The notes beneath the pieces are model-generated. The model ran no database searches, had not been told where the DNA came from, and saw only the letters and a program-made list of their open reading frames with translations. From Microbotryum violaceum (Eukaryota): a DNA stretch of 64,000 nucleotides. A program made the position numbers and the translations under genes. Below are positions 1 through 64,000 of the stretch, one piece after another (position 1 is the stretch's first letter; the number at the start of each line of letters is the position of its first letter). The stretch is from contig CDLV01000005.1 in the NCBI GenBank assembly GCA_001244265.2, positions 2,480,001 through 2,544,000 on the forward strand. The letters are read 5' to 3'.

Positions 1-1507
1 GAGACGAAACCTATCTATCAGCAAAGGCGCGAGAGACGTTCGGGGAAAGAGCGTTCTTACTGAAGATCGAAAAAGTTCGCCGTGTGCTCAAATTCGGTGC
101 CGAGGATTTGGTCGTGAACATGAGCCGCCGAAGTGGCCGAGTCAAACGTGGCGATGGCATAGTAGTATCTGTGATTGCGATCAAGAACGCCACGCTTGTT
201 GAGCTCACAGGGCGTGCGCCGTAGTTATTTGAGACGCAACTCACCTCAGCCTCTCGAGTTGGTACTTGCGCAGCGCCTCATGGTCATACTCCTCCTCCCC
301 ATCCTCAACCTGGTCCCGCACAACGTCTTGTTCGGTGATCGCCACATCGTCTTCGCTCTCGTCGTCGCTGTTGTCACCCCGTCGCTTCTTGCTCTTCATG
401 GCCTTTGTCTTGCCCTTGTTCTTCTGCCTCCCCAGCACGAGCAACTCCCCTTCACCTTCGTCATTGTCACTTGCAGCGGCTTGAGCGGCCTTGAACACTT
501 CTGTCGGAGGACCCTCCCTCGCCTCTCGCTCCATTCGTTCTCGACCGAACTGGGATGGGTAAATCCTCAGATGCAACAAACGACCGGGTGCAACGACCAG
601 CCTCGAGCTAGGCTTAAACCCTTCGACCTCTTCCCCTCGCTCGTCGAACTTTTTCGCTGCTCCGGCAGTAGCTCGGCCGCCTGATGCGGTGGACGTTTCA
701 GCAATCGAAGCGGCGGTCGCCGACAGAGGGGAAGCGAGAACTCGATAGAGATCCACGGCTCGGATGTTGTCCCAATCCATGTTGACGACGGCCAACCTTT
801 TCGTTGGATTAGGGTCGTCCTCTTTATCGTCCTCGCCTTCTTCGACTTCGTTATCCGACCCGGCGACGGCGTGTTCTGTTTCTGAAAGGTCGATCGATGG
901 CGATCTTGGTCGTCGTCTGAGACCCGACTTGGTGATGCCGCCGAACGTGACTGACCCTTCGTCGCCCGAAGATCCTACTTCGGAATCGGAATCGGAATCG
1001 CCTTCGTCTTGATCGTCTTTGTCGTTCTTGTCTCCTTCTTCGTCCGAGGACTCCATCAATACCTGACCACGGGCGAGATCAACGAACGGTTTGGCTGCAA
1101 CACCTGTCTTCTCCTCGTCTGACTCGCTCTCATCACCCTCATCCCCATCCTCTTGCTCTTCCACAACGTCTTTCTTGGTAAAAGAAGGCTTTTGGTCACG
1201 CTGGTCTTCCTCATCTTCCATCCTGTAGTACCTCTTGAGTTCCAGAGTCTTGTTATCCTTCTCGACCTTTCGGCCGTACTTGTCGACCTTTCGCTGCCGC
1301 TTCGAGCCTGAAGCAGCGTCGTTGACCAATATCAGCTCACGATCACAAGGCCAAAGCCGCGGTAGGCGACCAACAAGACGTACCCTCATCCTCATCTTTG
1401 AAAATAGACTCGAACCGCTTGTCAACGACGATCTTGTTCTTGGCCGCTTTGGGTCGCACGAACCGCGGGTCGGTATGTAACCGCGCGAAACGTGGGTCGC
1501 TCGACAT
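1..1507 (-). CDS. ESF1: Pre-rRNA-processing protein Esf1 (5' part; runs off the left edge; spliced)
   Basis: N-terminus MSSDPRFARLHTDPRF; KVDKYGR; PTKRLAVVNMDWDNIRAVDLY; IYPSQFGRERMERE; LRKYQLERLR followed after an intron by YYYAIATFDS. These are typical Esf1 motifs. Confidence 0.92.
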
Positions 1508-1843
1508 GCTGTACGAGGTCCGACTTTCGACTTTGTTCACGATAAGGGAAGGATATCCCGGTGCGGAGGTTGAGGCTGTGAAATGTAGTGCGAGGTCGGG
1601 ATGAGCTCGGGAGGAGCGGCAGGTAGTCCCTCGATCCAGGTGCGCGAAGGGGTTGCGAAGTCAACGTCTTTTGAGCTTGGACCCTCTCTGCGCGACCGAT
1701 CGATCGCCGAGACGAGGCGAGATCGATCGCCTATCGTGAAATGCAAACCATGTTCATGGCCTCAAGAACGTCCAGATAATACTTTGCTTCCATTTTCACC
1801 TACTACGCTCAACTATCTGGCCCTCGGTCACGCCCCGCATCAT

Positions 1844-4800
1844 CTAGTACTGCTCCGCCATGACTGTGAAACGGCGTCCATCCCGTCTAACATGAGCGAA
1901 CAGGCCTTACGAAACCACGACCTAGTCCTTGATCGACGCCCGACTTACTCAAAACGATCAGACTGGACCATCCAGTAAACGGATAGCTCCGCTGGCCTTT
2001 GCCCGTCTTGTCATTGTACTGCTCAAACACAAAGCCTGTCCGTTTGTACTCCTGTTTCGTATACCGGCAATTCAGTCAGATGGTTGGCTTTACCCCTTGT
2101 CCGGACCTTGGGGAATGTTTCGAACTGACCCGGTACATATTCTTACTCAAATTCTGACGCAACTCGATATAGACTTTTTGTGCTCGGCCTTGATAGGGGC
2201 CAGGAGTTGTCGCGTAGGTCTGGCAAAAAAGCACAAAGATTGAGCTTCTCAACTATTCCTGCCCCGACTTCCCACCACAGATGAGTCAGCGTACCGTAAA
2301 CAAAGCCTTCAACGCCATATAACAAATCGGGATCCAAATAGGACCTCTCCAATAGTCCTCATCCTTGCCATAATACTTCTCCCCTGGAGTCAGGGACCGA
2401 AGTCCATAATCGCACCACAGGTATTGAGGATCGCGCATGAACTCGAGTGTTGCTACAAGTTTGGGCGAGTCGACGGGAATGAGGGAGAGAAGCAGAGGGA
2501 AAAGGCATACGTAGCCTCGTACGACGACGAATTCAGAGATATCTGTGGAACGCGTCATGGGATCAGCTCGTTGCACCCAGGGGAGACTTCGCTGCGCACG
2601 GGGCTTGAGACTCACTCCGCGAGTCCACCGTCGTGTCGAGATACAGCTGATGCTCCTCGCTCCAGTGAAAATCTGTGCAAACATTGTTGGTTAGAGTTCT
2701 AGAGGGTCAGAGTTCTCTTCTAGAACTCTAGTGCAGGACTTCGTCCTGCTGACACACCATCGATATTACCCTTCACATCCTCAAACTCCTTCTCAAACCT
2801 AGCCCGATCCTCACCCTCGCCACACGCACCCGCCAACTCCTTCATCGACTCCGCAAACGTCGCCATCTAACAAATCAGATCCACATGTAAGTCACTCCTA
2901 GTCGGAGGTTCGGCGCGAGGATAATCGTCCAATCCAGAGGTCAACAACTGGTCAGGGTTTAAACTTTGACCCCTCCATCTCCAAGCTTCTTCTGAGTTCC
3001 GAGCTTGTCGGCCTCTGACGCCTGAAATTTGCCCACGTTGCGTCCGACGGAACCATTCATAGTGCGATTTGAGCTTGGGGTAGATCGACGTGAGGAATGA
3101 ACGCGTTCGCTTCATGTCGTCCGAACTCGATGTCGAGGCGGATCGTTGCACGAGCTGCAAGGCCGTTCGGACGGCCATCAAGAGCGTGGGGGCAGTTGAG
3201 ACACAAACTCAGATGGGACCTGTGAACGCAATGCACGGGATGGTGTCAGTTGATCGGTGCTCTCACTGTTGCGCCAAGCGCCGAGTGCTACCAAGCGAGG
3301 AAGACCTCCCCTAGATCGAGCCTCTTCACCCAAGATTTGCTCTCTTCCGATCCATCCATCCTGATCAATCAGATCCACCCAGCTCGAGATGATCCTCAGC
3401 CCAAGGTCTAGATCCCAACGATTGATTAAGAGCAAGTGGAAGCCCTCGTCCCAATAGAACCCTCGGGGGAAGAAACTGCGGCAAGGGGTTGCCGTCAACA
3501 ACGTTTGTGCCGGTACGATTTCGGGATGAGGTTTCGCTTCACCCTTGTCCTCGCCATCCTCGCGGTCCCATGGATATCTGAAATGGCGGTCAACGATCGA
3601 GGTGCCATAAAAGTAGCCTATCCCGCCCAAGAGGTTCGACAGGGTGCTCCGGGCGAAAGCGACTTCGGAAGCTTCAAAGTTGCCGAATCGATCGAGCTCA
3701 AAGCAAGATCGAAAGCGATTGTGGAATTGTAGCCTATTCAAATCCATGAGTGCGGTGAGGGAAGAAGTGTCCATGTGTGTGGTGCTAGAGTCCGAGTTGA
3801 AGAAGATGTCGATCGTCCATGAACCGTCGACCGTGGTGTGGACGGCATAAAGAGTTGACTCGACCTCCACGGTGTGGCCATCCAGGACTTGGAAATTGAT
3901 CGCGTCGACGATGATGTCTGTAACAGCACGAGATCAGCTTTTGGATTCTTCATCCACTGATTCAGATATCGGACGAGGGAACAATTCTTCACCTTTGGCT
4001 TTCCATATCTCGCCTGGGGCAACCTTGAAGCCGTACTTTTTGGTGGAGACAATTCCTTTCCAAATCATGCCAGATCTCGGTCAACCTACTTAAACCTCTC
4101 GTCCTGTGCCCGGTCATCCCAGGTCGCTCACCGTGATCACTTCGGACTCGGATCTCAAATTTGCCGAGGCCGGCCATTTCTCCAGCGATTATGACCGTTC
4201 CCTGTGGGTCCGATTCGGTTCTTCTATAGTGAACAGACACTCCCCATCGAAAAACGACGAGGACGTACATCTGGGGCATCCTCTCTGAGCTCGAGCTGGC
4301 CTTGCTCCGAATCTCTGCCGAAGTAATTGATGAACTCGAACTGGTCGGGACGGCTCGCTCGATCCAAGTGTTTGTCATCTGAGACACCAAAGCGGCCCAA
4401 ATTTCATACTTTAATACACTCTATCGACCGCGAAAAAGTAGTGCCTCAAGACTGACGCACCATCGTGCAACACTTTGCCCTCGATCCTGACGCCCCAACC
4501 GTTCCCGTCACGACTCTTGGCGAACCCCACATCCATCGCTATGCCCAGATCGTCATCAGCGATCGTCTGCAGACACCCCATTCGAGGATCGTGTCTCTTG
4601 AATTCGTACGTCAGACCAGGCGATTGCGTGCATTCATGTCGGACATCCTTGGTATCGAGCTTGGTGGCCTTGGGTGGCGCTGATAAGGAGGAAGAGTCGG
4701 TGGTTGATGACGACGTGGGGGCACGATACCAGAGGAGACCGTAGAGCAAGGATTCGTGAGGGAGCAGAGGGCGGAGACCAAAGTACAGACCGGGTCGATA

Positions 4801-4845
4801 CGTAGACCAGAGTAAGGAGCTGTCCTCCGCGGTATCCACTGCCAT
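1844..4845 (-). CDS. CWH41: Mannosyl-oligosaccharide glucosidase I (GH63), multi-exon; start could be ATG 4941
   Basis: LLWSTYRPGLYFGLRP, SNLLGGIGYFYG, PCRSFFPRGFYWDEGFH, GWIGREQILGEEAR, LTSGLDDYPRA, YWRGPIWI; C-terminal FEQYNDKTGKGQRSYPFTGWSSL and last exon MAEQY* (stop 1844-1846). Confidence 0.92.
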
Positions 4846-5218
4846 CACTAGGTTCAGATCCACGGTCTGAGCGAATCTCGAGGTGGGGAGAGTGGGGGCC
4901 ACGAGACGAAACCTGAGCGCACGAGCTCCGAACCCGATCATTTCTCAAGCGCCTGGTGAGATTGCAAATCTTTGTTGAGAGGTCACATGAGACTGTGCTC
5001 TTTAGCCAAAAGAAGAAAAAGAAAAGAAAAAAGAAAGAGGGAGAGGAAAGAGAGTACGAAGTACAAGCACAACTAGGAGAGGCCTAGGGGCGGGTGGATT
5101 GGGGTGTTTTGGTAACAAGAGAAGCACCCGTGCGGAGAAAAGCGAGGGTCGCCGGTGAAAGCAAATGGGTGGTAAAACGAGAGGGAGAGGCACAGAAATA
5201 GAGACCAGTAGACCGAGA

Positions 5219-6414
5219 TCACCCGAGCTTGCGGAATTCGCTCAGTACAGGATAGATGTTGGCGAACGCGGCGTAGATCTCTTCTCGGAACTTGGCACCG
5301 GTCAACACGATCTTGCCCGACACGAAAATCAACAGCACAACCTTAGGCTTGACCATGCGGTAGATCAGACCGGGGAACAGCTCGGGTTCGTACGACGAGA
5401 AGTGGCCGTGCGCGAACGCGAGCCCTTCGAGTCGGATCGGGAATTTCACGTCACACGACCCGACAATGTTCTGGATCTTGAAGTCTTGAAACTTGGCCTC
5501 GAACCCGAGCTTCTGGATGATACGCGCGTACTTTCGTGCCGCCAGTCGCGAGTCGTCTTCCGACTTGGCACCGGTGACGACGACCTTGCCCGAGGCAAAC
5601 ACGAGTGCGGTTGTCTTGGGTTCTCGGATTCGCATGATCACAGCGGCAAATCGCTGAGGTACGACGGACGGAAGGTCAGCTTCTGAGACGCCATATGTTG
5701 GGGTAATAATCGCTACTTGCAACTCACCTTGGGACTGTACTCGGCGTTCCGCGCATGCAGAGCAATCGTCTTGAGATCGAGCCGGCAATCGAGATTGACG
5801 GTCGAGACGATATTTCTAATCGCATGACAAACCAGACCAAGCCAGACAGAACCCAACGGAAAGAAAGGAAAGGGAAGAGAAAATGATAGGTGTCAACCTC
5901 GCAATATGTTGAACAATATTTGAGGTGCCTCTGTCTGCCAAGATGCATCCCTGTGCTTCGTTTCCCCCGTCCCTTCCGATGCCCGTGCGCCCTCACGAAA
6001 CTGCCGCTGTGGGCCGGCCCAACTAAGGCCGGACCCAGCACACCCGGCCACCTGGCCGCGGCAGAGCGTGGGCGATGCGCACCCGTCACAGCCGCGCTCG
6101 GCCCAGCGGGCAGGCCGGCCAACCGTGCGCGCTCTACACCATCGAGAGGAGCCCAAAGCGACAACTTACTGAAGTGTAGGCACAATGCCATGGACTCCAG
6201 GGATGACGGCATTCGCCTCTGCACCTGCCGTCGATGCAACTGCCACCGCTGTCGAGTCTTTGCTCGTCGATGCGTCCTTCGGGCCTGCTGCTGACTCGGT
6301 ACCCACACCCGCTACACCCGCACTCGTACTCGCACTCATCCCCGCCGCTGGCTGTGTCGGCAGCGACAACGAAGTAACCTTGGGACCCGAGGGCAGCGCC
6401 AATCCAGTCGACAT
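5219..6414 (-). CDS. SPT15: TATA-binding protein
   Basis: [59 protein letters not shown]...[17 protein letters not shown] introns at 6169-5816 and ~5727-5655 restore the frame. Confidence 0.98.
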
Positions 6415-7510
6415 GGTGTGGAGGGAGAGGAGATGGGACGAGAGGGCGGGCGGTGACGGTTGGCCGGTCTCGACCCGAACCTGCTCAGCGACGGTGACGA
6501 GTGACGGGAAGCCTGGTGAGGTGCGATCGAGGGGCGACTACTAGCTTAAAGAGTCGGACGTCGATCTGGGGTTGGGGTGCACACAACAGGTTCGAGTACA
6601 GGCGATCGGAGTGGGCAGCGAACGCGACCAGTCGTGACGGAGCGCAAGCCAAAGGACGATCGTCGAAGCTCATCCTGAGAGCGGTTTGGCGCGGGCGAAA
6701 ACCTGCGAAAACTGGCATAAAGGGCTCCTGCCGGCCATCCCATGCGGGCATGTAGCGCGCGCGATACCCCGCCGCATCAATTGGAGACTAGCACTGGACT
6801 GACTTCAGCGCCGCAGAAAGCTAATAGTGATTAGCCCCTCGGCCAGCAGCGCGCGTCGATGACGATCGGGGGACCGCAAAGAACACTCGAGGCAATGTCA
6901 ATTCGGTCATTCAACATCAAGCGAGCTTGCTCCACACCGTCATGTACTACAGTGATCCAGATCGCGGTCGTGTGCCCCTTCTCCGTTCGGGTTTGGGGAT
7001 TCGGTTCTCCTGTCGCCGTCGAGCTCGGCCCCAATCGCGACAGGCTCCAGGCCCTGGCTGACGACGGCCTGCTGCAGGGTGCTTTTCGGCCCGGTGTGAT
7101 GGCGTGCTACAGCGAGCATTGACGCCTCTCGGATGTGTGAGTAGGTACCAGAACCTCGCACTAGAGAGCCTCACCCTAGATCACCCTTTCAAGACCACTA
7201 CATCATGGCCTACAGCCGTCTTTCTCACTCTTGCCACTGGCCGCTGAGAGGCTGCGATGGCCCCGATCGCTCCGGCGAGGAAAAATCAACTTGCCAGGCG
7301 CGCGCGAGTTTGATCGCCTCTCTCCCTCCCGTTTACCACTTGTTGGCCAACTTCGCGCCTTTTGGTTGCCGCTCGGACCCACCGGAACCTCCATCGACCC
7401 GCAACGGTCGATCATCTGCACTCGACCTCATCACTTGCTCGACTCGGTAAACGCGGCTTCGGCACCAGTGTGATCGAGCGCGTAGCATAGCAGGCAGGCT
7501 CGAGAGACCA

Positions 7511-10500
7511 ATGTCGGGCGAGTTGGCCTCGCAGCTGGGCAGCAGTGACCCGGCCTCGACGTCTACGACCACCGCTGCCGGCACGACCACCGGCACCGGC
7601 CTGCCCGCGTCGGTTCCAGCGACCGAGACCGCGACCGCACCGCTCGCCGCACAGTCGCCCATGTTGAACATTGCATCACTCAAAGCCGACTCGCTGCTCA
7701 GCTTGGCCTCCACCACCCATGAAGTCACCCCAGGAGCACCGGCAGCAGCTCAGCCGACTCCCATCGAAGCCCAGCCATCTCCGATAGCGACCGCGGCATC
7801 GATCGAGCCCAGTCCGGCAGCAGAAGCAGCAGCATCTGTGGCACCCGTCGTTGCAGCTGCCGACATTCCGGCCGACGGGACGACATCTGCGACCGCCGAA
7901 GATGTGTCTGCACCGTCAGAGCCGGTCGCATCCGCCACCATCGAGGCTATCACCGACGCCGCGATCCCCCAGCCCCCCGTGTCGGATTTGAGGACCGAGG
8001 TCGAGGCAGAGGCGCCACTGGCCGAGATCGTTGCCGCTAGTGAAGCAGATCCGTCGACGGTCACTGCCGCCCCCGTGGAGGCCACTGCTTCTGAGCACCC
8101 ACTCAGCAATGGAACAATCGCCACTCCGCAGATTTCGACCGTCGAGGAGCCGTTGATCAATGGCCATGCGCACACGAACGGCACCGCTGATCACGAGTCG
8201 CAGCCCACTTCTACGGCACCCCCTGCCGAGGTCGTATCCTCGCTTCCAGAGGCTCCGATTGTCCCACCAGCGCCTCTCTCTGCTCCGGAAACGATTCCGC
8301 CACCGCCTGTTGTACCGCTGCCAGCCGTAACCGAGTTCGCGCAGATGCCCCAGATGCGCCGTGCCGAGAGCACCAGCAGTAGCATCGCCGCCCAACCTGC
8401 CACACCCGTCACCTCGACCGGCACGGTCCCACCTCCTCTCCCGTCTTCGGCTGCAGTTGATTTGCCAGCGCCCGCTCCTGTTCCTGCAGCGCCTTCGGTG
8501 AACGCATCGTACGATGCTTTCGTTCACGAGCAATTCGGTTTCGACCCTACGGCTGCGGCTCCCGCAATGTCGACAGCACCCGAGCCGATGCAGACCGAGT
8601 CGACACCCTCCGAACTGAGTGCCCCGGCGCCTGCGCCCGCTCCTGTTATTGCTCGGGAATCGACGCCTGCACCTGCACCAATACCCGCATCTGAATCTGC
8701 CTCCGCTATTGCTCCCGCCCCTACCCCGGTGAATGTCGAGTTACCTTTCTCTGGGGACGGCTTCGCTCCCCCTCCTCGCGCCCCCGCCCCGATTCAGCCC
8801 ACCCCTGCTGCCTCGTCCGAAGACGTGCAAATGGCCGACTCATCAGCCAGCGCCGTCGAGTCCCCGTTGCTCAAGCGAGGCTTTTCGGACGACGGTCCAA
8901 CGGTTGCAGCGGGTGTAGTTGGTGAAGTCTCGCAAGAGCGCGATGCAAAACGTTTCAAGAGCGATGAAGCGGCCACCACGGTAAGTTCCTGCCGGTGGTC
9001 CTGACGAACATGACCACTCGACAACGGGCTTGTTGCCTCGCTATCTCGTACTCACATCGCGTTCTGCGTCTCCTGTGCCTCAAATAGTCCGCTGCGGCTT
9101 CGGGCCCGGTCCCGGCCACGACCTCTCCATCGATCTCGTTGGCTCGTCCAGCAGCTGCGGAGGCGGCTCGCGTTCCCAGTCCGACGCCGCAACCCGTGCT
9201 CGGCTATGATCCGTCGGCTTTCACGCACGTCGCGTCTCTACCTCATTCGGCCGTCTCGCAAGCGTCTGCGCACAACTCTACCACCGCCCCTGCGCCGACG
9301 CATTCGCATCAGCCTCATTTCGCCACCTCGGCTTCTTCCCAGCCGACCCCACCGGCACCCGTGCCGTCTTCCAGCGGTTACGCCCAATCCCCGGCACCCG
9401 AGCTGCCCCCCTCCGCGACCGCCACAGGACCCCTGCCGATCATGACGAAGGAGCAGCAAAAGTGGGCCCTGACGATGATCCGCAGCTTGAAGAAGAACAA
9501 GAGCGCCGGTCCTTTCTGCCGGCCTGTCGACCCCGTCGCGTTGCTCATCCCCGACTACTTCCGCGTCATCACCCGCCCGATGGATCTCGGCACGATCGAG
9601 ACCAAGCTCAACGCAACGGGCAAGGCGATGGCTGCGGCGAGTAAGCTCGGGCGTACGTTCGGCATCGACTACACCCGCGGCGCTGGAGCATGGGAAGGCG
9701 CGAGTGACAAGGTGTATCGCACCGCGGAAGAGTTCAAAGAGGATGTGATGCGAGTCTGGGACAACTGCTACCGATACAATGGGCCGGCGGACAAAAATCC
9801 CGTCTCGGCGATGGCTGCGGTGCTGCAGGCGATTTGCGAGCGTCAATGGAAGACAATGCCCAGCGCACCCCTGATCGAGTACGTCGAGCCTCCTGCACCC
9901 CCACGACCTGCGGCGCCTCAACCTGTCGCCGTTTCGCCGATCGATGGCGGTTCGAGCAAGAAGGATCGTCGACCGTCGCAGTCGTTCGTCCCGACCATTC
10001 GACGCTCCGAGGATGGCACACGTCCGAAGCGAGAGATTCACGCCCCGACTCGGGAATTGCCCTACCTCGTTGACGCCGCGGAGCAGCAGCAGCAACAGGT
10101 CGCTGCCGCACCCAGCCGATCCCGAATGGGTCGCGTCAGTGGCAAGACGGCGCAGGAGCAGCTGCGCTTCTGCAAGGAAGTGATCAAAGAGATGTTCAAA
10201 AAGGTCCACGAACCCTATGCCTACGTGTTCTACGAGCCAGTCAGTGAGTCCGAGCGTCTGTTTTCTTCAGGTCGCGATCCGCACGCTGTTAGGCACGACA
10301 AGTGAGCTGACCTAACCTTTTGATGCTAATGCAGACTACGTCGCTCTGAACATCCCGCAATACCCTCAAATCATCAAGAAGCCCATGGATCTCGGCACCG
10401 TGCGAAACAAGCTCGAGCAGGGCCTGTACAACGCGAACCCTTATTCCGCTTTTGAAGCTGACATGCGCCTCATCTTCAAAAACTGCTACACATTCAACCC

Positions 10501-11374
10501 CGTCGGGTCCCCGGTCAACGAGTGGGGTCATCGCGTCGAGCAGATCTTTGAGCAAAAATGGAACGAGCGACCGATGGCGCCAGTCGACGACGAGGACGAG
10601 GTCTCGGAGGATGATGGCATCAGCGCGATGGAGAAGCAATTGCAGATGATGCAGGCGAACCTCGAGTTGATGAAGCAGCAGAAGCGGGCCGAGAAAGAGC
10701 AGGCACGCATGATGGCCGCGATGCAGGAGATGCAGGCCGGATTCGCGCGTGCACCCAAGCCGTCCAAGAAGCAATCGACCCAAGATCGTCGAGCCTCGAC
10801 CGGCGCGGCTCCCAAGAAGGCACGGAGTTCGAGCACTGGTGGGCCTGCGGCGGCGCCGAGTGCAGCTGGCGCTTCCAAGAAGAAGCGCTCCAAGCATCGC
10901 GAGGAGGACCCCGGGTACGGTGCACCTTCGCCGCCTCCAGCGCAGCCCGAATCGGTCACGTTCGAGATGAAGCGCGAGCTGGCGGTCAAGATTGTTTCTT
11001 TTGAAGGCGAGAACCTCGAACGAGCGATCGACATCATCCGTCGCGGTCGACCAGACCTATTGAGCGACGCCAACAAAGAGATCGAGCTCGACATTGACCA
11101 ACTCGATCAGCGCACCTTGCTCAACCTGTACCGCTTTGTCTGCCCTCCCGCACCTAAGCCCAAGCAAGCCCGACGATCGAACGGCGCTTCGGCTGCTCCG
11201 AGCAAACGCAAGTTGCTCGACGAGGACAAGGAGGCCGAACGTATCGAGGCGCTCGAGAAGCGGTTGCTCGACTTTCAAAAGGGCTCTACCGCCGGCAACA
11301 CCGCTTCGCACGACGTCGCCAGTTCGGAATCCAGCTCTGATGACGAGAGTGGCAGTGACTCGGACGAGGACTAA
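7511..11374 (+). CDS. BDF1: BET-family double-bromodomain + ET-domain protein with long Ala/Pro/Ser-rich N-terminus
   Basis: Two bromodomains (PFCRPVDPVALLIPDYFRVITRPMDL; FYEPV..IIKKPMDLGTVRNKL..NCYTFN) and an ET domain (VTFEMKRELAVKI..EIELDIDQLDQRTL). Introns near 8981-9087 and 10244-10334. Confidence 0.9.
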
Positions 11375-12172
11375 GCGTGTTCCCTCGCCTCTCGCCCTCT
11401 CCGACCTCGTCATTCCGATTCGAAACCAGATTCAACATCTCCCCCCCCCGCCCTCCGGCGCTCCCGACGCGCTCACCTCGCTTCTGTTTCGACTCGATGG
11501 ACCCTCAGTACCTCTCCCTCTCCTTTTCTACGTGCATGGTCTGCTTTTGCACCTACCTGTCTTTTCGGGCTTTTTGCGTCTGTGTGTTGGCGATCTCGTC
11601 TAATCGAACCAAACGGGGGAGGGGCGGGTTGGTGGGTTTGGGGATGGAGAGTGCGTGCTCTGTGTTTCATTTCCTACTTTTTCTTCCTTTTCGCTTCCGA
11701 TTTCTTTTCTGTGCTCCCCCTTCTGGGTGCCAGAAGCCCCTGTTACATTGTGCGTCGATGATGTGTTGTAAGTTAGATTAGCCCCTCCCAAAATTTTCTG
11801 GCGTTTCGTGTCATTCACCCCCCCTCCCCCCGCCCGCTTCCCATAGCCCTAAATGCAGTCTACAATTCAATGAATAATTCTTGGTGGAACATGGAAGAAG
11901 AAGACACGAGTGTTTGATCAGATTATCTAGCACCTGTAGTCTCTGGCGTATTGAGGGCAAGAGTAGTCGGCGGCGTCCACACCGAGGTCTTCTGCGGTTC
12001 CTCTCATGCCCTCTGCCAGCGAGAAGGTGTGAACGCAAATCGAACGATAATAACATTCCAGATCAATAAATGTGACATCAAAAGAAAGTAGTAGAAAGAC
12101 GTGATTCAGAAGCCAAAAAATAAAATGCGATCGAAGGTATGTGGGCGTGCGGGCGGAAAAACATATCACATA

Positions 12173-13601
12173 CCAGTGGGAACCCGTTAAATTAACGGGA
12201 GGATGAAATTCAAAAATAAGCAGGATAATCGAACAGTGTACATGATATCAGTGCAGAGGTTAAGAAAACACAGTACGAAATACAGCAAAGAAACAAAATC
12301 CATTCATCTTACAGTCATTGCCGAAACAGCCTGCATGTCGCTTGTTGCCGGACTCGGCTTCAAACACTCGTGCAATGAGATCCGGACGGTTGCATGCTTT
12401 AACGGCCCCAGTGCAGCCTTGGTTTCCGGTGAGTCGGGGTCGTACGTCATCGTGATGAGCAGCGGAGGCTTTCCATGTTTGACAACGCACGCCATCGCAT
12501 CTGGTATCGCTGCGTGATGTCGCGATTTGGTTCGGGGTCAAGCCGTTGATGCCTTGGGTCGTGGTGAGGCGTAGGTTCTCTTGATGTAACCGGATGTGTT
12601 GAGTCAATCGGTCTTGACTTGGGAGTATATCCGTAATTCACGAACTCCAGGAAGGGACGTTGGGTGCAATGCGGGATTGAGAAGTGCTCGTCGCATTTGG
12701 CAAGTAGTGCGCAAAGAATTGTGAACGCGAGACTCGCCACCTCGACCCCTTTACTTGACCTTCGTCCTAGGTGTTCAAAAGTTCAATGTCAGTCTGAGGG
12801 TGCGTCTCAACAGAGAGGTATATGAGAAAGAGCCGAAGACGCGTACGTTCGCCATCACCATCCTCTTCGTCCCCTTCCTCGCCGTCTTCATCCTCATCGT
12901 CGCGGTCTTCGTCCTCCTGTTCGTCTTCGTCATCCAGACCGAGACCGGCAAGTACCTCGCGCGAATGGACACCATTGTCGATCTACTCTCAGTTTCTGGA
13001 GATTGGCGGCCTGGCTTGGTGGAACCCGCAAAGAGGAATGTTGGGGTGGAAGCCATCTTCCCCTGCAGGAAAAAGTAGTGGGTAACGGAGAGGCATCGCG
13101 GACGGATGGAGCGAGCTAACGATTTGGTACTTGGGCCGACCATCGGGACATCGATCACCGTGCACCTGGAGAATAAGGTCTTGCGGTCCACGATCTCCCG
13201 TGTTGGTGTCGGAATCGCAGATAAGCATCGCCATTTCCGTGCTCGACGTAGGAGGGTTGTGGGTGCGTCGGTCCCGGCCTGGCGGGAGGCAGAGGCGCAG
13301 GATCCACTCTTTGGCCGTATCCCAACCTGCGCGAGGTTTGGCCGATGCGAACTCCCTCACAAAGTGATTCTTAGTACGCAACATGGACTCGAGCTTGGTC
13401 AAAGTAGATCGTTGCATGTGACTGTCTGCGCCGTCGGGTTCAAGTCGAGTGTCGGTGGCCTCGGCCGGGTTGATCAGCCATGTTTGAGCAAAGGCTGGGC
13501 ATTGATTCACGGCAGGGATTAGGGCGCCGAGTTGATGGTAGAGGCGGCCGAACACACGAAACACGGGAGGTCCTAGAGTGCCCACTTGGGTTTGGTCCCA
13601 G
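12173..13601 (-). mobile_element. Helitron fragment (central RepHel/Helitron_like_N region, internally deleted) with 3' terminus
   Basis: GPPVFRVFGRLYHQLGAL, LRYPLLFPAGEDGFH, HIRLHQENLR, DAMACVVKHGKPPLLITMT, RPDLIARVFE. On the minus strand a hairpin CCCGTTAA-T-TTAACGGG (12199-12183) is followed by CTGG|T (12176-12172), the CTRR|T end pattern. Confidence 0.85.
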
Positions 13602-14158
13602 CCTGGCGACCTTGGGACCGGGGCATAGTAGCGAAGGTTTGTTCCTGAATGAGTGTCAGTAAAATTGGATGAGAGTGGGAGGGAGAAAGGAAAGGTTCGA
13701 GGGAGTGGCGCAGGATTATTTACGTGGTTTGATTTGTTGTTCAGCCCCTAATGCCGCTGGTCGAATGCCATACGGGCAAATTGGTTGTTCAGCCCCTAAT
13801 GGCGCTGGTCGACTGCCGGAATGACACTCCACCGCCGGCGCACCGCATCACGTGACAAACGCCAGCCCTCGCCTCGCACGTCAGGCAGAGCTCTGCTGTA
13901 GAAGCAATATCATGCAAAGCCACGCGCTTGCGGTTCATTAAATGCAATATGAGTGGAAGCATTGTTTTATGTGAGCGAAAAAAAGAAGGAAAATACTGGG
14001 AGCGCTGTAGCCTCGTTGGAACGGCGCGGAAAATACAAAAGTCACCACAGCGCTTGTACATGACTTCTGATCGGAACATGGACACCACAGGCAGGTGCGG
14101 CAGACACAACAGTATGCTGGTACATCCACCACAGGCGGCCCGGAGGGCCGCAACCCAG
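13602..14158 (+). mobile_element. Possible non-autonomous Helitron-like piece (plus strand)
   Basis: Hairpin GCGGCCC-GGA-GGGCCGC (14135-14151) followed by CCAG|T (14155-14159); internal ~35-bp imperfect direct repeat (GTTGTTCAGCCCCTAATG.CGCTGGTCGA) at ~13735 and ~13784. Confidence 0.4.
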
Positions 14159-14585
14159 TTAAAAACAGCGATTTTAGGTACATTCCTTAACTCACACTTT
14201 TTTTTTAATAGTTAGGGTAATAGTTAGGGTAATAGGGTAATAATGTGCGAGAAAGAGCAATTCAAAAGTCCATGTCGTAGATAGAGGGGAACCGAGAGAG
14301 TATAGAATGCGATCAGAACTAAAATAGGTCGTAGCGGTAGGAGTAGTATAATGCGAGCGCGTATGAGCAGTTGTCGAAGAAGTGAATCCAGAATGGGAAA
14401 GGGTAAGACTGAGAGTGTGTCGTGAGACGTTTCCAAAGATTAGGCGGAACGGAAGTGATTGCAAAGGGTAGAACAGCGTAAGGGCGATAATGGTGACACA
14501 ACAAATTGGCTTTGCGAATGGGTTGTGCGGCAAGGCGTGCGGCGTCGGAAGAGCGATATTAGGGGAGGGGGAATGGGAGCGTCGA

Positions 14586-15446
14586 TCAGAAAGTCGACCA
14601 GAGGGAATCGAAGCCTCGTGGGCCGAAGCTCGTTTCGCTCGCGACCAGCATTCCTGCCTTAGGGACGCGAACATCGTCTTCTTCTTCTTCTTCTTCTTCG
14701 ATCAACTCCTCATCCGTGATGTCGCCGTCGTCGTCCTCGATGGCGCTGGTGACCGTAGGGAACGGCTGATGGCTCAACAGTGCAGCGCAGCGAAGACTGG
14801 CCGCAGGAGAGACACCTCGCGACTTGTTGTGCGAGCCTGGATTTGAGCTTAGTACAGAAAATGAGTCGTACGAGGTCGGAGGTGTCGAAACGAAGGAAGG
14901 AGGCGTCGACGAGGCCGAGCCCGAGGCCGAACCATGTCGACTCCTTGACAGTCCCGAAGAGGAATCATGCCGCGAGCGAGACCGCGACTTGCTCCTACTC
15001 GAGGTCGAGGTCGGTTGAGCCCATTCGGGCACGTTCGTCGAGTTCGGCGGTGACTGGCTCATGGGCCCCTTAGGCGAGCCCATGAAGGACCGAGTCGAAC
15101 TCGTGGGGGGCGGGGTGAGCAAAGCTTGCGGTACCGAGGCGGGGGCGTTGAAGTAGCACGAGTCGCAGACTCGGCATGACATGGGCTTGCCAAGAAAGGG
15201 TCGCCCATTGGGAGGCGAAGAGGTTGGGGTCGAAGACGAGTTCGAGCTTTCGGACGAGGCCGCGACGGAGAAAGCAGAGGAGTTGCTAGGGTTCGTCGAT
15301 TTCGACGACGACGATGCAGCAAAGGCGAGTGAAGACAGGTCGACATAGGATGATCGCGGAGTCGACTTGGGGGTCGCCCTTGGAGTCGGCGGAGTCGAGA
15401 TATCGTGTTCACCTGGGCTCATGGTAGGGGGCCACAGTGACACCAT
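14586..15446 (-). CDS. Hypothetical Ser/Pro-rich protein (CxxCxxC motif, acidic C-terminus); start uncertain
   Basis: Open frame of ~285 aa with coding-like composition, CRVCDSC and a poly-Glu stretch; no family recognised. Confidence 0.55.
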   Translation of the reverse strand: MVSLWPPTMSPGEHDISTPPTPRATPKSTPRSSYVDLSSLAFAASSSSKSTNPSNSSAFSVAASSESSNSSSTPTSSPPNGRPFLGKPMSCRVCDSCYFNAPASVPQALLTPPPTSSTRSFMGSPKGPMSQSPPNSTNVPEWAQPTSTSSRSKSRSRSRHDSSSGLSRSRHGSASGSASSTPPSFVSTPPTSYDSFSVLSSNPGSHNKSRGVSPAASLRCAALLSHQPFPTVTSAIEDDDGDITDEELIEEEEEEEDDVRVPKAGMLVASETSFGPRGFDSLWSTF

Positions 15447-17041
15447 ACGCGACGAGTGTGACGAGCAATACACTTCCCCGCATTTCCTGTATAGCCGACG
15501 AAGATAAGGTCAGTACAAGGTGAAACCATGACAAGTGAACTCCTATGCGTTTGTGAGGTCACGAGAGTGATCGAGCCCGTCTCCTCTCAGCTCGGTCTCG
15601 CCATCTCCTCTCGTGCACCCATGCGATCGGCTAACGCACCGACAATGATGTCGCCGGTTGATCAGGTCGAAACGCAACGAGCAGTCACTTGCTGCACAAA
15701 TCAATGCCTCCTCGTCGGGCTGTGAACGGTTTGGAATCGGAGCATTTGATGGAGGTCAGCAAGCGGAGCGAATTTGCAAAGGGGGGAAGGCGAGATCGCG
15801 GCCTGAGTTGCCAGCCAATCGGTGATTGACGGTATGTGTCGGCCCAAGCGGCGTGCGCACCGCATGCCACTGGCACGCGAGTTGCTCGCAGTCGCGCGCC
15901 ACTCCGCCCCCACCAGGCGCTTGCGCAAGCGCGGATCGGTCTCTCGCGCTCGGCGCACACATATCGCCCGGGCGGAGATGCTGGGCACCAGAGTATCCAG
16001 AACGGTGTGGAACGAAGTGACGCACCCTCCATGCCGAGCGTGGCAATGCTACACCAGCAGCAACGCTCGAGTCCCCAGACTTGTAGTGGTTTACATCTGA
16101 AGCCCAGGGGAGTACACCGAGCCATGACTGGGGCGAGATTGCCTTAATGGACGTCTGCGACAGTTCGGCGGCCAGAGCATGTGGTGATACGGGCGGTGAG
16201 ACAGGCATGGCCGACACGGGGGTTTGCGAGCCGTTGCGTCGGAGCGCCGCGGGTCGGTACAGTGGCTGGCATCGCGTATTGCGCGGTGCAAAGGAGAGTT
16301 GGCACGAAGTGTCGACCTTGGGTGTGGTCGTATGCAACGTGCTGCGTTGGTTGCGCTGGGTGTATGCCGTCGTCGACATGGCGCACGGACGATCGCTTGT
16401 CGTCGGCCCAACACCGATTCGATGGGACACCCGGACGGTGGATGAGTAATGTAGGTCGACACTGGGTGAGAGAGGTACGTAGTTCACAACGGAGGTGTCG
16501 AACAGATACCGGTGAGAGGGGTGAAGAGACTAGTGTGTACGAGTAGTGATGGCAGGCGAGGCGGAACTGTTCAGCAAGCCATGGCTGTATGCTTCCTGGG
16601 GCTTAAGAGGATGATAGCAAAAGGAGAGCCTGGTGCTAGCAGCACAGGGGAAGGCACTCGGCAGGACCCCCGAAAGCCCAGCCATAGGCGGCCCTCCAAA
16701 AACGGCCCTTTTCCGAGGCAAAATGCCCAAAACTTTTCCCGGATTCTGACTGAAAATGTCTAAATATGAACGCCGCCTAGTGTTGAATAATTTCTCAAAA
16801 CTACCCTACAAGCTGTACAATGCTCATAAATTTTTCTGCGCGTAACCGCGCGCACCAAGCACCCAGGGCCCAGAGCCCAGAGGCCCAGAGCGCCGCCAGC
16901 GCGACCGCCAACGGGCCTTTTTCAAAATGAGATGGACTCGAATAGGATCTCATCTTTGTCTATTCATCTAAATGACACTATAATCTACATCTACCTAAAA
17001 GAATGTACGACAAAATACGGTTCTCTGCCGCGCGCTGAATC

Positions 17042-17375
17042 CTAATACCTGGAAATCCCTGAAAAAGTCGGAGACTTAAGCACACTGGCTAGGCCAGTAG
17101 GACTCATTGACCCTGAATTATCCACCAAATCCCCCTTGGGTGATTCACAGAGACACAAGGCGAGATTTGGACTCCTGAATTGACGCCCGGAGCTCTTCGA
17201 CTGCCATTTCGGTGATCGGTTCCAAAGAATCCGAGGAGAAATGGTGCCGGCGAACCCTGTGAATCTATCGACCAACTAGGAAAAGAAAGATATATCTCGG
17301 CGAGAGAGCTTCCAGATCGAAAGAAAGAAGAGGAGACGAAGCTCGACAAGTCGGCGTTCCGAGCGAGAGACGATC
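17042..17375 (-). mobile_element. Degenerate 3'-end remnant of the LINE family found at 48318-53130
   Basis: Aligns by eye with 48366-48665 (taatacct.gaaatc..gaaaagtcggag; gtaggactcattgaccctgaa; tttcggtgatcggt.ccaaa; agagcttccagatcga; cgacaagtcg.cgttccgag). Confidence 0.8.
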
Positions 17376-17419
17376 AAAAAACGATAAACGATCGCAAATG
17401 CATGTGTGGTCCCGTGAAG

Positions 17420-17616
17420 GCCAGCCCCTTCACAACTGGACTACACACCAAGTTACCTTGCGCCTTAAATGGCTCCCTTCTGATTCCGCATCCATTGAAA
17501 TTGTTTGCTTTTTTGACTGTGTAGTCCAGCTGTGAGGGGCTGGCAAAAAAAAACTAACAATCTCAATCGATGCTGATTGAAGCCAGAAGGGAGCCGTTCA
17601 CGGTGCAAGGTAACTT
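17420..17616. repeat. Two interleaved imperfect inverted-repeat pairs (A-B-A'-B')
   Basis: A 17420-17447 is the reverse complement of A' 17518-17544; B 17450-17514 is the reverse complement of B' 17545-17616, with mismatches. Confidence 0.8.
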
Positions 17617-19534
17617 TGGTCCTTGCAGACAGACGTCGATAGACGTCAAGTTATGCCCTACGGGATAAGTTTTGTGTAGTTCGGAGTTCGGTGGTCGGCC
17701 AAGTCTCAGACCAATACCTAAGCACCGACCGATTGGTTTTAGGGGCTTGCGTCGTGTGGCACCACCTGATTAGACCCTATGGGCTACCGGACTGCGTGCA
17801 CTAGGTAGGTAAGGTGCCTATGTAATAATTCGAAGCAGGCAACACGATTCCGAGAGCTCGCTCCGACTTGCGACTCGCTAGCAACGCCAGCCTATGCGCT
17901 GCTCGGGAAGCTCGCCGAGCGCCGAGTTCTCGTCAGGTCTCGATCGTGTGCAGGGCGTAGTTAGAGCAGGCCCTTTTTTGGTGGCTTGGCTTCATACCTA
18001 CCTCGCAAAGCATGGATTTACTAATCGAGGTATCTATTCAGGACCCTCGACTGTACCTAGGTAGTGCTAAGTACCTACTGCGCTGGCTGTTCACTCGACA
18101 TTCGTCGTTTGAGTATAGGGCCCCACTCTCACAGATCTCACGATCTCACGCGCGGAAGCGCACCGCAACCAAGCTGGGGGCTCGAAGTCCATCCCGCAGA
18201 CTCGGTGATCTTTTCCTGCTTTGAAAAGCTCACGCACACAACCTCTTCAAGTTAATGGCCGGCGGTTGTTAGCTGCCCAGATATGCACCAGCAGCTGGGC
18301 AGGTACCTGCCCTTATTTTCACGGCCAGAAGGCACCTGCACATGCCTGCTGGTCGATGAGTAATCGTTCCCGTGCTCGCCCTGCAGCTGTGGCCGAATCG
18401 ACCGTCGTCAGGCGTCAGGCGTTAGGCCGCTCCCAGGTCGCTTCTTGTCGGGTTGCTTTGGCTACCACCGTCCGCCATGAGCGCTCGAGCACATGCCAAT
18501 GTGTAGTAAATAACGAGCTTGGTCCTCACCTAATTAGAGCCTCACAGTAAATTACGCAGCTCCAGTTAGTCGAACTAACCCTTCATGCGGTGTGAGCTTA
18601 CTACTACCCGCAGGCGCCACAGGTCCAGCTCGGGAACCCGCTCGGAAGCAGCTTTGTAGTCATAATGACGTGAGCCCGATACGGCCTCCCGACCCTGATT
18701 CGGGGTCTCTGGATCATGCCATCAGGGAGTGCGTATAGCGAGCCTTAGAGCTGTGCCTCCCTCGCATGCCCGGGCGAACTTTCAAACCAGCGGAGCGGCG
18801 CCCCTATCAGACGGCTAAACCTCGCGCTCTGGCACGCGCACTGGTAGCCAACCGCCGCCGCCGGCCTAGTTGAATTGAGTTCGATCCGCTAGGTAATATG
18901 ACATCATCGTGCTGACCCCACTCCACGATACGTTGCAAAGGTTGAGCATAGACGCGGAGGCACTATAAAATTGATGTTTCATACGCCGTTGTCGCTCGGA
19001 AGTTGTTGAACACAGGCTGCAAAGGTACGTTCAGGACTGACGACCCCATCGTTGGAGCTGGTGGTGATTATTTGGACGTCTTTGCGATATGATGTGCTGC
19101 ACCCCCGTCTTGTATTCGCATTACCGCCCACAGCCGGTGTGCTGACAGCGCCAGCAGCGCCAGCAGCGCCAGCTGAGCCCGGAGCATGTAGGTGGTCTTA
19201 GGTGGTCATAGCGGGGAAACCAAGGTTTACCCAAAGGGCACCGGCCGTGGGGGTTGGAAGCTCCCCTCAGCCTGGCACGCCGCACCTGCGCTACACATCA
19301 AGGCGTGTCTCTGGACTCTGAACCAGAGTCACACTCCCTTACCTTTCAATTCAAAGAGTCGATCAACTGCTGCAAGAACTTCGGGTGCAGCCGTCTGGTG
19401 AGGGGGGGCTTCTTTCGCATTCCACCGCCGGGCGATCGTGATCGCATTAGTCGGTTACACGAGCGATCCAACGTTGCAGTTCCGACCATCAGTATAGCAT
19501 CTACGGGGATTAGCTGGTCCTATCTTGGAAAAGG

Positions 19535-22500
19535 AGTGAGTTATGGACTCGATGCTGCTGACAGTAGTGGAATGCAAGCACGTTTGCCCTAAGGCTAATG
19601 ATGCTGACTACGCTCGACGACCCCCTTTGCTACCACTGGCTCACTCGCCCCTCACGCCCCGCCACCCCCCGAAAATTACCATGCCCGCCTTCGAAACGTG
19701 GGCCACATCATCATCAGTGCGCATCAAACGAGCACCGAGGCGACATGGGTCAATCAATCCAGGCATCGCCGCGTTTGTGCTGCGCCTGTCGAACGAGCAA
19801 TCGACCACGCCGCAAGACTGGCCCGAAATGCTGCTACCGATCGTTCAAGCCGGCTGGACATGGCCCCGAACGGACCTGCAGCACTGGATCGTACCGCTCA
19901 ACCGATTTGACCAGGCTCTTGAGAAGCTCGTCGCCGACTATCGCCTCGACTCGATGGAGCACCCACAGCTCAAGCCGTTCGACGGCCCGACCAAGAAGAT
20001 TGTGCTCGCCATCCTCGCCTTTATCAAGGTGTTGCTAGAGAACTCGACCAATCGCAAGATCTTTTCGAGCTTTGATGTGAGTCAATCGCACCACAGTTTT
20101 GGCGCTGCCTCTCGACGCGCCCCTGTCGAGCTAACGTCTTCCTCGTCTTTTCCTTCCTCGTCCCGCAGCGCCTCAATGACCTGCTGCACACGACCGACCT
20201 TGAAGTCTTGCTTGCCACACTGAGACTCGCTTTGAGACCCGCCCAGCAATTCTCGAGCACGAACACGGGCATGACCTCGTTCGCCATCTCTGAGAAGCGG
20301 CTGCTCAACCTCGCCCAGGGGTGGGGCACGCGCGAGCACGCCCTGGAGATGGTCGATCTAGCAGCAGACGACGTCGAGATCCCACCCGAACTAGACGAGG
20401 TCGAGTGGCAGTTCTACAAGAAGGCCTTGGCGACCGCGCCGCTTCCATCCAATCTGTCGTCTTCGACGCCAGCGACCGGGGTCTTGCGCAAGGACGTCGA
20501 CGACAAGGGCAAGGGCAAGGAGTCTAAATCGAGCGATACGATGGATGTCGAGGATGATCGTCGATCTGGCACTTCTGCGGGTCCGTCTTTGAACGTTCAC
20601 TCGACCCCTGCCCCCAAGCGCCAGTCTTCCTTTCATAACTCGCTCCTGTCAACGCCCCTGCCCTCGATGCCGGGCCAGGGCCCTTCTTCTTCGAACGCGC
20701 CAGCTCTCCAAGAAGGTCTAACTACGATTCATCTCGGCAATGTGAGCTTGTCCACTAAGTCCGCAGTCGAACTGTTCGTCGAGGCGTGCGAAAAGTACGG
20801 CGTCCCCGATTCAAGCCGGCTCGAACTGCTGCAAAAAATTCGCATCGCCCAATCGATGCGATCGACGACCGAGCGGAGGACGTTGTTGCTCATTCGCTTG
20901 CTCGCGATGACGATCTTTGCGCACACCACGACCGAAGCTCATATGCAGACTCGCCTGTTCCTCTACGAACCCGACCTCATCGCACACCTAGCCGAACTTG
21001 TGCACCCGGACCGAGCGGTCCCGATCGAGATCCAGGCTGCCTCGTTCTACGCGCTCGAGGCCCTGGCCCACTTCAAGACCAAGCTCGGCGAAGTTGCCAG
21101 CGCGCTCAATGCCAGTGTCAGCCACGGTATATTGTTGCACGTGTTCCGACGCACCGTGTCCGACTTTGACAGCGACAATGCCGTGACGACACACGAGTTC
21201 GTCGATTCGCTCTTCACGTTGCTCGTCTTTTTCCAGACGAACGCTTTTGTAGGCAACCAAATCGTCGCGGCGGGGATTGTACCGATGCTCGTGGACCTCA
21301 TCAAGAACACGCGTAGAGATCGCGTTTGGATCGTCACCAAGGCCGTGTTGTTCCTCGACAGTCTCATGTACGGCTACCAGAGCGCCTTCACGCTCTTTAT
21401 CTCCAGCGGCGGTTTGCCCATCTTCGTGGACCGCATCAAGCAAGAGATCGATCGATGTCTTGAAGAGCATTGCGGCAAGACGGTCGCCGAGGAGGATGCC
21501 CTCCCTATTGGAATGCTCTCTTTCGACGAAGCGTCACTGCTCAAGGGTTTGCTGCGATCTATTCAGCGCCTGATGCAGACTTCGGGCATGACCGAGGGTT
21601 TGCGCAACTTAATCGACACTTCTTTGCTGGCTGCGGTCAAGACGATCCTGCAAAACCGGCCCATTTTCGGAGCTCAGGTCTTCGCACTCGCGATCAACAT
21701 CACCGCGACATTCGTGCACAATGAGCCGACATGTCTCGCGACCATCCAGGAGGCCAAGGTTCCAGAAGCTTTATACGACGCGATTGGGGAGTCAATCCCG
21801 GCCTCGATCGATGTTCTGCAGGCCATCCCCAACGCCGTCGGCGCCTTGTGCCTCAACGCAGCAGGTCTGGCGCTGTTCAACGAGCGCCCCATTATCGCCA
21901 AGTACTTCAGCATCTTCACGAGCGAGCGCCATGTTCGAGCATTGACGGAAAGGGACAACGGGAACTTGCTCGGCACCTCAATTGACGAGCTGATCCGTCA
22001 TCATCCTACGCTCAAGGACAAGGTGTTTGAGTCGATCATGCAGTCGCTCAAGGACATTCGCGACAACGCGCGAGCCTACAAGCCCGACTCACCTGATGGC
22101 TATCTCTTGCAAGTCGTGCGCGAGGAAGCCGCCGCTTCGACTTCGACTTTGGCTGCAGAAGGTGCGGCGTTGACATCTTCGGCCGCAGCCCCGCCAGTCA
22201 CCGCCATCGCCACCACCTCGACAACGGGCGACGTCGAGATGCAAGACGCTACTGCGGCCAAACCAACCCCGCCACCGTCCGAGGGCAAGGACAATGCTCA
22301 CTTGCAAGCGATTGATGCGTTTGGGAGGGTAAGTCACAGCAGTGGACACTCGTCGAGATGGGGATCGAGTACGAACTTGAAGCTAACCCTTAATCGCGAT
22401 GACGATGCTTGCAGTTCCTCGAAGGCTTATTCCAGCACATGGCGCACGGCAAAGACTTTGCCCAACACGAGCCATACGACCTCCTGCTCGATCTCCTCGA

Positions 22501-25500
22501 CCTACCGAGCATGCCAAGCTACGCCCCTGGTACAGGCGCTTTCAGTTCCATCTCTGCCATTTTCCGCATGTTGTCCGAGTTCAAGGGCGTCGAAGCTGTC
22601 TCGGCCATCCTCAAGAGAACCAAGGCGTGCCTTGAACAGACCGAGTGGCTCACGTCCACATATTCCGGGGATAGCAAGCTCAGCTCGATGATCTCGCCGA
22701 GTGAGTTCGAGCCGGTTTCATCTTGTCATTTGATGCACGTAACTGACTCGAGTTCGATGTGAGCTTTTGTTCAACAGCCGACACCACGATTGACGCCGAG
22801 AATGAGCGATTCCGTCAGCTCTGCACCTTGCTCTCGCATATCACGCTGCTCTCAGATACGTACAGCTCGCTCTCGTACACGCATGGACGGCTCGCTACGT
22901 CGATGCTCTCCGTCTTGACCACACCGGAGAATGCCATCGTGCTTAAGCAGCTCTCGGTCGTCCTCGCGGCGACCCAGCGCGAAGGGTGGTATTTGCAGGG
23001 TGTGCTGCCTGAGGCGACGGACCCAGATCATGCCGTTCGCCAGACATTACACAAGGCGCCGATCGTGACGCCTCCAGTCGGGCAGTTGGGCACCGAACAG
23101 GCATCGCAAGCAGTACTGGCAACGCATACGTCGACCGCGTTACCGTCCAACGCACCCAACGTGCGCGCTCTCAAGGAAGTCATTCTCGCGGTGCCTCAAA
23201 GCGTGCAGGTGACCCTTCAGTGCATTATCAAGCTGCTTGTTCATCGCAGAAGTAACGATACAGCCCATCGAGCCGCCTCCAAGCACGTCGCCACGACCAT
23301 CGCGCACAATTTGACCGACCTATTGCAATGGCCCGGCTCGAGTGCCTTGTCGAGCGACATCGCCTACGCGACCAACCTGTTCCGTGATGTGACCGCATTT
23401 CTCTTCGATCGTAAGTATGAAGGCATCAGCGCATTGCTAGATTACTCTACGTGGGAACTGACTCGAGTTGCCGCGCCGATATTTTTTTGCAGCTGATCGC
23501 CCCGTCCAGTCGGGCTTGCAAACGCTCTTGGCTGCGACCTTCGTCAAAGTAGGCGGACTCGACGCCTATCTTGCCCTGTTCGACAAGCTCCAGGACGTCG
23601 TCTCCGAAGACGCCAGCGGCGGGTTTGGAGATTTGCTCACAACGTTTGGCGCGCTCAAGATCGCTCTCGAGACGTTGAACCGCCTCACCTCGCACCGCAT
23701 GATCCTCGAGTCGTCGCAAACGGCCCAACTGCTCACCCGAGAACGCGATCGATCCAGCCCTGACTACTTCGACCCCCACGCATTCCTCGTGCACTTGCGT
23801 GCGACCATCCTGCCTCACATCCTGCAGGTGTGGAACAAGCCGTGGCTTCGTCGGTGCCCACCGAATGTCGTTCGTAGCATCGTCGGTACGCTCGTGGGTA
23901 TTCTTAAGGCTCAGGGCGAAACGGCCGTTGATCCTGCCAGCACCGGTCAGACCCCACTTGGCCGTGTCAACGACACCGAGGATCGGGATCGAGCAAGCGC
24001 TGCACTGGATCGGCTCAGCGTGCTCGGTGGCTTGCTTAATCGCGACCGGGCCGCCGCCGCTGCACAACAAGGTCCGCTCGCCGTAGATCAGACCCGAGTC
24101 GCGCAGCTCGTCGACATGGGGTTCCCTCGATCGGCGGTTGAGCTCGCTCTGCAACGGTGTCGCAACAATGTCGGGTTCGCGACAGAGTACCTCCTTCAGC
24201 ACCCTGATCTTGTCGGTGCCGCTCGAGCTCGCGAAGCAGCCGAACCTCAGGCAGCCGCCAACGAAGCCGAAGCTCCCGCCAACCCCCCTGAGAATCAGGC
24301 CCAAGCCCAAGACGGTGACGCCGCAGGCCCCGATGCGCCGGCACCGGAAGCGGGCAACCCACCTGCTCCGGGGGCCGCTAATGGCGACGTCGAGCTCGAA
24401 ATTGACATCGTCGTTGGCGAAGATGCGTCTATGGACGAGATCGTCGCTGCCGTCGAGCAAGAACTTGCGACCACCCCTGTCGTCCCTCCCCCGACGACCG
24501 AGATGATTGAGACGCGTTCGCGTGAGCAGATCGACGAAGAGAACAAGGCGACTCAGGCTCAACTCGACGAGATGCGGAATCAGTTGAAGCCCGAGTTTTT
24601 GGCGAAGGCGCTGGTGCTCGCCGAGGACTTTGGAGATCTCGTCTTCGATATAAAGAGCGCGCTCACGCTCCTCGAGATTGGGCCTATCAGCCTAAAGCCA
24701 TTGCTCGAAGGCCTCGAAGATGTCACTTTCGCCGCTGAGGACAACGACGTGCGAAAGGCGCAGGACAACGCCGCTGCGGTACGGTGGCGCGTCATTGCTC
24801 TCGTACTTGTCGATCAGTCGCTTCGCCAGATCATTGACCCGAACGTCGACGCCATTGTTGCGGCCTCGTCGAGCTTCCAGCGCGAGTACGTGCTTCGCTC
24901 CGCGGATAAGGACTCGCGTCCCAAGTGGCTCGCTTCCGTCATGCTAGTCGCCGATTCCGTCTTCTCGATCGGGGAGGCCGTTACTCGAACAACGGTGGCT
25001 CCCCCTGGCGAGGAGTCTTCCGTTCCGACGCTCACGACACTGGGATCGAACTGGGCCACAGAACGGAGCGGATGGCTTGACTTGGCGATGGATGTGCTCA
25101 AGAAGGGCATCTCAGATCGCGAAACGTTCGTGTCGACGGTGCGCCTGCTGATGGTTCTCACTCGCGATCATGGCCATGCCGCTCGTTTCGTCGCCGAGCA
25201 GGGTCTCGAGCCCTTGTTGGCCGCGTTCGCCGTCGAGAGACCCGAGACAGCTGCTTGTCGCGCCTACGTGACAATCATCCTGAGGCACGTCGTCGAGGAC
25301 GCATCGATCCTCCTGCCGATCATGGAGTCCGAGATCAATGCGTGGTTCTCTTCCTCGCGATCCAAGAACGTCGAGCTGGCCATCTTTTTGCGCGGCTTGA
25401 CGACGATTGCGTTCCGCAATGTGACAACCTTCATCGAAGCGGTCAAGACGACGTGCAAGCTCATACCAAGAGTCGAAAGCTCACACGGCTACCTGATTGG

Positions 25501-28500
25501 TCTGCAAAATGAGCCGCAGTCTAGCTCTACGAGATCCGCCGAAGCAGACATCCGCTCGCCGATCGTAGACCGGGACGGCGCCGGGCCCGCTGAGATGTCG
25601 ATTGACGAGGCGGTGCGAACGACGTCCAAGACGCCCTTTAAGCTCTCTGGATCGATGCAATTGCCGCCCAAGAGCGTCCCTGCGCACGTCGAGGCGCTGA
25701 TGCACACCATTTTGACCACCGCCATCGATGCGACCAAGGGCGCGCTTGTGCCAATTCCCGTCCCCGCAGCCGAGGTTGCCGTCCCGGTCGCAGATCTCAA
25801 GACGACTGATTCGGCGACTGCAGCCGATACCAATGCTGCTCTTGCATCGGCACCGGCAGCCGCTCCCGACGCCGTCAAGAAAAACGTCAAGGATGCCCAC
25901 ATACCCGCCGACTTGCCTCTCGGCGACTACTACCAAGGCACCTACGCGCTGTCGGCCCTGGCTGAGCTGGTCGCTGCGTACCCCGTATGTAGGACAAGTT
26001 TGCTGTCGTTCTCGAGTCGTCGTCCCAAGGATCCGAGCTCGACTGGCCCCGTCAAACCGAAGCTATCGTTCTTGCACTTCATCCTGAACGATCTGCTTCC
26101 TGTGGGATCGATTAGCACACCCTCGGACTTTGAGTCGCGCCGTCGGACCGCCATCTCCAACGTTGCTGCGATCGTTGTCGTCGCGTTGTGTCACGATCCC
26201 ACACCGTCTTCGATTGGTGCCCCCTCGGCGGACGCTCACGCGCTCGAACTTACGAACGTGCGCAAAAGCGTGCTCGACTCGATCGCCAGAGCCTTCCGGG
26301 ACGCGACATCGTCCAGCGAGCCGATGGATATTCGCTACGGCCGGTTGCTCATGCTCTCCGAGCTTTGCCATCGCCTGCTGTCAAGTCGACCGTTCACTTC
26401 CGTCAACAAGGGTTCGGACGAAACGTCGATGCAGATTGCCAAAATGATGCTCGAAAAGAACTTTGCAGGCATCCTCACCAACGCGCTTGCCGAAGTCGAT
26501 CTTAATTTCCCTTCCGTCAACAACCTCATCAATTCGATCCTGCGGCCCCTCGAGCAATTGACCAAGGTTGTGACCAAAGTCGGGCGTCGCCCGGGGGCCA
26601 CCGGAGGTGGCTCGCTGGTCGGCGGGGCTCGTCGCAGCGGTGCCGACATTGATGACTCGACAGACATGGAAGAGTACATCGACGAAGACGATATCGAGGA
26701 AGTCATTGAGGTCGGAAGTGATGAGGAGGAGGACCAAGAGCCACCTGACCTGTACCGCAACTCGGCGCTGGGAATGTACGAAGGCGAGCTCGAGCCTGGC
26801 AACAACGAGGACGCCTACATGACTGGCGAATCCGAAGACTACGATGATGAGGACGACATGATGGACGAGATGGACGATGGAGCCCTGCCGGGCAGCGACG
26901 TGTCCGACATCTCGGACGATGAGGATGAAGACGCGATCGACGAGGCCGAAGCCATGGCCGACGAGATGGAAATGCGAGACGAGATGGACGATGACGACGA
27001 CGATTCCGACTCCGACAATGAAGGCCGCGACGACGATGATGACGACTCGGATCTCGACGACGACGATGCCCTCATCCACGACGACCTACTCGGCCCCGGC
27101 TCGGGAGATGAGGACGAAGATGAGGACGACGAAGGCATCGATGAAATCATCGAGGAAGGCGGAATTGACGGCGATGACGACGGCTGGGTCGACGAAGACG
27201 AAGGGGATCTTCTCATCAATGACGATGGGGACCTAGCCGACATCGAGGCTGGTTTTGTCGATCATGAGGGTACGCCTATCCGCGCCGCTGCCGCCGAGAA
27301 CGATGACGAAGAAGGGGACAGCGAGGATCCCGACTCGTACACCGATGAGGAGGAACACTACATCGCAGGAGAGTTAGAGTTTGAAGCTGAGATGACGGAT
27401 CAACTGCACGCCGCGCAGGGCGGTGGAGGCGCACTCAATTGGGGACAGTTGGCAGGAGACACTGGTCGCCGAGCACGGACTGGTCAGTCCTTGTTCCGCC
27501 TCTCATTGCGCTTGGACTTATTTCTTGACATCCTTTATCGTTTTTTGCAGACATGGTTGCGGATTCGGACGTTTTCGGCAACCCTCGCCGCAACCACCCG
27601 AGCACCCAGGCGGCGGCAGCGCACCCTCTTCTGGTCGAAACCCCCGCGAGTGACGGTGGAGCGGACTCGATGGTATCGCGCCGCAATCGAGGAGCCGGCG
27701 CCCGTGGTACACCAGAGTACGAAGCATGGGCCAACAACATTGAACGTATGCTCGGACCCGGTGGCGTCGACACGCTGCATCAACTGCTTGGCCAGCACGG
27801 GCTCGCCCATCTATCCGGTCCCGACCAGCTCCGCGTCGGGATTGCTCCAGGACCCGACGGTGGGCTCGCGATGGTGATCGATCCCACGCCTTTGCCACAC
27901 GCACAGGGCGGAGAAGCTCAAAGCGCCGCGCGAACCTATCGTTCAAGCACGACAACCGCAGGCGTGCCGCCATCATCTCGCTCGGTAGCCCGACAATTGG
28001 CCGAGCGACTGGGCGCCACTTCTGAATTCTTTCCCGTTCAGACGGCGCAAAGATGGAATGACGAGAGCAAGATCATCCAAGGTGCGTTGAGCCTCTGTTT
28101 TTGTGAAGGGAAATTCTCCATTGTGACCTGACAATGTGCATTTTCATCCGTGTGACAGGTGCTATGACCACAGTGGAACGCAGCAGTCGGCTGACCCAGC
28201 ATGTGATCAACGCCCTAATTGCGCCAGCTCGTGAGCTCGCGCACAATGAGGCGACCGAACGTGGCGCGAAGGAGAACGCAGACGATCGCGTAGACACCTC
28301 GGGCGAAGTAGCCTCCGAGGGTGAAGAGGATGGGGAGCAGGTTGACGGAGCAGAAGAGGGGAACGACCACCCAGTCCCCGAGCCGATGGATGTGGAAAAC
28401 CCTCCTGCTCAAGCCGCGCCAGCAGTTACAGCAGCAACTGCCGCCCCACCGACTGCAGCTGCGACGCCACTTCCTTCGGACGACGTCCAAGCGGTGATGG

Positions 28501-31500
28501 CGCTCGCTCGGTCTCTAGCTGCGGGACTTGCCGTCCCTTCGTCTGATGCGGCCGGCAACACTTCATCGACGGCTCCACCTTCAAGCTCAGTGGAATCATC
28601 GGCCCCCACCATGGCTGGGGGGCCGGCGCCGACACCTATGGACGAAGAGCCTGCTCTAGCTTCGCCCGAGGCATTTTCATCAATCAATGAGCCCAGTGCC
28701 GCCGCACCGGCGGAGGCAAGTGGTTCAAGCAACACTGGACCCACTGCTACTACTTTGGCTGGCGCCGACGACGAGGCTGCAGCAGCCCCAGCGGAGCGCG
28801 TGGTCATACAGGTCCGCGGGCGAGCCGTTGACATCACCGACACGGGAATTGATCCAACCTTCCTCGAGGCTTTGCCGGATGACATGAGGGAGGAGGTTCT
28901 CAACCAGCACTTCCGGGAAGCTCGATCGACGGGACCACCACCGCCCGTCGTACCCGTCGAATCCAACATCGACACGACCTTCCTCGACGCTCTTCCCCCA
29001 GAGATTCGGGCAGAGGTGTTGCAGCAGGAGGCGGCGCAGGCTCGTCGCGAACGCGCTCGCGACGGCGCCGCCGCAGGGAGCACTCAAGCTGGCGTGCGTC
29101 CCGAACGTACGGACCCCGGACTCGAACAACGTGAGCGAGAAGCCGATCTTCTCTTCGGCCCAGGTGGCTTGCCTGATATCGTGGCTCAAGTGCGAGGGGC
29201 GGCACCGCAGCGGGCTCGCGCCCGGGGTCAGGGAGGCATCGCTCGGCAGTTTCTTTCGGCGCTAGATGCCGCCGCAGCGGCCGCCACTGGCACGCCTGTC
29301 GCAGGCTCATCGGCCGCCAAGAAGGCTCCTGCTCATCGAGAGGCGATTCAACTGCTTGACAAGGCCGGGCTTGCGACCCTCGTGCGGTTGCTCTTCTTCC
29401 CTCAACCTCTGCGTCGTAACTCTCTGCAAAAGGTTCTCGTGAACTTGTGTGAAAATTCGCGCACCCGCACTGAGTTGATCACTCTTCTGTTGACGATCTT
29501 GCAAGACGGAACCCGTGATGTCTCTGCCGTAGACAAGAGCTTTTCCCAAATGTCTCTGCGCGCAAGCAAGTCGTTAACGACATCCAAGGATACGCCGCGA
29601 CGACGGGCCGGACTCGACACGCCTGGAGGAACGCTACCTCACTTTCCCGGCGAGAGCGTGCCCAACTTGATTGCGCAGCGTTGTCTCGAGGCATTGATGT
29701 ATCTCGTCGCTGCAAGCGAACAAGCTTCTTTGTTCTTCCTCACCGAACAAGAGTTGCGGCGCAGCTGGAAGAAGGGCAAAGGCAAGGAAAAGGTAAGCAG
29801 CCTTTTGGTCTTCTGCGCTTTCCCATCGCTTGGTATCTGGTCCGAACTCTGACACTTCATTCCTGCGTTTCTTTGCACGCACCTAGGCCGTGCCCCACAC
29901 CACCTATCCGATCATCGTTCTGCTCGGCCTTCTGGATCGCCCCGCGTTGCTCAAGACGCAGAGCATGATGGACTACCTGACGAACTTAACGGCAACTATC
30001 ACTCGTTCGCTTTCGGCGCTACAGAAGAAGAGTTCCAAGGCATCACTTGGACCCGAAGCGACGGTTGCTGCGACCGAGTCCACTGGAGATGTTAACGCTT
30101 CTGCTGCGGCGGTGACGACTACAGCGACCACGAGCGAAGCGGCCCAACCGCAGGAAGGTCTCGGCGCGGCGGGGGCTTCTTCCGGCGGCGAACCTGCATC
30201 GGCGAGTGACAATGCCGCAACCAAGGGCGCGAAGGATGTCTCGCCCGCCGATGCCCTGGTCAAGAGTCCGCCACAAATCCCGGCCTCGGTGTTGCGCTTG
30301 GTGGTGAACGTCCTCGACGCCGGCGAATGCTCGAGCAAGACGTTTCAACAAACGCTCATCCTGATTCAACACTTGTCGTACCTGCCCGAGGCGCGTGAGA
30401 TCATCTCGGATGAGCTGAGGAGCCGCGCGCAAACCCTCGCCGATTCGATACTGCCCGACCTCGACGAGCTATTGCAAACGACACGAGGATCGGATCAGGT
30501 CCGCGGCGCGACGCTGGCCAAGTTCTCGCCGGCCTCGGCTTCCCAAGCCAAACTGTTGCGCATTCTTAAGACGATCGATTGGGTCAATGGGCCGCAGAAA
30601 AAGTCACCTGCGGCTTCGGAAGATCCGACGACGGGCAAGAAGAAGCTCACGGTTGAGGAGGAGAAGGTCAGGGAGATCTTCCACGAGTTCCGCTTTGATG
30701 GGCTTTGGAGCCGCCTCAGCGAGTCCCTACTGGCCGTCGAGGCCCGACCCGAGTTGCTCTACCTCGCCACCGTTCTGCTGCCGCTGATCGAGTCGCTGTG
30801 AGTTTGGCTTTCGTCCATCGAAACGTGTCTGAGATACTGAGGTTATCATTGTCAATGACTTGTCACACTTCGCAGTATGGTCGTCAGCAAGTATGCATTC
30901 GTTGGCTCGTCCACCAAAGCCGACGAGGGAATGCCACTGGCTTCGCCTCAAATCGCACTTTCGCCAACACTACAATCCCCGCTGGAAGACAAGACGATGG
31001 GAAACATCTTCCTCAGGTTCACCGACGCTCATCGCAAGATCCTGAACACGATGGTCAAGAACAATCCTTCGCTACTGTCAGGTAGCTTTTCGATCCTCAT
31101 ACACAACCCCAAGGTTCTCGAGTTCGAGAACAAGCGAGCTTACTTCTTCTCAGTGCGTCCTTGATGTTGCGGACAAGGCTTGACCTGCATTCGTCTTGCT
31201 GACCCCTCTTTTTGACTTACCCACAGCGATTGCATGATCGGAGTCAACGACGTGGACAACACTATGGAAACTTGGCCGTCAACGTGAGACGGTCTCATGT
31301 GTACGTTTTAAGTATTTTAGCGCGCCGAATCCGGCGGCTTGCCTCAGCTTGACAGGCATTGACGATTTTTGCTACCTTCAGATTTGAGGACTCGTTCCGA
31401 GTGTTCGAGCGTCACACCGGTGATGAGATCAAGTTCGGAAAACTGAACGTCAAGTTCTACAACGAGGAGGGTGTCGATGCCGGAGGTGTGACGAGGTATG

Positions 31501-32878
31501 TATCCCCCCTTTTGGTGTGGGGCTCATTCGATCATTGGACCCTCGATTGACTGTTCTTGATTGTGATGCTGCAGGGAATGGTTCTCGGCCCTTGCTCGAC
31601 AAATGTTCAACCCTGGCTATGCCCTTTTCCAACCTCAAGCGGCGGACTCTTTGACCTACCAGCCCAACAAAGTGAGTTCGTGCCTGGTTAACCTTCCAAG
31701 AAGTTATACTGAGACCACACTGTTCATTCCTCATAGTCCTCGAGCATCAACGAACTTCATTTGGCCTTCTTCAAGTTCGTGGGTCACATTATTGGAAAGG
31801 CACTCCACGATCAAAGGGTTCTCGAGGCGTACTTCTCTCGATCCGTTTACAAACACATGCTCGGCAAGCGTATCGACCACAATGACCTCGAATCGATCGA
31901 TCCCGAGTACCACAAGTCGCTTGTGTGGATGCTCGAGAACGACATTGACGGCGTCATCGATTTGACTTTCTCGATCGAGAGCGACGACTTCGGCGTGACG
32001 AGCGTCGTCGATCTCCTGCCAAATGGGCGCAACATCCCCGTGACCAACGCCAATAAACACGAGTATGTGCGTCTGATTGCGGATCAGCGGCTGTCTATCG
32101 AAATCAAGGATCAGATCGACGTGAGTCAGGCAATCTAAGTTTACGTCGTCCGAAATTGCCACCGAGGCGCTAACATCAAACTTGCCATTTCTCGATCAGG
32201 CCTTGCTCAAGGGTCTTTACGAGATCGTTCCTAAAGATCTAATGCGCATCTTCTCCGAGCGCGAACTCGAACTGCTCATCTCCGGCTTGCCCGAGATCGA
32301 CGTCGACGAGTGGCGCGCCAACACGAACCTGGTCAACTTCACATCGACCGACCCCGTTATTGGTTACTTCTGGCGTGCCGTTCGCTCCTTCTCGCACGAG
32401 GAGCGTGCCAAGGTCAGCTTTTAAACTTCGGGACTCCTTTTTGGCGGACTCGCGTGCAAGATATTTACTTCCTCGTCTGTTATCACCACAGCTCCTTCAA
32501 TTCGTTTCGGGGTCGTCTCGAGTTCCCCTCGAAGGATTCGCCTCGCTCCAAGGCATGTCTGGGGTGACGAAGTTCTCAATCCACTCAGCCGGTGCTTCCA
32601 AGGCGCTGCCAACGGCACACACGTGTTTCAACCGTGAGTTGTGTCTCGAATCACACTGGGTGGACAAAGCGTTAATCTTCTCTACCCTGTCCCGAAATCA
32701 GAGCTTGATCTGCCCGCGAGCTATCAATCGTACGAAGAGCTTCGCAAAGCGTTGCTCACGTCCATCACGGAGGGCGCTGGCTCTTTTGGATTCGGTATGT
32801 TCTTTTGGATGATCCTGCCTACAGTCTGTTTGTGACCTACCGACTGACCGACGCTTTTCTTTACCCCGCGCAGCTTAA
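19535..32878 (+). CDS. TOM1: HUWE1/Tom1 HECT E3 ubiquitin ligase (DUF908, DUF913, UBA, UBM repeats, HECT), many introns
   Basis: WTWPRTDLQHWIVPLNRFD, LLENSTNRKIFSSFD, UBA (LVDMGFPRSAVELAL), IDPTFLEALPDDMREEVL, EEGVDAGGVTREWF, catalytic LPTAHTCFN, terminal FGF|A* (stop 32876-32878). The intron junctions I checked keep the frame. Confidence 0.96.
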
Positions 32879-33106
32879 AGCGAAAATGCCCGGGACTTTT
32901 AAGGTTTTGCCCTCATCTCTGCTTCTCTTTTCCGCTGGAAGTGTTCCCTCTTCTCTTCTCGTTTGTTTCCGCTAGCTCTCTAGATTTTGTTTAGGTTTCG
33001 TGATGCTCTTCCCGCGTGCACTGAAGAGAGACTGCGTTAACTTTTACACCAATCGTCATAGCCATGCACTGGCATCAAGGTTGGAAGAACTACACTACGT
33101 ATGCCT

Positions 33107-33556
33107 TTATGATATGAACCGCCCCTCTCTTTGTTCACGCCCACCGTTAAGCCATGTACTGTACGCGAGAACGAAGAGACCGATCGCCCACAATGACAAT
33201 CCGAGCGCGAGCAACATGGTTGGCGTACGATCGAGTCGGTCCAGCGCGATCAAGAACCGTTGCCATCCGGAACGATGGGGTCGTCTTGCGGTGACGAGCT
33301 GTCGATTTTGCGTGAGATAGCCGAATGAGGAGTCGTCCGGTGGGTAGTAGTACGGTTCGCCTACGAGTGGGGATTCTGGGTCTGATTCGGTGGAGCTGAG
33401 AGCGTTCAATGGGGAGAAAGATTTCGAGTCGTTCAGCGGACGAATTGTAGAGGTCGATGAAAAAGCCGTTATGGGTATGAGATGAGGATCAACGGGAGTG
33501 TGTGAGGGTGAGGGAGTGTGTGAAGGTGAGGGTGGCAGTTCGAATGGGATGATCAA
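33107..33556 (-). CDS. Hypothetical small protein with C-terminal transmembrane segment; 5' end uncertain
   Basis: Pro/Ser-rich region followed by hydrophobic MLLALGLSLWAIGLFVLAYSTW. Confidence 0.45.
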   Translation of the reverse strand: MIIPFELPPSPSHTPSPSHTPVDPHLIPITAFSSTSTIRPLNDSKSFSPLNALSSTESDPESPLVGEPYYYPPDDSSFGYLTQNRQLVTARRPHRSGWQRFLIALDRLDRTPTMLLALGLSLWAIGLFVLAYSTWLNGGREQREGRFIS

Positions 33557-34102
33557 CGGTGGTGGTGGTGGTGGTGGGGATAACGGCGAGGTGATTGGAG
33601 CAAGGAGGGGTTGAGTTCGGGTGGGTTGCCGGTCGAGCGATGCATGTCTCGATCGGATGCCAATGGGGTTCTCGAGCGCGGAAAGGGGATTGCGCCCTTC
33701 CTTGTGTCTCTTTCGGTTTGTTTGGTTGTGTTGGGATGAGGAAGATGATTAATCTTCCTGGACGAGACCCTGGGATGATGCGTACACCCCAGGGACCGCG
33801 GTTTGCAAAAACGCCAATATTCCCTTGAAATAAGACAGCACCGTATTCGGGACGGTAGGTGGGTCGAAAAGTTTCGCGAGTGTAGAGGCAATAAGCACTG
33901 CCGTTCGAGCGAAACGAATAAGGTGCAGAAGCGAACAGGCCTTTCTCTCGCCTACTCCACTCTAAGCGCATGCGCGCCACCCCCAGGGCCCAGCCTGGCA
34001 GCCGTCGTGCCCGACGCGGCCGGGCCTCGACTCGAAGCGCTCTTGCTCTTGCTCTTGCTTCTGCTTCTGCTTCTGCCGCCTCGGACCCGTCGGGATCAGC
34101 GC

Positions 34103-35719
34103 ATGGCGAGCTCGTCGCAATGGATCTGGGATCCGACCTACTCGCTCTACTACAATCCCTCGACGCAGCAATGGGCTCGGATCGGCGCCGACGGTGAATG
34201 GGTTTATGCGAGCGCGACTCTGCACCAGCAGCCGCACGACTCGGCGAAGGCGAACGCAGCGGAGGCGGGCGATGTCCGAGCTTCAGCTGCTGCTTATGCT
34301 CGGTCAGCGAGATCAGGAGGATCGTCGTCTGCTGCAGCCAAGGGGAAGAGAAGCTACTACGATCGAGATGATCCAGATACGCCCGGGGAACTGTCCTACG
34401 CCCCGGCCGTACCAGAGGAACAAGTGTGGCCTTTCTCGGGCGACGAACACGATGATGGACCCCTCCGCGAAGCAGGCAAATGGACCCACGATCGCTACGA
34501 CCCAGGCCTCGACGAGTTAGCAGCTCCCATACTGAGGCTTGTTGTCGACCGATCGGGGGTGTTGCAAAAGGATCGCGTCATTATCATTCCTCCGGACGAA
34601 CCCGTACAAGTAGGAAGGGACAAGGCGTTCGACAAGCGCATACGACTCAAAGAATTGCAAGTCAGCAAAACTCACGCCACTCTCTTCTTTACTCCCTTGG
34701 ACGCTGGTGGGGATGGAGGAGAGTGGCAAGTCGTTGACGGAGGGAGTACGCAGGGGACGTTCGTCAAGGCGACGAGCTCAACGGGGGAATGGGTCAGGCT
34801 CAGTCGGGACAAGGTGGCGAGTGAGCCCAGGACGTTGCATCATCTCGAGTGGGTCAACTACACATTGCAGTCGCTCGCAACTTGATGCTGACTCGATCAT
34901 CGGGCTATCTTGATCCATCCCAACAGCCTCTTACGCATCGGCACCACCTCCTTCTCGATCCACATCCACGCGTCCCTCCCATGCTCGACCTGCTCCATCA
35001 AAACCGACGAATCCAACCTCATTCCTCTATCCACTTCCGAGGACCACCAACCCATTTCTACCACAACTGACGGCCCAACCTCGCTCGGCCCTACGCCTTA
35101 TACGGCCGTGACGAAGGAACAGAAAGAGCTCGAGCGGCGCGAACGTATGAAGGGGCTCAAGGAACAATATCGTATAGGGCCTGGATTGAAGAACTCGACT
35201 GTGACCCCAATTGAAGGCAAGGACGGTGTCGACCCATCTTCCACCCGCCCAGGCGAGACTCCATTCATCGACCGCGCCAAGATCAGAAGGGAACGCAATA
35301 TCGGTGCCGACGAAGTTGCGACCAAGACTTCGAAGCAAATCACTTCAGCACCGTTCTTTACTGTGCCAGGTGCGAACGCAGCCCATTCGATCATCTCGGC
35401 TTCTTCGACAACTCGTCCAATTGATCCGTTCGGAAGTGAAAGTAAAGGCGCCAAATTACTCGCTAAAGTTGGCGGTGCAGGATTGTCTACGCCCACCGCA
35501 GCCTCAGCTTCAACCACGACGATGGCCACCCCACGAGGTCTAGGTCAACTTATCGATCCTAAAGTACTGAATGGGGACGCAAAGTCCGGCTTGGGGAGTC
35601 GACCCCTCAAAGCACTCTTACAACCCGTCGTCATTCATGATGCCAAACAAGGTGGTTGGCGGGAAGATGTGAGGGAGGCGAGTCGCAAGAGGTGGAAGGA
35701 GATGGAGGGGAAGTCCTGA
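34103..35719 (+). CDS. AGGF1-like protein: OCRE-like N-terminus, FHA domain, G-patch-like C-terminus (one intron ~34849-34926)
   Basis: WIWDPTYSLYYNPSTQQW; FHA (VQVGRD..IRLKELQVSKTHA..VVDGGSTQGTFV..LHHLD.LRIGTTSF); FIDRAKIRRE; SKGAKLLAKVG..GLG..SGLG. Confidence 0.75.
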
Positions 35720-36691
35720 GGACTTGCGGATGGGGCTTATCATTGGAATTGGAACCAGCTACTCACTGAACTTGAAGAGCTCAGGATTTCGGATAGTCGG
35801 TACGATGCAGATTGCAATCGAGTCACAGACAAACAAGCAAAATAGTAAAGAGTACAGACGAACAAAAAATCGTCGACAGCATCAAAGACGAATCTGTGCA
35901 AAAATCAACGCATTCAGAACAGAAAGGCACTGAGACCAGTCAGCCATCAAAGTCTTCGTCAAGTGGATGATACGTTGTGATGCAAGAGAGGTGCGTTGGA
36001 TATGATAGGATCCGTTGGCCGTTCTTAAAAGCGGTTCATTCCACATCCCCTCAAGTACCTCGAAAGGCCCGGGGTCGGTTTTAGCATGGAACATGTTTTG
36101 TCGTCATATCCTTCTGTGTAGTTGTCGAAAATGAAGGCGAAGGTGGAGTAAATGCGAGAAAGCGGGGGAGGCTTACCTATAACAGAACTAGGGTCCTTTG
36201 TTAACCCAGGCATTTCCAAGATGGGGTAGGGTTCCTGAATGAGGCGCAAGGATAGAATGGTCGTGAAGAGTCAGTCATCGACATTCCAGAATGTGCATCC
36301 TCGCTATGCCATCTCCTTCTCCGTGGTTGGATAATGTATGTGGTCCAATTTCGCCTCAGTGTTGCTCTTTGGTTTATTGGCTAAAATAAGTGAGCGCGTG
36401 TCGAATCGGCATGGTCCTCTGGTTGAGGGAGGACCAACTACGACTGGGGCGACAATAAAGTACTCATCTCGCGCGAAGAGTGGACCACACACACCAACCG
36501 ACGAGAGAAGAAAGGAGGAAAAACATAAAGGGGAAAGGAGGCCGAAAACTCACTGAGATATGAAGAGACAACAATGCTCGGGTTAACGGGACACAAACCG
36601 AGTCGATACGAACACAACAGAAGAGATGAAGAAGTCGCTGGTTGAATTGCGGGAAGGGATGCAGAGGGGCGGACGAAGTCAAACGGCGATG

Positions 36692-38268
36692 TTACAGTCG
36701 AACGGCGTGGTGAATGACTTGCGGGTCCAGAAGTTCCTTCTGGGATTGAACCAGCTTGAGCTCGACCATCCTCAGCCTTCGCACACGCTCTTCGGCACTT
36801 TCCCCTTCGCGGGGGATGATGGCATCGGGGTAATGCTTAGCCAACCTCAGTGCGTTGGCACGCGTTCGAGCGAGGACACCTTGCAGGGAAGCGATCGCCA
36901 ATTCGACAGTGTAGGCGAGGGGAGACACGGCGTGTGGGGGGTGAGAGGCATTGGGGAAGCGACCCAAGACGAGGGAAGAGAAGACGTCGCCGACACCTTC
37001 GTAGTGTTCGGCCAACTCGGGGAAGGCGATGCCGAATGAAATGGATTCGATCGGGCCGTTAGCCGACGAAGTTGGTGTCATGGTCGAACCGCAGCAGAGC
37101 AAGAGCCGATCGTTGGGCGCTGCCGATTCGACAGTCACGTCGAGCTTGGCTAGCTCGTCGCGAGGCAACGACACGGCCGAGATGACGATGTTAGGGATGC
37201 GATACCGTTCGTGGAAGGTCCGCAGTGCCAAACGCAACGAAGCGGCGTCGAGAATCTTGACATCGGTGAGGAGCTCGGCTTCAAAGTAGTTGGGCGTTGC
37301 GCACGTCGCTTTGGGCATCAGCGACTTGTAGATGGGGATGACGGCTTCCGAGACGTAGATGCGACCGTCGTCACCCATGACGGGGTCGAGGACGTAGATG
37401 AGGTTGGGGTTGATAGACCGCAATCGGTCCACGGTGCGAGCGACAACGAGCAGCGCCTCGGCACCGGGTACGTAGCCGGTCAACAGATGTGACTGGCGAA
37501 GAAGCCCGTTGGCCTGGGGGTTGGCGTGGTGCCATCGTCAGCAATCTTGTGCTGCCTCTGCGAGATTGACAGGGATGGGCGTAGGCGACTCAAGAAACTC
37601 ACATCGAGTGCGCTCATGACATCCTCGAGATGAGCGGCGTCAAACTTGGATCCGCCCCATCTGCCGTAACCTATGAATTTGAGAACAGTCACAAGTCAGT
37701 CTTGACATCTCCCGATACTTGGAAAAACAAGGCAGGGAAATTACGCGAACCCTGAGTGAGCGATACGACAGAGGAAAACGACGAGGGCACACGGAGGCGG
37801 CATTCATGAGAAAGCGCGGAGAGGCGACCATGCAGTATATGCAAAAGTATGCAAGCAAGAGAAAATAAAAGAGGGAGAAGAGCGTTAGTTGGCTGAGCAA
37901 TGGTTCAATGGCGAGAGCACTGGAGCGCCAGGCGAGGAAAAGTCGAGGGCGACGTGGCCCTCTGCACGGCGATGGCAACCCAAACTTACCGTGTGGTTAG
38001 AGAATTCGACCGTGTTGGCCGCATCTACCTCCCAGCCCAAGAGTTGCAGGGGAAAGCTAGCCGATTTGTTGCCTGAGCAAAGGCAGGGCGCGCACACGAG
38101 GCAAAAAAAGGGGTCAGCGCCGACCGCTGGCTGCGAAGCGGCCAAAACGAAGCGGCGACCATGGAGCATGAACTCACCAACATAGCCTGCCACGACGTGG
38201 GACTGTATCGACAAAACTCGTTTATCGGGCACAACCAACGACGGCGTGCTGGCGGAGGAAGACGCCAT
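36692..38268 (-). CDS. BUD16: Pyridoxal kinase; exons 38268-38178, 38072-37990, 37751 (1 nt), 37670-~37603, ~37513-36692
   Basis: [79 protein letters not shown]. Confidence 0.93.
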
Positions 38269-38706
38269 CGCGGCGCCGCGGAAGGTGGAAGGCGTCGTAG
38301 CGCACCTCTCCGTGCGTGGTGAGCGTAGTGGTGTGCGGGAGGAAAAGAGCGCGCGCGCAGCCGCGCAGCCCCCACCCGCGCGTTACTCAAGCCGAGCCAA
38401 AGGCCGGAAGGGAAAAGAGGTCCAAGCGCAAGCCTCGGCAGCGCGTCGCTCAAAACACTCGCTGGGCCTCACGCTGGGCCAAAGTCAAAGCTGGCACGCA
38501 GGGAGCTGGGCCGTCGTGGCTTGGCGAGCCTTCGCAGCCAAGGCGCGTCGGAAATGGTGGCTCTTGCGGGCAGGTGCTGGCTGGGCTCTGACTTGTACTC
38601 TCTTCGTCATCACCCCCCTCAGCACCGTACCCGGTACTCGCCTCATTAATAATAAGCCCTCTTACTCTCGCCTCCCAATTCCACTCCCCGTATCAACTCC
38701 CTCCGT

Positions 38707-40910
38707 GATGGCCACTGCTTCCTCCTCCTCTTCCTCCTCGTCGCCGTTGCTGCCCGCTTCCGAGGCGTTGGCGCACCTCAAAACCTACGCGCAGCCCGAT
38801 GGCCTCTCGCTGCGTTCCTTGATGGACTCGCAAGAGCATGGAGGCCTGACCTACAACGATTTCCTCGTCCTGCCCGGCCACATCGACTTCCCTTCCAATG
38901 CGGTCAGCCTCGAGAGTCGTATCACGAGGAAGACGGTGCTCAAGACGCCCTTCTTCTCGTCGCCCATGGACACCGTCACCGAGACCGATATGGCCATCGC
39001 TATGGCTGTGAGTTTCCATCAAAATACACTTGACTTGGCTCCTCGACAAGATCATGGTGACTCACCTTGCTATTTACTTCTACACCGCCCTATTGGCTCT
39101 CCCAATGACGCCACTTTTTCCACGGCACTTTCGTCCCGACTCCTCTCGGCTCTCCGCGTACCGCAACGCCACAGTTGCTCGGCGGAGTGGGTGTCATCCA
39201 CCACAACCTTCCTCCTCAGATGCAGGCCGAGATGGTTCGCGCCGTCAAGAAGTGTGTCAAAAGTCCCCCACCCCCTCGGCGCGTCTGACTGAAAAGCTTT
39301 CATGAATTCAAGAACTGACCTTTCGCGTTCGCGTGCGTCAAGGTTCGAGAACGGCTTCATCACCGACCCCGTCGCGCTCTCGCCCAACAACACCGTCGCT
39401 GACGTCTGGGACATCAAGGACCGATTCGGATTCTGCGGCATCCCCATCACCGGTGAGTGCATATCCCATCGAGACCGTCCTGGGTCCTATCGCCCTTCCT
39501 TCCCGGCGCCACGTCAGGTCGAGCAGCCGCCCTAAAAATGATGTACAACCAACTCATTTCCTTCGTTCTGCCGAAATCGAGTTTGATCGCTCATTTACAA
39601 CCCATGTGGAAACATTGAATACGCCTTGATCGGCTCTACTGATTCTTCACCGTCGATGCTCATCGACAACACACAATACGCCTACCGCGCTCCGTTTCCT
39701 CATTGTTGACGGAGCACGCACTGACACAACAAAGGCAACGCGTCTGCATCCCTCGTTTGCAGAGACTGGAAAGCTCAACAGCAAGCTTGTCGGCATCGTC
39801 ACTGCTCGCGACATCCAGTTCCGACCCAACTCGGCAAAGCTGTCGACGGTCATGACCACTGGTGATGAGCTCGTCGTCGCCAAGTCCGGCGTCACCCTCG
39901 AGCAAGCCAACACCATCTTGCGTGACTCTAAGAAGGGCAAGTTGCCCATCGTCGACACCGAGGGCCGACTCGTCGCTCTGCTCGCGCGATCCGACCTACT
40001 CAAAAACAAGGACTACCCTTTGGCGTCCAAGAAGCCCGAGTCCAAGCAGCTCATTTGCGCCGCCGCCATCGGCACCCGTGGCCCCGACCGCGAGCGCCTG
40101 CGCTTGCTTGTCGAGGCCGGGTTGGACATCGTCGTGCTCGACTCGTCGCAGGGCAACTCGTCGTACCAAATCGAGATGATCCGATGGATCAAGGGCGAAT
40201 TCCCCGACCTCGAGGTCGTGGCCGGCAACGTAGTCACACGTGAACAGGCTGCGGCCCTCATCGACGCCGGTGCCGATGGTTTGCGAGTTGGCATGGGCTC
40301 CGGATCCATCTGCATCACGCAAGAAGTGACGGCCGTCGGTCGACCCCAAGGAACAGCTGTTTTCGCCGTCGCCGAGTTCGCGCGCAAGTTTGGCGTCCCC
40401 GTCATCGCCGATGGAGGTATCAGCAACGTAGGCCACATCGCCAAGGCGCTCGCACTCGGTGCCTCGGCCGTCATGATGGGCGGTCTTTTGGCCGGTACGA
40501 CCGAGTCACCCGGAGAGTTCTTTTATAATGAGGGCAAGCGGTTGAAGAAGTACCGCGGTATGGGCTCGATCGACGCCATGGACGCCGGAACGGTCAAGGA
40601 CAAGCGAGCCCAGGCGACCGCCGACATCGACAACGCCGCGACGTCGCGGTACTTCTCCGAAGGGGACGTCGTCCGCGTCGCGCAAGGAGTCGCCGGTGCC
40701 GTGCAAGACAAGGGCTCGCTGCGCAAGTTCATCCCTTACCTGCACGCCGGATTGCAGCACTCGTTGCAAGACATGGGTACGCGATCGATCGCCGAGATGC
40801 AAGATCGTGCTTATTCGGGCGAGTTGAGGTTCGAGCTGCGCACTGCGAGTGCCCAGGTCGAGGGTGGGGTTCATGGTCTGCACTCGTTCGAGAAGCGCCT
40901 CTTCTCATAG
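38707..40910 (+). CDS. IMD4: Inosine-5'-monophosphate dehydrogenase (3 introns)
   Basis: [30 protein letters not shown], catalytic loop [45 protein letters not shown]. Confidence 0.97.
39534..39646 (+). ncRNA. snR54: Intronic box C/D snoRNA, snR54/SNORD59-like (18S Am974-equivalent guide)
   Basis: Lies in IMPDH intron 3. Box C ATGATGT (39538-39544); guide CCTTCGTTCT (39560-39569) complementary to 18S AGAACGAAGG; D' CCGA (39571-39574); box D CTGA (39639-39642). Yeast snR54 is hosted in the IMD4 intron. Confidence 0.8.
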
Positions 40911-42142
40911 CGTGCTGCCTCGGTCAGGAAATGAGGTGCCGGAGCAGATTCGATTAGTGCTAGGTTCATCTGCTCCTCTGCACGTGTCATCCCTTATTTT
41001 CTTCTTTTCTTAAGTCTGTAATTGCTATTCTCATATTTTTTTACAAGGAATGTACAGACTTTGCCTCACTCCCCTATCTTGTCCGAGCACGGCGAGCAGG
41101 TCCCCTGCATCCAGGTACGCCAAGTTCCACTCCGTCCACGGTGTCACAACACCTTGGCCCTGGCTCCGAACCGAATGAGGGTAGCGGCGACAAATATTCG
41201 ACCTACTCACCTTTGTATCAACTCCACCGGATCCATCGCACATCCAGCCACCTCAAAACCCACCGGAATGGGTGCTGTTGATTATTCAATGTTCCATGAC
41301 GCTTTCGACGACCCCACCCTGCCTAGCGGCTTCGTGCTGTGCGAGAAGAGCGACCTCAATTCGCCGTCGACTTGACTGAAATCCCCATGGCCGAGTTGGT
41401 AAGTCGCGCCCAACTTGAAGAAAGTGATAATGACACTGGTTGTGGAAAGCTGATAGGCTATCGACGACCTGAACAGCCTACGTGTATAGCCAACGAGTAT
41501 GCAACGTTGGAGACACCCTCGCGACCGCGCTCCGCCCCTCAGTCTGCACGACAAACCGGACGCACCGCCTCAATCCAATCATCAGCGTCTCATAATCACC
41601 TGAGACACCGACAACAGAATCCTCGACAAAGCTCCTGCCCACAATACCTGCGCTCGCATCCGCGAGTCAAGTTGTGCGCGTCAGCAACTCGTCGTCAAGC
41701 CCCCGATATCCTGTCAGAGGCGCATGCACTATCTCCGGTCCATGATGATGAACAGTCAACGGGGCACTGACAGGGCGCCCCCAAGCACCTAGAATGAGGC
41801 CACAAGTAAACCCTCCAAGGAAGAGGCCAGCACCCCGCCGCTTCCGACTCTGCCTCACCGCCTAGGCCAGCTTACCTCGTCTTCTTCCTTTCGATACTGC
41901 TGCCAGTTGGGTCTGACCTTCCCGCATCTAAGCCCCTAAATACCCCTAGGGCATTCAACACCCAACGCTCACAAACAAACAGACGCAACTCCACGTGCAA
42001 CATTGAAGTAATCAATTAAACGTGAGCCAACATATGTACAGATTCCATTTGGACGATAACTAAGGAGAAGACGGGTCTAGTAGACAAGAATAGTATCAAC
42101 TTGACCGACGTGGTTTTGAGAGAGGCTTGATACAGGCGAAAG

Positions 42143-44591
42143 TCAGTTCTGATCCACCAAGATGTCGTGATCGGCATCAAATCGTGTCAGATCCTTTATC
42201 GGGCCAGCCGGTGGGTCAGAGATGAAAGCTTTCTCGAAAATCGAACTTGCAAGCGTGATGGCCCGGGGAGTGTGGCTTGCGCTCGTGAAGGGCGTGCGGT
42301 GGTCCAGCCACAACGGGTACTCGATGCTGTTTGCGGGAGAGGGCGCTGCAGAGACGCTCGTGACGGAGGAGGCGATTGTCCCCGGGGATGAAAAAACTTC
42401 CTCCACGTCATCTGGGTTTGCGATCGACGAAGCTGACGAAATTGAGGACGACAACTCGAACGGGGAAGGGTCGTAGGATAGAGGGCTCGAGGCGAGGAAA
42501 GAGGGAGAAAGTGGAGCGCTCCGCAAAGAAAAGTCCCCGTCGAAGAGGTTCCCTCCGACTGAGGACGGGACGGAACCAAATTCAAAGGCCGAAAAAGCGG
42601 CAGGGGCGGAGGAGGGTACCATCTGCGCGTGATACATGTCTAGGAAGGGGGAAGCAGAGATTCCCCATTCCCAGCCGGCGTTCACGTCGGGCGAGCGATT
42701 CATCGTTGAGCTCCAGAGCGGGTTGGTATGGTCGCACATCGTGTCCAATTCGAGTGAGTTATTGAACCTGGTTGGGTAGTCGAGGGAGGCGAGCAGATTT
42801 TCAATACTGGAGTCGAGCGATTCGACCGTTGAAGGCGCCGCAGAAAGCCAGCTCGCTTCGCTGCACTGGCCAGTTGCCCACTGAGAGTCTGGCGTGGGCC
42901 CACTGGAGCCCCACTCGTTCAAGGTTTCTAAAGAGGGCAGGGAAGAAGAAGTGCAGCTCAGGAGGTCGGAGTCGATGGGTGTCGAGGAGGTGCAGTCGGA
43001 TGACTCAAAAGTCGTGGGTTCCTGTTGGGTTGGCTCTACATTTCGTCGGGGTCTCTTTGCCGGACGATACGTGTAGTCTGCAGCACAATATTTCCTCGAT
43101 TAGTCGGGGCCCTTCCAAGTCCCAGATGGGGTTCCCGATGCTGCGACAAATGGCTTACCAGGGTACGCGAGGGCATGCGCCGCCTTGGCTTCGGCCGCGA
43201 GTTGTTCGTACTTAAGCCGGCTCTCCGACGTTTCGTCCCTCCACATGTAAGAGATGAGTCTTGCTGCAGGCCGACAGTTAAGGTCAGCTACCGCCCTCAG
43301 ACATATTTTCTCTCATCCTGTGCAACGGCAACTCACAAACTTCACATTGTGATGTCTTGACAAATCGGGGATCGGCTCGCAGCCTCTGGATCTGAGCAGA
43401 ACGGTATAGGATCCAAGGGTTCGGTGGGCGAGGGGGCTGATTGCGCCCATTCTTGCCACCCCGTTTCTTCAAAGGTTGCATTAGAAGTGCAATCTCAGTC
43501 GATTCGGGTGCAGCACGGGCATTCGATGATTCAGACACCCAATCATGGTTGATTGTGTTCGTCTCCACTTCGGTGTGGGGAGGGGCCGGCGAAGCGCGCG
43601 GTGACACGTGTGCTTCCTCGAGTTGATATGGTTTTGAGCTCTCCAACAACAGATTGATTTTGTCTAATCCGTTCCGCTCGAGCTTGGCGAAGAGCGAAGA
43701 TGGAGTGTTTTTACCGCTAGACAGAGCGTTTCTTTTGGACCTCGATCTTCTCTTCGCGGGGCTGGAACGTCGCAGTCGCTCCAGCGATGAGGAGTCGACA
43801 ATGGGTGGCGGGAGTAATCCAAGCATGTCTTTTTTGCTGGGAGTGATCGATACGGGGTTAATGAGGGCGTCAAGGCTGATCGTGGCAAGGGGAGGTGATG
43901 CCATTGGCGAATTGGCGAACGGTGAAAGCGATGGCGAAAAGCGCGGCGGTGTACTGGACAGCATCGGTTCGAGCCACCAAAAATCGCCGACAATGGGATG
44001 TGAAGGAGAAGAGGTCAAACCTGATGTTCGAGATGGATACGATTCTCGGTCCACTTGGGCAGTTTCAGGCGCACTGCCACTGGATGAAGACAGCGAGCTT
44101 GAGTCCCGATTTGGAGTCTGCGACGCCGAGACCCGACGACTAGCATCCGCAGGGAGTCGGAACACCTCCTCTTGCTGACAACTGGTCAGATGCGGTGCGT
44201 CGACTTGCTTCAATGGCGAATCGTCTTCTTGCCTGGTGTCTTTCGAGTCAAGTTTGTTGTGTTGCGGTCGGCGAGTGGTGACGGAGGGCGGGCGCTCGCT
44301 GAAATCGTGGCCGGTCGGTCGGCTCTGGGTCGTCGCGGTCCCGCTGCCAGCCCCTCGCCGTCTGAAAAGGGCAACGATGGGTAAGCATTCTCAGAAGCGG
44401 GTCGTGCACATCAAAAGACAGTCGTGCTGGTAGACTCAAACGCTACTAACAAAGAGTGCGGCCCTTGTGAAGTGGTGCTTCCGACTGACCTTCTCGTGTA
44501 TGGTCCATCGGCGAGTTGCTCAGCGCGAGCGGCTCGAGCGCGGATGGAAGCTGGAGCACGCACCGAGGATAGGGGATCGATTCGAGGCATA
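42143..44591 (-). CDS. MATA/SOX-type HMG-box transcription factor; 5' exon structure uncertain
   Basis: PPRPPNPWILYRS..KTSQCEV|SRLISYMWRDETSESRLKYEQLAAEAKAAHALAYP|DYTYRPAKRPRR, assembled over two introns, with a Ser-rich C-terminus (42143-42922). Confidence 0.85.
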
Positions 44592-44850
44592 TCGGATTTG
44601 AGATTGAGCAGAGGGGTATCCACTGTCGGCTACACGCGGATGAGTGGAAGGAGGGAACACAGTTGTCGTTGTCGGTGATGGACTCAAGCTCACCAGGCTG
44701 CGCGGTGCCGACTCCAAAGATTGGTTTTACGGATGCGGACTGAACGTGCAGGCGGCTACGGGAACATCATTGTCCCCTTTGTTGGTTCAAGATGGCCGGG
44801 CTGTCTTCGCTATCGGGCTGCTAGAAGCGCGCGCGCCACCCAAGCAGCCG

Positions 44851-44879
44851 AGAATGAGAATGAGAATGAGAATGAGAAT
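44851..44879 (+). repeat. (AGAATG)n hexamer microsatellite
   Basis: agaatgagaatgagaatgagaatgagaat. Confidence 0.9.
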
Positions 44880-45532
44880 TTGAACTCCAGCTAGTCTACA
44901 AAGAGACGACCCTTATCAGGCGCTGGACCACATTAACTGGGCTATCGCCTCTACTGAGTCTTCTCAGATATCTATTGCCGCGGCGATCCACGGCGCTCGT
45001 GTGGGCTAGCTCAGGCACACCCCGCAAGTGATACACAGCTATTTGCTCCCCGGCTCACGAGTCACCAAGTAAGTGGCTGTATTTGGCAGTATTTGGCAAT
45101 GTGTGTCAAGCACGCGATGCCGCGTTGCCGCGTTGCCGATCCAGACGATGATGCCAAGGTGCCGGCCTTCGGGTTCCGGTCTCGGGGGCGCTACGGCGCC
45201 GACCTTCCTGCGAGAAGTGGGACCGGTTAGCTTTTTATTCTACTTTTTATTTTATGTGAAAACCTTTGGAGAGGTCGGCGACCAAGCCTCATAGCAAAAA
45301 AGGGGGATATTTTGAGGATGGACTTGGGACGAGGTTGGGACGGCCGTGGGATGGTCGAGAGATGGTTCCATCCTGGGATGACCGTGCACGATCGCGGGGC
45401 ACTAATACCAGAGCTGGGCGCCTTATTAACTCTGCGACCATCCCGGGACGGTCCGGACCGTCCGGCGACCACGCGGGACCCGCGCCGATCCTGGGATGGT
45501 CCAAGAACTGACGGCGGTCTGGGCGGTCTGGG

Positions 45533-46071
45533 CACGGGAGGTCCTAGAGTGCCCACTTGGGTTTGGTCCCAGTGGGCAGCGAGCGAAGTAAAGGACAACG
45601 CGTTATTGCAAGACCGGGCATTCTCGCGGAATGTTTTAGCGTCTGTGTAGGTGCATCGCACAATTCAGCATGTGGGTCTACTGCAGACGAATGTTGTTGG
45701 ACGGAGCAACTGACCGCTATCCGAGCCTTCAAGAAGCTGCCGATACTCGAGATTGGGCTGGGGAAGGGGAGGTAGCCGCACCTTGCCCTGCGAGCAGCAC
45801 GCGCTGAAGTGTCTGGTCGACTTGGACCTTTCGCACTCCCAGTGCCGAGCCTTGCAGTGGGTGCACACGGCCGTCTGCGGGCCGGGGTCGTCGCGGATCG
45901 AAACGTGGGCTTGAGGGGTTTGAGCGCGATTCGAGCCCGGCGCACTCGCCTTTGCGGTGCTGGGACGGCGCGGGGATAGACCTGGGTCCCGGGATGGTTC
46001 CGAGATGGTGAAGTTGTGGGATCGATTAGTAAACGATTCAATTGTCACTTGTGCATACTCGTGATACTTGA
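45533..46071 (-). mobile_element. Helitron fragment (N-terminal Zn-finger part of RepHel)
   Basis: CTHCKARHWECERS..FSACCSQGKVRLPPLP, then FRENARSCNNALSFTSLAAHWDQTQVGTLGPPV; possible 5' A|TC at 46072/46071-46070. Confidence 0.85.
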
Positions 46072-48492
46072 TTCATTAACACACCGCGGGACGGCGACGG
46101 GTCCCTGAACCTCCAGTGCCCTTATAAAGTTACACTCACACAACTATGGCCTGAGGATAGGCAATACCTCCTACTTAGTCGCAAATAACCACGGCAAGAC
46201 AAGGCTAGAGACTCCCACGACGAATCAATCCCACGTTTCATTCGATTTCGACTTCATTTCAGTTTGAATTTTCTTCTCTGTTTATCCTCATTCAGACACA
46301 GCTGTTTTCGTTTCCGTTTTCTGAACAAGTTCCATGAACCCTTTCTTCCCTCACCATTCGCTTGAGACCAATCAAGCATGAGCCTTCTCAGTTGCGGTTG
46401 AGTTCGGGTCTTATAACATTGTGAGGCCGCACCCGGTTTGGTCCTTGCTGTGTCTGACAACGTCCTCAGGCAACTTTCATCGAGTCCATTTGCTCTGACC
46501 AACCAATATTCCTACTGTTTGTGCAGCTCGATGTGCGCTGTCAGTGTGCGGTGCTCGCATCTTATCGTCGTTGTTACGTCGTAGTACCATGATAGCATTG
46601 GCTGCTCTCGATCTTGAAGACGTCGTCGGCCACTGCTCGAGTCGCATTCTCATCTGATTCAGGGGCTCTTTGCACGCACCGGAGTATAGTGTTGCATGAC
46701 ATGGTCTCAACAACCTGATTTAACTGTAAGTCATATGCTGAACTGTCGTTTGATGCTTGCTGTACTCGTCCTCTACATCGTCGGGTTGCTCTCGGTGCGC
46801 CACCCCCACCTCGCAATGACATACCGCGCGTCTCTTTAGGCACACGGTCAGCTCGTGTCTGCGACTCGACCTCGACGGGACGCCAGCATCAACATCCGCA
46901 AAGTTGGTCTTTAATTGTGCCGGTGATCGTGTCCACTTCAGTCCTCCAGTCAATGACCACTCGTTGCTCTTGGATGTCGCAGCTGCTTCAGTCAGGCTGG
47001 AGAACCGAGCGAGTCGACTCGGAGGTAGGTCGCACCTGCAGGTGTGTCGCATGGCTTCTCCCATCATCCTCGATCCGCTCACTGATGGCTATCAATCCGC
47101 TGAAGGATTGCGCTCAGCCTGACCGGTAAGTCGGCACCACCTCTCCATATGCTACTACTATAGGCTTGACCGACGACTGACACCGTGGTCCCCGTTGACT
47201 CGCGGGTTGCTCGCTTTGGTCCGTACTGGAACAGAATCCTCTCTCATGTCCAAAAAGCGAGTTCGACAATACTCGAACGACTGGCGATACAATCGAAATG
47301 CATCATGCATATGATGGATGTGTGGAAGGTACATTGTCCTCGTGCCCGACACCTCCGCGCCCAGGCAGCAACTCTCAAATTGGCAATACGAAAAACATTC
47401 GCAGTTATAAGCGATGAGTATCGATTAGTGACACGCGCCAAGGAGACAATGAGACACAATAATAAAGAAAGTTAGACTGTTACTGAAATCGATAAGAAAA
47501 AGTGGAAGGAGTCGAGGGCGCTGCGAGCTCTGCCCGCATTTCCTAGAGCGTATGCCAAAATATGTTCAGCGCCCGCGATGCCTGAGAAAGTTGGGGACTT
47601 AAGCTTGCTTGGCCCTGACTTATATTCTTCTTTAGATGCAATAGATGTAGATCTGTTGCGACTCTACAAATGAGGTCGACGAATCTTTGGGTCATACCTC
47701 AAAACATTTTTCGGGTTTTGTAAGAGGCAAATCTGGGGACAGAAAGCCGTACTAGGTTTTTTCTTGGGACGAGAGAGGCTTGGTGCAGCTTGGTGCACGT
47801 GTCCCGTTCAGCGGTCCCGTTCAGCGTACTCAATCGGCGGCATAGATATTCTCTGAGCAAAAGCAAATACAAAAGTGAAAGTTTTACTATGAAGGGGCCA
47901 CGAGATGCGTTTGGGCTATGCAGTGGACGAAGTTAGTACTATTGCACTGATAAGCGATTCTCGATCTACTAAGAAGTCAGATTCAGCTTAGTGGTTTAAC
48001 GGCTGAGAGGTTGACAAAAGAAAAAATGACCGAATAAGCGCCTGGGACATGAGACATGAAATCCTTCGGCCGGAATTATACATATCTCCAGGCGTACCCA
48101 CAAGCGTTGGTCACCGCGGTCCGAGGTCGGCAGAAACTTTGTCGCTGACAATGATAGTGAGCTTGCGCTCTGTAACCGTATACTACAGCACTCCGTGACT
48201 ACGTACCTGCCTAGTAAAGGGTGCGCGGATGCGAGGAGACCGAGATGGATTAGCTAGCACTCCAAAACATGTCTTTTCGGAAAGATCGTCTTCGGGTTTC
48301 GCTCTGGGAAACCACAGTTTTTTTTTATTTTTATTTGATAGACTTCATTAACAGCATAATTATATTAATACCTAGAAATCTTCAGAAAAGTCGGAGGGAA
48401 TGCTGTTACGCACACTTGCAGAAGCCAGTAGTGTAGGACTCATTGACCCTGAACCAGGATCAACCATACCCACTAAAGCCCCCTTTGGTGTC

Positions 48493-51400
48493 TTACAGAG
48501 ACACTAGGCGACCCTTGGACTCCTGGATAGAGGCTCGAAGCCCCTCGAACTCCGTTTCGGTGATCGGTTCCAAAAGATCCGACGAGAATCGACGACGGCG
48601 ACAGAGCTTCCAGATCGAGTGAAAGAAGAGGACTCGTATTTCGACAAGTCGACGTTCCGAGAGAGACACGACCGGGCATACAAAGTCCACAAAGACTGGG
48701 TGGGGGGTCGGGGACAGAGCAGACCAGAGGTGCCGGGCAAATGGGCAGCCGACCGCGAGGTGAACCAGGCACTCGGGTGCTTCCGAGAGGCACATCACAC
48801 AGGAGGTAGATCGATTGTTGGGATGTGGGCTGGTTGGGGAGGCGACTTGGCTTCCCGGATGGAGGGACCCCAGGGAGAGAAGGTGGCCGGTATCCTCGGC
48901 GTCCGAGTGAACCCGGCGAACCTTGCGCAAAGCCTTCCACCAAGCGTTCCAGCGTTGCTCAGGCAGATCGAATACCTTCTGGTGTCCCTTGGGGAAGGTA
49001 AGGGGGAAGATGAAGACTTGGTGGCGTTTGGACGCGTTCACAAACGAAGACGGGGTCATCACCTCGCCATCGGGCCCTCGAAAAAAGCATCGGGTTTACC
49101 GAGAGTTGTATTCCGTGGCCCGCTGGGAAATAGAGTACGTGCGTCGCCCATTGCTCGAGGTTCTGGCTCTTGGAGAGTTCCGGGGGATTGAGCGTGGTCA
49201 CCAACGCCCAGGCTTCGAAGTATCGGACCCAACGAGCAGGAAGAAGTTTTGTCGTTTTTCTCACCGCATGGTCCCACTTTGGGGGAGGATGGCAAAAGTA
49301 AGCCCACCAGATCCAAATCCAAGGGCAACGATGCTGGTTGGGGGCCGGTCTGGACAAGGTGAAAGGGGTTGGTTCGTTTGGTGCCTGGAGGCGGATGCGG
49401 ATGTCGAAGAGGTGGCGTGTGAAGCAGCCGTCCGGGGCCCGGAGCTGGAAGACCCACTTCGCGTGATCGATTGCTAGACGCCGAGGCAGATCAATCAAAC
49501 CGAAGCCGCCGTGATCAAGAGAGGTGCAGAGGCGCGACCGGGAGACCTTCGGACGTCGCTGAGTACATCCGAAGCTCGACCGTGAATGGCGAGCATGGCG
49601 GCCTCCTCGATCTCCTTGACAACGCTCTTGGGGGCGGGAAGGAATCGGCTGTAGTACAAGATCTTTGTGTAGCAGTAGATGTTGATGATCGAACACTTGG
49701 CTGCATATGGGAGATCGTACATCGGAATCGAGCGTATCCGAGCGATGGTCAAGGCCTTGACATCTTCCCAGCCCGCATCCTCGGCGATCTCCACCCCGAC
49801 CTGAATACCAAGGTAGCGAAACTGCGGATCGCTGAGACGCCAGGTCCCGAGATCTGGGGCGATCGACCGATCCCGAAAAGCTCCAAGGGGGTAGAGGAAA
49901 GATTTGACGTTGCTGAGCTTGCTGGCACTTACCCGTTCGTAAAGCTCGATCGCCCGATTGAGGTGGTCGAGGTCCGAGAAGTTGTGGAGTGCGCAGCAAG
50001 CGTCGTCGGCAAAAAGGAGTTCGCGAACGTTTTGGAGGCCCGCAATATCGATGCCCTTGACTCTCAATCGAATCTGACAGGCAAAACCTTCGATCGCCAG
50101 GACGAAGAGAGACGGAGCCAAAGAATCACCTTGCCGAACGCCCGACAGGATGTCGAAAGTGGCAGAGAGCCAACCGTTGAGGAAGATCGAGGCAGATTGG
50201 TTGGTGTAGGTCGCTCGGTACCATTGGCGGGCTTTGGGGCCGAGGCCAACGGCGCAGAGGAACGCCTCTTGAGCCTTTGTCATCTCCTCCAACGGGTACG
50301 CTTCCTCGAGCTTGAGTGAGTCCGCGGGGGAGAGGCGAGTTGAAGCGAGGCCGTCGATGATCGCCTTCAGGGCCGCGTCATCGATGGGGCGGTCCTCATA
50401 GACCCGCTCGAAGTAGTCGCTGGCCGCTCCAAGCATCGAATCAGGGTCGGAATGAACAACATCGTTGACCGTGAGCGAAGGGATCAGGTCGGATGCTCGC
50501 ACTTTGCGCAGGCGGATGAAGATGGAAAAGGGACCCGCCAGAGATGGGTCGAGGCGGGACCGCAGGGCCGCGCCGTAGCGCGAGTGGTCAGCCCTCTCTT
50601 GCTCCGACCCGCCACGACGGAACCGAGCGAAAGTCCGGGCCAGAGCCTGCAGCTCGGGCAGCAGGCGGTGTTTGGTGGACGTCCAAGCTGCTGGTGGATC
50701 GTTGGGCGTCTGGAGGAGGGCTTTGTTGTAAAGGGTGCGGACAATGGAGGTGAGGTACTCGCAGGTCGCGTCGCCCTCGATCACGTGCAAACCCAGCTTG
50801 AATTTGCCCGGACCGATGTCAATTGCGCCCGGCACTTGGAACCGTGCCACAACCATTGAGTGCGTCGATTTGAGGACAGGAGCCCAAATTTTGTGATCAT
50901 GGAAGAGGTCGACCCAATCAGGCGAGACATAGATGCGGTCAAGGCGACGGCACGTGCCGGGCGCTGAGCGATTCGTCGTGGCTCGTCCTTTGGGATGATG
51001 GAGCCGATAGGCGTCGAAAAGATTGTTGGCCGTGGCAAGGTCGCGCATCTCCTGACCCCCATAATTCGTTCCGTTTTGGTTCTCCGAATCGAGGGGCTGG
51101 GACTCAACACAATTCCAGTCCCCCCGACTAGGAGCGCAGGCGGCGAGGGTTCGTCACGTACAACTTGTCGGAGGGCGGTGCTGAGGTGTGAGAGGAAGCG
51201 TTTTTTGTCTGGCTTGTCGGAGGAAGGCGCGTATATTGATACAACCCGGACTTTTGAATCACCCACACAAAAGGTGGCGTCGGTGACTCGGTCCGGGAAA
51301 GAGAAAGAGGCACGAAGAGTGTTTGGAGGCGACTCGGGATCAAAAGTAATGACCACGGAGTCGCTCTTCCAAAGTATGGCAGTGTTGTTGAAAGGAGTGA

Positions 51401-51608
51401 AAAGAGCGGAGAGCTTTAAGTCTTGGCACTCCTGAGTCCACTGGGCCACCCTTTCGGGGGAAGGTCGGCCAGTTTCGCTCAGGAGAAAGACGTCGGCGTT
51501 ATGGGAGCGGAGATTGGAGAAAAGAGAGGCACGCTTACGGTCTTCATTGATTGACTGCACGTTGGCAGCAACAAAAGACACGTTTGGGATTTTAGTTGTG
51601 CTCATCAT
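48493..51608 (-). pseudogene. LINE ORF2 (EN-RT-zf) with frameshifts and an internal RT deletion
   Basis: AANVQSIN..FLLSET..SIYAP; GGDWN broken at the G-run ~51120; RRLDRIY; an abrupt jump EEMTKAQE->AFLCAVGLG at ~50270; further frame changes near 49540 and 49060. Confidence 0.85.
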
Positions 51609-52998
51609 CTTGGTCCATAGCGTCTTCCACGTCCTTAGGAGGTGCTTCTTGGTCTTCGGCTTCTTCGTCGGCCTCGTCGTCGGTGTCGGCGTCATCGGGT
51701 CGGGCTTTGGGCGCGGCTGAGGGCAACGGCGTGGGCGAAGACGGCTCAGGGCTCGGCTCGGAGGCTTCGAGGGCAGGCGCAGTGGGAGGGGCTTCGCGAG
51801 TGGCTGGCTTGGAGAGGGCGGCAATCGACTTGGATCGAGTTATGATCGACTTTGGCGTGGCCGGAGGAGGGCTTGGGGATGGAGAGGTGGTCTCTGAGCT
51901 GGGGGACTCGGAGGATTTTTCAACGAGGGAGTAGGCAATTCCCTGATTGGAGGCAGGCTGGGGGGCAGGAGGAGTGGCAGTTTTGCAAGGGAAATTGAAG
52001 GAGAACTCGGGGCGGGCATTCTTCGACAGAGAATCGGGCTGAGCTCTGTTGGACAGATCTTCAGTCTGGGCAGCCAGATCCCGTTCCACTCGACGTTTTT
52101 TGGTCGTGCGGTCGTGGGCGGAGGCCGGGGAGATCGACTTGGACACGGCGGCGGGGGCGGCGGTGGTAACGGTGTGGGCTTGCGGGGCACGTGACGTGGG
52201 GGGCCCGCAGTGCTGGGTGGCGTGCGAGGTGCTCGCGCAGGACTTGCACGCCGGGGCGACGTGGCAATCCTTACGGACGTGAGCCGCGGAACGGCAGAAG
52301 ACGCAGTGGCGCATACCACCGGTGATCCTCAGTGGGATTCGCTCAGTGACACCGTCACGAGCAATAGAAAGTGAGGCAGGGGGCAAAACATCTACATCCT
52401 TAAGGGCAAGGATAAATTCGTACACCCCAGAGATGTGTTTCGTCTTTCCAATGTATTGGATGCGACGACGGAGGACCGTGCCATAGGCAGCGATCTGCTC
52501 ATCGGATAGGCAGAGGCCCTCGAGGTCGGAGAAAAAGCCCGTAAGGGTGCATTGTACAACACCTCCTCTAGTAGAGCTGTACAGCTTCTCGACTTTGCAC
52601 AGAGTCTTGCCAACAGTGAGGCCGTTGGCCACCAGGGTGTCGAGATCGGCGGCCTTGGGAAAGCGGAGGCCGCGCTGACCCTTGATGACGCATGGCATTG
52701 CGCCGGTAAGGCCAGGGTAGTATTTGTCAAGCGCGAGGAGGACTTGCTCGACCGAGGTTGAGGGTGGGGTGTTGATGATGACACAATTATCGATGTTGTG
52801 CATCAGTGGATGGGCGGCGACGGCAGTCGAGGCGTTGGCGGTGGCGTTTCCGTGCTTCGCAACGGAGCAGGCGCCGACCGCGGCGGAGTATGATTTGGTG
52901 GTGGTGGCGGGGGCTTGGCCGGGAGGATCGGGAGGGTCAGAGCGAAGAGGTGGTATAGCAGCATGGCTGGCGTTGTTGGTGTTGTTGTTGTTGTCCAT
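51592..52998 (-). CDS. LINE ORF1 (gag-like, two zinc knuckles)
   Basis: CVFCRSAAHVRKDC and CKSCASTSHATQHC; intact frame from MDNNNN. Confidence 0.85.
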   Translation of the reverse strand: MDNNNNTNNASHAAIPPLRSDPPDPPGQAPATTTKSYSAAVGACSVAKHGNATANASTAVAAHPLMHNIDNCVIINTPPSTSVEQVLLALDKYYPGLTGAMPCVIKGQRGLRFPKAADLDTLVANGLTVGKTLCKVEKLYSSTRGGVVQCTLTGFFSDLEGLCLSDEQIAAYGTVLRRRIQYIGKTKHISGVYEFILALKDVDVLPPASLSIARDGVTERIPLRITGGMRHCVFCRSAAHVRKDCHVAPACKSCASTSHATQHCGPPTSRAPQAHTVTTAAPAAVSKSISPASAHDRTTKKRRVERDLAAQTEDLSNRAQPDSLSKNARPEFSFNFPCKTATPPAPQPASNQGIAYSLVEKSSESPSSETTSPSPSPPPATPKSIITRSKSIAALSKPATREAPPTAPALEASEPSPEPSSPTPLPSAAPKARPDDADTDDEADEEAEDQEAPPKDVEDAMDQDDEHN

Positions 52999-55150
52999 AC
53001 AATAGGAGTTTCCTTTTTCAAGTCGGCCAAATCGGACAGTTGCCAAGGACCGGGTAATCTCTACCCAAGGACCGCATTAGATCAGATCAGATCTGATCTG
53101 ACGGTAATCTGATCTAATGCGGACCATTTCTCTACCTACTAGGTACTAGACAGAGCTCAGTATTCGTCGTACACAGGGCACGATTGGTCGGTGACCGAAT
53201 TTTTCAAGCTAGGTAGGTTCACACAAATACCTAGAAAGCCAGATACCTACTACACGGGCAACCTTCAACCGCACAGACTCCATGCCATGATGCGGCTATA
53301 ATCCGCAACGGTGACCATCTGCAAAAGCTCGATGTTTTCCGGCTGGATTCCCTATGCAAGGTATTTCAACATTAGCTTTCCAAAAACTGCCAGGGATGGC
53401 AATGTATTCAGAATATGACATGTGAGGTGAAGAGGATACAATTATGGACTCGCGAGCTGAGTGCGCTTCGACCCTTCGCGCATGGTTATAATTTTAGCGT
53501 TTCTGCCCAATACATTGTCATTCCTGGCAATTTCTGACAGGTTGATGTTGAAACATCTTGACTCTCATAGATGCTCCAGCAGGAAAACATCGAGCTTTGT
53601 AGCTGGACAGCCATATGGCCCGTTGCGGATTATAGCCACATGGATTCCGTGCGGTTGAGGGTTGCACGTGGTACGGCGGGGCTGGAATTTAGGTGCACTA
53701 ATTATGCCTCGTTTGGGTGCATACAAATTGGCTCGATCAACGCCGCTCACCCAGGCTCAACTCACCTAAAAGCCGCTTGCACGCGTGAGCTATTTTTAGG
53801 CGAAGTCGAGTCATCAGCCGCGGCTCTAGCTCTTCGTGAGCATCGGAAGGCCGACCCCGGCGTTCATTAGCAGTTCCCATCTGAGTAATGAATCGGCTGA
53901 TATAGGGTTTTAGCAGCCAATGACTTCTGAGAAGAAGGACTTAATCCTCTCGCCGATCGCAAGAGTGGCTACGGATTGAGCCGTCGCTGTCTGTGCGGCC
54001 CGACCGTGCGCATTTGATCTCGGGGCGCCTCTCCTTCCTGCGTGAAAGAGCAACCTTGAAGGTAGACGGGTAATACAGCTCCGGAACATCGCGCGGTTGC
54101 TTCACCCTGTCGTACCTCTCTACTACCTGCGGCGTTTTAGTTCGCCCCTCCCCGGCCACTGGTCTACTCTAGTATACTAGTGCCTAGGTTGGCCGTCAGC
54201 TTCAGTGTCCTCACTGCGCAATGCGCTCCTAGTAGTTGATGACTCGACGGTTGATTTGAGAAGATAGTAGATAAGCGTAATAGTATGGTCACGCGCAAGC
54301 CGAGGCCGACATCACCGATACCGAACCGGTGCCGTGCCACGTGCAGTGGATATCTTGGCAGGTCTGGTAGCACGGCTGCACAGTAGTAGTATATGCCTAT
54401 GAATCCTCCATATTGCCAGGTACATATGACGATCCATTAATGAAAACTCACATGTCGATCTATGTATCTTGGTCACGTGATGCGATACCTGCAGTGGCAT
54501 AGACTGATCCTCTGGCGACGAATTGATCATGATGATCTCGCGCATGTAAAGGACCGACCTCGAGCCCGGGCCGACGTGATCATGACTTCGGGGAGTATTT
54601 ACGGGTACTCGCCACACGTGGTGCCATGTAGCTTCGGCCCGCACATGCCCCACATGGCCAATGTTTTGCATGACCAGACGTCTACTCGAGCCTGAATTTA
54701 TCCGTTCGAGTCTGCGAATAATCACGTTACACCTAAGGACAGCCAACGAATAGTGGTGAGAAGCCCCGCCGTCGGCCGGTCTTGGCTCGCGGTGAAGAAG
54801 AACGCCGGTGCCGTCCGAAGTCGTGCCATAGAGTCACTAGTATGCCCAAGGAATTTGCAGTCACAAAAAAAGAGTAGTACTCCTCCAACTTGTGCGAGTG
54901 GGAGAAGCTCATGCATTCGAGCCCAGTAACAGCGAATGCAATGCTGTCATGATCGATCGGAGTGATTTTTTGGCCAGTCACTAGAGTCACCCGAAAGCTC
55001 GGAGCAGCTCGGAGCTGAATGCGCTCAAGCCCAGCCAGGCTCTAGCCGCAGCGACGGCTTTCCGTCTTCTGAAACTGGCAACTCCGGAGTTCGAGCCTCT
55101 GAGGTTCTTCAAACTCTTGATCAGTCGCACGTCTGCAGTACCTACCTCAC

Positions 55151-58100
55151 ATGGGACCGTCCAAAACCAAAAAAGCGCGAACTGATCACGATCGACCCGA
55201 CAAGATCGAACAGTGGCTTCACGCGTGCGCCGATACAGCGCCCGAGCTGGATGAACTCAACCGTCTGGTTCGACACTTCGCTGGCACCGCCGCTGGCGTT
55301 GGCTCTCTCGGCCGAGACCACGACGTTCGACAGCAGAGCAATGACGAGCGAGGAGTTCGATCACTTCAATCCTCTCAAGCTCTCTCGGACGTCTTGGGTC
55401 AGAAGCTAGAACAAGCAGAGTGCTTGCTGCAGACACTGCAGCTCCGACTCGCTCCTGCCCAACAACGCGCACGCGATGTCAATTCAGAGGGGGACACGAG
55501 GCCCGAGGCGCAAACGGAACGCGGCACCCTAGCCTCATGGCAGGATCGAATCGACGCGATCGGAGTGATGCTGTGGAACAAAGTGACCGAGATGAAAACA
55601 ATGACAGCCTCGGGCACTCAGTATACTCCAAAAATCTCACCGCGGATAGCGCTTCAAATCAAGCCAGACGTCAGCAGTGACTCGCTTCCGCTGCAATGGC
55701 TCAGCATGATCGCCAGAGGTATGTCCTTCACGCATGGTGCGGACAGAACAACATAGCTGAACCCAACTTGAGCATCATAGCTCGTCATCTAGCATACCTC
55801 CTGATTCAACTTGGAACTCCAGAACCGATATCAAGCGAAGGTCGGTCTGCGCGTCAGTGCTGGCGGGCCAGAGCGCGTCATGACAGCGAACTGATCGCTT
55901 AGCATCTCGACCTTCCTCCACAGGGCGAGTGCTCCTTCTGTCGCTTCTTAACAAAATCATTGCCGAGTCTCTATTCACGAAGGGAGAGCAAATCCAACTA
56001 TCCCGCCTTTTCGATGCGGCCGCCACCTACGCGCAAGAAATCCATGTCCCCGCCGTTGCACCCCCATCCAGACCTGACACGACGCCAGACGACGTGCGAG
56101 CTCTCAGTGGTCACTACATTCAGCGGATCGTTTTCGAGTCGCGTCGATCTGCATTTGGCGTCGCGGACTTTATCAAACATCGCTTGGAGTCATTGATTCC
56201 GAGTTGTGGCCCTCGCGAGGCAAGCCAGATTGCACGCTGCAGTTGCCCTGCCCCCGCTCGAGTTTGATGAGTTAACGAGCACGATGTTTGTACCAGCAGG
56301 TCGAGAAGATCGCCCACGGCGCTTTAGATTCCGCCCGTGAAGTGCTCGCTATCGAAAACTCCTCTTCCGCTGCGTTGCAAGATAAAGCAAAGGAGTGGCT
56401 CCTATGGTCGATAGAGCTTGCGGAGGGCATGCGCAGCGAGTCGGCGCGTGCGATCAAGGTCGGCATACGATGGCAGCACTTTTTTCCAAAATGACGCTAA
56501 TGAAACTAAACTTACGTAGATCGCGAGCCTCAGTCTGCTTACCCAGATCCACACCCGTACCCAGTCATGGCGCGAAGCGGAAGAGGTGGTAGCTCAGATG
56601 TTGGTGAGGACTGCACCTTCAGCATGGGTTCTCAGGTTTAGGCGATGGTTGACACCTCTTCTTCGTTGTGAAGACTATCGAGGCGACCCCAGCCATGTGG
56701 CTGCGTATGATCCGGTTGATGTTGGAACGTGACGCTGGCGAAGGGGAATTGGGCCAGGGTGAGCAAGCTCGCGCCAGTAGGCACCATACTTGCCGGATGC
56801 TGACTGACCATCCCGTGCGTTTCCTAGCATTCGGACAAGCCACAACTGCAATAGTCACCTGGTGTAACGAGGGCGACTTGGAGAAGAACAGTGTTCGGTC
56901 AGTCTCAGGGGGTTTGAAACGCACAATCGCGTAAACATTTCACTGACGAGGTTTGGGTTTGGGGCAGACTATCAGCGGCCGCTCAGAGATATCATGATAC
57001 GCAGTGAGAACATCTCATCCTTCTATACTGTAATTAAAAGAGATTATGACTTATCTTCCGTTTGTAAAATCACACAGTCACAGACCAGACTTCGCCATGT
57101 TCAAGAAAATAGTCACGAACTTGCGCTCGCCTGCTGATGAAGCGACGTCCCGGATCATCCGACAAATTGCAATGACGGTGACGGTGCACTCGCGGAGCGC
57201 CGATCAAACCTTAGTGACAAGTCTTTTCCAGGACATCTCGACTCGTGAGCTGCCCCTCTGTCTTCCACTGAACGGGTGTTGCGAGAAGCGCGCTAAACGT
57301 TTGCACTGATGCTCACAGATCTCGGCGAAGCATTCACCCTCTCCGCCGACTCTGCGTTCGTGGCCACCACTTATTTCTGGCGTCATGGGGACCACGAGCG
57401 GGCAAAGGGGGCTTTCTTCGAAGCAGCGGAATGGTACAGACTGAGCTTGCATCCATTGTTGAAGGAAATTGGAGGAGTGGTCGAGGCCAAGTCAATGAGG
57501 TCGGTCCATTGAAGACTGTAGGCTCGCGGAGTAGCGAGTAGTGCGCTGAGTTGCTTATACTCGCAACGCCCCTGTTCATTACCAGGAAAGCGGTATTGTG
57601 TTATCTGGAGATCCGGGACTTTGTTCGGGCCGAGCAAACCATGAACCTGCGCCCGGATCGCCCTCCGGACGCCAGAGATTGTTTCATTCGCTACTTTCAT
57701 GCCACGCTAAGACAGGATGTCGACCAAGGTCAGTAACTGCAAGTAAGGAGCGAGATGAGACCCGGATTCACGCGCCTATCTCGTTCACCACTCAGCAAAA
57801 CAAGCTCTCGATAAAATGATCAAAGCGCCGGACTTTCGATACGCTCTTTTGCTTTGGGCATCCAAAGTCGCCAATGAATCGGGGATCACTGCCCTCTCCA
57901 CTGCCGTACTCCAGGCTTTGCTAGATGTCTATAGGCGAGGAGAAGGAGAGAGTACCCAGAACGAAATGTTGACTACCGTACGGTATGTCGGGTGAAGGGG
58001 TGTAATGAGGTTTCTACTGCATCACTGACTGACACGCTACCACTCTTCTCTGTTGAGATAGGAGCCTCATTCGATTGCTCGCTTCACGGTTAGCGTCTGA

Positions 58101-59613
58101 GCCCGACTCGGGGTACGTCACGGATTGAAGCTCGTGCGAATCCAGAAGGTGAAGCTTATGGAATACCGCCAATCTAAGGCTTTCGCTGGCGCGATTGATC
58201 ACATCAGAGTTCGTGGCGGCGGCTGACATTGTCCGGGAGTCGTTCGGAAAAGATATGTCCACTGTCGACAAAGACATAACTTGGCTCCTCAAAACCGGTA
58301 CTATCCTTAGCCTCTAGCATTCTACAAAACATGTCGAGCTGAGGCTTTGTTGTATGATTTCATCAGGGTACAATCTCTGCGCCACCTACAGCTCTCGTTG
58401 GCCAGCCCAGGTGATCACACCGATGTACGAAGCAGTCGCCCGTCTTGGGGATCTCAAGCTCGAGAGCGGGAGTGTAGAAGACCCCAAGCTCAAAAGGTCG
58501 ATTGTGTTTTGTCGCGTTGCTACTCTTTCTGGCTTGCTCGCTCAAGCCCGATCAGCGACGAGCGCCTCCGATCAGGTGAGGCCTACGTGAGTTCGACGAC
58601 GAAGCGTGTTACTGACCTGGACTTGTCGTCTCTAGTCCAAGTTATACTCCAAGCTACTGCGAGATACGCAGGAGATTGCCCAATCAGTACCTTCGCTCAG
58701 TGAAAAGAGCGACGATGTGGCGACCTCGGCACTGCTCGTTTTCGAAGTCGAAGCGAGGAGCGGCCTAGGCGATTGGGGGAACGTCGAAGCGCTCTTCTCT
58801 GTAAGTCCAGATGGGCGGTGAAGACTTGAATCAACTGAATTTAGCTTAATACGCCAACAGAGATTGACGTCAGCTAAAGAGCCCACCGTGTCTCTGAGCG
58901 CTATCAAATTGATCACAGCTCAAGCAATCGGCAGCGACGACTGCGCACCAGATGTGCTCGGCTCGATTCTCGAGAAGACGCTTCATACACTGTTCTACAG
59001 GAAGGATCTTGACAGGTGGGTTGCACTACACTCAATCATCAGGAAACAAATAACCTCTCACTCTCTAATCTTGCAGCACGACTCTGGGGGCTTGGCTGCG
59101 GGTGATGATTTCGTCCCTCCTCGCAAGCGCTCCTGGACAGGCATTGACTTACGTCAAGCACGCGCTCACATTCGTGAAAACATTGGTCAGTCATTACCAG
59201 TGTGAAATAACCGGGGTACAGACAGCTGATCACCGACAACTCCTCTCAGACTGGCTATCCGTGCGACGAGGTTCAATGGCTGGTGGCTACGACGTGGGAT
59301 AGGGGTCAGTCATCCAAGACCCTCGCCAGCACACTCTACCCAGGACCTCGCTGAGCGTTTTTTGGTGCAGGTTTGGATTTGTTTTCGGTGCGAGACCTCG
59401 AGCCTGCGGAGGAGTGGTGCCAACTCGCTGTCGAACTTGCGCAGTGTATCGACGAGAACCAGACTGCTATGGTGAGTTCGGGCAACCCGCTCGCAGTCTT
59501 TACCGAATTGACGTTGACATGGATCCTTTTCATATAAACAGCTCTCGCGATCATTGGAACAACTTCGAATGAGGATGCGCGCGTTCGCCTCCACGGATTC
59601 TGACCTGGGCTGA
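55151..59613 (+). CDS. SPO22: Meiotic ZMM TPR protein Spo22/Zip4 (TEX11-like), many short introns
   Basis: IDAIGVMLWNKVT, TYFWRHGDHERAKGAFFEAAEWYRLSLH, ITWLLKT.YNL, C-terminal YPCDEVQWLVATTWDRG..AEEWCQLAVELA. These motifs fit the Spo22/TEX11 family. Confidence 0.75.
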
Positions 59614-59954
59614 GGTTTCCTTCTGCGCTAGGAGTTTTTGCTGGTGGCTTGTTCCCGGAGTAAAGTTTTAGAAGATACGCGCATTGCGGGAGGTCATACT
59701 TTTCACGTCGTCTAATTCAGTAGTCCGTGATACGATGCCTGCGTTCGATAGATGGATGTGTGGCGTGCTACGCCCGCACTGGCCCGAGCTCGTCTTTCTT
59801 TCGAATGCAGAGTAGCATAGTGATGACGTGATTATACAACAAATGAAAGGTGCAAAACAAGATATCAGAAATATACATTGGAGATATAAAGGAAGATGCG
59901 TGAAACACGAAAACCTAACGAGCGACGACTCATCGCCCTGATCACTCCACTCGA

Positions 59955-60052
59955 CTACCTCCACTGATCCCCATTCATCATCGAAGTCCCCTGCTGCTGT
60001 TGCTGTTGCCGTTGCCGTTGCCGTTGCTGTTGCTGCTGCTGTTGCTTCTGTT

Positions 60053-60101
<49 letters not shown>

Positions 60102-62664
60102 AGGATACTGTCCATTCATCATCAGGAAAGGGTTCGTACCCGATCTTTGAGGGGTCAAGCCTCCCATCCCAATTGGTTGTTGCTGTTGCTGGGCAAATAA
60201 ATGATTGAAGCCCGAGTTTGGGTGCAAGTACTGTTGCGGATTTTGCGGTGATTGTTGTTGTTGTTGTTGTTGATACGTCAGCGCAGGTAAAGCTGTTTGC
60301 AAGCTCGTCATCGTGTAAGGGTCTTGAGGATTCGTCGTCGAATAAGTCTGCCCATTCGCGTTCGTATTCCCCTTCCCGTTCTCGGACATTGAAGAGTGTT
60401 GGAAAGGGCTTGACGTCGTCGAAATTGAGAAGCCTTGTACGGTTGATGAATGAGCGGGTGAAAACATCGGAGCGGGAGAAGGAGGTCCTGATCTTCCTCC
60501 GTTACCGTTGCTGTAGGCCGCGAAATGAGGTTGGGGAGGTTGGAGACCATGTCCATTGATGTTCCCCTTCCCATTCGAGGGATTGAGCCCGCCGCTGGGA
60601 GAGGATCCCAATCCACCCAGTTTTTGAGAATTCTCCTGAGCGAGTTCCAAGCCGAATTTGGACGAAGGCACAAATCCCGTCAATTGAGGACGAAGAGGCG
60701 CGACCGAAGGCCCTCCCGCAGGGGAAGGAAGACCAAAACTTGACGTCGGAGTCGATAGGAAAGTGGGTTGAAACGTCGTTGGGGTCGATGCCTGCGAGAT
60801 ATTTTGCTTCGCAGAACCCTCGACGAGGAGTTGTTTGCCAAAATCGGAGGAGGGAATGAAACCCGTCAGTTGAGGGCGTAGAGGGGCGTGTGTCGCAGGA
60901 GTCGTGGGCTGTGAGGTAGGGAAGGTGTTCGAAGTACCGGACCCTGTCTGGAGGGTCAGACTCGGTTGGAAAGTAAAGGGATTGGATGAAGGCGGGGCTT
61001 GTGGCGGGGGTTGAGGATGGTAGCCATTCATATTGTTCGTAGGACCGACGTTGTTGGATCCGATCGAGCCGAGCATGCCAAGATCGTCCCAGATCGAACC
61101 CTGTGAAGGGGCGACTTGGGTTTGAGTATAAGAAGCCGATTGCTGACTGGATTGAGGACCATGCCGAAAGGGTGATGGATAGGTCGAGGATCCGTTAAAT
61201 GGGTTGTATGCTTGCTGCTGCTGGGGCTGTTGCTGAGGTTGCTGCCGCTGGGGTTGCTGTTGGGGATAAGATTGCTGCGGCTGCTGCTGATGCGGATTCC
61301 ACATCTGACCAAACGGATTGGTATTGCCGGTCGTTTGATTCGATAATGAGTGTTGTAGCGGCGGCATCTGATAAGCAGCTCCATTGGGTTGACCATACCC
61401 CATCACACCTGGTCCTCGTTGCGTATTGTACGCGATCGCACTGCCCGTATGCATCGGCACCAATCGTTGGGCTATAGGAAACGTCGTCATGGGAGGGTCG
61501 TCCTCGTCATCATCGTCCTCATCGGGTGGCATATAGCTGAAGAAACTCGACCCGAACCGATTTGTCGTCGTCCCATTGACGTTGGAAACCGACAACGCGC
61601 TGGTCGATGAAGCACCCCCGTATTCGTTCCCATTACTGAGCCCACGACGAGCCCGTAAGATCCCCTTTGCAGGAGCTTTCCGGTCGCGTGCAGGTGAAGG
61701 GGTTCTTGTCAGGGGTTTGTCGTCGTCGAGGTAAGGTATGGAGAGGGATTCGGAACGGAACCGTACGCGCTTGGATGCGTGATCGGGCGAAGGGGCCGTT
61801 CGACCTCCCGCTGGCTTGGAGGGTCCGGGAGGGGTCGACACCCTGACGACGGGGGGAGGACCCGTCGATGATCTTGGGCGCGACATCGAGTTTGGTACTG
61901 ATAACGTTGTTGGAGATGGGCCAGATGACGGAGGTGGCGGATTCACAGTGGGCCTGTCCACTGCTGACACATCGGGTGTCGTCCTGAGCCGAGCGGGAGT
62001 CGAAGTCGGAACGACAGCCGGTGGTGGTGGTGGAGCTGGTGTTGCTTGCGGTGCCGATGGTCGCATGAACTCTTTGTACTCGTACTTGGCCCTAATGAAG
62101 CGTTCCAGAGCTGATTCGCGTTCATTCGAATCGAGTGATGACGGTGGACTGTTTCAGAGCCAAAGCGCACTTGTCTCAGCACCGCGGATTCTGCACTCTT
62201 ACCCCCACGACGAGGACCCATCTCGATGGGAACGTACGAATTCATATTCGGGTCCGGATTGAGCAAAGCGTTGGACTTGATGTTGCCCCTGGCTCGCATG
62301 TGGGCGACCTGTTCCTTGGACCACACGTCGAGGGTGAGGGACTTGACTCGGCTGATGTGGGTGCCCATCTTGCGATGCAGGCCTGCACATTGTACGCAGA
62401 GAAAGACACCTGAAGATGATCGTACAAGGTCGAGGGGTGCAGAGATGAAGTGTTGGCGCCCAAGAAGCAAAGTTGACGATTTCGAAAAGTCAGCTCGGTC
62501 TCGGCTTCAGACACCCGGCAGTAGGATTGAGCACACTAACCATGATCCCACGATGCCCATCTCGGATTACTAGCTCTACAATCCGCACACTCCTGATTGC
62601 CCGGTTCATGGAGCAGTTCGAGCAGTTGACGCTGGGTACGATCGGCGGCGGTCTTGGATGACAT
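59955..62664 (-). CDS. ArfGAP-domain protein (Gts1/SMAP-like) with NPF motifs and polyQ C-terminus
   Basis: EPGNQECADCRASNPRWASWDH|GVFLCVQCAGLHRKMGTHISRVKSLTLDVW..GNIKSN..ERFIRAKYE; repeated PLRPQLTGF and NPF. Confidence 0.9.
59992..60100 (-). repeat. CAG/CAA trinucleotide tract encoding polyQ
   Basis: Plus strand (TGC/TGT)n, about 36 codons with a few K/R interruptions. Confidence 0.95.
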
Positions 62665-63174
62665 GGCAGGACCGCGTTATGGCCGATGTGGCGGTAGACA
62701 AGAACCGGGGCCTGCCTTGCGCGTCGTTTCGAGTTGGGGCTCAGTTGAGGTGGAGCATGTAGACGCCAGTCTTTGAGGTCGAGCTTATGATGCAGGTGAC
62801 TGCGAGGCTGAATGAGAGTGGACTCAGTAGCTGACTCGACAGGAAACACCGGCCGAACGCCGAACGCCGACGTGCGCCGTGGCCCGTAGACGGAGGATGA
62901 TCGCGAAGGCCGATCGCCCGCAGCGGCACGGAGGCAGTGGGAACAGTGCAAGTGTAGTATAGCATACACAGACTCACAACTGTACTGATCGTGCGTGGTT
63001 AATCTCACGAGCGGTACTGAGCCTTATCCACTCTGTCCAGTCGAGACGCAAGTGCGGACCAGAGACAAGAAGCAGCAAGAAGCGCGCCCGGATCAACGAA
63101 ACGAACGAACGACCGACTTTGGCGCTGAGCCTGTCAGCTTCCCTTCTCTCCCGTAACACCATCCCCAGCGCACC

Positions 63175-63856
63175 ATGGACCGCTCGACACTCAGTTCAGA
63201 CCCAGCCTTCGTGGTCGGTCACCCGCATGCCCTTTTCACAGTATGTTCCCCACTACGCCCCGAGCTGACCCCTCCCTCTCTCCCCCCACACACTCTCCAT
63301 CTCCACAGCAAGGCCTCGAGTCCATCTTGGCACCTTACAGAGCCAACGGCGCATCAGAGCACGAGATAGAGCAACTCTCGCAGAGGGCATTCGAATTTTA
63401 CCAACGGCAACAACAACAGTCATCCTCCGCAGCCGAGTTCGCTCAGCAAGAGGCCCAGCAGGAGCGCGGTGCAGCAGGGTCAGTGGTATGCATCCCATAC
63501 GGTGTGTTCGTGCAACTGATCGTTTCCTCGACCTTTGCAGCTCCTCGGATCAAGTCATTGCTTCAGGTGTGTCTTGCTCGTCCCACGACCCCACCTCCGC
63601 CTCCGCAGCACCAGCACCCGCATCCACATCTACACCTTCTACGCAGTCGAATCAGTCAACCCTGCCTACCTCCAGCACTTCCTCTCCCACCCCCGACAAC
63701 CCCCCTTACCCCATCTCATTCACCCAACTCGCGTCACTGATCGCGTCCGGCGCTCCGATCCCGGGCATCAAGGACATTCCCGATCGCTTGAACGAAGGGG
63801 AACCCACTCCGAGTCAGGTCGACCTCAGTGCGGTCAAGAAACCTTGGGAGAAGTGA
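63175..63856 (+). CDS. PEX39: PEX39-like (DUF5572 / KPWE-motif) peroxisomal PTS2-import factor, 2 introns
   Basis: Spliced MDRSTLSSDPAFV|QGLESIL..AFEFYQR; C-terminal PYPISFTQLASLIASGAPIPGIKDIPD..KKPWEK*. Confidence 0.75.
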
Positions 63857-64000
63857 GCGTTGCGATCGTAAGGGAGAAACTGCGTTCCGGAGCTGAGCGC
63901 GTGTCGGTGGATCACGTGAGCGGCCTTACGCGGGAGCGAATTGAGACGTATGGCCAAGGGGGTCGAACTAAGCATGAGTCATACCATAGGCATACAAACA

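What the first reader, a model, noticed from the sequence alone, without database searches (positions are those of the whole stretch)
12173..46071. One Helitron ORF split into two colinear halves with an exact 40-bp overlap, bracketing 31.9 kb of host genes
Seen in sequence: CACGGGAGGTCCTAGAGTGCCCACTTGGGTTTGGTCCCAG is identical at 13562-13601 and 45533-45572. Helitron coding continues only to the left of the first copy (..GPPV-FRVFGRLYH.. towards the Rep motif and the hairpin-CTGG 3' end at 12173). It continues only to the right of the second copy (Zn finger..NNALSFTSLAAHWDQ, possible 5' TC at 46071). Both halves are on the minus strand in the right order, so deleting the interval between the repeats would rejoin the protein. 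The interval holds TOM1, the AGGF1-like gene, BUD16, IMPDH and the HMG gene. Three inferences are possible: a large segment was translocated or integrated as a circle into a Helitron, a ~34-kb cargo-carrying Helitron, or two independent derivatives broken at a hotspot. The repeat itself contains CTAG, the Helitron terminal motif.
Basis: partly seen in the sequence, partly recalled or inferred. Interest (0 to 1): 0.75.

Follow-up and report, generated by a model that had tools for sequence, protein, structure and literature searches.

The report
Helitron scrap patched into neighbouring transposon
In an anther-smut fungus, a small jumping-gene copy lost its middle, and a matching 420-base scrap sits as a repair patch inside another dead transposon 32 kb away; the genes between them never moved, so this is ordinary repeat debris rather than a giant gene-carrying element.

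Summary
The 40-bp repeat is real but not special: it is exact at 35 places in this genome and within 3 mismatches at 95. These are not two halves of one element. The left piece (12173-~14240) is a whole non-autonomous Helitron with its own 5' and 3' ends and a private internal deletion at 13601/13602. The right piece (45533-45957) is an internal fragment inserted into a remnant of a TIR transposon. That remnant is uninterrupted in 9 of 9 paralogs aligned, and the joints show 3- and 5-bp microhomologies plus a 9-bp duplication. The proposed '5' TC at 46071' lies inside the remnant. Locus tags in Microbotryum intermedium, a species nearly free of Helitrons, run BDF1 3148, IMPDH 3153, ArfGAP 3156, matching the window's gene count, so no block moved. 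Contigs from three studies reach across the lower insert joint. Still open is whether the patch came from the left copy, whose deletion removed the matching stretch (about 0.5), or from another copy (about 0.4). The family is too mosaic to decide. Cargo Helitron or translocation: about 0.03.

The parts
12173..14240 (-). Whole non-autonomous Helitron copy (about 2.07 kb) between BDF1 and a FYVE-like gene
12173..12199 (-). 3' end: hairpin (12183-12199) then CTGG, followed by T
   Evidence: T follows in 37 of 40 rows
12307..12537 (-). Frameshifted Rep (Helitron_like_N) remnant
   Evidence: E 7.6e-4, under cut-off; long relative L066 E 1.4e-52
13562..13601 (-). 40-mer R, left copy; a common family haplotype
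13601..13602 (-). Private deletion joint: segment A joined to R, about 500-690 bp (segments B and C) lost; 7-bp inverted repeat GGTCCCA/TGGGACC beside it
13602..14240 (-). Family 5' segment A, ending in tandem TTACCCTAACTA-type units
14586..44390 (.). Host genes in ancestral order (FYVE-like, TOM1, FHA gene, pyridoxal-kinase-like, IMPDH, HMG-like); not cargo
45289..45532 (.). Terminal part of the host repeat (TIR element of about 2.17 kb), its TIR end at 45289; 9-bp tandem duplication at 45516-45533
45533..45957 (-). Inserted internal Helitron fragment C+R (zinc-finger-like coding part): net 420 bp, microhomology CCG at 45955-45957 and CCGTG at 45533-45537
45955..46077 (.). Continuation of the host TIR repeat; holds the 'TC at 46071'
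46075..46398 (.). A third, unrelated repeat at which the host remnant ends

Best explanation
Shown: the left element is a complete, internally deleted member of a Helitron family with more than 150 copies. The right piece is a 420-bp internal fragment of that family, set into a dead TIR transposon with no loss of host bases. The genes between keep their ancestral order (this anatomy: about 0.93). Inferred: a break in the TIR remnant was mended by microhomology-guided end joining or template switching. The end annealed at CCG in a Helitron, took in 420 bases and returned at CCGTG, leaving a 9-bp local duplication. The donor was most likely the neighbouring left copy, either in one three-joint repair episode that also removed B+C from it, or by copying before a later deletion. 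The 40-bp 'overlap' is the stretch present in both products. Nothing here needs transposition, and no function is expected.
For: The empty site is contiguous in 9 of 9 host-repeat paralogs aligned (9 of the 11 paralogous loci fetched) and appears as a one-letter joint in all 4 runs (table 5c; read as paralogs). Microhomologies at both joints. The left copy has both termini, and its 5'-anchor-to-R distance is 607 against 1091-1316 in 33 of 37. For the left copy as donor: 32 kb apart, same strand, and the insert starts inside the deleted interval. Left A and right C share the same nearest copy, L072, which happens in 16% of intact copies and 5% of random pairs (n=32). The first 60 bp of left D point to the copy nearest the insert's end (10% vs 4%, n=39).
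Against: Not a clean move: B is lost and R is in both places. Distance profiles of right C and the first 200 bp of left D disagree (rho -0.37, lower than all 39 intact copies; 7% of random pairs are as low). Of 8 copies with the exact 40-mer and D within 10% of the left copy, 0 have the long form of C that the insert has; 7 of 25 exact-40-mer copies do. The two favourable ranks are the best of 12 tried, and a 150-bp end-of-A test showed nothing. Each breakpoint has a local explanation (see the first rival).
Confidence: 0.5

Rival explanations
1. Two unrelated events. The left copy deleted B+C at a recurrent fold-back site; separately, a patch copied from any other family member was captured in the TIR remnant. 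The near-match of breakpoints is chance helped by sequence.
For: The end of A breaks again in another copy, L075, which continues with fold-back letters. The partner 7-mer TGGGACC occurs once in a 2690-bp intact copy, at the start of R; CCGTG occurs 4 times, one being the end of R. Other private deletions exist (L076; L067), and a three-copy subfamily also breaks inside R. 7 same-strand 40-mer pairs within 35 kb. C-versus-D mismatch.
Against: Needs an orphan fragment near a deleted copy, on the same strand and nested in the deletion. No second orphan fragment was seen among the 49 other copies examined, which were picked for D likeness or an exact 40-mer. Shared nearest copy L072.
Confidence: 0.42
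2. One reading: a 34-kb cargo-carrying Helitron, or a gene block brought from elsewhere and integrated at the 40-mer.
For: Exact direct repeat, same strand, colinear coding. A two-copy capture of this type is described for FoHeli1 (PMC13342296, passages).
Against: No 5' terminus at the far end; a 5' terminus at about 14240 inside the supposed cargo. The block's edges pair with the outside: A with D, and the two parts of the TIR remnant with each other. M. intermedium tags 3148/3153/3156 on one contig fit the window's gene count. BDF1 and IMPDH also share a contig length in M. silenes-dioicae (8 tags apart) and Leucosporidium (21 accessions apart).
Confidence: 0.03
3. Assembly error at the repeat.
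For: Multicopy sequence; the left deletion joint was not checked against reads.
Against: Single contigs of X1, X9 and X6 (three studies) run from 44923 to 45561/45562, 29-30 letters past the lower joint (just under the tool's 31-letter bar for bridging). X1 and X9 cross the upper joint by 12 and 25 letters. X11 is too shallow there.
Confidence: 0.02

Closest known systems
Non-autonomous canonical Helitrons (HLE1) of Microbotryum
   Same: 3' hairpin + CTRR, T after the end, Rep domain in long members (about 5.5-5.9 kb between anchors), many 2.1-2.7-kb deletion derivatives. Helitrons are 10% of TE sequence in M. lychnidis-dioicae (PMC4469406, passages).
   Different: The 5' end is TTACC- or TTACTACC-type, often in tandem units, not TC (HLE1 definition from PMC11417382, passages).
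[quoted passage not shown]
   Same: Short microhomologies at the joints, a local tandem duplication, an apparently blunt deletion joint beside an inverted repeat.
   Different: The insert is 420 bp and comes from a distant template, far longer than the short local inserts of that model; the left joint misses the paper's strict criterion by 1-2 bases; that work is in Drosophila.
Gene capture between two FoHeli1 copies in Fusarium oxysporum (PMC13342296, passages)
   Same: Two same-family pieces flank tens of kb holding coding sequence.
   Different: There the upstream copy lacks only its 3' hairpin and can start the element; here the upstream piece has no terminus, and the downstream copy is complete.
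Translocation through circular intermediates (yeast EC1118 region B, cattle Cs29; recalled, from no call)
   Same: The three joints can be written as a circular permutation of the 32-kb segment.
   Different: The segment is at its ancestral place and single in the data seen; moving 420 bp explains the same joints.

Membership tests
Helitron HLE1 | 3' hairpin and CTRR | tested here: met
   window 12173-12199
Helitron HLE1 | 5' TC | tested here: not met
   5' ends read TTACCC.. or TTACTACC..
Helitron HLE1 | Insertion between A and T | tested here: inconclusive
   T follows the 3' end in 37 of 40 rows; the 5' base is blurred by tandem units
Helitron HLE1 | Rep domain | tested here: met
   PF14214 E 1.4e-52 in family member L066; remnant under cut-off in the window
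Helitron HLE1 | Pif1 helicase in autonomous members; placement against HLE2 on a RepHel tree | not tested
   the fetched loci end before the helicase region
Cargo-carrying giant Helitron | 5' terminus at the far end of the cargo | tested here: not met
   46071 lies inside a TIR repeat
Cargo-carrying giant Helitron | Cargo absent from this site in relatives | tested here: not met
   collinear locus tags for 3 genes in M. intermedium; tags, not DNA alignment
Translocation by circular intermediate | Segment at a new locus or in extra copy | tested here: not met
   same synteny evidence; flat depth over 42500-44700 in 4 runs
Translocation by circular intermediate | Circular permutation of segment order | tested here: inconclusive
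   the joints fit an in-place permutation and equally a 420-bp move
Microhomology-guided captured insertion | Reconstructable empty site | tested here: met
   9 of 9 paralogs aligned
Microhomology-guided captured insertion | Microhomology at both joints, no element termini | tested here: met
   CCG and CCGTG
Microhomology-guided captured insertion | Identified donor | tested here: inconclusive
SD-MMEJ (left deletion) | Joint contained in one arm of a repeat of 4 bp or more | tested here: not met
   the 7-bp arm starts one base past the joint

The most novel reading that the evidence does not exclude
All three joints arose in one event: the 32-kb block of housekeeping genes was cut out, closed or held as one piece, and put back in place in permuted order at a staggered break inside the Helitron (40-base overlap), perhaps started by Rep nicks. 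This would be a gene-order-silent circle excision and re-entry that synteny scans cannot see.
Probability: 0.08. Interest if true: 0.55.

Novelty: new member of a known kind. Interest (0 to 1): 0.17.

Why it matters
As read here it matters little. It is a clean example of how repair shuffles transposon pieces in a fungus, and a warning that exact direct repeats and colinear halves from a high-copy family can mimic a giant cargo element. If the three joints prove to be one event, it would record a piece lost from one transposon being captured 32 kb away in a natural population, a step that can be tested with existing Microbotryum assemblies. The unusual tandem 5' ends of this family may interest Helitron specialists more than the finding itself.

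Tried and rejected
The whole genome was not available as a file, so the family catalogue is partial: 49 other copies read (29 picked by likeness to D, 20 by exact 40-mer), and anchor lists cover the first 100 of 163 and 244 matches. Lineage tests by distance correlation had almost no power (likelihood ratios 0.45-1.35; five near-duplicate copies dropped), because the family is mosaic: the left copy itself switches type about 60-70 bp into D. Contigs could be laid on one site only; the left site was not tested, and X11 gave no cover of the joints. No orthologous empty site was seen in the 4 runs. The host repeat was first taken for a Gypsy LTR because L054 has integrase- and chromodomain-like frames next to it (read by eye); rejected when its far end proved an inverted repeat. 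CTAG inside the 40-mer as a terminator: rejected, since the commonest 3-mismatch variant keeps CTAG and continues into D like the rest, and no copy read ends there. Paper searches (listings only, apart from the five papers cited) showed no report of this locus; the library lacks most subscription papers, and no supplements were opened.

Full report
Setting. The window is G000:C3:2480001-2544000, in a 33.2-Mb, 20-contig assembly. Its BDF1 and IMPDH exons are 99-100% identical to proteins labelled Microbotryum lychnidis-dioicae. Helitrons are abundant in that species (PMC4469406, passages) and nearly absent from M. intermedium (0.04% of bases; bioRxiv 10.1101/2022.08.03.502670, passages).

The repeat. 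13562-13601 and 45533-45572 are identical. The same 40-mer is exact at 35 places and within 3 mismatches at 95, with 0 in the control. Among the 76 sites on contigs C1-C9, 7 same-strand pairs lie within 35 kb, this one included. Exact identity therefore does not tie the two pieces together.

Family anatomy. On the minus strand the family runs A (window 14240-13602), B (absent from the window), C (45954-45573), R (the 40-mer), D (13561-12173). End anchors match 163 and 244 places. Anchor spacings cluster at 2.1-2.7 kb and 5.5-5.9 kb (first 100 matches of each list only). Long members carry a full Helitron_like_N domain (L066, E 1.4e-52).

Left piece. It has the 3' hairpin and CTGG at 12173 and also the family's 5' end near 14240. 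Segment A stands upstream in 19 of 29 other copies. It is thus a whole non-autonomous element. A is joined straight to R: the anchor-to-R distance is 607, against 1091-1316 in 33 of 37, and only the window spans this joint among 40 scored of 99 candidates. The joint is blunt or has one shared base. A 7-bp inverted repeat sits beside it, and its second arm occurs once in an intact copy, at the start of R. Another copy, L075, breaks at the same end of A and continues with fold-back letters. This suggests fold-back-guided deletion, though the strict SD-MMEJ criterion (PMC2943611, section read) is missed by 1-2 bases.

Right piece. Helitron likeness covers 45533-45957 only. Both flanks belong to one other repeat, a TIR element of about 2.17 kb, whose two parts are contiguous in 9 of 9 paralogs aligned (two of the 11 paralogous loci matched only the distal part and were left out). 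The empty site reads CAGCA-CCG-TG-CCCAG. The insert enters at CCG and leaves at CCGTG, net 420 bp, with no host bases lost and a 9-bp tandem duplication beside the lower joint. The 'TC at 46071' is inside this repeat, which ends at a third repeat at 46075-46398. Contigs of X1, X9 and X6, from three studies, run 29-30 letters past the lower joint; X1 and X9 cross the upper joint by 12 and 25 letters; X11 is uninformative. X9 and X6 differ from the window at 5-6 sites in the 2.1-2.4 kb of unique DNA next to it, so the insert is shared by distinct lineages. These overlaps fall just short of the tool's bar for bridging.

Synteny. BDF1 and IMPDH are also linked in M. silenes-dioicae (8 tags apart) and Leucosporidium creatinivorum (21 accessions apart). 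Three of nine genes were checked, by tag and not by DNA. With the paired borders, this removes the cargo and translocation readings.

Donor. The insert begins inside the interval the left copy lost and ends 40 bp past it, 32 kb away on the same strand, which favours a link. Lineage evidence is mixed. For: left A and right C share their nearest copy (16% of intact copies, 5% of random pairs), and the first 60 bp of D agree with the end of C (10% vs 4%); these are the best 2 of 12 tests. Against: the C versus D(1-200) profile is more discordant than in any of 39 intact copies, and 0 of 8 copies with the exact 40-mer and left-like D have the long C of the insert, against 7 of 25 overall. The left copy switches type about 60-70 bp into D, which weakens both objections. 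My odds are a judgement: left copy as donor 0.5, another copy 0.42.

Mechanism. Shown: three joints, their microhomologies, the intact gene order. Inferred: break repair by microhomology-guided joining or template switching. A single three-break event is formally the same as an in-place circular permutation of the 32-kb block, so that bolder reading is not excluded, but moving or copying 420 bp is simpler (0.08).

Verdict. Real sequence, ordinary cause: an internally deleted Helitron plus a captured fragment. New member of a known kind; interest 0.17.

Noticed in passing
window 14209-14243; L056, L058, L074, L064, L009: The family's 5' end is a TTACCCTAACTAG-type unit in variable tandem number (one to more than eight), not TC; a second type starts TTACTACCTCT. 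The unit resembles both the element's own 3' end and a telomere repeat (the telomere likeness is recalled).
   Followed up: partly
L002-L030, L055-L074: The Helitron family is strongly mosaic: neighbouring segments of one copy have different nearest relatives about as often as random pairs, pointing to frequent recombination or template switching among copies.
   Followed up: partly
L075 (G000:C2:1972400-1973300): A copy broken at the same end of segment A, continued by letters that fold back on the local sequence.
   Followed up: partly
L076 (G000:C2:1919300-1920700); L007, L012, L019: Other internal deletions: a private C-to-D deletion, and a three-copy subfamily whose deletion ends inside the 40-mer.
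   Followed up: partly
window 45289-46077; L047, L077: Unclassified TIR element of about 2.17 kb, termini TCATAGCAAAAAA, with many short GGGAC/GGTCC subterminal repeats; no clear target duplication in the one copy read at both ends.
   Followed up: partly
window 17119-17373 and 48467-48671: A second pair of direct repeats, 78-86% alike and 31.3 kb apart, probably LINE remnants; a reverse transcriptase frame lies at 49498-51153.
   Followed up: no
window 17426-17616 and 53290-53641: Nested inverted repeats that look like MITEs.
   Followed up: no
L009, L010, L020, L023, L024: Family copies often sit next to or head-to-head with other copies or their ends.
   Followed up: no
contigs C1 and C2: The two largest contigs hold many of the family's copies, as described for non-recombining regions in this genus.
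   Followed up: no

What the first reader, a model, noticed from the sequence alone, without database searches (positions are those of the whole stretch)
37671..37990. Single-nucleotide microexon required to encode the SNHTGY motif of pyridoxal kinase
Seen in sequence (minus strand): the upstream exon ends ...AAC CAC ACG|gtaagt (phase 0, donor 37989). The downstream exon starts catag|GT TAC GGC AGA (37670) and needs one extra G, so direct joining frameshifts the gene. Inside the 'intron' lies ctcag|G|gttcgc: an acceptor (37752), one G (37751) and a donor (37750). Including that G gives H-T-G-Y-G, the conserved pyridoxal-kinase motif (established knowledge). The second intron (80 nt) has its own GACTGAC branch site. 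Inference: this is a 1-nt exon, or equivalent sequential/stwintron-like splicing. Skipping it would give a frameshifted transcript likely degraded by NMD, a possible switch on vitamin B6 salvage.
Basis: partly seen in the sequence, partly recalled or inferred. Interest (0 to 1): 0.85.

Follow-up and report, generated by a model that had tools for sequence, protein, structure and literature searches.

The report
One-base exon in pyridoxal kinase gene
A fungal vitamin-B6 salvage gene keeps its reading frame only because a single G, sitting alone between two ordinary introns, is spliced into the mRNA as a one-base exon, a rare feature that public gene models of this fungal group nearly all get wrong.

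Summary
On the minus strand the pyridoxal kinase gene (identical in exon 1 and the last exon to the GenBank protein of Microbotryum lychnidis-dioicae p1A1 Lamole) loses its frame if 37990 is joined to 37670. Adding G37751 gives a 354-aa protein with the universal SNHTGY motif. Contigs of two runs guessed to be RNA, from a relative about 97% alike, skip the 319 bases. They carry exactly one base more than the direct join. One contig has the 80-base downstream intron (37750-37671) removed while the upstream intron is still present. That intermediate fits two canonical introns around a one-base exon. It does not fit one non-canonical intron. The GenBank models of four Microbotryum species use a 7-base exon (37751-37745, SNHT-GSR-YG); no such joint appeared in these contigs. 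The element CAG|G|GTYCGCGT is shared by three genomic lineages (0 of 300 shuffles). Only 2 of 48 named genome-derived models read SNHT-G-YG. One-base exons are in print for Arabidopsis APC11, Fusarium CYP621A and Coprinopsis, so this is a new member of a known kind. No RNA of the window's own species was available.

The parts
38178..38268 (-). Exon 1 (ATG at 38268), ends GTT G before GTGAGT
   Evidence: Its translation is contained in GenBank protein P0202. RNA contig X18 record 9 joins it to exon 2.
38073..38177 (-). Intron 1, 105 nt, GTGAGT...CTGAC...CAG
   Evidence: The joint 38071>38177, skip 105, is seen in X17 and X18.
37990..38072 (-). Exon 2, 83 nt, ends ...TCT AAC CAC ACG (SNHT), phase 0
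37752..37989 (-). Intron A, 238 nt, GTAAGT...CTCAG. The only CTRAY branch-like motif (CTAAC, 37888-37884) lies 133 nt before the acceptor. A 139-nt AG-free, 73% pyrimidine tract (37892-37754) follows it.
   Evidence: Intron A is retained in X17 record 7, depth 21.2, while intron B is already removed.
37751..37751 (-). One-nucleotide exon, G, first base of the Gly codon of SNHT-G-Y
   Evidence: It is required for the frame and is the only candidate that gives HTGY. It is joined to 37670 in X17 record 7. The mature contigs of X17 and X18 carry exactly one extra base.
37743..37754 (-). Conserved island CAG|G|GTTCGCGT (acceptor of A, the exon, the first 8 nt of intron B). Eleven of 12 positions are invariant in the window, L001/L002 and L003.
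   Evidence: The shuffle control gave 0 of 300.
37671..37750 (-). Intron B, 80 nt, GTTCGC...CTGAC (37699-37695, 25 nt from the end)...CATAG
   Evidence: The joint 37667>37748, skip 80, cut +3 (that is 37671-37750, CT..AC on the + strand) is in X17 record 7. A phase-1 intron at the same codon position, with a matching acceptor, is present in L005, L006, L007, L008 and L071.
37745..37751 (-). Alternative 7-nt exon GGTTCGC, using the GT at 37744-37743 as donor. It would give SNHT-GSR-YG and is the form in the GenBank models of four Microbotryum species.
   Evidence: No joint for it appears in the contigs of X17 and X18. One transcript-like contig of another lineage, P0060, reads GPR.
37603..37670 (-). 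Exon 4, 68 nt, starts GT TAC GGC AGA TGG
37514..37602 (-). Intron 4, 89 nt, GTGAGT...CTGAC...CAG
   Evidence: The joint skipping 89 is seen in X17 and X18.
36692..37513 (-). Last exon including the stop codon (273 aa), with the Phos_pyr_kin domain
   Evidence: PF08543, E 1e-11. (96% identity to the M. intermedium pyridoxal kinase). Contained in P0202.

Best explanation
Base 37751 (G, minus strand) is a constitutive one-nucleotide exon of the pyridoxal kinase gene of Microbotryum lychnidis-dioicae. Two complete GT-AG introns abut it: intron A (37989-37752, 238 nt) and intron B (37750-37671, 80 nt). The acceptor of A and the donor of B overlap in space, so the introns are removed one after the other under intron definition. 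In the one intermediate seen, B had gone first. That step joins the G to exon 4 and turns CAG|G into an ordinary acceptor with a normal downstream exon; A is then removed. The product reads SNHT-G-YGRW, the motif found in pyridoxal kinases throughout eukaryotes. Shown: the frame requirement, the mature joint with one extra base, the B-spliced A-retained form in a close relative, and the conserved CAG|G|GTYCGCGT in three lineages. Inferred: that the window's own species splices in the same way, that B-first is the usual order, and that intron B is the older intron and intron A was gained one base upstream of it.
For: Frame: 1065 nt and 354 aa with G37751, frameshift and stop without it. Only 1 of 12 in-frame candidates gives HTGY. 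RNA-type contigs of organism C: both X17 and X18 skip introns 1 and 4 cleanly. Both also skip 319 nt between 37671 and 37991 with one letter between (depths 51.6 and 104.1). By the record coordinates this leaves exactly two bases between ...CACAC and GTTAC..., one more than the direct join. X17 record 7 (309 nt, depth 21.2) joins 37667 to 37748, an 80-nt skip whose canonical cut is 37671-37750, and then runs on through intron A into exon 2 without gaps. Depths 51.6 + 21.2 are close to the 73.6 of the exon-2 contig, as expected for two paths of one bubble. Conservation: L001/L002 read ACG|GCAAGC...CCAG|G|GTCCGCGT...CGCAG|GC TAC, and L003 reads ACT|GTAAGT...CTCAG|G|GTCCGCGT...TTAG|GA TAT (0 of 300 shuffles). 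Transcript-like contigs covering the joint read SNHT-G-YG in 8 of 9 (P0017, P0020, P0029, P0065, P0059, P0246, P0247, P0249; the exception is P0060). The R. toruloides models P0241 (an NP11 accession among its sources) and P0223 also read G. Every protein outside this group that showed the motif reads SNH[TS] followed by G or A and then Y or F, without an insert.
Against: The RNA-type contigs are from a relative about 97% alike, not from the window's species; no run of the species itself was on record as RNA. The runs are only guessed to be RNA, although their canonical joints show spliced molecules. Mature mRNA alone cannot tell G37751 from G37671, which would be a GT...TA intron. Only one contig, with 26 letters (30 counting the 4 ambiguous ones) on its short side, shows the intermediate. 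That is under the 31 letters the tool asks for to count a bridge. Contigs drop rare variants, so a minor 7-nt or skipped isoform is not excluded. GTTCGC differs from the gene's other donors (GTGAGT, GTAAGT, GTGAGT). One transcript-like contig of another lineage (P0060) carries GPR, the 7-nt form.
Confidence: 0.88

Rival explanations
1. The exon is 7 nt (37751-37745, GGTTCGC), spliced at the GT of 37744-37743. The protein would read SNHT-GSR-YG, as in the GenBank models. It could be the main form in this species or a minor alternative isoform.
For: All 4 Microbotryum GenBank models are 356 aa with GSR, and 8 further named models read GPR, so 12 of 48 named models use this form. The GT at +7/+8 is conserved in the window, L001 and L003. 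One transcript-like JGI contig, P0060 (331 aa on 1170 nt), reads GPR.
Against: Neither X17 nor X18 has a joint at 37745. Their mature contigs carry one extra base, not seven. 8 of 9 transcript-like contigs read G. No protein outside this group has an insert here, and human pyridoxal kinase aligns gap-free across SNHTGY. The three 7-mers differ only by one T/C change that swaps Ser and Pro, while neighbouring codons vary at synonymous sites. That pattern fits a constraint on the RNA rather than on coding. A search centred on P0060 found no second GPR or GSR case among 40 new proteins.
Confidence: 0.06
2. One 318-319-nt non-canonical intron is removed (GT...TA, acceptor one base early, or a donor shifted by one base). 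The extra G would then be 37671 or would come from the donor side, and 37751 would play no part.
For: The aligner itself placed the extra base on 37671 (joint ends TA..CC). Mature mRNA cannot tell the two origins apart.
Against: X17 record 7 shows the 80-nt intron B removed with canonical ends while intron A is still present. The island around 37751 is conserved in otherwise unalignable intron sequence. Each half has its own donor, its own branch-like motif and its own acceptor, and an AG-free tract of 139, 218 and 157 nt leads to the internal CAG in the three lineages.
Confidence: 0.03
3. Assembly error or pseudogene: the true gene has one more G at a junction, or the gene is broken.
For: A missing base in a short G run is a common error type (general knowledge).
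Against: The X2 DNA contig is identical over 1801 nt, though it may be the source of this DNA. The same frame problem is present in four Microbotryum assemblies and in L001/L002 and L003. The pre-mRNA-type contig of the relative crosses 37990 and 37751 without gaps, and the spliced product is in frame.
Confidence: 0.01

Closest known systems
Single-nucleotide exon of Arabidopsis thaliana APC11 (Guo and Liu 2015, PMC4674806; passages read)
   Same: One base between two GT-AG introns is needed for the frame. The GenBank annotation was wrong there too, because it absorbed intron bases. The authors propose intron definition with one intron removed after the other.
   Different: The base is an A in a plant gene, and it was proven by changing the base in constructs. 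The passages read report no splicing intermediate and no conservation of the flanks. Here the base is a G shared across a fungal class, an intermediate (downstream intron gone first) is seen, and no mutagenesis has been done.
One-nucleotide exon of Fusarium CYP621A P450 genes (PMC12940212, 2026; passages read)
   Same: A fungal gene with the same AG|G|GT core. The base completes a Gly codon in a conserved motif, sits in a longer-than-usual intervening sequence, is conserved among orthologs, is confirmed by public RNA reads, and is mis-modelled in nearly all gene models.
   Different: That case is in Ascomycota, in one genus and a secondary-metabolism P450, and the G is the middle base of the codon. 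Here it is in Basidiomycota (Microbotryomycetes), in a housekeeping salvage enzyme, and the G is the first base of the codon. A conserved 8-nt donor GTYCGCGT and an in-frame second GT 6 nt downstream are also present.
1-nt exons in the long-read annotation of Coprinopsis cinerea (PMC12230235; passages read)
   Same: It shows that 1-nt exons exist in Basidiomycota (13 exons in 13 genes) and that leaving out microexons breaks gene models.
   Different: It is a genome-wide count; the passages read name no gene and give no conservation or mechanism. Whether its pyridoxal kinase is among the 13 was not checked, and supplements were not seen.
Stwintrons, including the 1-nt intron shift model (Fekete et al. 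2017, PMC5587772; abstract read)
   Same: These are consecutive splicing reactions at nearly the same place in fungal genes. Introns one nucleotide apart in orthologs are discussed as products of such arrangements.
   Different: [quoted passage not shown] Here both introns are complete on their own, and the base between them ends up in the mRNA.

Membership tests
One-nucleotide (single-base) internal exon | The mature mRNA holds exactly one base that is not contiguous with either flanking exon in the genome | tested here: met
   The X17 and X18 contigs skip 319 nt and carry one base more than the direct join of 37990 and 37670. The RNA comes from a relative about 97% alike.
One-nucleotide (single-base) internal exon | The base is flanked by a canonical acceptor AG and a canonical donor GT, each belonging to a complete intron | tested here: met
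   CTCAG|G|GTTCGC. Intron A is GTAAGT...CAG and intron B is GTTCGC...CTGAC...TAG. The same layout is in L001/L002 and L003.
One-nucleotide (single-base) internal exon | The base in the mRNA derives from that genomic position and not from a shifted splice site | tested here: inconclusive
   It is supported by one intermediate contig in which 37751 is joined to 37670 with intron A retained. The short side has 26 letters plus 4 ambiguous ones, under the tool's 31-letter rule. The defining test, a base substitution as done for APC11, cannot be run with these tools.
Stwintron (spliceosomal twin intron) | [quoted passage not shown] | tested here: not met
   Both introns have intact donors and acceptors in the unspliced sequence, and the G between them is exonic.
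Pyridoxal kinase (TIGR00687; ribokinase-like, Phos_pyr_kin) | Score above the curated cut-off of the equivalog model | tested here: met
   P0202, the GenBank model of this gene, scores 176.8 bits against a cut-off of 144.5. The last exon hits PF08543 with E 1e-11.
Pyridoxal kinase (TIGR00687; ribokinase-like, Phos_pyr_kin) | The SNHTGY motif is contiguous, as in solved pyridoxal kinases | tested here: met
   It is met only with the 1-nt exon. Human pyridoxal kinase 2f7k aligns gap-free over FSNHTGY with the R. toruloides ortholog P0241. The role of the motif in substrate binding is recalled, not tested.

The most novel reading that the evidence does not exclude
The one-base exon is an old feature of the whole class Microbotryomycetes. 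It arose when a new intron was gained one base upstream of an ancient phase-1 intron. It is kept working by a dedicated, conserved, atypical donor element (G|GTYCGCGT) that enforces downstream-intron-first splicing. The element also offers a second in-frame donor 6 nt on, giving G versus GSR/GPR isoforms. Slow removal of intron A (about 29% retained in one run, not seen in contigs of another) would then be a regulated step that sets pyridoxal kinase output.
Probability: 0.2. Interest if true: 0.75.

Novelty: new member of a known kind. Interest (0 to 1): 0.6.

Why it matters
[quoted passage not shown] The papers found here describe them for Arabidopsis APC11 and Fusarium CYP621A, and give an unnamed count of 13 in Coprinopsis. 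This case adds a housekeeping gene in which the feature is shared across a whole fungal class. It also offers a conserved donor element and a visible intermediate that hints at the order of splicing, a point the Arabidopsis paper left open. In practice, 46 of 48 named public gene models of this enzyme in the group are wrong at the active-site motif. These include the models of the biotechnology yeast Rhodotorula toruloides, apart from P0241 and P0223, and all four Microbotryum models. The locus is a ready test case for gene finders and for spliced aligners.

Tried and rejected
No RNA holder listed: the look-up of sequencing runs named no run of the window's own species as RNA, so expression in this species was not tested. 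Run X16 gave only four short contigs of depth about 2.7, one of them unspliced across intron 4, and says nothing about the joint.

No whole genome is held for the window. Genome-wide intron statistics and a search for further one-base exons were therefore not possible.

A crude donor-hexamer enrichment in the 64-kb window did not recover a clear donor consensus. GTGAGT ranked 7, GTAAGT 15 and GTTCGC 110 of 195, so the method was dropped. How atypical GTTCGC is rests on comparison with the gene's other donors and on general knowledge.

The DNA behind P0060 and the other transcript-like contigs therefore could not be read.

The stwintron reading was considered and rejected, because no splice signal is interrupted. 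Larger in-frame exons of 40-148 nt starting at 37892 and the T at 37919 were rejected, because they break the HTGY motif and have no joint in the contigs.

Searches for prior description: 'microexon' with 'Rhodotorula' gave 2 papers whose listed titles and abstract openings do not concern this gene. 'exon' with 'pyridoxal kinase' and 'Microbotryum' gave 0 papers. Among the 20 papers listed, none held a microexon term. Supplements of papers were not seen.

For L009 the acceptor of the phase-1 intron was not found by the script.

Full report
**What is there**

The finding lies in a five-exon gene on the minus strand: exons 38268-38178, 38072-37990, 37751, 37670-37603 and 37513-36692. The last exon carries a Phos_pyr_kin domain. 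It is 96% identical to the pyridoxal kinase of Microbotryum intermedium. Exon 1 and the last exon are contained letter for letter in GenBank protein P0202 of M. lychnidis-dioicae p1A1 Lamole, so the window is that species or a near-identical strain. P0202 passes the pyridoxal kinase equivalog TIGR00687 (176.8 bits, cut-off 144.5).

**Check of the observation**

- Exon 2 ends ACG at 37990 before GTAAGT.
- Exon 4 starts GT TAC GGC at 37670 after CATAG.
- Between them lies CTCAG|G|GTTCGC, with the G at 37751.
- The 80-nt second intron has CTGAC 25 nt from its end.

Direct joining gives 1064 nt and an early stop. With the G the CDS is 1065 nt and the protein reads SNHTGYGRWGG. I listed every AG-exon-GT/GC combination in the 319-nt gap that restores the frame without a stop and leaves introns of 40 nt or more. 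There are 12. Only G37751 gives HTGY. The next simplest is the 7-nt exon GGTTCGC (37751-37745), which uses a GT at 37744-37743 and gives HT-GSR-YG.

**What public models do**

The four Microbotryum GenBank models, including the one for this species, are 356 aa and read SNHT-GSR-YG, the 7-nt solution. I counted 48 named, genome-derived models from Microbotryomycetes: Microbotryum, Rhodotorula, Rhodosporidiobolus, Sporobolomyces, Phenoliferia, Meredithblackwellia, Pseudohyphozyma and unnamed isolates.
- 2 read SNHT-G-YG: the R. toruloides entries P0241 and P0223.
- 12 read GSR or GPR.
- The other 34 read VR, VS, ASC, VRC, NRG, longer inserts, or skip exons.

Nine unnamed contigs are only a little longer than their intron-free coding sequence and so look like transcripts. 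Eight read G (P0017, P0020, P0029, P0065, P0059, P0246, P0247, P0249). One, P0060, reads GPR. A further search centred on P0060 found no second such case among 40 new proteins. Outside this group, every protein in which the motif was found reads SNH[TS] followed by G or A and then Y or F, with no insert. Human pyridoxal kinase aligns gap-free over FSNHTGY.

**Genomic relatives**

A metagenome scan gave three genomic loci at 73-74% protein identity. L001 and L002 are the same sequence. Their exons match the Rhodotorula graminis model P0010.
- L001 reads ACG|GCAAGC...CCAG|G|GTCCGCGTGAAT...TGACTGAC...CGCAG|GC TAC.
- L003 reads ACT|GTAAGT...CTCAG|G|GTCCGCGTTAGC...TGCTGAC...TTAG|GA TAT.

In both, as in the window, the downstream exon lacks the first G of the Gly codon. 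A lone G lies between an AG and a GT about 69-84 nt upstream. The intervening sequences otherwise do not align, but CAGGGTYCGCGT is invariant at 11 of 12 positions. It is the only 12-mer of the window's gap present with at most one mismatch in both others, and 0 of 300 shuffled triplets had one. The flanking codons differ at synonymous sites (GGT/GGC/GGA, TAC/TAT, AGA/CGA). The conservation therefore looks like a constraint on the RNA signal rather than on coding.

In all three lineages the internal CAG is preceded by a long AG-free, pyrimidine-rich tract (139, 218 and 157 nt). The nearest CTRAY motif lies 133, 171 and 54 nt upstream.

**RNA evidence**

No run of the species itself is on record as RNA. 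I laid one DNA run (X2) and three runs guessed to be RNA.

X2 covers 36600-38400 in one contig with no difference and no gap. It may be the source of this DNA.

X17 and X18, from organism C at about 97% identity, skip intron 1 (105 nt) and intron 4 (89 nt) at canonical ends, so they hold spliced RNA. Both also skip 319 nt between 37671 and 37991 with one letter between. In X18 record 9:
- letters 140-220 lie on 38071-37991;
- letter 221 lies on nothing;
- letters 222-291 lie on 37671-37602.

Allowing for the stated ambiguity of one base at the two neighbouring joints, the contig holds exon 2 (83 nt, with its last base differing from the window), one further base, and exon 4 (68 nt). The further base matched G37671 in the aligner's placement and equally matches G37751. 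So the mRNA has one extra base, not seven and not none.

X17 record 7 (309 nt, depth 21.2) decides between a one-base exon and a shifted acceptor. Its first 26 letters lie on exon 4 up to 37667. Four letters fit both sides. It then continues at 37748 through intron A (37748-37845, a replaced stretch, 37913-38018) into exon 2 without gaps. The skip is 80 nt with canonical ends at 37671-37750. This is intron B removed with intron A still in place.

The 26 + 4 letters equal k-1 for 31-letter words, the word size stated for the index that ranks these contigs (tool text). This is what a branch point in an assembly graph would give if the contigs were built with words of that size. The depths fit two paths of one bubble: 51.6 for the mature joint plus 21.2, against 73.6 for the exon-2 contig. 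The short side is below the 31 letters the tool asks for, so I count this as good but single evidence. No contig shows the opposite intermediate, the 7-nt joint or the skipped joint. Contigs drop rare variants, so minor forms remain possible.

**Mechanism**

Shown:
- two complete GT-AG introns abut a single G;
- the mature mRNA of a close relative carries one extra base;
- a form with B removed and A retained exists.

Inferred: the acceptor of A and the donor of B are one base apart and cannot be occupied at once, so the introns go in sequence under intron definition. Removing B first joins the G to exon 4 and leaves intron A with an ordinary CAG|GGT acceptor. This matches the order reported for the potato invertase 9-nt exon, cited in the Arabidopsis paper.

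The donor G|GTYCGC differs from the gene's other donors (GTGAGT, GTAAGT, GTGAGT). The conservation of its first eight bases is unexplained. Extended or shifted pairing with U1, or the need to keep a second donor, are guesses.

**Origin**

Five other eukaryotic metagenome loci have one short intron exactly after the first G of this Gly codon (ACN G|GT...AG|GN TAY). They are L005, L006, L007 and L008 (identical to L044), whose best hits are fungal proteins, and L071, whose best hits include green algal proteins. L009 shows the same donor, but its acceptor was not found. Intron B therefore sits at an old position. Intron A, one base upstream, is most simply a later gain in the lineage leading to Microbotryomycetes. 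This is an inference from a few loci of uncertain taxonomy.

**Comparison with what is known**

- One-base exons are described for Arabidopsis APC11, proven by base substitution.
- They are described for Fusarium CYP621A, with the same AG|G|GT core; that paper claims the second case overall and the first fungal one.
- The Coprinopsis cinerea long-read annotation counts 13 without naming them in the passages read.
- Stwintrons are related in being consecutive splicing events, but they require an interrupted splice signal, which is not the case here (abstract).
- My searches found no paper describing this locus.

**Verdict**

It is a new member of a known but very small kind. It is notable for its breadth across a fungal class, its conserved flanks, the visible intermediate and the near-universal misannotation.

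Noticed in passing
window 38708-39010 (+): The first exon of an IMP dehydrogenase gene (PF00478, E 2.5e-16) starts about 440 bp from the pyridoxal kinase ATG on the opposite strand. The two genes are divergent and share one promoter region.
   Followed up: partly
L001 1516-1521 (same in L002): In the Rhodotorula graminis-like locus the upstream intron (A) starts GCAAGC, a GC-AG intron, where the window and L003 have GTAAGT.
   Followed up: no
window 37754-37892 (-); L001 and L003 equivalents: Intron A ends in an AG-free, pyrimidine-rich tract of 139, 218 and 157 nt. In the window and L001 the only CTRAY branch-like motif lies 133 and 171 nt before the acceptor, which is unusually far for a fungal intron. 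The true branch point is unknown.
   Followed up: partly
protein P0060 (JGI contig of 1170 nt, DNA not seen): One transcript-like contig from a more distant relative reads SNHT-GPR-YG. This is the 7-nt exon form, and it suggests the second GT can act as a donor in some lineage or condition.
   Followed up: partly
window 37846-37912 (-), run X17 record 7: In organism C, 67 nt of intron A are replaced by 79 other letters. The inside of intron A diverges fast between close relatives while the island at 37743-37754 is kept.
   Followed up: no
window 37990 (-), runs X17 and X18: The unaligned letter at the joint suggests that organism C has a different base at the last position of exon 2. If so it is a synonymous change of the Thr codon. 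The strand convention of that table was not certain.
   Followed up: no
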